This document shows positions 1-34,495 of a stretch of 34,495 nucleotides of DNA, one piece after another (the stretch's first letter is position 1; each line of letters begins with the position of its first letter). The DNA is taken from the NCBI GenBank assembly GCA_023129655.1, contig JAGMBN010000002.1, positions 1 through 34,495 on the forward strand. The letters run 5' to 3'. Under the pieces are notes generated by a model. The model saw only the letters and a program-made list of their open reading frames with translations, was not told the origin of the DNA and did no database searches. The DNA is from a bacterium (lineage in GTDB: Bacteria > JAHJDO01). The translations under genes were made by a program, and so were the position numbers.

Positions 1-23
1 TTCAGGATAGCCTTCTTAAAACA

Positions 24-560
24 TTGGATAAAATATTGAAAATATCTTTGAAGGCAGATGTTTTAATAATGTTCATAGGAGGCATAGCTGTTAGCGTGTG
101 GGGAGAACCGCGAACCACATATGATATAGATGCGGTTATAGGAATTTCCAGCTCTGAGAGCGGTAAGTTTCTTTTGGAAGCGAGTAAGCAAAACTTTACT
201 TATGACAAAAAAAATCCTGTGAAAACAATACAGAGATCAGATTTTATTACTCTTGTATCTTCGGTAAAAAACCATAAAATCTATGTAGATCTTTTTCTGG
301 CTTCGGGAGAGTATCAGAAAGAAGCTTTATCCCACAGGAAGGAGATTAAGCTCTCTGGCAGAAAAATCCCCGTTATTTCAGCAGAGGATTTAATTCTTTA
401 TAAATTATTAGCTGGACGAACTAAAGATATAGATGATATAAGAGAAATTCTTATCTCTCAAAAAGGAAAGCTGGATATGAGGTATATGAAAAAGTGGGCT
501 ATAAAGCTTGGAATAACGACTTTCTTAAATGATGAACTGGATTCGATCAATATAACATAA
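24..560 (+). CDS. Nucleotidyltransferase-fold protein (AbiEii/DUF2204-like), non-ribosomal
   Basis: 178-aa ORF. The frame stays open back to nt 3, so the true start may lie upstream of the window. It carries a GG...DxD signature (FIGGIAVSVWGEPRTTYDIDAVI) and a C-terminal ISAEDLILYKLLAGRTKDIDDI segment typical of minimal NTase / abortive-infection-type proteins. The family call is from motif memory only. Confidence 0.4.
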   Translation: MDKILKISLKADVLIMFIGGIAVSVWGEPRTTYDIDAVIGISSSESGKFLLEASKQNFTYDKKNPVKTIQRSDFITLVSSVKNHKIYVDLFLASGEYQKEALSHRKEIKLSGRKIPVISAEDLILYKLLAGRTKDIDDIREILISQKGKLDMRYMKKWAIKLGITTFLNDELDSINIT

Positions 561-580
561 TATAGAGAAGGCGTAATGTT

Positions 581-1270
581 ATGAAAAAAAGAGGTAAGAG
601 GTATCAGGCAGTTGAGAAGTTAATAGATAAAGAAAAAACGTATGATCTTTCTCAGGCAGTTGAATTACTGAAAAAGGCAGCTAACGCAAAGTTTGATGAA
701 ACGGTTAATATGGCTTTTCATCTGGGAGTAGATCCTAAAAATGCTGACCAGCAGGTAAGAGGTGTTATAAATCTGCCTCATGGAACAGGCAAGACTGTAA
801 GAATTGCGGCTTTTGTAAAGGGTGATAATGTTGATAAAGCTAAGAAAGCAGGAGCTGATTTTGTTGGGGATAAGGATCTGATGGATAAGATAAGCAAAGG
901 CTGGCTTGATTTTGATGTTGTAGTTGCAACGCCTGATATGATGAAAGAGATAAGTAAGTTAGGGAAGATACTTGGGCCGCGCGGATTAATGCCTAATCCA
1001 AAGAGTGGGACAGTTGCTTTGGATATAGCAGGAGCTGTAGCAGAGATTAAGGCAGGAAAAGTAGAGTACAGGCTGGATAAAGGAGCAAATTTGCATATAG
1101 TAGTAGGAAAGGTTTCTTTTTCCAAAGAGCAATTATCAGACAATATACTGACAGTTGCAAAGGAAATCATTCATGCAAAACCTGCGTCTTGTAAAGGGCA
1201 ATATGTAAGAAATCTTGCTGTTAGTTCCGCAATGGGACCGCCAATAAGGATGAATATAAATGTCAAATAA
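581..1270 (+). CDS. rplA: 50S ribosomal protein L1
   Basis: 229-aa ORF with L1 signatures VNMAFHLGVDPKNADQQVRG and GPRGLMPNPKSGTV; located upstream of rplJ. Confidence 0.95.
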   Translation: MKKRGKRYQAVEKLIDKEKTYDLSQAVELLKKAANAKFDETVNMAFHLGVDPKNADQQVRGVINLPHGTGKTVRIAAFVKGDNVDKAKKAGADFVGDKDLMDKISKGWLDFDVVVATPDMMKEISKLGKILGPRGLMPNPKSGTVALDIAGAVAEIKAGKVEYRLDKGANLHIVVGKVSFSKEQLSDNILTVAKEIIHAKPASCKGQYVRNLAVSSAMGPPIRMNINVK

Positions 1271-1288
1271 CAAAAGAATTAAATTCAA

Positions 1289-1321
1289 GGCACAAAGTGA
1301 CAAAGGCACATAGGCACAAAG
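1289..1321. repeat. Three GGCACA(AAG) units in the rplA-rplJ spacer
   Basis: GGCACAAAG at 1289-1297, GGCACA at 1305-1310 and GGCACAAAG at 1313-1321, read directly from the sequence. Confidence 0.5.
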
Positions 1322-1360
1322 AAAAGATAATTAAAATTTGGATTTAGAATGACCGAACGT

Positions 1361-1390
1361 CCCCCTTTGAAGGGGGATTAAGGGGGATGT
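1361..1390 (+). promoter_or_regulatory. rplJ leader hairpin with candidate anti-SD/SD alternative pairing
   Basis: CCCCCTT (1361-1367) is complementary to AAGGGGG at 1370-1376. It is equally complementary to the tandem copy AAGGGGG at 1380-1386, which is the Shine-Dalgarno (SD) element 4 nt before the rplJ ATG at 1391. Confidence 0.3.
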
Positions 1391-1948
1391 ATGAACAAAG
1401 ATGAAAAAGCTAAAAGGGTAAAGGAATTAGTCAGGCAATTTCAGAAAAGTCCTAATAATATGGTATTTACAGATTATAAAGGGTTAACAGTTAAAGAGAT
1501 ATCAGGCTTACGGGAAACATTAAATGAAAAAGGAATATTGTATAAGGTTATCAAAAACAGACTTGCATGTTTGGCATTAAAGGAGAGTGGGCTGAAAGGT
1601 TTGGATCAATTTTTTACTGGTCCTACAGCTATTGCTTTTGCGCAGAATGATCCAACTGTTCCGGCAAAAGCGCTGTCAAAATGTTCAAAAGAATATGATT
1701 GCCTTAACATTAAAGGAGGGTTTATTGATGAACTTGTTTTTTCCGCAGAACAGATTAGAGAGATTGCTTTAATTCCTTCCAGAGATCAATTGCTTATGCA
1801 GTTAATAGGACAGCTTCAAGCTCCAATAGGTAATTTTGTATATTGTATCAGATCAATATTAGCCAGGTTTGTGTATGTGATTCACGCTGTAATAGATAAT
1901 AGAACTAATTCAAAGATAGAGGAGGTTGATAATGGTAACAAAAGCTAA
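1391..1948 (+). CDS. rplJ: 50S ribosomal protein L10
   Basis: 185-aa ORF with L10-like [19 protein letters not shown]...LYKVIKNRL; lies between rplA and rplL; G-rich SD upstream. Confidence 0.9.
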
Positions 1949-2438
1949 GAAAGCAACAGAAAAATCAGTAGAGCCTAAGGATGTTAAATCATCTAAAAAG
2001 GATGATCCTAAAGTTCCTCAGGTTGAGGTGGAACAAAAGCCATCTACAAAAAAGCCGGATAAGGCTGGTATTGTAGATATGGTAAAGAATATGACGGTTC
2101 TGGAGTTATCTAATCTTGTCAAAGATTTAGAAAAGGAATTTGGCGTTACTGCTGCTCCGATTGGTATTGGAGCTGCCTCACCAGGCGCAGCGCCTGCTTC
2201 TGCTGTTTCTGAGGAAGAGAAAGAAAAAACAACGTTTACTGTCTTATTAAAGCAGTTTGGGGATAAGAAGATTCAGGTAATAAAGGAAGTAAGAGCTATT
2301 ACAGAGTTGGGACTTAAGGAAGCGAAAGACCTGGTAGAGAGTGCGCCAAAGCCTATTAAGGAAAATATTTCAAAGGAGGAAGCTGAGGAGCTTAAGAAAA
2401 AGTTAGAAGCTGTTGGTGCTGTTGTAGAATTGCAGTAA
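1932..2438 (+). CDS. rplL: 50S ribosomal protein L7/L12 with a Lys/Pro/Glu-rich N-terminal extension
   Basis: The C-terminal domain ([24 protein letters not shown]...[11 protein letters not shown]) and the dimerisation helix ([26 protein letters not shown]) are typical L12. GGAGG at 1921-1925 favours the ATG at 1932 over the track's TTG at 1926. Confidence 0.9.
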
Positions 2439-2505
2439 AGGTAGTCTTTAAAGACATAATAATTGTTGCTAAAAATAGCCTAATTTAAATAAAGGGAAAA
2501 TAAAT

Positions 2506-5500
2506 ATGTCTCAACATGTAACTAATTCTTTTGGCAGAGATGTGTACTGTCAGATATCTCCTGTTATGAATATTCCTGATTTAATGTATGTTCAAAGGAT
2601 GCCATATGCAGAATTTCTTCAGAGGGATGTGAACCCTGCGAATCGTAAAAAGCAGGGACTTCAGGCAGTATTTAATGAGTTTTTCCCGATAATAGACGAA
2701 AGGGGGAAATCCTGCCTTGAATTTTTAAGCTATAGTATTGGTGACCCTAAATACAATGTAGCTGAATGCGAGAGGTATGGAGTGACATATGCTGCTCCTC
2801 TTAAGTTGAGAATGAAACTGACTATTAATGAAGAGAATTCCAGTAAAGCTGATAGCGCAAGAGAGCAGGAGGTGTATTTACTGGACTTACCTCTTATGAC
2901 AGAGCAAGGGACGTTTGTCATCAACGGAGCAGAGAGAGTTATTGTTAGTCAGTTACATAGATCTCCAGGTCTGTATTGTCAGAAAAAGGAAGTTTCTAAT
3001 GAGAAAGAGCTTTATTCAGCACGTCTCATTCCGAATAGAGGGGTCTGGCTTGAGTTTGAATTCGATGTCAATGATGTGCTTTATGTTAGTATGGACCGTA
3101 AAAGAAAGATGCTTGCTACAGTTTTACTTAGAGCGTTTGGATATGTGACAGATGAAGAAATTATCAGACTTTTCCATAATTGCAAGAAGAAGATAATTAC
3201 AAATAAGACAGTGCCTGATAATCTTATTGATGAAATTCTGGCAGAGGACATAGTTGATGAAAATACAGGAGAAGTTCTAGCAGAGAGTAAGGAGAGAATA
3301 ACTCCTTCCATTGCTAAGAAGATATTAACATTCAAAATCAAAAGTATAAACATAATAGAAATGGCTGGCAGAGATATTTCTATTATAAATACGCTTGCAA
3401 AAGATCATAGAAAATCGAAAGAAGAAGCTTTTGTAGAAATATATAAAAGATTGCGTCCAAGTGATCATTTTACAATAGATACTGCTGAGAGTTATTTTAA
3501 CGACATTATTTATAATCCTAAAAGATACGACCTTTCACAAGTTGGAAGATATAAGCTGAATCAGAAGTTAGGTCTTAATCATTCTTTGGACAAGACGACA
3601 TTAGATAAAGAAGACATAGTAAAAACAATCAATTATTTGCTTCTGGCAAAGCACAATAAAGAAGACGAGGATGATATTGACCATCTTTGGAATAGAAGAG
3701 TCAGGACTGTAGGGGAATTATTACAGACTCAATTTAGAATAGGGCTTGCTAAGTTAGAGAGATCCGTAAGAGAGAGAATGACATTTCAAGAACCTGATAC
3801 TGTTATGCCGCATAATTTAATTAATGGACGGTTAATTTCTTCAACGGTAAATGATTTCTTTGCGCGTGGACAACTGTCGCAATTTATGGATCAAACAAAT
3901 CCGCTTTCAGAACTTACTCATAAAAGAAGACTAAGCGCATTAGGACCTGGAGGACTTACAAGAGAGAGAGCAGGGTTTGAGGTTAGAGATGTTCATCCGA
4001 CCCACTATGGACGTATTTGTCCTATAGAAACGCCAGAGGGGTCTAATATTGGGTTGATAGCTTCTCTTGCCACATATACAGGGATTAATGAATTGGGATT
4101 GTTAGAAACGCCTGCAAGAAAGGTTGCTGATGGTCGAGTGACCAATGAAGTAGTTTGGCTGTCCGCTGATATTAGCGACAAAAATGTTGTTGCTCAAGCT
4201 AATGCAAAGATTGATAAAAAAGGCTATTTTGTTGAAGATGAGGTATCAGTTAGAGTTAAAGGCGATTTTCGCAAGGTCTCTCCAAGAGATGTGAATTTCG
4301 TGGATGTCTCACCTGACCAGATAGTTAGTGTAGCTGCAGGATTGATCCCTTTTTTAGAGCATGATGACGCAAATAGAGCTCTTATGGGGTCAAATATGCA
4401 GAGGCAGGCAGTTCCTCTTTTAAAACCGGAAGCTCCTTTGATTGGTACAGGAATGGAGGATATTGTTGCCAAATGGTCTGGATCCGCTGTTGCCGCTAAG
4501 AGAGCAGGGATTGTGGAATCGGTATGTTCTGATAAAATAATTATTCGTCAGGAAGAAAACGAGGGCGATTTTGATGAATACATATTGAGGAAATTTGAAA
4601 AATCAAATCAGAATACCTGTATTAATCAGCGGCCGATTGTTAGAGAAGGAGAAAGGGTCTCTAAGCATGACATCATAGCTGAATCTTCTGCTACAGATAA
4701 TAAGGAATTAGCTTTGGGACAGAATATGCTGGTGGCATTTATGCCATGGAGAGGATATAATTTTGAAGATGCTATTGTCATTAGTGAAAAACTGGTTAGG
4801 GATGATACCTGTACCTCTGTCCATATTGAGGAATTAGAAGTAGAAGCAAGGGAAACAAAACTTGGGAAAGAAGAGGTCACTCGTGATATACCCAATGTTA
4901 GTGAAGGAGACTTGGCTAATCTGGACGAGCATGGAATTGTGCGAATTGGGACACATGTGAAACCGGGAGATGTATTAGTAGGGAAAGTGACTCCTAAGAG
5001 TGAAACAGGCCTGACATCTGAAGAAAAATTACTGATAGCAATCTTTGGCGAAAAGGCAGGTGATGTGCTTAACACATCTTTAACTGTTCCTGTTGGTGTG
5101 GAGGGAATAGTTACAGATGTTAGAATATTGTCAAGACATGATAAGGACGATATTGATGCTTTGGGGAAAAAGATTATTGAGGATATTGGGTATAAAATTG
5201 ACATGGAGATCAGAAAGACTAAGAATAATCTGATTGAGACACTTGGAAGCCTTGTTAGAGGGAAAGTAATAGCTGAGGACCTGACTAACAAGAATGGAAA
5301 AGTCTTTCTCTCTGCCAGCCAGAAAGTTAAGAAAGAAGATGTACGGAAAATACCAATTAAGTATCTGAGAAACCTTAGAGTTAAAAATATCGACATCAAT
5401 AGAAAAATTCTTGCGTTAATTGAGAGCTTTGAGGGAAAGCTAAAGTCTTTTAGTAAAGAGAGAAAATTAGAAGTAGAAAAGATCAAGAAGGGAGATGAGC

Positions 5501-8500
5501 TTTCTCCAGGTGTAATAAAACGCATAATGGTTTATATAGGCAATAAAAGAAAAATCTCAAAGGGAGATAAGGTTTCCGGCAGGCATGGAAATAAGGGTGT
5601 GATTGCAAAGATATTGCCGGAGGAGGATATGCCTTATTTATCGGATGGAACATCAGTGGAAATTGTGCTTAATCCTTTAGGCGTTCCTTCAAGAATGAAT
5701 GTGGGACAGATTTTAGAGACTCATGTTGGGTGGGCAGCTAAAGTTTTGGGTATAAAGATTGCGACTCCTGTTTTTAATGGAATTAAAGAGACAGAAATAA
5801 AACAGCTTCTTAAAAAGGCAGGACTACCTGAAGATGGTCAGGTTATTTTGTATGACGGGATGACAGGCGAACAATTTGATAACAAAGTAACTGTTGGTTA
5901 TATTTACATGATGAAATTGTCACATCTTGTGGATGATAAGATGCATGCTCGCGCAACAGGTCCATATTCATTAGTTACTCAACAGCCTTTGGGAGGAAAG
6001 GCTCAGTTTGGAGGACAGCGTTTTGGCGAAATGGAGGTATGGGCATTAGAAGCATATGGCGCTGCTCATACTTTGCAGGAATTGCTTACAGTAAAAAGTG
6101 ACGACGTTGTTGGCAGAATGCAGATATATGAAAGTGTTGTAAAGGGAGAAAATACAGTTCAATCCGGCATACCAGAGTCTTTCAATGTTTTATTAAAGGA
6201 ATTGCAAGGCTTAGGATTTGGGGTTAAACTTATAATGGGCAAAAGACCTCGTATATTTCCCAATCTTGATTTTCAAAAATGGCAGCCTAACAATTCAGAG
6301 GGATTTCAAAGCAGAACTGGTGCGATTGAAGCTATATCTATTAGTTTGGTTTCCTCTGGGGAGATCAAGCTATGGTCTAAAGGAGAAGTTAAAAAGCCGG
6401 AAACTATAAATTATAGAACGTTCAGACCGGAAAAAGACGGGCTTTTTTGCGAAAGAATCTTTGGGCCAACAAGGGATTGGGAGTGTTATTGTGGTAAATA
6501 TAAGAGAATCAGACATAAAGGAATAATTTGCGACAGATGTGGTGTGGAAGTCACGCAATCTAAAGTAAGGCGTCAACGTATGGGGCATATAAGTCTTGCT
6601 TCACCAGCAGCTCATGTTTGGCTTTTTAAGGTTGTTCCAAGTTATATGAGTACATTACTTGATTTGAGTTTGAAGAATATAGAAAAGATTCTCTATTATG
6701 AGAGTTATATAGTGCTGGATCCTGAAAAGACCTCTTTGGAAAAGTATCAGCTTTTAAGCGATGAGGAATATGAAAAATACAGAGAAGAATTCGGAGATGG
6801 ATTTGGTGCGGAGATGGGGGCTTCAGCTATTAAAAAAATGCTGCAGGAGATTGATTTAGATAAACTTGCGGAAAGTTTGAGGGCAAAAGAGAAGAAAACA
6901 GTATTTAAACAGGCAAAGAAAAAGATTAATAAGAGATTGAGGGTTGTTGAAGCCTTTCGCGCTTCTGGTAGTAGGCCTGAATGGATGATTATGGATGTTG
7001 TTCCTGTTATCCCTCCAGACTTAAGACCTTTAGTTCCTTTGGATGGAGGGCGCTTTGCAACCTCGGATCTGAATGACTTATATCGAAGAGTTATTAATCG
7101 AAATAACAGGCTAAAGAGGCTTCTGGAACTAGGCGCGCCCAGTATAATTATTAGAAATGAAAAAAGGATGTTACAGGAAGCAGTTGATGCTTTATTTGAC
7201 AATGGCAGACATGGCAGGACAGTAGTTGGACATGGTAATCGCCCCCTTAAGTCTCTTAGTGACATGTTGGGTGGGAAACAGGGTAGATTTAGACAGAATC
7301 TTTTGGGAAAACGCGTTGATTATTCAGGAAGATCAGTTATTGTTGTGGAGCCAAAATTGAAGCTGCATCAATGCGGTTTGCCTAAGCGCATGGCATTAGA
7401 ACTGTTTGAACCGTTTGTGATCAGAAAATTAAGAGCGAAGGGAATAATAAATACTATAAAGAATGCGAAGAAGATGCTGGAAAAAGCAGAAGCAGAAATA
7501 TGGGATATTCTTGATGAGGTAATAAAGGATCGTTTCGTTTTACTTAACAGGGCTCCGACACTACATAGACTGGGTATACAGGCATTTCAACCTGTTCTTA
7601 TTGAAGGAAAAGCAATAGGAGTCCATCCATTGGTCTGCGCTGCGTTTAATGCAGATTTTGATGGAGATACAATGTCAGTACATGTGGCTCTTACACCAGA
7701 AGCAGAGTTAGAAGCAGAGTTTTTAATGTTATCAAGTAAAAACATTTTCTCTCCTGCCAACGGAGAAGCAATAGTAGTGCCAAGACAGGAGATCGTATTA
7801 GGATGCTATTACTTAACAAAAGAAAAGCATAGCAATAAGAGGGAAGAAAAAATATTTTCATCGTTTAACGAAGCAATTGCTGCATATGATTCTAAAAAAG
7901 TGGAATTGCATTCCATGGTAAAGATAAGGATAAATGGCGAACCAATAGAGACAACTGTAGGGAGAATTCTGTTTAATGAAATTTTGCCTTTCTCGTTACA
8001 GTTTGTAAATAGGGTGCTTGATAAAGACAAACTGAGTGACTTAATCGAAGAGTGTTTCAAAAAGGAAGGGTATCATCAGACAGTTATAATGCTGGACAGG
8101 ATTAAAACATTAGGATTTGAGATGGCTACCAGAGGAGGCATTTCCATTAGTATTGATAATCTGGTTATTCCTCCAATAAAGAATAAGTTGTTAGAACAAG
8201 GGAAACGAGAGGCCGGCATTATTGAGGAGCAGTATAGGAAGGGTGTTATTACCGACAGAGAAAGATATAATAAGGTGATTGACGTATGGACGCATATTAC
8301 GGATAAGGTCTCAGATGCCATGTTTAAAGAGATGGAAAAGGATCCTTTTAATCCTGTTTTAATGATGCTGCTTTCAGGCGCAAGAGGTAGCAGCCAGCAG
8401 ATAAGGCAATTGGCGGGCATGCGTGGGCTGATGGCTAGACCTAAGAAGAATATTACAGGAGAGATAGGAGAGATCATAGAAACTCCTATAATGACAAATT

Positions 8501-10365
8501 TTCGTGAGGGAGTAAGCATGCTGGAATATTTTATCTCAACTCATGGGGCTAGAAAAGGTTTGGCAGATACAGCTTTAAAGACTGCAGAAGCAGGATACTT
8601 AACAAGAAGGTTGGTCGACGTAGCGCAAGACGTAGTTGTTACAAGCGAAGACTGCAGAACACTTAACGGAATAAGTGTTACAGCAATTAAAGAAGGAGAC
8701 AAAACTATTGAATCGCTTAAAGACAGGATTGCAGGGAGAACAGCATTGGAAGATATAAAAATACCCTTGCTGGATAATATGATCGTTAAAGCAGGAGAGG
8801 AGATTACGGATGAGATGGCAGAAGTCATAGAGGAGGCAGGAGTAGAGAAGGTAATGATAAGGTCTGTTCTAACATGTGAGCAGGAGAAGGGGATTTGCGC
8901 TAAGTGTTATGGCAGAGACCTTACAACAAAGAACAGAGTTAGAGTTGGAGAAGCTGTGGGAATTGTTGCAGCTCAGTCCATAGGAGAACCTGGAACTCAG
9001 CTTACTCTAAGAACTTTTCATATTGGAGGAACAGCCAGCAGAATAATCGGCGCCTCAAAAATAGCAGCCATTAATGATGGGGTTGTTAAATTTCATGGAA
9101 TAAGAACAGTTGTGGATAAGAACAATAACGTAATAGTGATTAACAGGAATGGAGAAATAGCAGTAGAAAATACAGAAGAAAGGGAGTTGGAAAGATGCAA
9201 TATGCCTTTGGGCAGTATGCTTAAGGTTAAAGATAACGACGCAGTAAAAAGAAAAACTGTACTAGCTGAGTGGGATCCATATGCTTTACCCATAATTTCT
9301 GTAAAGAGTGGGGAAGTAAAATTTATTGATATAATTGAAGGTCTTACAATGAAGACTGAAGTAGATAAGATCACTGGGAAAAAAGAAAAGATTATTACAG
9401 ATTACAGAAGCGCAGGTATGCATACTCAAATATTGATACAGGACAAGGATGGACAGGTGTTAAATTTTCATAGTATCCCAAGTGGAGCGCATCTGACAGT
9501 TAAAGAAGGGGACCAAGTTTTAGTAGGGGATTTGTTAGCAAAGACTACAAGAGAAAGAAGCAAAACCAGAGATATTACAGGAGGATTACCAAGAATTGCT
9601 GAGCTCTTTGAAGCGAGGAGACCTAAGAATCCTGCCATGGTGACAGAGATAGATGGAACAGTGGATGAACCTATTGGGCTTAAAAGGAACATGCGTAGAA
9701 TAACTGTGACAGCAGATAACGGGGATGAAAAAGAATACCTTATTCCTCATGGCAAGCACTTGATCGTTTATAAGGGCGACAGGGTAAAAGCAGGTGATCA
9801 GCTTACAGACGGCTCTGTGATTCTTGATGAAATATTGAGAATAGAGGGAGATAGGAGATTGCAGGAGTATTTATTAAATGAAGTTCAGGAAGTTTATCGG
9901 CTGCAGGGCGTTTATATTAATGATAAGCATATAGGATTAATTGTGAGACAGATGCTTAAAAAAGTTAGCATAGAAGATAGCGGAGATACTAATCTCTTAG
10001 CTGGAGAACAAGTAGACAAAGTTATTTTTAAGAAAGAGAATGAAAGGGTAGTTGCGGAAAACAAAAAACCTGCTAGCGCGATACCGGTTCTCCAGGGTAT
10101 TACAAGAGCGTCTATAAATACAGAAAGTTTTATATCAGCTGCCTCATTTCAGGAAACCACACGAGTTCTAACCAAAGCTGCTGTTTTTTCTAAGGTAGAT
10201 AAATTATTCGGATTAAAAGAAAATGTAATAATCGGACGTTTAATTCCAGCTGGTACAGGGTGGGCTGACTATAGGAATATAACATTAACAGGAGCCGAGT
10301 TATCCGATAAAAAGGGCACGGAAGAGACTAAAGATAATAGTAGCGTAGAAGAGGTAAAAGCTTAA
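2506..10365 (+). CDS. rpoBC: Fused DNA-directed RNA polymerase beta-beta' subunit (RpoB-RpoC single ORF, 2619 aa)
   Basis: The N-terminal ~1240 aa carry RpoB motifs ([55 protein letters not shown], and the RpoB C-terminus [15 protein letters not shown]). The frame continues without a stop through a ~30-aa linker into the RpoC N-terminus ([29 protein letters not shown], the zinc motif CYCGKYK...CDRCGVEV, and the catalytic NADFDGD). Confidence 0.9.
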
Positions 10366-10379
10366 GAAAGGAAATAGAT

Positions 10380-10751
10380 ATGCCAAGATTGTCACAGTTG
10401 ATAAAGAAAAATAGGAAGAAGAGTATAAAGAAAACATCTACTCCTGCTTTAAAGGGTTCTCCTCAAAAGCGAGGAGTATGTACTAGGGTATATACAGTCA
10501 CTCCTAAAAAGCCAAATTCAGCATTAAGAAAGGTGGCTAGAGTGAGATTGACGAGCGGCGTGGAGGTTACAGCTTATATTCCCGGGATAGGACATAATCT
10601 ACAGGAGCATTCAATTGTTTTAATTAGAGGTGGAAGCGTCTCGGACCTTCCGGGTGTTAGATACCATATAGTTAGAGGAGCTTTGGATACTACAGGAGTT
10701 ACGGATAGAAAGAAAAGCAGGTCTAAATATGGTACAAAAAGAGCAAAATAA
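10380..10751 (+). CDS. rpsL: 30S ribosomal protein S12
   Basis: 123-aa ORF with [29 protein letters not shown] and [15 protein letters not shown]. Confidence 0.97.
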
Positions 10752-10763
10752 AGGAGATATGTA

Positions 10764-11231
10764 ATGCCTAGAAAGGGGAGAGTTACTAAAAGGACAATAA
10801 CACCGGATCCTAAATATAATAACCAAATAGTAGCTAAGTTTGTGAATTGTATTATGAAAAGAGGTAAAAAAAGTTTGGCTGAATCCATACTTTATGATTC
10901 TTTAGATATTATAAATAAGACTACAAAAAAAGATTCTTTGGAAGTGTTCAAGCAGGCTCTTGATAATGTAAAACCGGTTTTAGAGGTTAAGTCTAAAAGA
11001 ATCGGAGGCGCTACATACCAAGTGCCTATAGAAGTCAGCTCTGATAGGAGAACAAGTTTGGCTATGCGCTGGATTATAAATTATTCTAAGGCAAGAAAGG
11101 GTAAAAGCATGGGAGAAAAATTGGCGCAGGAAATTATAGACGCGTCTAAAGGCCAGGGAGCTTCCATAAAAAAGAAAGAAGACGTCCATAAAATGGCAGA
11201 AGCTAATAAAGCTTTTGCGCATTATAGATAA
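10764..11231 (+). CDS. rpsG: 30S ribosomal protein S7
   Basis: 155-aa ORF with typical S7 segments ([21 protein letters not shown] and [11 protein letters not shown]) ending in the C-terminal AFAHYR. Confidence 0.97.
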
Positions 11232-11246
11232 TGATAGAAAAAGCAC

Positions 11247-11274
11247 TTGCAAGGCGCAGAGTATATGATATAAT
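11247..11274 (+). promoter_or_regulatory. Sigma70-type promoter candidate for tuf (TTGCAA-N16-TGaTATAAT)
   Basis: -35 TTGCAA at 11247-11252, 16-nt spacer, extended -10 TG at 11266-11267 and a perfect TATAAT at 11269-11274. A GGAGG SD at 11296-11300 sits 8 nt before the ATG at 11309. Confidence 0.45.
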
Positions 11275-11308
11275 CCGTGAACTTATTTAAAAGAAGGAGG
11301 GATAGGAA

Positions 11309-12508
11309 ATGGCAAAGGAGAAATTTGAGAGAACGAAGCCGCATATAAATGTAGGAACAATAGGACATGTAGATCATGGGAAAACAACATTAACATCAGC
11401 AATAACAAAGATATTAAGCAAGAAGGGATTAGCATCAGCAAAGGAATTTGATGAGATAGACAATGCTCCTGAAGAGCAGGAGAGAGGAGTAACGATAAAT
11501 GTGCATCATGCGGAATACGAGACAGAGAAAAGGCATTATGCGCATGTAGATTGTCCGGGACATGCAGATTATATAAAGAATATGATAACAGGAGCGGCGC
11601 AGATGGACGGAGCAGTGCTGGTAGTAAGCGCAGCAGACGGACCAATGCCGCAGACAAGGGAACACATATTGTTGGCAAGACAGGTAGGAGTGCCGGCAAT
11701 AGTAGTATTTTTAAATAAAGTTGATCAAGTAGATGATAAAGAACTGCTGGAATTAGTTGAACTGGAAGTAAGAGAACTATTAACAAAGTACGAATTTCCC
11801 GGAGACGATATACCTGTGATAATGGGTTCAGCGTTAGCGGCAATGGATTGCGGATGCGCGAAAGAAGACTGTGAGAAATGCAAACCGATTCTTGAATTAT
11901 TAAAGCAGATGGATGAATATATACCGTTACCAAAAAGAGAGATAGATAAGCCGTTTTTGATGGCAATAGAGGACGTATTCACAATAACAGGAAGAGGAAC
12001 AGTAGGGACAGGAAGAATAGACAGAGGAGTAGTAAAGGTAGGAGAGAGTGTAGAAATAATAGGGTTGCGAGAGACGAAAAAGACAGTAGTGACAGGAGTA
12101 GAGATGTTCAGGAAGCTGCTGGATCAGGGACAAGCAGGAGATAATGTAGGATTATTGTTGAGAGGAATAGAGAGGAATGATATAGAAAGAGGACAAGTAT
12201 TAGCAGCTCCAGGAACAATAACACCGCATACACAATTCAAAGCAAAAGTATATGTATTGAAGAAAGAAGAAGGAGGAAGGCATACGCCATTCTTCAAGGG
12301 ATACAGGCCGCAGTTTTATTTCAGGACAACAGATGTGACAGGGACAGCAAAGTTAGCGCAAGGAGTAGAGATGGTAATGCCAGGAGACAATGTAGATTTA
12401 GAGATAGAGCTAATAGCGCCCATAGCAATGGAAGATGGATTAAGGTTTGCGATAAGAGAGGGAGGAAGGACAGTAGGCGCTGGGGTCGTATCTAAAATTA
12501 TTAAGTAG
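11309..12508 (+). CDS. tuf: Elongation factor Tu
   Basis: 399-aa ORF with the GTPase motifs [17 protein letters not shown] and NKVD. Strong A-ending codon bias is consistent with very high expression. Confidence 0.98.
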
Positions 12509-12528
12509 GGGTCGGATATATCCGACTC
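12508..12528. repeat. Palindromic hairpin GTCGGA-TATA-TCCGAC directly after the tuf stop
   Basis: GTCGGATATATCCGAC at 12511-12526 is a perfect palindrome with no following T-tract. The same stem recurs at 14283-14302. Confidence 0.5.
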
Positions 12529-12549
12529 GCTGAATTTAAGGATAGCAAA

Positions 12550-12858
12550 ATGCCAAAAGAAAAAATAAGAGTAAGTTTGAAAGCTAATGACCACAGACTG
12601 CTTGACAAATCCGTTAAGGATATAGTTAAGACAGTTGAGAAAACGGGCGCTGTTGTTGTGGGTCCTATCCCGTTACCAACAAGAAAAGAAAGATTTACAG
12701 TATTAAGATCCCCTCATGTTGATAAAAAATCACGAGAGCAGTTTGAAATAAGAACCCACAAAAGACTGATAGATATTATAGCTCCAACTCCTAAGACTGT
12801 GGATGCATTGATGAAGCTTGACTTACCGTCCGGGGTTGATGCTGAGGTAAAATTATAG
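12550..12858 (+). CDS. rpsJ: 30S ribosomal protein S10
   Basis: 102-aa ORF with [14 protein letters not shown]...[39 protein letters not shown]. Confidence 0.97.
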
Positions 12859-12864
12859 GAAATT

Positions 12865-13500
12865 ATGATGTTATCCGGTCTGATAGGTAAAAAAGTAGGA
12901 ATGACGCAGATTTTTGGGGAGAAGGGAGAGGTTATCCCTGTTACTCTGATTGAAGCCGGACCATGTGTGGTTCTGCAAAAAAAGGCGTCAAAACAGGAAG
13001 GGTATGATGCTGTTCAGTTGGGTTATGAGGATATAAAAGAAAAGAAATTAACAAAATCCTTAAAGGCTAAATTCAGCAAGATAAAAGTAGAGCCTAAAAG
13101 ATATATAAGAGAATTCAGAGTAAATAATCCTGATGATTATGAAGTAGGGCAGGAACTAAAGGTTGATATTTTTGAAGAAGGAAGCTTTATTGATGTCTGT
13201 GGGACTTCCAAAGGAAAAGGATTTGCAGGTGTAATAAAGCGATGGGGATTTAAAGGAGGTCCAGCGTCTCATGGCTCAAGGTTTCACAGAGCGCCCGGCT
13301 CCGTAGGCGCCAGCGCTTCTCCTTCACGTGTATTTAAAGGACAGAAATTGCCGGGGCATATGGGAAACAAGAAAGTTACTATACAAAGCCTTGAAATTGT
13401 AAAGCTGGATAAAGAGAAAAATTTATTAGTTATAAAGGGAGCTGTCCCCGGAGCGAGTAGGGGAATTGTGATAATAGAAAAGGCTAAAAAGAAGAGTTAA
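12865..13500 (+). CDS. rplC: 50S ribosomal protein L3
   Basis: 211-aa ORF with [10 protein letters not shown]...[11 protein letters not shown] and [22 protein letters not shown]. Confidence 0.96.
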
Positions 13501-13505
13501 TTATT

Positions 13506-14138
13506 ATGGCAGCTATTAAAGTATATAATATTGACAAGAAAGAATCAGAAGAAAAGATGAAGCTGGATAGTAAAATCTTTGATAAAAAGGTTAATGAGCC
13601 GGTTATACAGCAAGCGGTAAGAATGTATCTGGCAAATAAGAGAAAGGGTTCTGCCAATACGAAGACAAGGGCTGAAGTTAGAGGAGGAGGCGCAAAACCC
13701 TGGAAACAGAAAGGGACGGGCAGGGCGCGCGCAGGGAGTAATTCATCTCCTTTATGGAGGAAAGGCGGCGTTACTTTTGGTCCGAAGCCGAGGGACTTTC
13801 ATTATTCGCTCCCACAAAAAGTGAAGGATTTGGCTTTAAGGTCTGCCGTGAATGTTAAGTATAAGGATGATCAGATAGTGCTGATAGATAGTCTTGTTAT
13901 TAAGAGCGGAAAGACAAAGGATGCAGCTAGTGTTTTTTCTAAATTTTGTCAGGATAAAAAGGTTTTGGTTATAAAAGATAAGATGGATGAGAATACAGCC
14001 AGGTCTATTAAAAATTTGCCGAATATAAAAGTTATAGGTTCTGCGAATGTTAATACATATGATATTCTGGCGTATAATATTTTATTTAGTGATAAAGACA
14101 GCTTTGCTAATTTCTCAAATAGGATGATGAATAAATGA
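13506..14138 (+). CDS. rplD: 50S ribosomal protein L4
   Basis: 210-aa ORF with RGGGAKPWKQKGTGRARAGS..SPLWRKGGVTFGPKPR. Confidence 0.95.
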   Translation: MAAIKVYNIDKKESEEKMKLDSKIFDKKVNEPVIQQAVRMYLANKRKGSANTKTRAEVRGGGAKPWKQKGTGRARAGSNSSPLWRKGGVTFGPKPRDFHYSLPQKVKDLALRSAVNVKYKDDQIVLIDSLVIKSGKTKDAASVFSKFCQDKKVLVIKDKMDENTARSIKNLPNIKVIGSANVNTYDILAYNILFSDKDSFANFSNRMMNK

Positions 14139-14179
14139 AACATTCATACCAACAAATGAACGCAAAAGAATACAAAAAT

Positions 14180-14225
14180 GTCATTGCGAGGAGTTCCGAA
14201 CGTTTTCGGGACGACGTGGCAATCT
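14180..14225 (+). repeat. GTCATTGCGAG...GCAATCT palindromic-type repeat element (long copy)
   Basis: GTCATTGCGAG at 14180-14190, an inner CCGAA/TTCGG hairpin, and GCAATCT at 14219-14225. An inverted shorter copy lies at 15992-16020. Confidence 0.6.
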
Positions 14226-14261
14226 TCTTAATGTATGGGGATTTCAATGTTAGCCTGTAGT

Positions 14262-14302
14262 GGCTTGATTTATCAAGCCCGTGGGTCGGATAAATCCGAC
14301 CC
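14262..14302. repeat. Two tandem perfect hairpins (GGCTTGA-TTTA-TCAAGCC and GGGTCGGA-TAAA-TCCGACCC)
   Basis: 7-bp stem at 14262-14279 and 8-bp stem at 14283-14302, each with a 4-nt loop and no T-tract. The second shares its stem with the post-tuf hairpin. Confidence 0.6.
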
Positions 14303-14377
14303 CTACTGTAGACAAAGGGAGCAAAAGGGGACTTAAAGATTTTGAAGAGGATTATTGCTATCCTTATCTTTTAGATT

Positions 14378-14620
14378 ATGTTTAAATATACTACCTATTT
14401 TGAAGAAGATGTGATGACCAAGCGACCATATATAAAAAAAGAGTGGTGCGAAAGAGTCGTCTCTTCAAGGCAATTTATAACGCTTCAGCCTGACGGCAGG
14501 TTACGGTTCTGGGCTCAGATTCCGGAATATGGCAACAGGTATCTTCGTGTTGTAACTTTATCAGACCAGCATACAATACTTAATGCTTTTTTTGACCGCA
14601 ATTTTAAAGGAGGGCAATAA
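14378..14620 (+). CDS. Small toxin-like protein paired with a DUF2283 protein (DUF4258-like candidate)
   Basis: 80-aa ORF. The more likely start is the ATG at 14414 (MTKRPYIKKEW...). The conserved-looking core is EWCERVV...QPDGRLRFWAQIPE..NRYLRVVTL.D..TILNAFFDRNF. The stop lies 2 nt before the partner gene. The family name is tentative. Confidence 0.45.
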   Translation: MFKYTTYFEEDVMTKRPYIKKEWCERVVSSRQFITLQPDGRLRFWAQIPEYGNRYLRVVTLSDQHTILNAFFDRNFKGGQ

Positions 14621-14622
14621 AA

Positions 14623-14835
14623 ATGAGACTAAACTATCATCCTGATACAGATTCGCTTTATATACATCTTGTTGAGCGTTCTGGTGTAGAAGCCCGTGAA
14701 GTCGCGCCTGGAGTTATAGTTGATTTTGACTCGGAAGGTAAATCTGTTGGGATAGACATTGAGCATGCGCAAAATATTATAGACCTTAGTTCTATTCAGG
14801 CAGATTCTTTGCCTGTAAAAATTAAGACTGCATAA
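14623..14835 (+). CDS. DUF2283-family protein (putative antitoxin)
   Basis: 70-aa ORF. MRLNYHPDTDSLYIHL....VIVDFDSEGKSVGIDIEHA matches the remembered DUF2283 pattern (YD.e.DalYi.l ... D.d.dG.ivGiEi). Confidence 0.6.
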   Translation: MRLNYHPDTDSLYIHLVERSGVEAREVAPGVIVDFDSEGKSVGIDIEHAQNIIDLSSIQADSLPVKIKTA

Positions 14836-14925
14836 GACGATTAGGATAAAGAAAAAGGTAGATGATTCAAGTATACGATATTAATAAAAAAGAAGTTGAT
14901 TATATTGGGGTAATTTTTAAGTAAA

Positions 14926-16041
14926 ATGAGAAAGATGGAAACAAAGAAGACAAATAATATTTTTAGGTTAATTCTGTTTGGAATTTTGGCGGTTGGATTT
15001 ACAGGCCATTGTTTTGCCGTTGAAAAAAATCTAGAAGCTTTTGAAAAGGCAAGACAAGATGCATTGCTTTCTCGCTGTAAGTCAAATATAAAGCAGCTAT
15101 TAGCTTGCATAAAAATGTATGCACAAGATTATGATGGCAGGTACCCGGACAAATTATCAGATTTATCTATCTATTTAAAACGACTTGATACATTTACCTG
15201 TCGAGCAAGCAAGGATAAAATTACCAGCAAAAAAGAAATAGATACTAAAAGCAGTTATGAATATAGAGGAGCTGGACTTACCAAAGAAATTGGGGAGAAA
15301 GACCCGGATAAAATCATTTTGATAGAGAAAAATTATAATCATACTATCGATGGAAAACTTGTTCGCTGTGTTGGCTATGCTGGTGGGTATGTGGGGATGG
15401 AGCAACAAAAGATGGAGACAAAAGTATATTCTCCCAATTATAGGTCTGCTCAGGAAATAGAAGAATCATTGAAAAAGGCACTAAAGCCTGATGAGAGAAG
15501 AAAAATTGTTTGTGATAAAAAACGGAACTATTTAATCATTACTGACTCAGTGAGCAACCACAAAAAGATAAAAGAAGCGATAACAAAACTTGACCAGCCT
15601 AAACCTCAATTCCGCATTAAGATTACTAGCGTCAAGACAAAAGAGAATGGAGAACCTGTTAGAAATTCGCAAGAGGTTGTTGCTCTTCTTGATACGCCTG
15701 CAAGCATAAATATTGGAGATAAGGATTTTCCTCCATATTGTCATTATGAAGTCACACCTTCTTTAACAAAGGAAGGCATGATTTTGCTAAAGATGGATTA
15801 TGAAATGGCAGTAAATAAAGGAAAAATAACTGGTGGCAAAAGGCAGTACATCCTAAAAGATGGAGAGACAAAAGAGCTTAGCGGTCCACCAGGAAGCAAA
15901 AGAAAGACTATAATTTTTATAGAAAAAATAAAAGCAAAGAAGTCCACAACTGTAACCGACGAAAATATTATTTATCTCAAAGACAAAAACGAGATTGCTT
16001 CGCCTTCGGCTCGCAATGACAAAAGGAATATTTCCAAGTGA
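14926..16041 (+). CDS. Secreted chimeric protein: pseudopilin-like (DUF1559-type) module plus secretin N-domain-like module
   Basis: 371-aa ORF with a signal-peptide-like N-terminus (FRLILFGILAVGFTGHCFA|VEK). RCKSNIKQLLACIKMYAQDYDGRYP resembles the post-helix segment of type II pseudopilin/DUF1559 proteins. YRSAQEIEESLKKALKPDERRKIVCDKKRNYLIITDSVSNHKKIKEAITKLDQPKPQFRIKI resembles a secretin N (NolW-like) domain. The stop overlaps the rplW GTG start (GTGA). Confidence 0.45.
   Translation: MRKMETKKTNNIFRLILFGILAVGFTGHCFAVEKNLEAFEKARQDALLSRCKSNIKQLLACIKMYAQDYDGRYPDKLSDLSIYLKRLDTFTCRASKDKITSKKEIDTKSSYEYRGAGLTKEIGEKDPDKIILIEKNYNHTIDGKLVRCVGYAGGYVGMEQQKMETKVYSPNYRSAQEIEESLKKALKPDERRKIVCDKKRNYLIITDSVSNHKKIKEAITKLDQPKPQFRIKITSVKTKENGEPVRNSQEVVALLDTPASINIGDKDFPPYCHYEVTPSLTKEGMILLKMDYEMAVNKGKITGGKRQYILKDGETKELSGPPGSKRKTIIFIEKIKAKKSTTVTDENIIYLKDKNEIASPSARNDKRNISK
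15992..16020 (-). repeat. Inverted short copy of the GTCATTGCGAG...GCAATCT element
   Basis: AGATTGC at 15992-15998 and CTCGCAATGAC at 16010-16020 are exact reverse complements of GCAATCT and GTCATTGCGAG in the copy at 14180-14225. The element is embedded in the last codons of the 371-aa ORF (..EIASPSARNDK..). Confidence 0.6.
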
Positions 16042-16319
16042 AAAGCATATACGAAGTTATAAAAGGTCCGTGGATTACGGAAAAAGGCACTGATCTTGGC
16101 GAGAAGTTGAATAAATATGTTTTCAAAGTATGTACTAACGCAAATAAAGTTGAAATCAAAGAAGCAATAGAAAAGATATTTAATGTAAAGATAGAGAAGG
16201 TTAATACTATAAAAGTACAGGGTAAAAAGAAAAGGGTCAGGAAAGTTGAGGGAAGAACTCCTGATTGGAAGAAAGCTGTTATAACACTTAAGGAAGGCAA
16301 TAAAATAGAATTTGTTTAG
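16038..16319 (+). CDS. rplW: 50S ribosomal protein L23 (GTG start)
   Basis: 93-aa ORF with IKGPWITEKGT...KYVFKV...ANKVEIKEAIEKIFNVKIEKVNT. Confidence 0.93.
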   Translation: MKSIYEVIKGPWITEKGTDLGEKLNKYVFKVCTNANKVEIKEAIEKIFNVKIEKVNTIKVQGKKKRVRKVEGRTPDWKKAVITLKEGNKIEFV

Positions 16320-16328
16320 AGAATAATT

Positions 16329-17159
16329 ATGGCAGTAAAAAAACATAAACCAACAACTAAGAGCAGAAGATTTGCAATACTGCCGGCGTTTGATGAGATC
16401 ACAAAGAGCAAGCCGGAAAAAAGTCTGACTATGTCGTTGAATAAAAAGAGTGGGCGCAATGTTAGAGGTAAGATTACTGTAAGGCACAGAGGCGGCGGAC
16501 ATAAACGGAAATACCGCATTATTGATTTTATGAGGAGCAAAAAAGATATAGAGGGTAAGATAGTTTCAATTGAGTATGATCCAAATAGAACGAGCAGAAT
16601 TGCTCTAACGCAGTATCCTGACGGTGAAAAGAGATATGTAATTGCGCCGTCAGAGATTAGAGTTGGGGACAAAATTCTATCAGGAAAAACAGTAGAAATA
16701 AAAGTGGGGAATAGTTTGCCTTTAAGAAATATACCTGCAGGTACTCTAATTCATAACGTGCAATTGCATAAGAATAAGGGCGGTCAATTAGCGCGCAGCG
16801 CTGGAGCAAGCGCTCAACTAATGGCAAAAGAGGGAAACTATGCTAATGTAAAACTTCCGTCAGGGGAGATTAGAGCCATTCTTTTAGATTGTACAGCTAC
16901 TATTGGGCAGGTTGGTAATATTGATCATGAAGGCGTATCAAGCGGTAAAGCGGGGCGAAAGCGCTGGTTAGGCAGACGTCCAAAGGTACGGGGTGTTGCT
17001 ATGAATCCTGTTGATCATCCTCTTGGAGGCGGAGAGGGAAAGAGCGCGGGAGGAAGACATCCTGTTTCCAAGTGGGGACAGCCTGCTAAAGGATTTAAAA
17101 CGAGAAAAAAACGTAAAGAATCGGATAAATATATAATAAAACATAGGAATAAAACATAA
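16329..17159 (+). CDS. rplB: 50S ribosomal protein L2
   Basis: 276-aa ORF with [26 protein letters not shown] and [18 protein letters not shown]. Confidence 0.97.
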
Positions 17160-17456
17160 ATGTCCAGATCAATTAAAAAAGGACCGTATTTAGACCGGAA
17201 GCTGGTAAAGAAAATGGAAGAAGCTAAAAGAACCGGCAATAAAAAGATTATTCAAACATGGTCACGCAGTTGTACTATTATACCTGATTTTGTTGGTCAG
17301 AGCATTGGTGTGCATAATGGGATGAAGTTTATACCGGTGTACATAACAGAGAATATGGTAGGACACAAACTTGGCGAATTTTCCCATACACGGACATTTC
17401 GCGCGCATAGCGGACAAAGATCTAAAGTAGAAGAAAAAGGGGCGAAAAAGGGATAA
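17160..17456 (+). CDS. rpsS: 30S ribosomal protein S19
   Basis: 98-aa ORF with [11 protein letters not shown] and [31 protein letters not shown]. Confidence 0.97.
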
Positions 17457-17462
17457 GATATT

Positions 17463-17870
17463 ATGTATGCAAGAGCAAAAGCGCGATTTATCCATACATC
17501 TCCAAGGAAGTTAAGGGATGTGGTAAATCTTATTAGAGGCAGAGACGTGATTAAAGCGCTCAATATTCTTAAACTTGTTTCAAGAACGTCTACTCCTATT
17601 GAAAAAGTTTTACGCTCAGCAGTAGCAAATGCTGTACAGCTGACAGATATAAACGAGGAGGATTTATATATTTCCAGTATTACAGTTGATATAGGCTCTG
17701 TTATGAAGAGATTTAGGGCTGCGCCAATGGGACGTGCAGTCAAAATAAGAAAAAGGACGAGTCATATTAATATAGTATTGCAGGATAAAATTAAAAAGAA
17801 AATATTAAAAACCGAAGAAGTAAAAAAGGAAATAAAGAATGGGACAAAAGGTTCATCCGGTAGGGTTTAG
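17463..17870 (+). CDS. rplV: 50S ribosomal protein L22
   Basis: 135-aa ORF with [23 protein letters not shown] and [21 protein letters not shown] Lys-rich C-terminal tail overlaps rpsC. Confidence 0.93.
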
Positions 17871-18462
17871 ATTAGGAGGGATAAAAACCTCACAGTCATG
17901 TTGGATTGCAAAGAAAGATTATGCGTCTCTTATTGCGGAGGATGTGCAGATACGTAAATATATTAAGAAGAATTTGGAACATGCAGGTGTAGCCGCTATA
18001 GAAATTCGCAGGTCGTTAGGAAAGGCGGTTATAAATCTTCATACTGCAAGGCCTGGAGTTATTATTGGCAGAAAAGGCGCTGAAATTGATAAATTAAGAG
18101 AGAGCCTGGAAAAGATGACGAACAAGCAAATCGTTGTAAATATTGTGGAAGTTGAAAATCCGGCGATAAATGCGCAATTAGTTGCAGAAGGAGTAGCTGT
18201 GCAGTTGGTAAAGAGGGTTCCGTTTAGAAGAGTAATGAAAAAAGTTATCAGTTTTGCAATGCAGTCCGGAGCGCAGGGCATGAAAATAGTTTGCGCCGGG
18301 CGTTTGGGTGGAGCTGAGATAGCGCGAACCGAATCGGCAAAGGATGGGAAGATACCTCTGCATACTTTAAGAGCTGATATAGATTACGGTTTTGCGGAAG
18401 CGCATACTACATACGGGTTAATAGGCGTGAAGGTGTGGGTATGCAAAGGGGAGATTATATAA
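17839..18462 (+). CDS. rpsC: 30S ribosomal protein S3
   Basis: 207-aa ORF with [14 protein letters not shown] and [29 protein letters not shown]. Confidence 0.97.
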
Positions 18463-18463
18463 G

Positions 18464-18892
18464 ATGGCATTAATTCCAAAACGCGTCAAACATAGAAAGG
18501 TGCACAGAGGGCGTATGCAGGGAATATCCTGCAGGGGGCATAATGCGAGTTTTGGAGAATATGGTTTAAAGGCTTTAGAATGCGCGTGGATAACCAGCCG
18601 TCAGCTTGAAGCTGCAAGAATTGCAATGACAAGATACATCAAACGAGGCGGCAAGGTTTGGATAAGAGTAGTTGCTGACAAGCCTGTAACAAAAAAACCG
18701 GCTGAGACCAGAATGGGAAAGGGAAAAGGAGCGCCTGAGTACTGGGTTTCAGTTATCAAGCCTGGCAGGGTTTTGTTTGAGCTGGGCGGTATTTCAGAAG
18801 ATTTAGCGAGGCAGGCTATGAAACTTGCATCAACAAAACTGCCGATAAAAACACGATTTGTGATCAGAGGAAAATTAGGGGTAACATCATAA
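18464..18892 (+). CDS. rplP: 50S ribosomal protein L16
   Basis: 142-aa ORF with [15 protein letters not shown] and [19 protein letters not shown]. Its stop overlaps the next ATG (TAATG). Confidence 0.97.
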
Positions 18893-18912
18893 TGAAGGTT
18901 AGTAAGTTTAGA
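18891..18912 (+). repeat. Left copy of a perfect 22-bp direct repeat (AATGAAGGTTAGTAAGTTTAGA), a copy of the rpmC initiation region
   Basis: Identical at all 22 positions to 27003-27024. It contains an ATG plus 6 further codons (MKVSKFR). Confidence 0.9.
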
Positions 18913-21900
18913 AAAAATAATATAGGTGACAATAGAATGATCATCAAAAGAATAATCACATTAGTCAGTATAGCGCTTCTATTTTTCTGCGCAGCAGCCT
19001 TTAATTTATCAGCCGAAGTAGTACAAACCGATACAAGCATAAACAGTTTTAATCCCCCACCAAAAAGCACGTTGAATGTAACATCAGAAGGCAGCATATC
19101 AACCATGCAAGCAGATTCATCAGGCAGAGTTGCTCACTGGAAATTTGATGAAGGCAGTGGAACTGTAGCTTATGATTCTGTTGGTACTAATCATGGAGCA
19201 ATACAAGGTGCCACCTGGGTTAGCGGTGTAATTGGTGGTGCGTTGAGTTTTGATGGCATAGATGATTATGTTAACTGTGGTAGTGATAGTAGCTTAGATT
19301 TTGGTGACGGAACTGATGACTTTCCGTTCTCTTTTGCTGCTTGGCTAAAACGAGATAGTAATACAGTTATTCTTTCTAAATATGATACCTCAAATTATCC
19401 AGGTCCCCTTAGCCAGCAATATTCGCTTTCTGCTCGTCTTAATAAATTCACGGTTAGTATATTTGATACATCTGGAGATTATAGAAAAGGGATAATAACA
19501 ACTAATACATTTGATTTAAACTGGCATCATTTAGTAGCAACTTATGATGGTAGTAGTACAGTTGCCGGGCTTAACTTATATGTAGATGGCATTAAGCAAG
19601 CAGTTGACGTAATATATGATGATCCTCGGTATGTAGCTATGGAAGTTACGAGTGTTTCATTTAAAATAGGATCTTCTATTGATTCAGTGGGAACACATCA
19701 TTTTTTTGATGGCATAATGGACGAAGTCGCAATCTACAATCGCGCACTAGCTCCATCAGAAATCCGACAACTTTATATGAAAGACGAAAAAGGAGTGCCT
19801 CAAAATTGGAGTCTTTCACCGGATGACCCAGCACATCCATGCAACAATTCTTCAGATCCGGTAAATATAACCAACGGTGCTCTGACTAAAGTAGAACGTG
19901 ATATCTATATTCCTGCCAGAGGTATCCCCACATACATAGAGCGGGCATACAACAGCCGCAATACATATGACGGTCCATTTGGTTATGGCTGGACGTTTAA
20001 CTACAATACCAGTTTGACAGAGAATGCCGGCTTAGATGTAACGTGGACAGACGAAGATGGCAGCTTGTTATTCTTTGATGAAGATAACGGCTCTTATGCC
20101 AGCCCAAGCGGCTGTTATGCCACTTTAACCAAAACTGATAATATTTTCACTCTGACCCAAAAACACGGCATCAAGTATATCTTTGAAAATCAGGACACTG
20201 ATGCCAGCACTTATGAATTAAGCAGGATAGAAGACCCCAACGGCAATGCCATAACATTAACCTACAGTGGTGGCCTGTTAACCAAGCTAACTGATCCGTC
20301 CAATCGGGATCTTATCTTTACATATTCAGGCAACAGGATTGCATCTATCGCAGACGCAGATAATAGGACGGTTTTCTATACTTATGACGTTGAAGGCGAT
20401 TTAGTCAAGGCAATAGACGCTGATGGCAAAGAAACCACTTATATTTACACAGGCCACAATATCACTACTGTTACTGACCCGGAAGGACATCAATGGCACT
20501 GGGCATATGATGAAAATGACAGGTGCATCAAACAAACAGATGATCTCGGTCGTGAAATGATCTTTGATTATGATTTTATCTCACGCACAACAACCTTAAC
20601 AAACGAAAAAGGCAATGAGACAATATATGTATTTAATCCCAACGGTTTTATTGACCAGATAACAGATGCGTATGGCGACAGCACAATCTATACATGGGGC
20701 GAGGATATAAACCGCAGCGGTATAATTGACAACAACGGTAACCAGACCAAATTTACTTATGATGAGAACGGCAATCTAATCCAAACAGAAGACGCTTTGG
20801 GTAATATCACAACCTATACCTATGAACCTGTTTATAATTTAGTCGCTTCAGTTACAGACGCAAAGGACAACACCACTACCTACGACTATGACACAAAGAG
20901 CAACCTGACCAAAATCACAGATGCTTTGGGCAATGAGACCGCATTTACCTACGATACCTATGGCCAGATGAAAACCATGACCGATGCCAATAACCACATT
21001 ACCAGTTTTGTTTATGACACTTACGGCAATCTGACTAATACAACCGACGCTCAGGGGAACCCGACCGCTTTCACCTATGATATACTCGGCAACAATACCT
21101 CAATCACTAATGCCAATAACCACACCACGAGTTTTACGTATGACCAATTGAGCAGACTAACGCAAATAACATATCCGGATAATACTAAAGCTGCCTACAC
21201 ATACGATGCTAACGATAACTTAATTACCTTTACAGATCCAAATGACAACACCACTACCAACACCTACAACGAATTCAATCAGCTGTCCGCAGTTACAGAC
21301 GCCTTGGGTCAAACCACCAGTTCAACCTATGATGAAGTCGGCAACCGAATAACTGTAGCTGATGCCAAAGACAATATAACCTCATATGTCTACGATAAAG
21401 TAAACCGCTTAATTAAAACGACAACTGCGCTAGGTAAAGAAAGCAGTTTCACTTACGATCCTGTAGGCAACCAGCTCGCAGTAACAGATGCCAAAGACAA
21501 CACCACAAGCTATACCTATGACTTGCTCAATCAGCTGACCCAGATAAAATATGCTGATAACAGCACAGTAGATTACACATACGACGAGCTTGGCAGAAGA
21601 ACATCCATGGCAGACAGTACAGGAACAACAACATACGAATATGACAATCTGAACCGCGTAGTCTCTGTAGGAACAGGGCTTGCCCCTGTCCGTTACGATT
21701 ATGACAAGGTCGGCAACAGAATCTCCATGACAGATCAGAATGAAGGCGTAACAGGTTATCAGTATGATGAATTAAACAGACTTGTCTCTTTAACAGCTCC
21801 GAACGGCAAGATGACGAATTATTCTTATGATTCAGTTTCCAATTTAACGAATATGAACCTGCCGAATAACACGCAGGTAAATTATCAGTTTGACAATCTG

Positions 21901-24054
21901 AATAGGCTCCTAAATCTGACAAATAAAAAGAATAGTGGAGATAATATCTCCTCATTCAATTATGAATATAACTTAGCAGGCATGAGAAACAAGGTAATGC
22001 TTGCGGATGGAAGCTATATTGAATATGAGTATGATGATTTGAACAGGCTTACAAAGGAAGCAAAGTACGATCCACAGAGAAATGTCCTTTATTCCAATAC
22101 CTACGAATTTGATTCAGCAGGAAACAGGTTAAAGCTGACCAAGCTGGTTCATGGAACTCTGGAAGAGAAAAGTTTTGAGGATGATTTTAACAGGAGAAAG
22201 TTGGGAGATAATTGGCAGGTTGTAGACGGCAGGTGGAGAATAATAGGAAGAAGATGGCTGTTTGGCTGGGCGAGAAACAAGGGTGAAGTTATTTACAACA
22301 GTGAAGACAGCATTGGTAACTTTGAAGCGGAAGTGGACCTTAGCAGAATATATTTGAGGTATAAAAGAGCTCAGTTGGCAGGTATCAGTTATCAGGGGGC
22401 AGAAGGAAGAAGAGTTGCAGGAGTAAAAGGAGAGTTAAAGAAGTATCTGGAGAAGAAGAAAGTCAAGAGAACGATAATTATATGGAAATGGAAGAAGGTA
22501 AAAATCTGGAGATGGTACAGATGGGTCAGGTATCCAGTAAAGAAAACATACTGGAGATGGAAATATCATTGGAGAATTAAGAGGCAGGTTAGTTATGTAT
22601 TAGGACATTATGAAGAAAGCACTCTTGTTGAGGATGCTGTATTTACAGAAAAGACAAAGAGACCTGTATTTAGTAAGAGAATAAAGGTAAAGGTAGAGGA
22701 TGAAAAGGCGGAACTGTTTGCGAAAGAGAACGGAGATTGGGTAAAAAAGATTGAGTTTGTATATCCAAGCACAGAAGATGGAAAAGTTGGGTTATTTGTT
22801 CATGGCAAAAGAGTTGCATATGCAAGGTTTGATAATTTTAAACTGACATATCAGGTCGGGACTCTGCCACAGGAAGAAATCATCAACTACGCTTACAATG
22901 AAGAGAATCAGCTTCTTACCGTTGACAACGGACAGGGGCAAGCCCTGTCCCTACAATACGATGACAATGGAAATCTAGTAAAAAAAGATGATAGTCAAGG
23001 TGCAATAGATTATTCGTGGGATTATGAGAATAGATTGGTTGGCATAGATTATTTGGATGGAAGTTCTGATAGTTACACTTACGATGGAGTAGGTAAGCGA
23101 ATACAAACGAGTGAGGACGGAATTGTTACTAATTACTTGTATGACGGATTGAATTGTATAATTGAGCAGGACAATACAGGTCTAACAACTGCTAGTTATG
23201 TGCGTGGATTAGGATATAGCGGAGGGATTGGGTCGATAGTTAGTAAGCAGACACCAGTAAACGGTAAACAGTATTACTATTATGATGGAATAGGCAATGT
23301 TGTCAATCTTGCTGACAACTGTGGACTGACAACTGATAACTTTGCTTACGACGCATACGGCAATATTCTTAATAGTGCAATCCCAAATCCGCATGGCTTC
23401 TCAACAAAAGAATATTCTCGTCGGTCAGGATTAAGCTATTTTGGCGCTCGCTATTATGACTCTCGGATTGGCAGATGGACGCAGCCGGATCCATTAGGCA
23501 TGGTAAACGGTCCGAATTTGTATCTATATGTGAATAACAACCCGATTAACAACATAGATCCTCATGGTCTTATGCTCAGGAGGCTTAAGAATCTTTGGGA
23601 TATTAGTGGATTTGGAAGGGCTAGAAAAAGCTCCTTTAGAATTAGAACTACTGTTGTCACAAAAACTAATGCCACAGGAGGAAAAGCTTCCCAAAAGACG
23701 AAAGGATGTAGCACCAAGTCAACAAGTAGTAGTAAAGCGTATTGGAAAGGATTTGGTGGGAGTCTGAAAGATCAAGCATGGTCAATGACACATCCGTTTG
23801 CTTCAGGAGCATACAAAAAGAGCGCATTAGGACAATCTGCAGGTGCTGGTCGTTTTACTAAGTACGGAACAAGAGTCGCTATGGGAACAGCGGGAGTTGC
23901 TACAGCTGGTTATTTCGCAGCTCCTTATATAATAAAGAAAATTGCCCCTCTCTTAATTGTAGGAGCTATGGAACTGGCAACAGGAACAATGCCTCCTGTT
24001 GTTTATACGATAAGCAATCAAGTACGAACTGTAATACAAATGGTTATTAAATGA
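18892..24054 (+). CDS. RHS/YD-repeat polymorphic toxin with signal peptide, LamG-like lectin domain, an intra-shell jelly-roll insert and an unassigned C-terminal toxin tip
   Basis: 1720-aa ORF. The signal peptide is MIIKRIITLVSIALLFFCAAAFNLSAEV; the native start is possibly M16 at 18937. The LamG-like region (about 19126-19776) includes ALSFDGIDDYV...WHHLVATYDG...LYVDG...FDGIMDEVAIYNRAL. Dozens of YD repeats follow (e.g. YTYDANDNLITFTD). The RHS core ends YFGARYYDSRIGRWTQPDPLG...YLYVNNNPINNIDPHGL at 23557-23571, followed by a 160-aa tip at 23572-24051. Confidence 0.9.
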   Translation: MKVSKFRKNNIGDNRMIIKRIITLVSIALLFFCAAAFNLSAEVVQTDTSINSFNPPPKSTLNVTSEGSISTMQADSSGRVAHWKFDEGSGTVAYDSVGTNHGAIQGATWVSGVIGGALSFDGIDDYVNCGSDSSLDFGDGTDDFPFSFAAWLKRDSNTVILSKYDTSNYPGPLSQQYSLSARLNKFTVSIFDTSGDYRKGIITTNTFDLNWHHLVATYDGSSTVAGLNLYVDGIKQAVDVIYDDPRYVAMEVTSVSFKIGSSIDSVGTHHFFDGIMDEVAIYNRALAPSEIRQLYMKDEKGVPQNWSLSPDDPAHPCNNSSDPVNITNGALTKVERDIYIPARGIPTYIERAYNSRNTYDGPFGYGWTFNYNTSLTENAGLDVTWTDEDGSLLFFDEDNGSYASPSGCYATLTKTDNIFTLTQKHGIKYIFENQDTDASTYELSRIEDPNGNAITLTYSGGLLTKLTDPSNRDLIFTYSGNRIASIADADNRTVFYTYDVEGDLVKAIDADGKETTYIYTGHNITTVTDPEGHQWHWAYDENDRCIKQTDDLGREMIFDYDFISRTTTLTNEKGNETIYVFNPNGFIDQITDAYGDSTIYTWGEDINRSGIIDNNGNQTKFTYDENGNLIQTEDALGNITTYTYEPVYNLVASVTDAKDNTTTYDYDTKSNLTKITDALGNETAFTYDTYGQMKTMTDANNHITSFVYDTYGNLTNTTDAQGNPTAFTYDILGNNTSITNANNHTTSFTYDQLSRLTQITYPDNTKAAYTYDANDNLITFTDPNDNTTTNTYNEFNQLSAVTDALGQTTSSTYDEVGNRITVADAKDNITSYVYDKVNRLIKTTTALGKESSFTYDPVGNQLAVTDAKDNTTSYTYDLLNQLTQIKYADNSTVDYTYDELGRRTSMADSTGTTTYEYDNLNRVVSVGTGLAPVRYDYDKVGNRISMTDQNEGVTGYQYDELNRLVSLTAPNGKMTNYSYDSVSNLTNMNLPNNTQVNYQFDNLNRLLNLTNKKNSGDNISSFNYEYNLAGMRNKVMLADGSYIEYEYDDLNRLTKEAKYDPQRNVLYSNTYEFDSAGNRLKLTKLVHGTLEEKSFEDDFNRRKLGDNWQVVDGRWRIIGRRWLFGWARNKGEVIYNSEDSIGNFEAEVDLSRIYLRYKRAQLAGISYQGAEGRRVAGVKGELKKYLEKKKVKRTIIIWKWKKVKIWRWYRWVRYPVKKTYWRWKYHWRIKRQVSYVLGHYEESTLVEDAVFTEKTKRPVFSKRIKVKVEDEKAELFAKENGDWVKKIEFVYPSTEDGKVGLFVHGKRVAYARFDNFKLTYQVGTLPQEEIINYAYNEENQLLTVDNGQGQALSLQYDDNGNLVKKDDSQGAIDYSWDYENRLVGIDYLDGSSDSYTYDGVGKRIQTSEDGIVTNYLYDGLNCIIEQDNTGLTTASYVRGLGYSGGIGSIVSKQTPVNGKQYYYYDGIGNVVNLADNCGLTTDNFAYDAYGNILNSAIPNPHGFSTKEYSRRSGLSYFGARYYDSRIGRWTQPDPLGMVNGPNLYLYVNNNPINNIDPHGLMLRRLKNLWDISGFGRARKSSFRIRTTVVTKTNATGGKASQKTKGCSTKSTSSSKAYWKGFGGSLKDQAWSMTHPFASGAYKKSALGQSAGAGRFTKYGTRVAMGTAGVATAGYFAAPYIIKKIAPLLIVGAMELATGTMPPVVYTISNQVRTVIQMVIK

Positions 24055-24527
24055 AAGAGTATAGATACTCAACTATAGAAAAAGTAAAACTTGTAATAAT
24101 GGACATAGTGGTTCAAATAATAGTTGGTGCTTTTTGTCTCCTTCTTAGCCAAATTTATCTTCTTAAATATATTATATGGATACCTTTTGCATGGCTAGCC
24201 TATCATTCATTTAGGTTAACTAGTATTACATTTACGATTATCTTTAAGACAGATGATGTTGGATTAACACTAATGCGTAATAAAGACAAGATGAAAATTG
24301 CTTGGGAAGAGATTGAAAAGATTAATATAACCAGACGAAGAGGAGAGATAGTAAGGCTTGATATTTTTCATAGAATTTTGAAAAAACGGGTGCTTATAGA
24401 CGATGGTTTTAAAAACTATAAAGAGTTGTTTGAGACCATATTGATCAATGTGAAAAAAAAGAACAATAAGGTTGTTATTGTTGAAAAAACAGAAGACCTT
24501 TTTCATAAGGGAAAAAATAAATGCTAG
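24051..24527 (+). CDS. Putative cognate immunity protein (two transmembrane helices plus a small soluble domain)
   Basis: 158-aa ORF. Its start overlaps the RHS stop (ATGA). Hydrophobic stretches are LVIMDIVVQIIVGAFCLLLSQIYLL and IIWIPFAWLAYHSF. The position immediately 3' of an RHS toxin tip is the classical immunity location. No recognisable family. Confidence 0.55.
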   Translation: MKEYRYSTIEKVKLVIMDIVVQIIVGAFCLLLSQIYLLKYIIWIPFAWLAYHSFRLTSITFTIIFKTDDVGLTLMRNKDKMKIAWEEIEKINITRRRGEIVRLDIFHRILKKRVLIDDGFKNYKELFETILINVKKKNNKVVIVEKTEDLFHKGKNKC

Positions 24528-24576
24528 AAAGTAGCTTAGCATTAAAACTTGAAGATTTTGAAGAAAGAATAATGGA

Positions 24577-27000
24577 ATGAAATATATGCGTAAGTTATTA
24601 TTTACACTTAAAATTATTATAATACTTGTAATTATAGCCGTTGGATATGTTGGAGTCCGATTCCTTACTAAGTGTATGTATAAACCTGACAAAAAAGAAG
24701 GAAGTTATTTTCTTGGTAAAGTTGGAGATAGAATAATCACTTATCATTTGGACGAAAAAGGATCGCCTCAAAATGAAAGCCTGCCGCCGGACGACCCTGC
24801 TTATCCATGCAATAACGAATCCAGTATGGTGAATATAACCAACGTAGCTCTAACTAAAGTAGAACGCGATATCTATATCCCGGCCAGAGGCATACCAGCA
24901 TACATAGAGCGGGCATACAACAGTCGCAGTACATGTGACGGTCCCTTTGGTTACGGCTGGACGTTTAATTACAATACCAATTTAACTGAAAGAGCAGACT
25001 TAGACATAACATGGATGGACGAAGACGGAAGTCAGCTATTCTTCAATAAAGATAATGGCGTCTATACCAGCCCAAGTGGCTGTTATACTGTCTTAACCAA
25101 AACCGGCAATATTTTCACTCTGACCCGAAAACACGGCATTAAGTATATCTTTAAAAACAAGGATGCCGATGCAGAAACTTATGAACTGATCAAGATAGAA
25201 GATCCTAACGGCAATGCTATAACCTTAACCTACAACGTCGGTTTGTTAACTAAAGTAACTGACACAGCCGGAAGGGATATTGCCTTTACCCATTCAGGTA
25301 GCAGGATAACATCTGTCACAGACGCAGATAACAAGACGGTTTTCTATACTTATGATGTTGATGGCAATTTAATCAAGGTAACAGACCTTGACGGCAAAGA
25401 AACCACTTATATCTACACAGACCGCAATATCACTACCATCACTGACCCGAGAGGCTATCAATGGCACTGGATCTATGATGAAAATGACAGATGCATCAAG
25501 CAGATAGATGATCTGGGCAGGGAAATAACCTTTGATTACGATTTTACCTCGCGCACAACAACCTTAACAAATGAAAGAGGTAATGAGGCAATATATGTAT
25601 TTAATCCTAACGGTTTTATTGACAAGATAACTAGTGTCTATGGCGACAGCACAATTTATACATGGGACGATAATATAAATCGAACAGGTGTAATTGACAA
25701 CAACGGAAATCAGACCAAATTTACTTATGATGAAAACGGCAATTTAACCAAAACAGAAGATGCTTTAGGCAACATCACAACTTACACCTATGAACCTGTT
25801 TACAATTTAGTCACTTCAGTTACGGATGCAAAGGGCAACACCATTGCCTACGACTATGATGCAAATGGCAACCTGACCAAAATCATAGATGTTTTGAGTA
25901 ATGAGACCACCTTTACTTACGATATTTATGGTCAGATGAAAACTATGACCGACGCCAATAATAGCACGACCAATTTCGTTTATGACACTTACGGCAACCT
26001 GACTAATACAACCGACGCTCAGGGGAACCCGACCACTTTTACCTATGATATACTCGGCAATAATACCTCAATCACTAATGCCAATAACCATACTACGAGT
26101 TTTACATATGACCAATTGAGCAGACTAACGCAAATAACATATTCTGATAATACTAAAACTACCTACACATACGACACTAACGATAACTTAATCACCTTTA
26201 CAGACCCCGATAACAATACCACTACCAACACCTACAACGAATTTAATCAGATGTCCGCAGTTACAGATGCATTAGGTCAGACCACAAGCTCTACCTATGA
26301 TGAAGTAGGCAACCGAATAGCTGTTACTGATGCAAAAGGGAATATAACCTCATACGCTTATGACAAAGTAAACCGCTTAATTAAAACAACAACTCCTTTA
26401 GGCAAAGAAACCAGATTCGCTTACGACGCTGTAGGTAACAAGACCGCAGTAACCGATGTAAAAGGCAATGTCACATCATATACTTATGACTTACTCAATC
26501 AGTTAATTCAGATAAAATATGCCGATAGCACTACTGTAGATTACACATATGATGAGCTTGGCAGAAGAACGTCTATGACAGACAGCACAGGAACAACAAC
26601 TTATGAATATGACAATCTAAGCAGACTAACAAAGGAAATAGCATCGTCAGGGAAGTGGATAGCTTATACATATGATGCTATGGGTAACAGAGTGTCAATG
26701 ACAGACACAACAGGAACAACCAGTTATGAATATGACAATTTAAGTAGACTAACAAAGGAAATAACATCGTTAGGGAAGTGGATAGCTTGTACCTACGATG
26801 CGGTCAGCAACAGAGTGTCAATGACAGATCAGAACGGAGTGGTAACAACGTATCAGTATGATGAATTAAACAGACTTCTCTCTCTAACAGCTCCGGATGG
26901 CAAAGTAACAACTTACAAGAGGGAAAAGTGGACAGACACCTTTTTTGAAGGTAAACTAAATGACACAAAGCAATTTAGCATTAAAACCAGAATGGAATGA
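24577..27000 (+). CDS. Truncated RHS/YD-repeat paralog (N-terminal TM anchor plus shell repeats; no LamG, no RHS core, no toxin tip)
   Basis: 807-aa ORF. From 24751 to about 26916 it is collinear and highly similar to 19783-21822 of the large RHS gene. It lacks the DPxGL core. Its stop (26998-27000) is 3 nt before the rpmC ATG. Confidence 0.8.
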   Translation: MKYMRKLLFTLKIIIILVIIAVGYVGVRFLTKCMYKPDKKEGSYFLGKVGDRIITYHLDEKGSPQNESLPPDDPAYPCNNESSMVNITNVALTKVERDIYIPARGIPAYIERAYNSRSTCDGPFGYGWTFNYNTNLTERADLDITWMDEDGSQLFFNKDNGVYTSPSGCYTVLTKTGNIFTLTRKHGIKYIFKNKDADAETYELIKIEDPNGNAITLTYNVGLLTKVTDTAGRDIAFTHSGSRITSVTDADNKTVFYTYDVDGNLIKVTDLDGKETTYIYTDRNITTITDPRGYQWHWIYDENDRCIKQIDDLGREITFDYDFTSRTTTLTNERGNEAIYVFNPNGFIDKITSVYGDSTIYTWDDNINRTGVIDNNGNQTKFTYDENGNLTKTEDALGNITTYTYEPVYNLVTSVTDAKGNTIAYDYDANGNLTKIIDVLSNETTFTYDIYGQMKTMTDANNSTTNFVYDTYGNLTNTTDAQGNPTTFTYDILGNNTSITNANNHTTSFTYDQLSRLTQITYSDNTKTTYTYDTNDNLITFTDPDNNTTTNTYNEFNQMSAVTDALGQTTSSTYDEVGNRIAVTDAKGNITSYAYDKVNRLIKTTTPLGKETRFAYDAVGNKTAVTDVKGNVTSYTYDLLNQLIQIKYADSTTVDYTYDELGRRTSMTDSTGTTTYEYDNLSRLTKEIASSGKWIAYTYDAMGNRVSMTDTTGTTSYEYDNLSRLTKEITSLGKWIACTYDAVSNRVSMTDQNGVVTTYQYDELNRLLSLTAPDGKVTTYKREKWTDTFFEGKLNDTKQFSIKTRME
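26575..26820 (+). repeat. Tandem duplication, 2 x 123 nt, inside the RHS paralog
   Basis: Units at 26575-26697 and 26698-26820 encode MTD(S/T)TGTT.YEYDNLSRLTKEI.S.GKWIA.TYDA..NRVS twice. The large RHS gene has a single equivalent unit. Confidence 0.85.
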
Positions 27001-27002
27001 GG

Positions 27003-27024
27003 AATGAAGGTTAGTAAGTTTAGA
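27003..27024 (+). repeat. Right copy of the perfect 22-bp direct repeat (the authentic rpmC start)
   Basis: Identical to 18891-18912. Confidence 0.9.
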
Positions 27025-27231
27025 GATATGACGAATACAGAATTGGATCAAGAACTTGTTAATTTAAAACAGGAAATATTTAATTTGAATGTTCGTTCAG
27101 CTACAGGGCAATTGGAGGATCCAAAAAGGATTGGACGATTAAGAAAGGATATAGCAAGAATTAATACTGTCCTGCGAGAGAGACAGATAGAGGAAGAGAA
27201 AAGTGAAAAGGGTTCAAAAAGTGAAGATTAA
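27004..27231 (+). CDS. rpmC: 50S ribosomal protein L29
   Basis: 75-aa ORF with [47 protein letters not shown]. Confidence 0.95.
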
Positions 27232-27463
27232 AGTAGGTGTTGTTGTTAGTGATAAGATGGATAAGACAGTTGTTGCTTTAGTGGAAAGGCTGGTTTTACA
27301 TTCGGTTTATAAACGAAGAGTGAAGAAATTCAGCAGGTTTAAAGCGCACGATAAGGACAACTCTGCGCATACAGGCGATAGAGTGGAAATTAAGGAAACC
27401 AGACCCTTAAGCAAAGATAAAAGATGGTATATTTCAAAGATTATAGAAAGGTCTAAGAGCTAA
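27203..27463 (+). CDS. rpsQ: 30S ribosomal protein S17
   Basis: 86-aa ORF with a GTG start (alternative GTG at 27221); [19 protein letters not shown]...[18 protein letters not shown]. Confidence 0.93.
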
Positions 27464-27465
27464 AT

Positions 27466-27834
27466 ATGATACAAGCGCAAACGATTCTCAATGTAGCTGA
27501 TAATTCAGGAGCAAAGAGGTTAATGTGCTTTAAGGTATTAGGAGGCACACGCAGAAGATATGCCAGCATAGGCGATATTGTAGTAGCGTCTGTAAAAGAG
27601 TCAACACCTGATGGCGCTGTTAAAAAAGGAGAGGTAGTAAAAGTTGTTATTGTGCGGACAAGAAAAGAGATCAGAAGAGAAGATGGTTCATATATAAAGT
27701 TTGACAAAAATGCAGGTGTTATAATTGACGCGCAAAAGAATCCGGTTGGAACAAGGATTTTCGGGCCAGTTGCCAGAGAATTGCGAGATAAAGGTTTTTC
27801 TAAAATTATCTCATTAGCTCCGGAGGTTATTTGA
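27466..27834 (+). CDS. rplN: 50S ribosomal protein L14
   Basis: 122-aa ORF with [27 protein letters not shown]. Confidence 0.97.
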
Positions 27835-27837
27835 AAA

Positions 27838-28170
27838 ATGGCTAAAGAACATAATTATATTAAAAAAGGCGATCAGGTTGTTGTTATAGCAGGGAAGGAC
27901 AGTGGAAAGACAGGTCGCGTATTGCGTGTGTTTCCGAAAAAGCTGAAAGCTATTGTGGAGAGAGTGAATTTTGTTAAGAAACATACAAAGCCTTCACAAC
28001 AGAATCAAAAAGGCGGAATAATAGAAAAAGAGGCGCCTTTGCATGTGTCCAATTTGTTGTTATACTGCGCGCGATGTGAAAAAGGGGCTAGGATCGGATT
28101 TAAAATATTGGAAAATAAAACTAAAGTGAGATATTGCAAACGCTGCAATGAATTAATGGATAAAAGTTAA
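27838..28170 (+). CDS. rplX: 50S ribosomal protein L24 (Cys4 form)
   Basis: 110-aa ORF with KKGDQVVVIAGKDSGKTGRVLRVFPK, plus CARC...CKRC. Confidence 0.95.
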   Translation: MAKEHNYIKKGDQVVVIAGKDSGKTGRVLRVFPKKLKAIVERVNFVKKHTKPSQQNQKGGIIEKEAPLHVSNLLLYCARCEKGARIGFKILENKTKVRYCKRCNELMDKS

Positions 28171-28173
28171 AAG

Positions 28174-28719
28174 ATGACACGATTAGAGAAGAAATATAAA
28201 GAAGACGTAATATCCCAAATGATGAAGAAGTTTGGGTATAAAAATAAACTGCAGGTCCCGAAATTGGAAAAGATTGTGCTTAATACATGTCTGAAAGAGG
28301 CTATAGAGAATAAGAAGGTTTTGGATGTTGCCTGTTTAGAACTTGGAGCAATAACAGGACAAAAACCGATTATTACAAAGGCAAAGAAGTCTGTAGCAGG
28401 ATTTAAACTCAGGACCGAAATGCCAATAGGCGCTAAGGTAACTCTACGGCGAGATAAAATGCATGAGTTTCTTGATCGCTTGTTAAATATAACTCTGCCG
28501 CGTATAAGGGATTTTAGGGGAGTTTCTCCGAAATCTTTTGATGTTAGCGGAAACTATACATTGGGCATTAAGGAACAAATTATATTCCCGGAGATAGATG
28601 TTGATAAAACAGAGAAAGTACATGGTTTAGATATTACAATTGTAACCAGCGCAAAAACTCCTGACGAAGGAAGAGAGTTGTTAGGATTATTGGGTATGCC
28701 TTTTACTAGAAATGTTTAG
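28174..28719 (+). CDS. rplE: 50S ribosomal protein L5
   Basis: 181-aa ORF with [21 protein letters not shown] and [16 protein letters not shown]. Confidence 0.96.
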
Positions 28720-28780
28720 AATTTTGAGAATTGAGATTTTAGATTTGTTTAGGATTTAGATATTAGAATTTAGGATTTGG
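28716..28780. repeat. AT-rich microrepeat tract, about six TAG(R)AT(T)T units, in the rplE-rpsZ spacer
   Basis: tagaattt, tagatttg, taggattt, tagatatt, tagaattt and taggattt read between 28717 and 28778. It shares the 9-mer GGATTTAGA with the rplJ leader (1340-1348). Confidence 0.55.
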
Positions 28781-28789
28781 GAGAAATGT

Positions 28790-28975
28790 ATGGCGAGAAA
28801 AGCGCTTATAGCAAAAGCTAAAAGAGAGCCGAAATATAAAGTGCGAAGGTACAATAGGTGCAGTTTGTGCGGAAGACCGCGGGGATATATAAGAAAATTC
28901 GGATTGTGTAGAATATGCTTTAGAAAATTAGCTCTAAGCGGAAAACTGCCCGGAGTTATAAAAGCCAGTTGGTAA
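28790..28975 (+). CDS. rpsZ: 30S ribosomal protein S14 type Z (zinc-binding)
   Basis: 61-aa ORF with [22 protein letters not shown] (CxxC...CxxC). Confidence 0.96.
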
Positions 28976-28990
28976 TTTGGGAGGATAAAA

Positions 28991-29386
28991 ATGCCTGTAA
29001 CAGATCCAATATCAGATATGCTTACATCCATTAGAAATGCTTATATGGTTCATAAAGGTTGTTTATCTGTATCTGCTTCTACATTGAAGGTGGATATAGT
29101 AGGTATCCTAAAAAAAGAAGGGTTCATTCAGGATTATAAAGTTGAGGCCAATAATAGCCATAAAATTATAGAAATAGATCTGCGCTATTATAAAAAAGAA
29201 CCTATGGTAAGAGGTTTGGAAAGAGTAAGCAAACCAGGTCTGCGTATATATGTACCTGCTTCTAAAATCCCCAGAGTAAAGAGAGGCTCAGGAATAGCTA
29301 TCCTATCTACTTCAGAAGGCATAATGACTGATAAGGAATGTCGGGTAAAGAAAATCGGAGGCGAGGTTATTTGTTATGCATGGTAA
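28991..29386 (+). CDS. rpsH: 30S ribosomal protein S8
   Basis: 131-aa ORF with DPISDMLTSIRNA and GIAILSTSEGIMTDKE. Confidence 0.96.
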   Translation: MPVTDPISDMLTSIRNAYMVHKGCLSVSASTLKVDIVGILKKEGFIQDYKVEANNSHKIIEIDLRYYKKEPMVRGLERVSKPGLRIYVPASKIPRVKRGSGIAILSTSEGIMTDKECRVKKIGGEVICYAW

Positions 29387-31616
29387 CTGCTTGACTAAAA
29401 TAGAAAAAGCCTCAGGGAAAAATTTGTGGTATGAGACAAAATTGAGAAGGATGATGACTGGCTGGAGTTTTCCAGACAGAGATCAACTAAAAAACTATAA
29501 TATGTCATTAGAAGGGTACGAAAAATTAGAAAAAATAATAAATAATAATCTTGATGCGAAAAAGATGGTAAGTAAATTAAAGGAAATTGATGCTGAAGTA
29601 TTTTATTTTCATGCTAAATCACATAGTGGAAATGCCTGGTATAACACGAGGATTGGACATAAACATTCAGCATTGAGAGGAAGAGATTTTGTAGCCGAAT
29701 TAGTCAGAGAATGCAGGAAGAATGACATCTCTCCTGTCTGTATGCTTCAGGTAACAACTGATGTGAGAGTATATGATGAGCATTCTAAGTATAGAAAAGT
29801 GAGTAATAAAGGGATCTCTTTTAGACCATATGTATGCATAAACAATCCTTCATGGAGAAAAAAAGTTTTATCACAGATAGAAGAGATAGTTGCTAATTAC
29901 GATATTGATGGGATCTTGTTGGATGAGTTTGATTTTTCCCATTTCAACGTAAAAGATATTATGTGTTATTGTCTACATTGCCAAAAGATGTTTAGAGCGA
30001 AGTATGGTAGCGATATTCCCAAAGAACCAGCATGGGATAGTTCCCTATGGAAGCATTTTGTCTTATGGAGATATGAAGTAGTTGCAGATTTTCTTAGAGA
30101 GGTAAGAAAGCTTATTAAAAAAATAAAACCTAAAGTTTCACTTAGCCTGATATCTTACGCACACAGTTGGACTAACTGGAGCTTAGGACAGGCTACCGAA
30201 CTTTGCGCGCAGCATCTTGACTATCTTTGCGTGGATACTCATGGATGTTTAAATCTTAGCCAAACAGCTCGGTTCTTTCGTGCATTTAGCAAAGGGAAAC
30301 CAGAGCTTATAATATGGGGTACCTCCAATTTTGGTGGTGTGCGAGATAGAATGCTAATAAAGCCATATCCTGAATATATGACCGAAGCGATGACCATTAT
30401 TGCAAATGGTTTATCTTTAGGGATAGATATATGTTATCAGCCTATTCATGAGAAAGGCATTTGGGACTCCAATATAATGAAGATGAGTAGTAACATAATG
30501 AAAGAGATAGGAAAAAGAGAGAAATACCTAAGCAATGATATGATTCCCCTGTCCGATACAGCTTTATACTATTCAGAGAACTCAAGAGATTTTTACGCTA
30601 AGGATACGCCACAAAAATATTTTAATTCGTACATGGGGACATATAAAGCATTGTTAGAAAAACAGGTGCTTTTTGATATTATTGGCGATAGACACCTAAA
30701 TCAGAAGACGCTGAAGAAATATAAGGCGATAATTTTACCATCCGCAGTTTGTTTATCCAATACTCAGATAGAAAACATAACTACATATGTAGAAAACGGT
30801 GGTGGGTTAGTAGCCACCTATAAAACATCCCTATGCAATGAAATGGGAAATAAGCAGGGTAATTTTGGTTTATCTAAATTATTTGGAGTTGATTATAAAT
30901 CAGAAGGCTCCAGAGGCGATTATAAACTTTTTGGAAAGGATAATACTTCTGAGCACTGGTATTTAAAGATGGAATCCAACTGTCATATAAGTAAGTATTT
31001 GGAGCAGATCTGTGTTTTACGGACTCCAACGACTATAGTCAAAGCACTTGATGGCACTAAAGTTATGGGCGAGTTTTGTCAGGGGAAAGCTGTAGACATC
31101 TGTGGAGGGATGATGATTTCCCCATTTATAGGAAACGTTACAATACACCCTGCAGTCGTGGCTAATAAGGTTGGTAAAGGAAGAGTAGTATATATAGCAG
31201 CAAAATTAGGGAGTCTTTATGGAACAACTGGGCATCCATATGCGCAAGCACTTTTAGTTAATGCACTTAACTGGGCTACTAAAGGAGTAAAAGAAGTAAA
31301 AGTTAATGCGCCAAGGGGTATAGAGGTCACAGCATTTAAACAAATGAATGGCAAGAAAATAATTGTTCATTTAGTAAATCTTCAGTCTGTTCCTTTACGA
31401 GTTACCAACTATAGAGATAACAGTTCAGTCCAGGATATTTTACCTATACACAGTATTGAGATGAAAATTCAGATAGAAAAATGTAGAAGAGTAAAAAGTG
31501 TCTATCTTGTCCCAGGAAAAACAAAAATAGATTATAAATTTTGCAACAAAAATACCATTGAGTTGATAGTTCCGGAGGTAAAAATTCATATAATGGTAAT
31601 AATAGAATTAATTTAG
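29376..31616 (+). CDS. Putative glycoside-hydrolase-like TIM-barrel protein (GHL6-like) with a GH42-type trimerisation/GATase-like domain
   Basis: 746-aa ORF. Its start overlaps the last 11 nt of rpsH. FYFHAKSHSGNAWYNTRIGHKH...RDFVAELVRECRKNDI...VCINNPSWRKKVLSQIEEIVANYDIDGILLDEF and CYCLHCQKMF fit my recollection of GHL6. KKYKAIILPSAVCLSNTQIENITTYVENGGGLVATY fits a beta-galactosidase trimerisation-like domain. No signal peptide. Confidence 0.45.
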   Translation: MHGNCLTKIEKASGKNLWYETKLRRMMTGWSFPDRDQLKNYNMSLEGYEKLEKIINNNLDAKKMVSKLKEIDAEVFYFHAKSHSGNAWYNTRIGHKHSALRGRDFVAELVRECRKNDISPVCMLQVTTDVRVYDEHSKYRKVSNKGISFRPYVCINNPSWRKKVLSQIEEIVANYDIDGILLDEFDFSHFNVKDIMCYCLHCQKMFRAKYGSDIPKEPAWDSSLWKHFVLWRYEVVADFLREVRKLIKKIKPKVSLSLISYAHSWTNWSLGQATELCAQHLDYLCVDTHGCLNLSQTARFFRAFSKGKPELIIWGTSNFGGVRDRMLIKPYPEYMTEAMTIIANGLSLGIDICYQPIHEKGIWDSNIMKMSSNIMKEIGKREKYLSNDMIPLSDTALYYSENSRDFYAKDTPQKYFNSYMGTYKALLEKQVLFDIIGDRHLNQKTLKKYKAIILPSAVCLSNTQIENITTYVENGGGLVATYKTSLCNEMGNKQGNFGLSKLFGVDYKSEGSRGDYKLFGKDNTSEHWYLKMESNCHISKYLEQICVLRTPTTIVKALDGTKVMGEFCQGKAVDICGGMMISPFIGNVTIHPAVVANKVGKGRVVYIAAKLGSLYGTTGHPYAQALLVNALNWATKGVKEVKVNAPRGIEVTAFKQMNGKKIIVHLVNLQSVPLRVTNYRDNSSVQDILPIHSIEMKIQIEKCRRVKSVYLVPGKTKIDYKFCNKNTIELIVPEVKIHIMVIIELI

Positions 31617-32376
31617 CTGTGGAGGACACTATAATACTTTTCTCGGGAGAATGAATAAAATGCTAAAAACCATTACAAAGCCAGAACAAAAAGCATTAAG
31701 AGAATTCAAGAGGCTTTTAGGGGAATCTTTGCCTGAAGAGATAGTGCTAATGAAGCTTTTTGGTTCTAAGGCGCGCGGGGATGCGCGAAAGGATTCTGAT
31801 ATTGACGTGTTGGTTGTGACCAAAAGCGATGATTGGCGTATGTGCGATGTGGCTTGTGGTATAGCTACTGATATACTTCTTGAAAATGATATTCTAATTT
31901 CTCCAAAAGTAATAGGAAAAAGTCATTATGACTATATTAACAATTTACAAACACCGTTTATCAAAAACGTCAATAGGGAAGGTATTGCTTTATGAATGAG
32001 AAACTGCGGCAACTTATAGATGGAGAAATGACTAGAGCTGATAGTGCGCTTGTGGCTTCGAAAGTGCTTTTTGAGAAAGAATTACTTGAAGATGCTGTTT
32101 CAAGAGCGTATTATGCGTCGCTTCATGTAGCTAAAGCAGCTTTGTTGTCAAAAGGAATAGAGACATCAAGTCATAGAGGCGTGCTTTCTATGTTTGGCTT
32201 GCATCTTGTTAAGTCAGGCGATATTGAAATAGAATACGCTAAAATGTTAGCCGTTGAGAAAGAAGACAGAGAGATAGGTGATTATGATATTACGGTAGAA
32301 ATAAGTGAGGAAAGAGCCGAAGAAAGAGTAGAAGAAGCTGAAAAATTTGTTGAAAGGATAAAGAGGTTTCTAAAGC
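29387..32376 (+). other. Accessory island C inserted between rpsH and rplF (GHL6-like gene plus MNT-HEPN pair)
   Basis: rpsH and rplF are normally adjacent. Here 3.0 kb of non-ribosomal sequence separates them. Confidence 0.75.
31651..31995 (+). CDS. Minimal nucleotidyltransferase (MNT) antitoxin
   Basis: 114-aa ORF with the G-S...D-x-D motif (LFGSKARGDARKDSDIDVLVV). Its stop overlaps the HEPN start (ATGA). An alternative start is the ATG at 31660. Confidence 0.8.
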   Translation: MNKMLKTITKPEQKALREFKRLLGESLPEEIVLMKLFGSKARGDARKDSDIDVLVVTKSDDWRMCDVACGIATDILLENDILISPKVIGKSHYDYINNLQTPFIKNVNREGIAL

Positions 32377-32384
32377 ATGTCTAG
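31992..32384 (+). CDS. HEPN-domain protein (toxin partner of MNT)
   Basis: 130-aa helical ORF with RAYYASLHVAKAALLSKGIETSSHRGVLSMF and EDREIGDYD, typical of PF05168-type HEPN proteins. It overlaps the rplF start by 8 nt. Confidence 0.75.
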   Translation: MNEKLRQLIDGEMTRADSALVASKVLFEKELLEDAVSRAYYASLHVAKAALLSKGIETSSHRGVLSMFGLHLVKSGDIEIEYAKMLAVEKEDREIGDYDITVEISEERAEERVEEAEKFVERIKRFLKHV

Positions 32385-32925
32385 AATAGGAAAAATGCCG
32401 ATAGATATCCCAGAAGGGGTTAGAGTAGATATAAATGGGAAACTGGTCAAGATTAATGGACATAAAGGCGCTCTTGAACATAAGTTAGATGCAGATGTGT
32501 CTGCAGTTGTAGAGGATAATAAGATTATTGTAAAGAGGGGCTCAGATAGCAAATCAGCAAGGGCAAAACATGGATTAAATAGAGCTTTAATTGCCAATAT
32601 GGTGACAGGAGTAACTACAGGATTTGAAAAAATTCTGGAGATCAAAGGGGTGGGATATAGAGCTCAAGTACAGGGGCAAAAGTTGCAGTTGCAATTGGGA
32701 TTTTCGCATCCTGTAATGTATGAGATTCCATCAAATATAGAAATTGAAGTAAGAAAAAATAATCAGATTGTGGTGAAAGGAATTGATAAACAGTTGGTAG
32801 GCGAGGTGGCTGTTGCAATTAGAAATATGAAAAAGCCTGAGCCATATAAAGGAAAGGGGATCCGCTACTTAGGCGAATATGTTAAGCATAAGGTTGGTAA
32901 GACAGCTGCAACCACTGGAGCGTAG
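32377..32925 (+). CDS. rplF: 50S ribosomal protein L6
   Basis: 182-aa ORF with MSRIGKMPIDIPEGV and KGVGYRAQVQGQKLQLQLGFSHPV. Confidence 0.96.
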   Translation: MSRIGKMPIDIPEGVRVDINGKLVKINGHKGALEHKLDADVSAVVEDNKIIVKRGSDSKSARAKHGLNRALIANMVTGVTTGFEKILEIKGVGYRAQVQGQKLQLQLGFSHPVMYEIPSNIEIEVRKNNQIVVKGIDKQLVGEVAVAIRNMKKPEPYKGKGIRYLGEYVKHKVGKTAATTGA

Positions 32926-32943
32926 GCATAAAGGATACTGCTG

Positions 32944-33297
32944 ATGAAATTAGAGGGTAGAGCTAAAAGACATAGAAGAGTAAGAAAAAAAGTTGCCGGT
33001 ACATTTCAAAGACCAAGATTGAGTGTGTTTAGAAGTTTAAAACACATATATGTTCAATTAGTTGATGATGAGAATGCGAAGACGCTGCTTTCAGTATCAA
33101 CTCGTTCAAAAGACTGTATGGGAAAAATAAAGTATGGAGGAAACATAGCGGCAGCAAAAGTTGTAGGAAAGATGCTTGGAGAGATTGCATTGAATAATAA
33201 GATTATAAATGTTGTATTTGATAAGGGCGGATATTTATATCATGGCCGCATAAAGGCTTTAGCGGACGCGGCAAGAGGAGCCGGGCTCAAGTTTTAG
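32944..33297 (+). CDS. rplR: 50S ribosomal protein L18
   Basis: 117-aa ORF with RHRRVRKKVAGT..RPRLSVFRSLKHIYVQLVDD and FDKGGYLYHGRIKALADAAR. Confidence 0.96.
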   Translation: MKLEGRAKRHRRVRKKVAGTFQRPRLSVFRSLKHIYVQLVDDENAKTLLSVSTRSKDCMGKIKYGGNIAAAKVVGKMLGEIALNNKIINVVFDKGGYLYHGRIKALADAARGAGLKF

Positions 33298-33315
33298 CGT
33301 GAGGAGGGAACAAGT

Positions 33316-33807
33316 TTGGTAGAAAGTAGAATAAAAAAAGATGTGGACGCTCAGGAACTAGTAGAGCGGGTTGTGAATGTAAATAGAGTTGGTAAGGTTG
33401 TAAAGGGCGGAAGAAAGTTTGGTTTTAGCAGTCTGGCTGTAGTAGGGGACGGAAATGGAAAAGTAGGATATGGCATAGGTAAAGCAAACGCAGTACCTGA
33501 GTCAATAAAAAAGGCTGTCCAATCAGCAAAGAGGAATATGATAGATGTTTTAATTATAGATACAACGATCCCGTTTGAAATAGTAGGCCATTATGATGCA
33601 GCAAGAATTATGTTAAAACCTGCTTCAAAGGGAACTGGTGTAATTGCAGGAAGTGCGGTTAGGGCTGTATTGGAAGCGGTTGGTATTCAAAATGCTTTGA
33701 CAAAATGTTTGGGATCCAATAACTCGATAAATGTTGTTAGAGCAACAATAGAAGGTTTGAAAAATATATCAGAGATTTATGAGTTATCAAAGAAAAGGCA
33801 TAGATAA
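33316..33807 (+). CDS. rpsE: 30S ribosomal protein S5 (TTG start)
   Basis: 163-aa ORF with VNRVGKVVKGGRKFGFSSLAVVGDGNGKVGYGIGKA. GAGGAGGG SD at 33301-33308. Confidence 0.95.
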   Translation: MVESRIKKDVDAQELVERVVNVNRVGKVVKGGRKFGFSSLAVVGDGNGKVGYGIGKANAVPESIKKAVQSAKRNMIDVLIIDTTIPFEIVGHYDAARIMLKPASKGTGVIAGSAVRAVLEAVGIQNALTKCLGSNNSINVVRATIEGLKNISEIYELSKKRHR

Positions 33808-34248
33808 ATGATATTAGGCAATTTGAAAGTTCCTAAGGGCGCTAAGAAGAGGAAGAAAATAGTTGGACGCGGTAATGGTTCAGGTCATGGGAAAACTGCC
33901 TGCAGGGGGAGCAAGGGACAGAGATCAAGATCCGGCGGTGGGGTTCGACGTGGTTTTGAAGGCGGTCAAATGCCTCTCTATCGCAGAGTACCAAAAAGGG
34001 GATTTACTAACCGCTCAAGAGAAAAAATAGTAATTATAAATATAGAGAGATTGAATTGTTTTAAGGATGGTTCGGTTGTGAATCTTGGGAGTCTTACAGA
34101 AAAAGAGCTGTTAAAGTCTCAGGATGCTTTAGTCAAAATTTTAGGTATTGGAGAGTTAAAGAAAAAGTTAAATGTAAAAGCGCATAGCTTTAGTAAGAGC
34201 GCTATTAAGAAGATTATTGATGCCGGAGGAACTGCAGAGGTTATATAA
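33808..34248 (+). CDS. rplO: 50S ribosomal protein L15
   Basis: 146-aa ORF with GRGNGSGHGKTACRGSKGQRSRSGGGVRRGFEGGQMPLYRRVPKRGF. It starts immediately after rpsE, so there is no rpmD. Confidence 0.95.
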   Translation: MILGNLKVPKGAKKRKKIVGRGNGSGHGKTACRGSKGQRSRSGGGVRRGFEGGQMPLYRRVPKRGFTNRSREKIVIINIERLNCFKDGSVVNLGSLTEKELLKSQDALVKILGIGELKKKLNVKAHSFSKSAIKKIIDAGGTAEVI

Positions 34249-34495
34249 TGCTGTCGGGATTTCGAGATATATTTAGAATACCGGAATTAAAAAAGCGAGT
34301 TTTGTTTACTTTGTCTATTATAGCTGTTTTTAGAATAGGCGCTTTTGTCCCAACGCCAGGTATAGATACCAGCGCATTAGTTGAATATTTTGCTAGAATG
34401 CAGGGCACTCTCTTTGGAATGGCAGATATGTTTTCAGGTGGCGCTTTGCGGAAACTGTCTATATTCGCCCTGGGCATAATGCCGTATATCAGCGC
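34248..34495 (+). CDS. secY: Preprotein translocase SecY, 5' partial (runs off the window)
   Basis: Not in the ORF track because no stop is reached. The ATG at 34248 overlaps the rplO stop (TAATG). My own translation (MLSGFRDIFRIPELKKRVLFTLSIIAVFRIGAFVPTPGID...LSIFALGIMPYIS) matches the SecY N-terminus. Confidence 0.9.
   Translation, partial: MLSGFRDIFRIPELKKRVLFTLSIIAVFRIGAFVPTPGIDTSALVEYFARMQGTLFGMADMFSGGALRKLSIFALGIMPYIS

Follow-up and report, generated by a model that had tools for sequence, protein, structure and literature searches.

Toxin-antitoxin, Rhs-toxin and surface-protein genes split a ribosomal-protein cluster at five boundaries in an uncultivated bacterium

Introduction

Foreign inserts of a few kilobases have been described in the otherwise conserved ribosomal-protein cluster, where they recur in particular clades, and duplication, transposon-assisted recombination and horizontal gene transfer have been discussed as mechanisms (PMC6735719, PMC8046335). 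In the passages considered here, the events are located between operons (tusDCB, bfd-bfr, ilv-leu) or downstream of rplL, and the cargo is housekeeping or metabolic (PMC6735719, PMC8046335). The locus presented here differs from what those passages describe: the inserts fall within the S10, spc and L11 units and part neighbouring ribosomal protein genes, a single genome holds five of them, and toxin-antitoxin (TA) and Rhs modules, together with secreted proteins, dominate the cargo.

In Mycobacterium tuberculosis, kilobase-scale inserts of non-ribosomal genes reportedly separate S10 from spc and precede secY; they sit at operon boundaries and are conserved across the genus. In contrast, the islands reported here lie within operons, vary at the species level and carry TA and Rhs modules. 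A broader parallel is offered by chromosomal integration hotspots, where a single core-gene pair flanks differing accessory content; such sites are sometimes empty, many lack a recombinase, and homologous recombination in the flanks could plausibly exchange their content. Hotspots are normally intergenic, between transcription units or beside tRNA genes, whereas here the flanking genes belong to an essential, highly expressed operon and are translationally coupled. In this bacterium a normally untouchable ribosomal-protein cluster has been split at five boundaries by recently inserted genes for TA pairs, Rhs toxins and surface proteins. In several relatives, traces of the same TA pair mark such boundaries.

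Five interruptions of the ribosomal cluster

The stretch analyzed here (the window, 34,495 nt) is one entire 34.5-kb contig. Its backbone comprises rplA-rplJ-rplL, fused rpoBC, rpsL-rpsG-tuf, and the S10 and spc genes up to secY (Table 1); Pfam searches confirmed the identity of each backbone gene, and likewise the cargo domains. Of the foreign, co-oriented genes, all four locations given in a preliminary description of this DNA hold (before rplA and at rplD/rplW, rplP/rpmC and rpsH/rplF), and a fifth island at secY/adk, 3' of secY and beyond the window, is seen on a longer ENA scaffold (island D). The nucleotidyltransferase (NTase) gene of island E does stop 20 nt before rplA, but it is not the single gene first described. 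It begins 4 nt upstream of the window start, and an upstream 69-aa partner (orf69, context from L125/L126) overlaps the end of rplK, placing the pair between rplK and rplA; the final codons of rplK are replaced at this junction. The NTase matches DUF6036 (E=5.9e-7), and its AbiEii score of 19.4 bits is under the cutoff.

Table 1. Positions of backbone blocks, islands, genes and repeats in the window.
Feature	Position (nt)	Strand	Basis
Island E, downstream part: DUF6036/AbiEii-like NTase gene, 187 aa	1..560 (gene identified by Pfam at 24-560)	+	Pfam
Backbone rplA, rplJ, rplL, fused rpoBC (2506-10365), rpsL, rpsG, tuf, rpsJ, rplC, rplD	581..14138	+	Pfam
Island A: 239-nt non-coding stretch, orf80, DUF2283 gene, orf371	14139..16037	+	
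REP-like (short palindromic repeat) element GTCATTGCGAGGAG-hairpin-GGCAATCT, left copy	14180..14226	+	
orf80, island A	14378-14620	+	ORF
DUF2283 gene	14623-14835	+	Pfam
orf371, signal peptide and Secretin_N domain	14926-16041	+	Pfam
Inverted partner of REP-like element, within orf371 3' end	15991..16020	-	
Backbone rplW, rplB, rpsS, rplV, rpsC, rplP	16038..18892	+	Pfam, junction alignment
21-nt direct repeat ATGAAGGTTAGTAAGTTTAGA, left copy (provides apparent RHS1 start)	18892..18912	+	
RHS1, longest ORF, Laminin_G_3, DUF6531, 17 RHS-repeat stretches	18892-24054	+	Pfam
Island B, 8,091 nt: RHS1, orf158, RHS2	18913..27003	+	
orf158, predicted membrane protein, putative immunity gene	24051-24527	+	
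RHS2, DUF6531, 21 RHS-repeat stretches	24577-27000	+	Pfam
21-nt direct repeat, right copy (real rpmC start)	27004..27024	+	
Backbone rpmC, rpsQ, rplN, rplX, rplE, rpsN, rpsH	27004..29386	+	Pfam
GHL6-type glycoside-hydrolase-like gene, longest ORF, GHL6/GHL10/Glyco_hydro_42M	29376-31616	+	Pfam
Island C, 2,990 nt: GHL6-type gene, MNT, HEPN	29387..32376	+	
MNT, NTP_transf_2, motif GSKARGDARKDSDID	31651-31995	+	Pfam, motif
HEPN, motif RAYYASLH	31992-32384	+	Pfam, motif
Backbone rplF, rplR, rpsE, rplO, secY 5' part	32377..34495	+	Pfam

The architecture is common to three assemblies (the window, ENA ERZ23498859 and GCA_030629405.1), which differ by small patches of single-nucleotide differences in backbone genes only. 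An artificial joining of unrelated contigs within the operon might be suspected, given the metagenome source and a duplicated tuf that breaks or misjoins assemblies (contigs end in tuf, and L246 joins rpsG-tuf-secE). This is very improbable. The junctions are identical in three assemblies with strain-level differences elsewhere, the window contains no Ns, the ORFs are in frame and co-oriented at all ten edges, and the repeat of island B, at 21 nt, falls well short of final k-mers such as 141 and could not bridge them. Furthermore, the same junctions are occupied by islands in independent genomes, which derive from other samples and other assemblers (NCBI, ENA, and Logan for L242-L244).

In congeneric contigs (82-92% protein identity), each of the five junctions is empty and compact. 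The rpsH/rplF site is empty in 7/7 relatives (GAGGAAATG followed by a GTG start), rplP/rpmC in 4/4 (L003, L085, L086 and L087, with a TAATG overlap), rplD/rplW in 2/2 (L003 and L087, with an ATGA overlap) and secY/adk in 3/3 contigs, while rplK/rplA is clean in four lineages (empty in L129-L136 and L250-L251). Relatives have the same gene order in the rplA-to-rplD block, with rpoBC fused there too. The islands are therefore recent insertions rather than clade-wide members of the operon; synteny in sister genomes showed the opposite of conserved membership, which bears out the claim that the cargo is foreign. As judged from these alignments, the comparison shows an ancestral cluster that was compact and without interruptions. 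Among about 120 other loci, gaps of >1 kb were found at only 5 of 2,013 adjacent-gene S10/spc junctions, one of them in the sister genome. Kilobase-scale interruptions are rare elsewhere, and those of the window exceed chance.

Composition of the cargo

The cargo had been characterized as mostly toxin-type. It is indeed rich in toxin/antidote modules, with three two-gene TA-like modules, one Rhs toxin with its immunity gene and one degenerate second Rhs module, but 5 of the 14 cargo genes of the window genome encode secreted, membrane/surface or hydrolase-type proteins, as does the majority of cargo genes in sister islands. TA-like modules beyond MNT-HEPN are orf69 with the DUF6036 gene, orf80 with the DUF2283 gene, and a HicB/HicA-like pair in L242. 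There is neither an integrase nor a transposase, and the cargo is compositionally native (GC 0.36-0.39, against 0.39 in the backbone). The co-orientation noted at the outset extends to every called cargo gene across all eight islands of the window genome and its relatives.

The orf80 family has 808 representatives, and its structure model (pLDDT 95.7) finds its best fold matches in HigB2, a CdiA C-terminal toxin domain and BrnT, all of them weak. Island B resembles Rhs loci with orphan or degenerate modules. RHS1 is a full-length Rhs protein consisting of a signal peptide, a LamG domain, DUF6531, an RHS shell, a PxxxxDPxGL core (PINNIDPHGL, aa 1551-1560) and a variable C-terminal domain, here a 160-aa orphan domain, with a small overlapping putative immunity gene; searches detected no homologues of this domain or of orf158. 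The adjacent RHS2 is a truncated paralogue (76% protein identity) fused to a remnant of the 3' end and tail of an immunity gene; it has a tail of ~70 nt in common with the first module. Unlike in described Rhs loci, there is no visible T6SS, PAAR or VgrG context; this locus sits within the S10 operon, and its second module represents a fragment of the N-terminal shell instead of a C-terminal orphan.

In island C, the GHL6 protein has its nearest homologue, 46% identical, in a non-ribosomal context. The MNT and HEPN genes match the PADLOC candidate defence families PDC-M05A/B and, as read from their sequences, form a putative MntA/HepT-like (type VII) pair, with a small GSx10DxD NTase, a 4-nt gene overlap and an Rx6H HEPN protein. 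They differ from that type in that the HEPN protein falls in PF05168 with no DUF86 (HepT) family match reported, and MNT scores 32 bits against an NCBIfam MntA cutoff of 60.

Junction geometry and expression

According to the preliminary description, every island edge is welded to its ribosomal neighbour. The geometry it gave is exact: the rplP stop and the RHS1 ATG have one base in common (TAATG), the RHS2 stop precedes the rpmC ATG by 3 nt, the stop of orf371 and the GTG of rplW overlap (GTGA), the longest GHL6 ORF begins 11 nt within rpsH, and the HEPN stop lies 8 nt within rplF. Welding does not extend to the 239 nt that follow rplD, which hold three hairpins, or to the 90 non-coding nucleotides before orf371. 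Several of the welds are footprints of insertion and not design, such as the duplication in island B and stop-less ORFs running into the neighbouring gene. Both copies of the 21-nt repeat are perfect and correspond to the first seven codons of rpmC, so the TAATG at rplP/RHS1 arises because the rpmC start is duplicated around the Rhs island. The ATG assigned to RHS1 is this duplicated start codon, and the true start is probably M16 at 18937. Start codons differ from relatives at two exits: rplW begins with GTG here and ATG in relatives (junction alignment), and rplF with ATG here and GTG at their empty sites. Island right ends supply rplF with new Shine-Dalgarno sequences.

These features bear on whether the islands have functionally split the operon, carrying their own promoters and terminators so that downstream genes form separate units free of read-through. 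For this cluster such an invasion-separation mechanism, in which insertion between operons precedes separation, is documented in Gammaproteobacteria and Bacilli (PMC8046335). The hairpins 3' of rplD, the new rplF Shine-Dalgarno sequences and weak promoter-like matches that precede rplW, rpmC and rplF by 47-142 nt point the same way. However, spacing at the exits is extremely tight, ranging between an 8-nt overlap and a 20-nt gap, and strict co-orientation is predicted by read-through and unneeded for independent units. Terminator-like and promoter-like sites were no more frequent than in shuffled sequence, in agreement with the earlier reading that such signals are lacking, although these consensus scans are insensitive and may not fit the promoter type of this lineage. 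Splitting is rather unlikely, and we infer that the cargo is co-transcribed by read-through from operon promoters.

Recurrence of the MNT-HEPN module

The MNT-HEPN module is intact before rplF in the window. Three other lineages keep it before rplA as a scar left by deletion, and the sister genome L003 retains a remnant of the MNT start immediately before rplF. Remnants were found in L003, L242, L245 and L246-L249; L242 8951-8997 matches window 32079-32125 at 96% (E=1e-18), and L246 matches 32076-32161 at 88% over 86 nt. L242, L245 and L246/L247 have an identical MNT/HEPN deletion joint at a GAATT microhomology. The module occupies the downstream island edge, where it adjoins the start codon of the ribosomal gene that follows. 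In addition, two homologous ~6-kb surface-protein islands occupy two different ribosomal junctions: L003 HEAT699 is 74.6% identical to L245_646 and 72.6% to L242_793, and L003 orf684 is 50-55% identical to L245_832 and L242_855. The distribution of scars disagrees with a neighbour-joining tree of rplA-rplL, and recombination or repeated events must therefore be invoked. This comparison shows that junctions in this genus-level clade behave as recurrent insertion sites.

Recurrence also bears on whether constraint is relaxed genome-wide, as a small population or a host-associated lifestyle might cause, with insertions everywhere and the ribosomal cluster merely sampled. Five islands in one genome against none in most congeners, REP-like repeats confined to the window genome's islands, and native cargo composition would all fit, and the cluster may be hit no oftener than other genome regions. 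Still, islands or scars with TA remnants in common mark the same two junctions in three different genomes, which argues for site- or module-specific recurrence, and we consider general relaxation doubtful.

It had been proposed that selfish toxin modules target ribosomal operons as an undeletable, constitutive safe harbour, or that the host couples toxin dosage to ribosome synthesis. The recurrence of TA-type modules at ribosomal junctions in several lineages fits the selfish part of this proposal. The proposal is also favoured by a HEPN frame that, in each of two contexts, takes its stop from the target gene, and by the attachment-site-like duplication around the Rhs island. "Undeletable" does not hold: in at least four places only scars of MNT-HEPN are left, these scar states are four independent ones, and the sites are clean in many relatives. 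Moreover, a large share of the cargo is not toxin-like, no recombinase was found, and island left ends have no motif in common except between window island C and L003 (p about 0.01). The observation behind the proposal is confirmed and its interpretation partly supported, and an adaptive harbour or dosage coupling appears unlikely.

A model for island growth

On balance, we favour a model in which small TA modules breach a junction, cargo then accretes and turns over, and expression is by read-through. A small, co-oriented, terminator-free TA module would be an insert that an essential operon can tolerate, and its persistence would be helped by post-segregational killing. The breach would then provide dispensable DNA in which secreted and surface proteins, a hydrolase, Rhs modules and REP-like repeats could accumulate and turn over, gained by illegitimate recombination and swapped by homologous recombination through the conserved flanking ribosomal genes, before the TA module decays. 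Translation of the downstream ribosomal genes could start at Shine-Dalgarno sites, either native ones or ones that the island supplies, or proceed by termination-reinitiation. The welds would be partly footprints (the duplicated rpmC start and stop-less cargo ORFs ending in or near a ribosomal gene start) and partly survivorship, in that only continuously translated, terminator-free inserts would survive in an essential operon. Against TA modules arriving first, island A has its TA-like pair at the entry and not the exit, a classical TA module is absent from island D and the Rhs island, and scar-only sites of the L246 type could have lost cargo rather than never had any.

Island A also has repeated sequences at its edges. 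TGAAA is found at both, and the last ~20 codons of orf371 run through the inverted REP-like copy to the TGA of the rplW overlap. The REP-like family has matches in 105 IMG/VR contigs.

Backbone and assemblies of the locus

The window is a complete contig, 34,495 nt also being the length of the longest record found for its proteins. All its real genes lie on the + strand, and Pfam matches place the backbone genes in the order rplA, rplJ, rplL, fused rpoB-rpoC, rpsL, rpsG, tuf, rpsJ, rplC and rplD before island A; rplW, rplB, rpsS, rplV, rpsC and rplP between islands A and B; rpmC, rpsQ, rplN, rplX, rplE, rpsN and rpsH between islands B and C; and rplF, rplR, rpsE, rplO and the start of secY after island C. 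No fusA lies between rpsG and tuf, and no rpmD between rpsE and rplO. The rpoB-rpoC genes form a single ORF of 2,619 aa. This fusion is clade-wide, as all relatives whose gene is complete (L129, L130, L242, L245 and L250 among them) share it with the window, at lengths of 2,619-2,623 aa.

Exact-protein look-ups retrieved the identical locus from two further assemblies, ENA ERZ23498859 and NCBI GCA_030629405.1, which are 99.9-100% identical to the window and both break at the duplicated tuf. The differences between assemblies are small clusters in rpsC, rpoBC and rpsG, with none in the islands or at their junctions. Most differences in the rpsC patch fall at multiples of 3 nt, and these short patches suggest co-existing strains or short recombination tracts. 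The interruption of the operon is real and not an artefact.

One of the two tuf copies follows rpsG and the other precedes rpmG-secE, and it is here that assemblies break. In contig L246, rpsG-tuf is joined straight onto secE-nusG, probably by a misjoin that the repeat caused. An Rfam scan of the window at gathering thresholds gave zero matches.

Coordinates of features in the window and in related or background loci
Sequence	Position	Strand	Feature
Window	2506-10365	+	Fused rpoB-rpoC ORF
Window	10017-10032		Inter-assembly difference patch (rpoBC)
Window	11075-11114		Inter-assembly difference patch (rpsG)
Window	12504-12526		Hairpin GTCGGATATATCCGAC directly 3' of tuf stop
Window	14180-14226	+	REP-like copy
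Window	14285-14307		Inverted 23-nt copy of post-tuf hairpin
Window	15991-16020	-	REP-like copy
Window	17880-18192		Inter-assembly difference patch (rpsC)
Window	18892-18912		21-nt direct repeat, first copy
Window	18937	+	M16, proposed RHS1 start
Window	21666-21694		Palindromic arm in RHS1, first
Window	22927-22955		Palindromic arm in RHS1, second
Window	27004-27024		21-nt direct repeat, second copy
Window	29391	+	TTG, alternative GHL6 start
L001	1-143		Assembly break at tuf
L126 (upstream context)	1-143		Assembly break at tuf
L002	16622-16697		REP-like copy
L003 (sister genome)	6985-6994		TTGACTAAAA directly after rpsH stop
L087 (congeneric contig)	3539-3554		Post-tuf hairpin
L129 (further relative)	405-845		DUF6036 NTase
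L242 (further relative)	5349-5749		HicB-like and HicA-like pair
L246 (further relative)	2898-4558		rpsG-tuf joined to secE-nusG
L007 (background)	1842-7301		kb-scale S10/spc gap
L031 (background)	3061-7293		kb-scale S10/spc gap
L045 (background)	3111-6137		kb-scale S10/spc gap
L072 (background)	12932-14585		kb-scale S10/spc gap

The islands are insertions at junctions that are compact in relatives

Upstream of the window, the NTase gene has a 69-aa partner (orf69), the pair lying between rplK and rplA; past the window, three genes, for a pseudopilin-like LamG protein and for products of 218 and 86 aa, separate secY from adk. With these additions, the genome carries five islands, whose 14 genes all point in the direction of the operon. 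The close relatives are L003 (JBDRTG01), which is a GTDB representative, together with seven contigs from metagenomes (L083-L089); their ribosomal proteins are 82-92% identical to those of the window. The next relatives reach at most 65%, and for L5 no match from outside the clade exceeds that value.

At the same sites, the islands of the window are missing from these close relatives. The preliminary description had regarded them as foreign to a conserved gene order, and synteny bears this out: the ribosomal junctions of relatives are compact, and the islands are insertions rather than members of the operon throughout the clade. Gaps longer than 1 kb are also rare elsewhere, at 5 among 2,013 adjacent S10/spc gene junctions from about 120 other loci, one of the five being that of L003. 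The background set includes gaps of 4-5 kb between rpsS and rplV in two Polyangiaceae MAGs and of 1.6-3 kb between rpsE and rplO in two sphingomonads.

States of the five junctions in the window genome and its relatives
Junction	Window genome	Compact state in relatives	Other states
rplK-rplA	E: orf69, DUF6036 NTase	13-14-nt spacer, clean (four further lineages)	6.1-kb co-oriented island (L242-L244: GCA_030611945.1 plus ENA and Logan assemblies); 5.7-kb island (L245, second contig of the L003 genome, GCA_043824255.1); scar only, 131-nt insert coding 42 aa (four contigs, L246-L249)
rplD-rplW	A: orf80, DUF2283, orf371	ATGA overlap (L003, L087)
rplP-rpmC	B: RHS1, orf158, RHS2	TAATG overlap (L003, L085, L086, L087)
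rpsH-rplF	C: GHL6, MNT-HEPN	9-nt spacer GAGGAAATG, GTG start, empty (7/7 contigs)	6.2-kb surface-protein island with ~40 nt of the MNT start at its end (L003)
secY-adk	D: three genes	18-nt spacer (3/3)

Two of these sites, rpsH-rplF and rplK-rplA, behave as hotspots, in that the same core flanks hold differing or no accessory content across genomes. Flanking direct repeats are a perfect 21-nt copy at island B and only a 5-nt TGAAA at island A, with none at C, D or E. No cargo gene encodes a recombinase domain, and island composition does not deviate from the backbone (GC 0.36-0.39 vs 0.39). A left-end motif common to the islands was considered and dropped, as the likeness of islands C and D seen by eye gave p=0.23 in a shuffle test; the sole notable pair is island C and the L003 island (12/14 matches, p about 0.01). 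The sequence TTGACTAAAA directly follows the rpsH stop in both of these islands.

Cargo of the islands

In the Rhs island, RHS1 possesses an Rhs shell (RHS_repeat, E=5e-96, 17 stretches) and a DUF6531 plug (E=2e-18; both Pfam), and its core motif PINNIDPHGL (PxxxxDPxGL type) at aa 1551-1560 is followed by a C-terminal domain of 160 aa. Because this domain has no homologues among 5.8 billion proteins and no match in Pfam, NCBIfam or PADLOC, we infer from its position only that it is a putative toxin. The putative immunity gene, orf158, shares 4 nt with the end of RHS1 and encodes a predicted membrane protein with a hydrophobic N-terminal half; it has no homologue and no family match in Pfam, NCBIfam or PADLOC. 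Inside RHS1 and in frame with it, two palindromic arms of 29 nt (97% complementary) enclose a stretch of 1.2 kb without a Pfam match, very rich in K, R and W and marked by a sharp change in GC skew; this stretch resembles an insertion into the Rhs shell. The first arm is missing from RHS2.

The MNT-HEPN pair of island C resembles type VII (MntA/HepT) toxin-antitoxin (TA) pairs in carrying the NTase motif GSKARGDARKDSDID (GSx10DxD) and the HEPN motif RAYYASLH (Rx4-6H) in genes that overlap by 4 nt. Pfam assigns the first protein to NTP_transf_2 (E=4.5e-9) and recognizes the second as HEPN at E=4e-16, and in PADLOC the pair corresponds to PDC-M05, a candidate defence system. The MNT protein falls below the cutoff of the curated MntA equivalog NF047752 (32 bits vs 60). 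NCBIfam gives no hit for the HEPN protein, whose only Pfam match is PF05168 and not the DUF86 (HepT) family. No close relative of the HEPN protein was found in IMG/VR viral contigs.

In island A, the DUF2283 protein is securely assigned (PF10049, 56.2 bits vs cutoff 23). Its partner orf80 has no Pfam hit itself and belongs to a family of 808 representatives, of which 38 were checked; one matches DUF4258 (2e-5) and one PBECR2. The AF2 model of orf80 (pLDDT 95.7) has HigB2, CdiA-CT and BrnT as top PDB matches, all of them weak (E=0.02-0.5, TM 0.49-0.58). The island E NTase fits DUF6036 best (31 bits) and stays below the AbiEii cutoff (19.4 bits vs 22.5), and orf69 has no significant family match that would make it an AbiEi-type regulator; this pair is only AbiE-like. 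Another DUF6036 NTase, 25% identical to that of the window, lies in L129 about 9 kb upstream of a clean rplK-rplA junction and outside the ribosomal cluster, so such modules also occur elsewhere in these genomes.

The domains that had been guessed in three of the interruptions are each present according to Pfam. The toxin/antidote character ascribed to most of the cargo holds for the Rhs, MNT-HEPN, orf80/DUF2283 and orf69/NTase modules, but not for orf371 (signal peptide, Secretin_N), the GHL6-type hydrolase or the three secY-adk genes. The nearest GHL6 homologue (46% identity) has a non-ribosomal neighbourhood, and a 32%-identical one labelled Omnitrophota gives no placement of the window lineage. 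The homologue alignment begins at residue 11, which makes a TTG lying 4 nt past the end of rpsH an alternative start for GHL6. A short 5' remnant of this gene may be kept in L003.

Junction footprints and borrowed stop codons

The preliminary description had listed tight stop/start contacts at the island edges and concluded that every junction is welded to its ribosomal neighbour. The listed geometry is right to the base, but the generalization fails, as 239 non-coding nt with three hairpins follow rplD and several of the welds are footprints of insertion, namely a duplication of the rpmC start and borrowed stop codons. The perfect 21-nt repeat ATGAAGGTTAGTAAGTTTAGA that flanks island B equals the first seven codons of rpmC. 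Since the repeat duplicates the rpmC start, the TAATG between rplP and RHS1 is the ancestral rplP/rpmC overlap. The true RHS1 start is more probably M16, which has AGGTGA ahead of it and a segment resembling a signal peptide after it.

At the other edges, orf371 runs through a REP-like repeat and ends on a TGA embedded in the rplW start, the same TGA that was formerly the rplD stop, and the HEPN stop is a TAG in rplF codons 2-3. The start codon has shifted from ATG to GTG in rplW and from GTG to ATG in rplF, and rplK has acquired a new C-terminus at the edge of island E. RHS2 is an Rhs-immunity module that has undergone an internal deletion; its ORF runs on through a remnant of the last codons of the immunity gene and a tail of ~70 nt common with the first module, to stop 3 nt before rpmC. 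An integron-cassette origin of the repeated tail was rejected, as there is neither an attC-like inverted repeat nor intI.

Recurrence of the MNT-HEPN module across the clade

We traced island states through relatives of rplA. Judged by alignment, all the small ORFs adjoining rplA in these genomes are remnants of the MNT-HEPN pair of the window, to whose intact genes they are 88-96% identical in nucleotide sequence. L242, L245 and L246/L247 have one joint in common, at a GAATT microhomology, between the MNT 5' end and HEPN codon ~28. Large cargo proteins, too, have homologues at another junction: compared with the HEAT699 protein of the L003 rpsH-rplF island, L245_646 is 74.6% and L242_793 72.6% identical, while L245_832 and L242_855 are 50-55% identical to orf684 of L003. 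These homologies indicate related islands at rplK-rplA and rpsH-rplF, even within one genome. The L242 island further contains an overlapping pair of HicB-like (71 aa) and HicA-like (62 aa) ORFs just under Pfam cutoffs (HicA-like, 25.6 bits vs 27); the source gene calls list the former and omit the latter.

The distribution of islands and scars is at odds with the rplA-rplL neighbour-joining tree, which implies recombination or repeated events. A single ancestral rpsH-rplF insertion common to the window and L003 would account for both occupied sites, but L003 is closest to L085 (94%), whose site is empty, so recombination or independent events are needed. Taken together, these comparisons establish that the insertions are recent, lie at gene boundaries and recur at two junctions, with a TA module at the gene-proximal edge; that this module decays; and that the cargo turns over.

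Proposed mechanism and significance

TA modules are probably the pioneers that breach a junction, which would fit both the scar-only sites and the TA-only rplK-rplA site of the window genome. The breach would then gather cargo, and the conserved flanks would let homologous recombination gain, lose and exchange it. Downstream genes would be expressed by read-through transcription, their translation being coupled or reinitiated; internal promoters may exist. Such read-through fits the strict co-orientation, the exits, which range tightly between an 8-nt overlap and a 20-nt gap, and the lack of terminator signal above background. The same features also fit selection against polarity. Promoter and terminator scans gave counts equal to shuffled sequence and are uninformative either way.

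In both of its contexts the HEPN frame lacks a stop codon of its own, and the Rhs island carries a second copy of the rpmC start. These two features could be taken to mean that an MNT-HEPN-tailed mobile unit targets the 5' boundaries of ribosomal genes, borrows their start and stop signals and drags variable cargo between junctions, a scenario that we consider improbable. If true, the super-operon would be a dedicated landing pad of this clade for selfish toxin modules, with toxin expression tied to ribosome synthesis. The earlier interpretation, in which addiction modules would use the operon as a safe harbour or toxin dosage would be coupled to ribosome synthesis, is partly right: the interrupted operon and its TA and Rhs modules stand, universal welding does not.

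The S10, spc and L11 arrays are the textbook case of a gene order that selection has frozen. Hotspots flanked by core genes, Rhs orphan arrays and TA modules on islands are known kinds of elements; what is unusual here is the site between translationally coupled ribosomal genes, the presence of five islands in one genome and the TA-marked recurrence across the clade. In agreement with the initial impression that this architecture is undescribed, we found no account of TA or Rhs islands inside S10/spc operons in a full-text literature whose coverage leaves out most subscription journals. In passages of one study, the documented insertions into the cluster lie between operons or downstream of rplL and consist of housekeeping or metabolic genes (PMC8046335).

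This genus-level clade offers a natural series at the same boundaries, from clean to TA-only, TA with cargo, and cargo with TA scars. The series makes it testable how an essential, translationally coupled operon is breached, whether addiction modules are pioneers of island formation, and how large a load of foreign, even toxic, coding sequence can be transcribed through with no polar effect on 11 ribosomal genes and secY. There is a caution here for metagenomic binning and for pipelines based on marker genes: the ribosomal protein blocks that they take to be contiguous can hide 8-kb Rhs islands.

Repeats within the islands

The hairpin that follows tuf is kept in L087, and its inverted copy, with the tuf stop-codon context, lies in the non-coding part of island A. 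A REP-like element of the form GTCATTGCGAGGAG-(GC hairpin)-ACGTGGCAATCT, also given as GTCATTGCGAGGAG-hairpin-GGCAATCT, occurs in this genome inside islands only and was confined to these islands among 136 loci scanned and seven added later. An inverted pair brackets island A, and an adjacent inverted pair opens the secY-adk island. In IMG/VR, 105 contigs matched the REP-like pattern, with a clear 33-nt consensus, GTCATTGCGAGGAGCGAAGCGACGTGGCAATCT.

Follow-up and report, generated by a model that had tools for sequence, protein, structure and literature searches.

An island of RHS polymorphic-toxin genes interrupts the S10 ribosomal protein operon of a bacterium that is probably related to Omnitrophota, and the 22-bp direct repeat that brackets the island is a genuine target-site duplication. 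The insertion lies between rplP and rpmC, in a stretch of 34,495 bp that was analyzed as a whole and is called the window here. The closest relative of the island, on contig L163 of a related organism (protein P0002; ∼84% nucleotide and 78% amino acid identity), occupies another chromosomal site and is flanked by a different duplication.

Occupied and empty rplP/rpmC sites

The sequence AATGAAGGTTAGTAAGTTTAGA occurs twice in the window, at 18891-18912 and 27003-27024, and the two copies are identical at 22 of 22 positions with 0 mismatches. No third copy was found in the window even when up to 3 mismatches were allowed, and two matches to the 22-mer were reached by 0 of 100 dinucleotide-preserving shuffles. 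The perfect repeat bracketing the island that had been described in an earlier note on this DNA is thus confirmed. Its edges are sharp: the sequences next to the left and right copies are unrelated both upstream (acatcat versus aatgagg) and downstream (aaaaataat versus gatatgacg). An ATG begins at the second base of each copy. In the left copy this ATG, at 18892, overlaps the TAA stop codon of rplP (18890-18892) as TAATG, and the island enters 21 nt into rpmC. The features of the occupied site are as follows.

18464..18892, + strand: rplP (ribosomal protein L16), from its open reading frame (ORF) and translation, with PF00252 on the identical gene in L001 and L002
18891..18912, + strand: left 22-bp copy, an exact match, with the last 2 nt of the rplP stop codon and, from its second base, rpmC codons 1-7
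18892..24054, + strand: RHS1, 1,720 codons from the L29-derived ATG and 1,705 from M16
18913..27002, + strand: inserted RHS island, 8,090 bp, absent from relatives, all genes co-oriented with the operon
18924..18939, + strand: putative own start of RHS1, AGGTGA (18924-18929), 7-nt spacer, and ATG at 18937 (M16)
24051..24527, + strand: membrane protein of 158 aa, placed where an immunity gene would be expected, with a start that overlaps the RHS1 stop (ATGA)
24521..24580, + strand: internal copy of the orphan-module leader, a 19-codon mini-ORF (MLESSLALKLEDFEERIME, then stop) whose stop overlaps the RHS2 ATG (ATGA)
24577..27000, + strand: RHS2, an 807-codon chimera without a toxin tip, a degenerate second cassette
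26953..27002, + strand: right end of the island, a shortened orphan-module leader with homology to the corresponding end of the L163 island
26960..27007, + strand: 15-codon mini-ORF, its TGA overlapping the rpmC ATG as ATGA
27003..27024, + strand: right 22-bp copy, an exact match to the left copy, from comparison with relatives
27004..27231, + strand: rpmC (ribosomal protein L29), intact, 75 codons, native N-terminus, PF00831
Left occupied junction: GGGGTAACATCATAATGAAGGTTAGTAAGTTTAGAAAAAATAATATAGG
Right occupied junction: CCAGAATGGAATGAGGAATGAAGGTTAGTAAGTTTAGAGATATGACG
Empty-site junction: GGGGTAACATCATAATGAAGGTTAGTAAGTTTAGAGATATGACG
Hypothetical circle junction: AATGGAATGAGG, the 22-mer, AAAAATAATATAGG

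The same occupied structure is present in ENA ERZ23498859 scaffold_651 (100% identical) and in GCA_030629405.1 DAOVPD010000012.1 (18 mismatches in 16.5 kb, 0 of them within the island); all three island-bearing assemblies are metagenomic and appear to derive from one sample or study. The order rplP-TAATG-rpmC is uninterrupted in six related genomes or contigs (L003 and L083-L087; 83 to 90% nucleotide identity), and the 8,090-bp island is missing from all six. When the flanks of the island are aligned to these sequences, the overlap between the alignments is exactly 22 bp for each of L083-L086 and 21 bp for L003, and L087 carries a 22-mer identical to that of the window. The relatives carry the 22-mer once and have no island, which establishes the long target-site duplication that the note had suspected; they also display the very junction that recombination between the repeats had been predicted to restore. 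The two copies in the window are identical though the 22-mer deviates at 1 to 4 positions in five of the six empty-site relatives, which points to a fairly recent event.

Few gene adjacencies in bacteria are as invariant as that of rplP and rpmC. The two genes are adjacent in all 144 other loci sampled (spacing, −13 to +44 nt), and a literature search found no report of an insertion between them. Contigs traverse the 8-kb island unbroken, which suggests that it is probably single-copy.

Island contents and translation starts at the junctions

Three + strand ORFs (RHS1, the 158-aa gene, and RHS2) fill the island, and its Pfam matches are confined to RHS, LamG, and DUF6531 domains, with no recombinase, integrase, or transposase, in line with the claim that the island holds no integrase or transposase. 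Nor was an integrase found among the ORFs and Pfam matches of the entire 34.5-kb window. Terminal inverted repeats were not found in the island (longest match, 6 nt, reached by 197 of 200 shuffles). A search of the island for + strand terminator-like sites returned none, the number of promoter-like sites (62, versus 61.9 in shuffles) does not support a new promoter for rpmC, and there were no Rfam family matches across the window.

RHS1 is composed, in order, of a Laminin_G_3 domain (2e-16), DUF6531 (PF20148; 1.9e-18), the RHS repeats of the YD shell (RHS_repeat, PF05593; 5.4e-96 in 17 stretches), a DPHGL motif, and a C-terminal tip; the translation reads NNIDPHGL before a tip that begins with MLRRL. 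RHS1 is 78% identical in amino acids to P0002, the RHS protein of the L163 island, and the search with RHS1 returned only one relative above 40% identity. The tip, a predicted toxin, is related to the orphan tip of L163 and combines segments of the L163 main and orphan tips in a mosaic. PAAR and VgrG domains are missing from RHS1, the N-terminus of which resembles a Sec signal peptide and is followed by LamG. Two candidate sources of this N-terminus were rejected, the LamG gene after secY (only 30% identical) and the L163 RHS gene (46%). The 158-aa protein has no Pfam match and is 38% identical (E value, 4e-28) to the 158-aa product of the gene behind the orphan tip in L163; its position suggests an immunity-like function.

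The remainder of the island is built from orphan-module parts. The leader at 24521-24580 has homologues in L163 at 8264, 10327, and 11041 (family D3) and also in L171. In RHS2, an RHS core fragment (24751-26915) is enclosed by the two ends of an orphan-immunity gene of the 223-aa family, with ∼58 codons of its 5′ end in front and ∼20 codons of its 3′ end behind; positions 10345-10588 of L163 match 24517-24760 of the window. The RHS2 stop codon, TGA at 26998-27000, lies 3 nt ahead of the rpmC ATG. The right end of the island matches L163 at 11056-11095, its homology to spacer A spans about 26931-27020, and its local alignment with 24488-24596 scores 48 (shuffles, 20 ± 2.9; 0 of 300 reach it). 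A circle signature, in which the left end would resume the leader, was rejected, as the left-junction score of 20 was reached by 178 of 300 shuffles.

The duplication placed one start codon at each junction. The left ATG opens the 1,720-codon ORF of RHS1, and reading this longest RHS ORF bears out the claim that it begins with the first seven codons of L29. The native Shine-Dalgarno sequence of rpmC, AGGGG, lies inside the 3′ end of rplP and stays with the left copy. Since the RHS gene also brought AGGTGA-N7-ATG at M16, which appears to be the island's own translation start and is followed by the signal-peptide-like MIIKRIITLVSIALLFFCAAAFNLSA, initiation from the L29-derived start is no more than possible.

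At the right junction, rpmC encodes a protein 85 to 97% identical in amino acids to those of relatives. The duplicated stretch includes only one base upstream of the ATG, and the ribosome-binding site of rpmC was not duplicated. The proposal that the coupling signal was regenerated for rpmC is therefore only partly right; the gene is now preceded by island sequence. Two island ORFs stop at or over its ATG, and rpmC is probably translated by coupling to them; the 15-codon mini-ORF is a candidate for this role. A perfect 7-nt tandem repeat within this mini-ORF, GGAATGA GGAATGA (26994-27007), straddles the right junction.

The homologous island at pilP/pilQ and alternative origins

The L163 island, in a type IV pilus/T2SS-like cluster, separates a pilP-like gene from pilQ and is flanked by a 56- to 57-bp duplication of its target (direct repeat, 54/57). 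This site is empty in seven contigs (L165, L167-L170, L172, and L173), of which L165 belongs to the window's own genome, and the empty-site contigs that were aligned (L168, L169, L172, and L173) overlap L163 by about 53 to 56 nt. No mobility gene was found in the L163 island, and terminal inverted repeats are absent from both islands, the 100-nt ends of which match over at most 6 to 7 nt, a length that shuffles also reach. The two left ends are unrelated to each other. Both right ends lie in the same orphan-module leader (∼60 nt) and are cut at different nucleotides, which speaks for variable breakpoints rather than a single fixed site of recombination. The lengths of the two duplications, 22 bp versus 56 to 57 bp, differ 2.5-fold. 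The island family has two members (n = 2) in the databases searched, and a search for more with the 223-aa gene returned only one further contig of 1.4 kb. Hairpin-guided cleavage at the targets was rejected, as neither empty site folds unusually as single-stranded DNA (z = +0.3 and +2.0).

Duplication lengths that vary in this way would come naturally from a large intrachromosomal tandem duplication that joined the right end of the island to the rpmC start, followed by an asymmetric deletion in the first copy that joined rpmC codon 7 to the left end and left the 22 bp present twice. Such an origin would need no dedicated enzyme, and duplication with deletion is one proposed route for insertions into the conserved ribosomal operon cluster (PMC8046335). 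We nevertheless regard it as improbable, because two precise illegitimate events would be required at each of the two sites, in the window and in L163. It also predicts a donor on the same chromosome, yet short-read contigs cross the island unbroken and the pilP/pilQ site of the same genome is empty.

Mobilization of a nonautonomous transposon in trans, by an IS1630/IS1634-like or a REP-associated Y1 transposase, is an unlikely origin. The target duplications of IS1630 are 19 to 26 bp long, a range that includes 22 bp, and the lengths produced by IS1630/IS1634-type elements vary between events (as cited in PMC2853133). REP-like GTAG-plus-hairpin elements are likewise present in the window, at 12504/14285 and 21666/22927. 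However, IS1630/IS1634-type elements encode a transposase and have inverted ends, whereas the window island has neither; the missing inverted repeats and unrelated left ends of both islands and the 2.5-fold difference between their duplications weigh against this origin. Neither target forms a hairpin, and to our knowledge Y1 transposases make no target duplications.

The att-like core that the note had offered as a second reading is not supported, because the only close relative of the island lies at another site within a different duplication. In such a site-specific integration, which we consider quite unlikely, the 22 bp would be the attL/attR core of an integrative island moved by a tyrosine or serine integrase encoded elsewhere or later lost. 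As in att-core integrative islands, the island lies between perfect, sharp-edged direct repeats of gene sequence that rebuild the interrupted gene, and the conserved right-end element common to both islands could be a recognition site. Unlike those islands, the one in the window has no integrase, either within it or elsewhere in the 34.5 kb, shares no core with its homologue, and is flanked by a repeat that is target sequence only. The L163 repeat is pilP/pilQ sequence and not the rpmC 22-mer, so a fixed att core fails, and the two islands break off at different positions of the leader. Searches of IMG/VR viral contigs returned no copy of the 22-mer or of the orphan-leader element, which also counts against a phage origin.

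An assembly artefact, in which a false join through a shared 22-mer put an unrelated RHS contig into the operon, is very improbable even for metagenome assemblies from the same sample or study: the RHS piece would need the rpmC 22-mer at both its ends, the L29 start continues in frame into the RHS ORF, island ORFs end precisely at the rpmC ATG, the imperfect 57-nt repeat of the L163 analogue cannot come from a k-mer join, and a 22-bp repeat is far below the final k-mers of common assemblers, so that both junctions must be read-spanned.

Origin and significance of the insertion

We consider it reasonably probable that the 22-bp repeat is the target-site duplication left by insertion of an 8.1-kb piece of an RHS polymorphic-toxin array. 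This estimate covers the full explanation, including the inferred break and fill-in or template switch, the source of the DNA, the selection, and the coupling; the insertion, the duplication, the lack of mobility genes and inverted ends, and the second homologous island with a different duplication are observed. The inserted piece would comprise the RHS1 toxin, the immunity-like gene, and the degenerate orphan cassette. Two nicks or a staggered break ∼22 nt apart may have opened the rplP/rpmC junction, where a linear piece of an RHS array would have been captured, its source being a sister chromosome or a co-resident relative, and the single-stranded flanks filled in; equivalently, a replication fork may have switched template out and back. 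The GGAATGA tandem at the right joint could be a scar of slippage or filler synthesis. Selection would keep only events whose duplication spans the overlapping stop and start (TAATG), since any other would leave rplP or rpmC incomplete. RHS1 would now be transcribed with the S10 operon. Its translation could begin with ribosomes that reinitiate at the L29-derived ATG, or at M16 from its own Shine-Dalgarno sequence; as the 15 additional residues precede the signal peptide, both starts would give the same mature toxin.

In descriptive terms, the absence of a recombinase and of transposon-like ends, together with the sister island elsewhere in its 56- to 57-bp duplication, favors placing the event among insertions with long, variable target duplications over site-specific integration. 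Two observations weigh against this reading. The ending of both islands in the same ∼60-nt leader could mean a preferred, enzyme-recognized end, and the 22-bp duplication, below the published >30-bp threshold, is within the 19 to 26 bp of IS1630. Such insertions are known to date from restriction-modification units (Nobusato et al., 2000; Furuta et al., 2010). The inserts described by the latter (PMC2853133) have long, variable duplications and no mobility genes, and were defined by an insert of <20 kb, no mobility-related gene, and a duplication of >30 bp. The window island, at 8,090 bp and without a mobility gene, falls within the first two limits; its duplication is below the third and that of L163 above it, the length varying between events, and the cargo is an RHS toxin with immunity-like genes, not restriction and modification genes. 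The event resembles the class in its workings but stands outside it in cargo. Common to the restriction-modification units and the window island are an addictive or selfish unit of <20 kb at an apparently unique chromosomal site, a flanking duplication of target sequence whose length varies between events, the lack of transposase, integrase, and inverted ends, recognition through an empty-site relative, and possible gene fusions at the joints. They differ in that the targets here are translationally coupled stop/start junctions inside operons, and the role proposed for restriction cleavage is inapplicable to an RHS toxin/immunity array.

The cargo itself resembles Rhs/YD polymorphic toxin loci (PMC3150448, PMC3967940) in its large shell, DPxGL motif, variable and mosaic tip, small downstream gene of putative immunity function, and further tips and immunity genes of orphan type with homology to the main gene. 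Those loci change by homologous recombination within the array (PMC3150448, PMC3967940), and a literature search found no report of a whole RHS array relocating with a target duplication. Unlike them, the array in the window lies inside the S10 ribosomal protein operon, and its N-terminus appears to be a Sec-type signal peptide with LamG instead of a PAAR/VgrG-linked domain. Small sets of nonribosomal genes can enter the ribosomal operon cluster, according to the portion of PMC8046335 consulted, in which the highlighted insertions are mostly between operons and flanking duplications are not reported; the island in the window lies inside the S10 operon, at a stop/start junction, with a 22-bp duplication and toxin cargo.

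More tentatively, RHS toxin/immunity arrays in this Omnitrophota-like lineage may be recombinase-less mobile units that repeatedly land on coupled stop/start junctions of highly expressed operons and duplicate a long, variable target. The duplicated start would drive the toxin, and the essential operon would both express and protect the island, since its imprecise loss would damage ribosomal genes. A wider version of this idea would perhaps extend to toxin-antitoxin cargo generally.

The same ribosomal operon carries two further cargo insertions. A derivation of the first of these and of the RHS island as pieces of one pilus cluster was rejected, because the only similarity between its 371-aa protein and PilQ is a Secretin_N domain (32% over 84 aa). 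Together with the toxin island, the two cargo insertions show that accessory genes can use the S10/spc operon as landing site and expression platform. With the two homologous islands, insertion with long target duplication comes to include polymorphic toxins beside restriction-modification units, and occupied and empty sites, cleanly paired in relatives that occur together, provide material for studying the insertion mechanism. With one start codon duplicated, the locus also offers a natural experiment on the tolerance of translational coupling to insertion, as one start now heads a putative secreted toxin and the other an essential ribosomal protein without its native Shine-Dalgarno sequence.

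The 22-bp repeat and the empty site

The window carries an rpoBC-str-S10-spc gene cluster from an AT-rich bacterium (about 38% GC). The 22-mer AATGAAGGTTAGTAAGTTTAGA occurs in it exactly twice, at 18891-18912 and 27003-27024, with no further copy in the window at ≤3 mismatches, and two matches were reached by none of 100 dinucleotide-preserving shuffles. The edges of identity are sharp, the flanks beyond the 22 bp being unrelated on both sides. The left copy comprises the last two bases of the rplP (L16) stop codon (TAA, 18890-18892) and seven codons, in a TAATG overlap with an ATG at 18892 from which the longest ORF spans 1,720 codons. The right copy begins one base 5' of the ATG of a normal 75-codon rpmC (L29) gene. 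An earlier note had described the repeat in these terms (two exact copies, both with an ATG and an ORF), and that description is correct in all details.

A one-genome-per-species scan yielded one relative (L003; L16 91% identical in amino acids) and a metagenome scan yielded five more (L083 to L087; 83 to 90% nucleotide identity). The rplP-TAATG-rpmC junction is unbroken in all six, which thus supply the empty site, rplP joined directly to rpmC, for which the earlier note had proposed a search. In alignments of these relatives to the window, the upstream match stops at 18912 (18911 in L003) and the downstream one begins at 27003, and the two share exactly 22 bp of the relative (21 bp in L003). 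These controls confirm that the repeat is a target-site duplication, one of two origins that had been suggested for it. The 22-mer is identical in L087 and differs at 1 to 4 positions in the other five relatives; because the two copies in the window are perfectly identical while the relatives differ, the comparison suggests an insertion younger than the divergence of the six relatives. In the 144 other phylogenetically broad loci found in two scans, rplP and rpmC were always adjacent (144/144), with a spacing of -13 to +44 nt.

Island content and a sister island in a pilus operon

Three ORFs in the same orientation take up the 8,090 bp that separate the repeats (18913-27002):

RHS1, ending at 24054: Laminin_G_3, DUF6531, 17 RHS-repeat stretches, a DPHGL motif, and a C-terminal tip
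24051-24527: 158-aa membrane protein, its start overlapping the RHS1 stop
24577-27000: RHS2, with RHS repeats and DUF6531, without a tip

The island has no trace of an integrase or transposase, as had been noted earlier, and no room for one. No inverted repeat beyond chance was found between its first and last 100 nt and no terminator-like site on its + strand; promoter-like sites in the island are no commoner than in shuffles, and no Rfam family matched anywhere in the window.

Among 5.8 billion proteins, a single one is close to RHS1 (P0002, 78% amino acid identity; next best, 40%). Its gene lies on contig L163 of a sister sample, in a type IV pilus/T2SS-like operon with the order pilM-N-O, a pilP-like 149-aa gene, an island, and pilQ. 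The L163 island encodes the RHS protein, an Rce1-like protein, an orphan RHS tip, and 158-aa, 75-aa, and 223-aa proteins. DNA identity between the two islands through the RHS core is about 84%, their 158-aa genes are homologous (38%, E 4e-28), and the tip of RHS1 is mosaic, combining both L163 tips, main and orphan. A 57-nt direct repeat (54/57 identical; 2480-2536 and 11117-11173) flanks the L163 island, which is about 8.6 kb long; the repeat joins the final 48 nt of the pilP-like gene to ATGA(A/G)GAAA, the pilQ start. The RHS ORF of this island begins at the duplicated ATG. The pilP-like gene directly overlaps pilQ in seven contigs, namely L165 (from the window's own genome), L167 to L170, L172, and L173; of these, L168, L169, L172, and L173 were aligned as empty sites and overlap L163 by about 53 to 56 nt. 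Substitutions common to both L163 copies are absent from the empty sites (TAGTT versus CAGAT), as expected if L163's own target was duplicated. Homologous islands occupy two different sites in related organisms; at each site a long stretch of that island's target is duplicated, and empty-site controls exist for both.

The right ends of both islands are the same element of about 45 to 60 nt (consensus AAATGAYACAARGYAAYYTAGCATTAAAACYAGAAGATTTTGAAGA), which encodes MIQ.NLALKLEDFEE. In L171, a 1.4-kb orphan-module contig, and at the L163 orphan, the element stands intact as the 5' leader of orphan toxin modules. The window holds an internal (24514-24580) and a truncated (26953-27002) leader copy, whose alignment was matched by 0 of 300 shuffles. 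The leader is cut at different nucleotides in the two islands, and their left ends, which code for signal peptides, show no relationship in DNA sequence. RHS2 is a chimera, an RHS core fragment lying between about 58 5' and about 20 3' codons of the 223-aa gene family, which in L171 takes the immunity position behind an RHS tip. The variable leader cuts, unrelated left ends, and chimeric RHS2 argue that the island is a rearranged slice of a polymorphic-toxin array and no compact element with defined termini.

RHS2 is open over 807 codons and includes a 123-nt tandem duplication (26537-26782); being equidistant (about 84%) from RHS1 and the L163 RHS gene, it was not copied recently from one or the other. 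RHS1 residues of about 1140 to 1190 (about 22300-22450) form a highly basic, tryptophan-rich stretch, KKYLEKKKVKRTIIIWKWKKVKIWRWYRWVRYPVKKTYWRWKYHWRIKRQ, in a non-RHS shell insert and are conserved in the L163 RHS protein. A 29-nt REP-like element (GTAG plus a hairpin with an 8-bp stem) occurs in frame inside RHS1 as an inverted pair 1.2 kb apart (21666-21694 and 22927-22955, coding VGTGLAPVR and NGQGQALSL), and in L163 at 5188-5216, 6448-6477, and 8408-8437. Its copies are identical to L163 at 28 to 29 of 29 nt (27 in one copy), versus about 84% in the flanks, and the second arm of the pair is the point where homology between the orphan and main genes begins.

Cargo at other operon junctions

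Two further insertions in the window are both absent from L083 to L085:

14139-16037, rplD-rplW: 80-aa ORF, DUF2283 gene, and 371-aa Secretin_N protein; lineage-specific
29387-32376, rpsH-rplF: glycosidase-like (GHL6/GH42M-like) 746-aa protein and an MNT/HEPN (nucleotidyltransferase/HEPN) pair

The rplD-rplW insertion, also absent from L003, shows the same logic as the rplP-rpmC island: it is flanked by (A/G)TGAAA, which duplicates 5 to 6 bp of the rplW start, and rplW now begins at a GTG overlapping the stop of the inserted 371-aa ORF. A GTAGGG-plus-hairpin element, AGTAGGGGTCGGATATATCCGAC, lies after tuf (12504-12526), with an inverted copy within this insertion (14285-14307). No duplication was seen flanking the rpsH-rplF insertion. 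At that junction L003 (7010-13145) has different cargo, HEAT/Big_13 and PD40 proteins, and a 17-codon remnant of the same MNT nucleotidyltransferase gene just before rplF, making this junction a recurrent landing site.

After secY, a contig of the window's genome that reaches past the window end (L001, 18706-20228) has ORFs for a LamG protein (269 aa) and a membrane protein (218 aa) in the place of the adk-infA-rpsM of L085, possibly a fourth insertion of cargo into the cluster. The pilus-region contig L166, from another relative, has further pilus-operon cargo: a nucleotidyltransferase/HepT (MNT/HepT) toxin-antitoxin pair directly before pilQ (9362-9981) and an RHS protein gene (>2000 aa) after the T2SSE gene (16337-21419). 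The rplD-rplW, rpsH-rplF, post-secY, and pre-pilQ cases indicate that operon junctions in this lineage, probably Omnitrophota or close judging solely by what the closest named PilQ homologues are called, repeatedly take in cargo of the toxin and surface-protein types.

A DUF6036/DUF2204 nucleotidyltransferase-like ORF immediately upstream of rplA (24-560) may be another accessory gene within the ribosomal cluster. The rpoB and rpoC genes are fused into a single 2,619-codon ORF (2506-10365; Rpb2 domains, then Rpb1 domains). The fusA gene is absent between rpsG and tuf (10764-12508; 78-nt gap), which is the lineage's normal order, since L085 is collinear here.

Translation at the joints and the route of insertion

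The earlier note held that the incoming toxin had captured the translational-coupling signal of an essential gene while that signal was regenerated for rpmC; this is half right. The left copy still has its native surroundings, with AGGGG nine nt upstream and with the TAATG overlap, so ribosomes ending L16 could initiate the RHS ORF from the ATG derived from L29. The island's own start, AGGTGA-N7-ATG (18924-18939), lies at M16, directly before a signal-peptide-like segment. The 15 extra residues would leave with the signal peptide; both starts would therefore yield the same mature protein, and the in-frame L29-RHS fusion is thus plausible, not demonstrably selected. The rpmC gene has lost its native Shine-Dalgarno sequence because only one base upstream of its ATG was duplicated, and the GAGGA now upstream is spaced too short. 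The RHS2 chimera stops 3 nt upstream of the rpmC ATG, and the stop of the 15-codon leader mini-ORF meets the rpmC start as an ATGA overlap, an arrangement repeated between the internal leader copy and the RHS2 start. Given the lost signal, the two ORFs ending at rpmC, and the similar internal leader, L29 is likely made by termination-reinitiation. The downstream ribosomal genes would all have to be transcribed through 8 kb of island.

The att-like core suggested as the other origin of the repeat is disfavored, since the different flanking repeats of the window and L163 islands contradict a fixed core. The lack of inverted ends and of a transposase contradicts a conventional transposon, as do duplication lengths that differ 2.5-fold. 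No notable hairpin forms at either target site (rplP-rpmC or pilP-pilQ). The island signature, long variable duplications without mobility genes, matches the "insertion with long target duplication" described for restriction-modification units by Nobusato et al. and Furuta et al., a class of unknown mechanism that also features selfish toxin-type cargo and empty-site comparison (PMC2853133). Against the working cut-off of that class, a duplication of >30 bp, the L163 island passes and the window's 22 bp falls short (PMC2853133). The 22 bp lies within the range reported for IS1630.

In the route proposed for this island, the target would be opened by a staggered break or paired nicks, a linear array fragment captured, and the gap filled in; replicative template switching would be an alternative route to the same product. 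A perfect 7-nt tandem, GGAATGA GGAATGA, across the right joint (26994-27007) has the look of a scar left by slippage or filler DNA. Selection is the probable reason why the duplicated stretch contains the start codon: where a stop and a start overlap, both genes stay whole only if the insertion duplicates the overlap.

Segmental duplication followed by asymmetric loss, a route proposed for insertions into this operon cluster (PMC8046335), is a conceivable alternative, but under it a donor copy would be expected, and none is evident: the short-read contigs traverse the island, and the pilP-pilQ site is empty in this genome. A false join in assembly is very improbable, as it would need the rpmC 22-mer at both ends of the RHS piece, both joints are consistent in reading frame, and L163 has a comparable structure whose repeat is imperfect. 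The same structure is present, identical, in ENA ERZ23498859 scaffold_651 and also in GCA_030629405.1 (L002), with 18 mismatches in 16.5 kb, 17 of them in an rpsC patch and 0 in the island; the three assemblies probably come from one sample or study, so these two contigs are not independent read support. The rpsC patch (17880-18192; 17 substitutions, one amino acid change), which lies some 700 bp upstream of the island, points to import by recombination or a mixture of strains.

The event varies a known but poorly understood kind of insertion, in a remarkable location, and the second example in L163 makes its mechanism a tractable question.

Follow-up and report, generated by a model that had tools for sequence, protein, structure and literature searches.

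A rare, unannotated RHS toxin tip with glycine/alanine-rich helices and its linked membrane immunity candidate in an uncultivated bacterium

The window (the whole 34,495-nucleotide stretch of DNA that was analyzed) carries a gene for an RHS polymorphic toxin, an overlapping ORF for a candidate immunity protein, and the repeats and remnants of an RHS island (Table 1). The RHS protein has a repeat shell recognized in 21 stretches (PF05593, E 5e-96) and an Rhs-associated core (TIGR03696, E 2e-23) ending in DPxGL, the combination by which RHS/YD-repeat polymorphic toxins are recognized. RHS cores from the PDB align with it as far as the cleavage site, and an earlier note on this DNA had placed the end of the core at DPHGL, exactly where the TIGR03696 match stops. 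Based on what is known of the family, self-cleavage is predicted to occur after L1560 (DPHGL/M).

The same note had described a carrier with a signal peptide and a LamG domain, and both are present at its N-terminus. M16 is an alternative start of this ORF, and a sister RHS protein (P0003) has a classic signal peptide (VSA/Q). No PAAR, VgrG, or T6SS genes occur in the window. The claim that PAAR, VgrG, and any other secretion-system marker are missing thus holds for the first two, but it overlooked a Secretin_N-only periplasmic protein encoded at positions 14926-16041. The unannotated insert in the RHS shell is also present in P0003, and its Trp/Lys/Arg-rich segment is a candidate membrane-interface binding element, by analogy with the amphipathic shell surface of Tse5 (PMC10684867).

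Table 1. Coordinates of features in the window (aa, residues of the RHS ORF unless stated otherwise).
Feature	Position	Strand	Remarks
RHS polymorphic toxin gene	18892..24054	+	1720 aa; Sec signal peptide, domain matches
Sec signal peptide	18892..19014	+	aa 1-41, then E; N-terminal region of RHS ORF
Laminin_G_3	aa 124-291		within RHS ORF 18892..24054
DUF6531	aa 322-395		within RHS ORF 18892..24054
Unannotated insert in RHS shell	22177..22854	+	~225 aa
Trp/Lys/Arg-rich segment of shell insert	22465-22587	+	41 aa, aa 1192-1232
Rhs_assc_core (TIGR03696)	23347..23571	+	aa 1486-1560; aspartyl autoprotease plug, ends in DPHGL
DPHGL	23557-23571	+	end of RHS core
Basic Ser/Thr/Lys-rich linker	23572..23736	+	tip aa 1-55; predicted disordered
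Conserved N-terminal part of toxin module	23737..23871	+	tip aa 56-100; AYWKGFGGSLKDQAWSMTHPF...SALGQ...YGT
Two Gly/Ala-rich hydrophobic helices	23875..24009	+	tip aa 102-121 and 124-146, KK between
C-terminal amphipathic helix	24010..24054	+	...ISNQVRTVIQMVIK, then stop; muH 0.44
Cognate immunity candidate	24051..24527	+	158 aa; overlaps toxin ORF as ATGA
TM hairpin of immunity candidate	24090-24242	+	its aa ~14-64
K/R-rich soluble domain of immunity candidate	24243-24524	+	~90 aa; predicted cytoplasmic
Truncated leader element	24514..24569	+	…SLALKLEDFEE…
Chimeric ORF	24577..27000	+	807 aa
Left copy of perfect 22-nt direct repeat	18891..18912	+	AATGAAGGTTAGTAAGTTTAGA
Right copy of 22-nt direct repeat	27003-27024		at true rpmC start

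The tip consists of the 160 codons that follow DPHGL (positions 23572-24051) and has 25 K+R versus 3 D+E. The K/S/T-rich stretch and the two Gly/Ala-rich segments noticed earlier were all located within it. However, although these 160 residues do follow DPHGL, they are not all toxin. The first ~55-60 residues are 86% identical to those of P0003, which then carries a different toxin, and the linker (tip aa 1-55) therefore lies outside the polymorphic module. The toxin itself is only the last ~105 aa of the tip (positions 23737-24051; 11 K+R versus 2 D+E), and its stop codon overlaps the start of the immunity gene.

Several features of this module are kept family-wide. These are a GFxxSLxDQ...HP motif in the conserved N-terminal part (where G, F, S, Q, H, and P were invariant in a first alignment), a small-residue (glycine-zipper-like) Gly/Ala stripe in the hydrophobic core that stays in register together with one invariant Gly, and a C-terminal helix with the pattern NQxRTxIxxxIK (5/5 members of subfamily A, see below). 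The hydrophobicity of the window tip is moderate, with KK and E interrupting its segments and a 19-residue Kyte-Doolittle (KD) maximum of 1.53, relative to the usual TM threshold of 1.6. Homologous segments in relatives reach 1.67-2.07, and the central hydrophobic part of these proteins contains uncharged Gly/Ala/Ile/Leu stretches of 17-44 residues. AlphaFold predicts only helices for the tip (residues 53-73, 94-115, 119-138, and 141-159) plus the disordered linker, at low confidence (pLDDT 45.9, with 45.8 for the model of the immunity candidate).

The ORF that overlaps the toxin gene as ATGA was found as described, and the two TM helices attributed to its product are of unequal strength. After a basic N-terminus, the first segment is strong (aa 14-36, KD up to 2.7). 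The second (aa ~39-65) is weaker and aromatic-rich, but is clearly hydrophobic in all homologues. AlphaFold assigns a pLDDT of <50 to the soluble domain. Pfam matches of two homologues stayed below threshold: YcxB for the L013 protein (E 0.029) and DUF6585 for the L011 protein (E 0.0014). Proteins of the bPH/YcxB-like type start with two TM helices, after which come a PH-like beta-sandwich and its C-terminal helix.

Neither the tip nor the 158-aa ORF matches a catalytic or any other family in Pfam, NCBIfam, PADLOC, PHROGs, or the PDB sequences, consistent with the earlier reading that nuclease, deaminase, ADP-ribosyltransferase, and peptidase motifs are absent. Even a profile of the tip family found nothing beyond noise in the PDB at E<=10. 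No known enzymatic toxin family was hit. Colicin-type pore-forming domains and the Pfam glycine-zipper families were also considered and rejected, as the tip and the 105-aa module have no Pfam match at E<=10. An exhaustive phmmer (HMMER) scan of 1.84 billion representative proteins yielded six relatives of the tip, and a GTDB MAG contained a further one. In three of the phmmer relatives (P0004, P0006, and P0008), the very C-terminus of the protein aligns with tip aa ~50-160; these three are orphan RHS C-terminal modules with the tip family of the window. With the fifth member located in MAG locus L010, subfamily A comprises five full-length representatives: the window tip, one other main RHS protein, and the three orphan modules. 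As in other RHS polymorphic toxins, the variable tip is thus swapped between near-identical proteins (the window RHS and P0003) and carried on orphan modules, with a putative cognate immunity gene directly downstream. Together, toxin and partner form an unannotated and very rare sequence family.

The association between the two genes is strict. In 5/5 subfamily A loci, the gene directly after the tip is homologous to the 158-aa ORF, and its start overlaps the stop of the toxin gene. Furthermore, one relative (loci L001-L006) keeps this homologue as an orphan behind an orphan-module leader while the toxin is deleted, which is typical of immunity genes. The toxin has a dN/dS of 0.18 and the immunity gene has values of 0.27 and 0.44; both genes are therefore under purifying selection. 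Because the homologues are always adjacent and both genes are constrained, the arrangement reflects more than chance, and these data support the 158-aa ORF as a real, conserved partner of the tip. Within the immunity protein, variability is usually higher in the TM half than in the soluble half, and co-variation of the TM half with the toxin core is inconsistent across pairs, of which there are only five.

These genes belong to an 8.1-kb RHS island inside a ribosomal-protein operon, bracketed by the 22-nt direct repeats, and the first 7 codons of the RHS gene are a copy of the rpmC start. The leader element downstream of the immunity gene has a second copy at positions 26953-27008. In relatives, orphan RHS C-terminal modules begin with it at their 5' end (MIQGNLALKLEDFEEDYC…), and it acts as a cassette-junction repeat. 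Both ends of the chimeric ORF (60 aa at the N-terminus, KLNDTK at the C-terminus) derive from a membrane-anchored protein of 223 aa that is intact in L011, and between them lies a piece of RHS shell with 76% identity to RHS aa 295-1001. This ORF has no core or toxin and therefore is a recombination remnant. The island lies between pilP and pilQ in one relative.

The domain anatomy, the lack of any known catalytic family, the existence of a rare set of homologues, the strict pairing of toxin and immunity genes, the exchange of modules (main and orphan modules, and an orphan immunity gene without its toxin), and the purifying selection described above are direct observations. The mechanism that we favor, with slightly better than even chances of being correct, is that of a membrane-inserting, depolarizing toxin that is neutralized by a two-TM immunity protein and borne on a Sec-exported LamG-RHS carrier, a proposal that draws on analogy with known systems. 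The RHS shell would enclose the ~17-kDa C-terminal tip, and the aspartyl-protease plug, as in other members of the family, would free it at DPHGL/M. The small, basic, presumably all-helical module (~105 residues) would present, in order, the conserved amphipathic N-terminal helix, the two Gly/Ala-rich helices with their glycine-zipper-like stripe, and the conserved amphipathic C-terminal helix. Once delivered to the periplasmic face of the cytoplasmic membrane of a neighbor, it might insert and, acting as a small pore or an ionophore, dissipate the membrane potential. Protection of the producer would fall to the 158-aa product of the overlapping ORF. This protein may span the inner membrane as a hairpin of two helices, with its N- and C-terminus both cytoplasmic, and most likely binds the hydrophobic helices of the toxin within the bilayer. 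One observation against depolarization is that the hydrophobic segments of the window tip itself fall just under the TM threshold.

Subfamily B, comprising RHS tips from other lineages, raises a different possibility. These proteins share the motif and first hydrophobic helix (tip aa 55-118) but then run on into unrelated His/Trp-rich C-terminal domains, and their neighbors are soluble, non-TM ORFs (P0005 and P0010). The shared part may therefore serve entry into the membrane and not the killing itself. If so, the Gly/Ala-rich region would serve translocation or anchoring and killing would lie elsewhere; for example, the GFxxSLxDQ...HP motif and the C-terminal helix could bind or inhibit a membrane-associated target, for instance the divisome, a transporter, or a lipid carrier, without forming a pore. 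The polar nature of the invariant residues (S, Q, H, and P) fits this idea, and glycine-zipper-dependent translocation has precedent (PMC10240207). However, subfamily A proteins have only ~55 residues past the first helix, mostly the second hydrophobic helix, which is too little for an enzyme domain. Moreover, their immunity partner is predicted to be membrane-embedded in every case, and no known target-binding or catalytic family was detected. We consider an action of this kind, with the killing activity elsewhere and no pore, unlikely.

Perhaps the tip instead works in the cytoplasm of the target cell as a soluble enzyme with a fold not described before, such as a small RNase or another nucleic-acid- or NAD-targeting toxin, with the hydrophobic helices as its core. 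Enzymes account for most RHS tips (Zhang et al. 2012, PMC3482391), the strongly basic charge of the module would suit such a role, and the conserved Ser, Gln, and His of the N-terminal motif could be catalytic or ligand-binding. Likewise, the sizeable, conserved cytoplasmic domain of ~90 aa is the bulk of the immunity protein and could equally neutralize a cytoplasm-acting toxin, with the membrane serving merely as a tether. The AlphaFold models are so uncertain that they are compatible with a compact enzyme fold, but they are all-helical without a confident globular fold. The long uncharged stretches with KD up to 2.07 and the absence of toxin-family or PDB-chain matches, family profile included, also argue against an enzyme. 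Furthermore, the hydrophobic core evolves fastest, with 19-43% identity versus 62-86% in the flanks among four relatives, which is the opposite of what is expected for the core of an enzyme. We regard this alternative as quite improbable.

Finally, the scarred island (with its truncated leader and chimeric RHS fragment) and the status of the window tip as the most divergent family member (31-36% identity) could reflect a decaying module beside an unrelated small membrane protein, but this is very improbable given that the RHS ORF is intact with its core and DPHGL, that adjacency with overlapping starts holds in all five loci, that dN/dS is <0.5 for both genes, and that the identical locus was recovered from independent assemblies.

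A broader scenario can also be drawn, although as a whole it is rather improbable. The pair might found an as yet undescribed ionophore-type toxin/immunity family in which the immunity protein joins a PH-like cytoplasmic domain to a TM hairpin. Its T6SS-independent, Sec-exported RHS carrier, in an uncultivated diderm, would use a type IV pilus or T2SS-like secretin to exit through the outer membrane or to contact its target. The 8-kb island would be a mobile cassette that enters genes of highly expressed operons at their first codons, the local example being rpmC in the S10/spc ribosomal operon. Insertion would duplicate 22-57 nt and let the cassette take over the start codon of the host gene together with its translational coupling.

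Confirmation of the depolarizing activity would extend the polymorphic-toxin repertoire by a compact (~105 aa) membrane toxin and by membrane immunity of a new type, both from an uncultivated lineage. It would also provide a second, sequence-unrelated example of an RHS cage that transports an integral-membrane toxin. Because no T6SS is involved here, one would then ask by what route a Sec-exported RHS protein gets to the inner membrane of a neighbor. The modular kinship with tips that have soluble immunity partners is a natural experiment that could separate the membrane-entry and pore functions of glycine-zipper segments. The setting is also unusual in that a toxin island flanked by direct repeats is wired into a ribosomal-protein operon.

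Among known systems, Bacillus subtilis WapA is a Sec-dependent RHS/YD toxin with a signal peptide, no PAAR or VgrG, a polymorphic tip, and an adjacent immunity gene. WapA tips are tRNases and its host is a monoderm, whereas relatives of the window encode secretins (PilQ), implying a diderm envelope. The Agrobacterium T6SS DNase Tde1 has an N-terminal Gly-zipper segment that permeabilizes membranes (PMC10240207) and can be likened to the module common to subfamilies A and B. However, Tde1 has a DNase domain behind the zipper, where the window tip has only a second hydrophobic helix and an amphipathic tail of 14-20 aa. EsxX/TspA of the Staphylococcus aureus T7SS combines a C-terminal glycine-zipper depolarizing domain, a polymorphic carrier, and a polytopic membrane immunity protein (PMC12744356), but this LXG/T7SSb carrier of monoderms lacks an RHS cage, and the sequences are unrelated to the window pair.

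The CDI ionophores (CdiA-CT EC93 family) are small alpha-helical membrane toxins whose only common element is a glycine zipper, and their CdiI partners fold as two-helix hairpins whose ends lie in the cytoplasm and which touch the toxin helices within the membrane (PMC11630599). Like the window pair, they are bipartite (an entry part and an ionophore part) and highly polymorphic. The small-residue stripe with its invariant Gly, and an immunity protein whose two hydrophobic peaks lie between a basic N-terminus and a basic domain at the C-terminal end, would resemble this group if the predicted topology and contacts are correct. The CDI carrier is CdiA/TPS with a VENN boundary rather than RHS with DPHGL, and CdiI proteins have 72-100 aa and no soluble domain, compared to 158 aa with a ~90-aa domain here. 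A five-helix bundle is predicted for the CDI toxins versus four low-confidence helices for the window tip, in a comparison based on described features.

The closest parallel is with Tse5 (RhsP1, PA2684) of Pseudomonas aeruginosa, in which an RHS cage surrounds a ~16-kDa C-terminal fragment freed by an aspartyl-protease plug, the plan also proposed here. Tse5-CT is a non-enzymatic, TM-helix-containing tip that depolarizes cells via ion-selective pores, and Tsi5 is predicted to cross the cytoplasmic membrane with two TM segments (PMC9637101, PMC10684867). Neither the tip nor its family profile gave a Tse5-like match among PDB chains, a set known to hold the Tse5 shell chain 8cp6_B. Tse5 is PAAR-like, VgrG-associated, and T6SS-delivered, whereas the window protein has a Sec signal peptide and LamG domain without PAAR, and its immunity candidate has an extra cytoplasmic domain of ~90 aa compared to Tsi5. 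Judged from predictions, the likeness lies in a tip with TM and amphipathic helices and a two-TM immunity candidate. The possibility of a new toxin/immunity family, which the earlier note had raised, thus holds at the level of a rare, unannotated sequence family, but the kind is already known from CDI ionophores and Tse5-CT/Tsi5; by analogy with the latter, an RHS cage with a putatively non-enzymatic hydrophobic tip and a two-TM immunity protein is a known arrangement.

We established the anatomy of the toxin, its family, its linkage to the downstream ORF, and the selection acting on both, and the toxin/ORF pair is genuine. The RHS carrier protein begins with a signal peptide, followed by a Laminin_G_3 domain (aa 124-291), DUF6531 (aa 322-395), and 21 RHS-repeat matches. 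These domain matches agree with the Sec signal peptide and LamG domain proposed in an earlier note, and with its observation that PAAR and VgrG context is absent. The TIGR03696 Rhs-associated core (aa 1486-1560) terminates in DPHGL, and alignments of solved RHS, Tc, and teneurin cores stop at the same motif, with none extending past it. Both results place the end of the core where it had been claimed. The tip comprises exactly 160 codons and reads as described, with a basic Ser/Thr/Lys-rich stretch and two Gly/Ala-rich hydrophobic segments. It carries 25 Lys and Arg residues versus 3 Asp and Glu residues, and its Kyte-Doolittle (KD) peak of 1.53 is slightly below the usual transmembrane (TM) cut-off.

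A sister RHS protein of 1,675 aa (P0003) is 86% identical to tip residues 1-60 only and then continues into an unrelated C-terminus. Because P0003 matches there only, residues 1 to ~55 of the tip are a shared linker, which is predicted to be disordered, and the polymorphic module begins at AYWKGFGG. The tip of P0003 is a different, unannotated region of ~100 aa, and the Rce1/CPBP-like polytopic membrane protein encoded downstream of it is likely its immunity protein. P0003 also keeps a 41-aa segment (8 Trp, 9 Lys, 7 Arg) that lies within an unannotated insert in the RHS shell, where the GC skew locally flips to +0.40. The sequence of this segment resembles those of cationic Trp-rich membrane-binding peptides. 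Other relatives carry other inserts at this shell position, including an Ig-like one in locus L010 and a different one in P0008.

A word-indexed homology search returned zero matches for the 160-aa tip. An exhaustive phmmer comparison with 1.84 billion representative proteins returned six at E<=1e-3. When the word-indexed search was given the family alignment, it yielded three short subfamily-B fragments only and missed known members, and thus this tool under-estimates the family size. The toxin alignment found nothing in metagenome contigs, and searches of viral contigs and plasmids gave no relatives. In subfamily A, the extreme C-termini of three proteins (P0004, P0006, and P0008) match tip residues ~50-160 at an identity of 36-41%. 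These proteins are short "orphan" RHS C-terminal modules and share a conserved leader at their start (MIQGNLALKLEDFEEDYC…LPDNIIQFP). The fifth member of this subfamily is the end of a main RHS protein on MAG contig DAOVKY010000021.1 (L010). Subfamily A conserves an N-terminal motif with invariant His, Gln, and Ser, an (L/M)PP turn, and a C-terminal NQxRTxIxxxIK, and its hydrophobic core keeps a small-residue stripe, one Gly of which is invariant; in the window tip, this stripe includes G105, G113, A118, and neighbouring residues. The core of the relatives reaches KD values of 1.67-2.07, and its uncharged runs are 17-44 residues long. Members of subfamily B (P0005, P0007, P0009, and P0010) have in common only tip residues ~55-118, comprising GFxxSLxxQxxSMTHPF…SALGQ…YYGTR and one Gly/Ala helix, and then continue into other, His/Trp-rich C-terminal domains. 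No Pfam domains were found in the tips of the relatives.

The overlap of the next ORF with the toxin stop codon was confirmed in the sequence, and a homologous ORF of 152-178 aa follows all five subfamily-A tips (window, L010, L011/P0004, L012/P0006, and L013/P0008), each time with its ATG overlapping the toxin stop. Of the two TM helices that had been predicted for the 158-aa ORF, both hydrophobic segments are present, but only one is strong; a charged domain of ~90 aa comes after the weaker one. A basic N-terminus, two hydrophobic peaks, and a Lys/Arg-rich C-terminal domain are common to all homologues, which under the positive-inside rule points to a hairpin (N-in/C-in) plus a domain in the cytoplasm. 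Sub-threshold Pfam matches to YcxB and DUF6585 in two homologues are compatible with a possible layout of two TM helices plus a PH-like domain. In locus L010, four tandem two-TM hairpin ORFs of 69-77 aa directly follow the immunity gene, and one does so in L011. The window has none of these small ORFs, whose size and topology are like those of CdiI-type ionophore immunity proteins.

The 158-aa ORF has a single database match, P0002, with 83% identity. The gene for P0002 is located among housekeeping genes (L001-L006), and at its 5' side an orphan leader is joined directly to the final toxin codons (…NIIQFSILKTLFIK, then the stop). Judged from this sequence context, P0002 is a candidate immunity gene orphaned by toxin deletion. 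The immunity alignment retrieved solely this known locus from metagenome contigs. On the 3' side of the P0002 gene are membrane or secreted ORFs of 113 and 224 aa, and repeats flank the cassette.

The window covers the rif/str/S10/spc ribosomal super-operon, and the RHS island (8.1 kb) is inserted between rplP and rpmC. The RHS ORF overlaps the rplP stop as TAATG, and because the repeat that brackets the island is the start of rpmC, this ORF opens with the first seven L29 codons. No terminator-like sites were found on the plus strand inside the island. The island resembles a mobile cassette that takes over the start of a host gene within a ribosomal-protein operon. The L011 island, of 8.6 kb, is inserted where the secretin gene pilQ begins, after pilM-N-O-P, and is flanked by a 57-nt direct repeat whose copies are 95% identical. 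It carries an RHS gene, a CPBP-like immunity gene, one orphan RHS C-terminal module together with the immunity gene that belongs to it, a small two-TM ORF, and a 223-aa ORF. The L010 island is upstream of rplD. A leader element (TAAATGATACAAGGTAACCTAGCATTAAAACTAGAAGATTTTGAAGA, encoding MIQGNLALKLEDFEE…) forms the 5' end of the orphan RHS C-terminal ORFs, recurs at internal cassette junctions, and is also present at the right end of the window and L011 islands; it is possibly a recombination site for module exchange. The second "RHS" ORF of the window was rejected as a second toxin since it is a chimera that lacks core and tip. L011 has an intact version of the membrane-anchored protein (223 aa) that supplied both ends of the chimera, the first 60 aa and the C-terminal KLNDTK; the interior is a shell fragment that is 76% identical to RHS aa 295-1001.

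In the window, the rpoB and rpoC genes are one fused ORF of 2,619 aa, and fusA is absent between rpsG and tuf. Accessory genes are located before rplA, between rplD and rplW, and between rpsH and rplF. Among these, the Secretin_N protein was ruled out as a true secretin because the Secretin pore domain is missing and its alignment to PilQ is confined to the N1-like domain.

Coordinates of features in the window and in related loci
Feature	Sequence	Position (nt)	Strand	Remarks
RHS polymorphic toxin gene, 1720 aa	window	18892-24054	+	ORF and domain matches
DPHGL core end	window	23557-23571		
Tip	window	23572-24051		
Module start (RHS aa 1616)	window	23737		
Immunity candidate ORF, 158 aa	window	24051-24527	+	ATGA overlap with RHS stop
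Second "RHS" ORF, chimera	window	24577-27000		membrane-protein gene ends around RHS shell fragment
Shell insert, ~225 aa	window	22177-22854		
Trp/Lys/Arg-rich segment	window	22465-22587		KRTIIIWKWKKVKIWRWYRWVRYPVKKTYWRWKYHWRIKRQ
RHS island	window	18913-27024		
Perfect 22-nt direct repeat	window	18891-18912, 27003-27024		AATGAAGGTTAGTAAGTTTAGA; start of rpmC; brackets whole island
Leader copies	window	24514-24569, 26953-27008		
Leader copies	L011	8275, 10338, 11052		
Leader copies	L003	~9846-9908, ~11600		
Leader copy	L010	5285-5355		
57-nt direct repeat	L011	2480-2536, 11117-11173		
Rce1/CPBP-like gene, 226 aa	L011	7552-8232		
Intact 223-aa protein	L011	10405-11076		
P0002 locus (example)	L003	9846-10474		
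Small two-TM ORFs	L010	4309-5265		
Small two-TM ORF	L011	10085-10312		
rpoB-rpoC fusion	window	2506-10365		Rpb2 domains 1-7, then Rpb1 domains 1-5
Gene before rplA	window	24-560		DUF6036 nucleotidyltransferase
Genes between rplD and rplW	window	14623-16041		DUF2283; signal-peptide protein with single Secretin_N domain
Genes between rpsH and rplF	window	29376-32384		GHL10-like 746-aa protein; NTP_transf_2/HEPN pair

The best-supported reading of the pair, which we consider somewhat probable, has four steps. The RHS protein would leave the cytoplasm via Sec, and its shell would encase the tip until the plug cuts after DPHGL. The helical module of ~105 aa would then enter a neighbouring cell's cytoplasmic membrane and collapse the membrane potential, and the two-TM protein would counter the toxin in the producer's own membrane. 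The hydrophobic core is the most variable part of the toxin (19-43% identity versus 62-86% in the flanks, four relatives), and in the ORF, the TM half tends to vary more than the soluble half, with exceptions. This variability suggests recognition within the membrane, although five pairs are no proof. As in the earlier note, we infer a membrane toxin with membrane immunity; this proposal is plausible and agrees with all evidence, but it is less novel than suggested.

The main rival, which we regard as unlikely yet worth weighing, holds that the Gly/Ala helix region serves for membrane entry and that killing is brought about by some other activity. Tde1 provides a precedent for such an entry module (PMC10240207). 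Support comes from subfamily B, in which the module recurs and the immunity candidates encoded downstream are unrelated, soluble proteins; the membrane-protein partner is found behind every subfamily-A tip. Rather improbable is an undescribed soluble enzyme. Searches of Pfam, NCBIfam, PADLOC, PHROGs, and PDB sequences gave no match to the tip or the ORF, and the tip indeed has no recognisable catalytic family. Because the sequence features were confirmed and neither protein matches a family, the original observation was correct as written. Colicin-type pore domains and Pfam glycine-zipper families were likewise ruled out for the tip by the lack of matches, and family profiles against the PDB produced noise only (top match Bok, E 0.048, aligned at the wrong part of Bok). 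The AlphaFold2 model of the tip (seven-sequence alignment, pLDDT 45.9) tentatively places helices at residues 53-73, 94-115, 119-138, and 141-159 after a disordered linker, and that of the ORF (two sequences, pLDDT 45.8) reaches moderate confidence only in the TM helix region. Foldseek matches would be meaningless at a pLDDT of ~46. That tip and ORF are a decaying module is very improbable, with dN/dS values of 0.18 for the toxin module and of 0.27 (window versus L003) and 0.44 (L011 versus L012) for the ORF.

Membrane toxins paired with membrane immunity proteins have been described in several systems. Tse5-CT/Tsi5 of P. aeruginosa combines an RHS cage and a non-enzymatic, depolarising tip that has TM helices with a two-TM immunity protein (PMC9637101, PMC10684867). 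The glycine zipper is the sole common element of CDI ionophores, whose partners are two-helix-hairpin CdiI proteins (PMC11630599), and EsxX and TspA are T7SS analogues (PMC12744356). The window pair would follow the same logic as these systems but has no detectable sequence similarity to them. It carries a Sec signal peptide and a LamG domain in place of a PAAR, VgrG, or CdiA context, and its immunity candidate has a predicted extra cytoplasmic domain relative to the known counterparts. Because sequence, context, carrier, and this extra domain differ, the pair cannot be shown to belong to one of these systems. The possibility of a new toxin/immunity family raised earlier holds for the sequence but not for the kind: the pair is a new sequence family of an already known kind.
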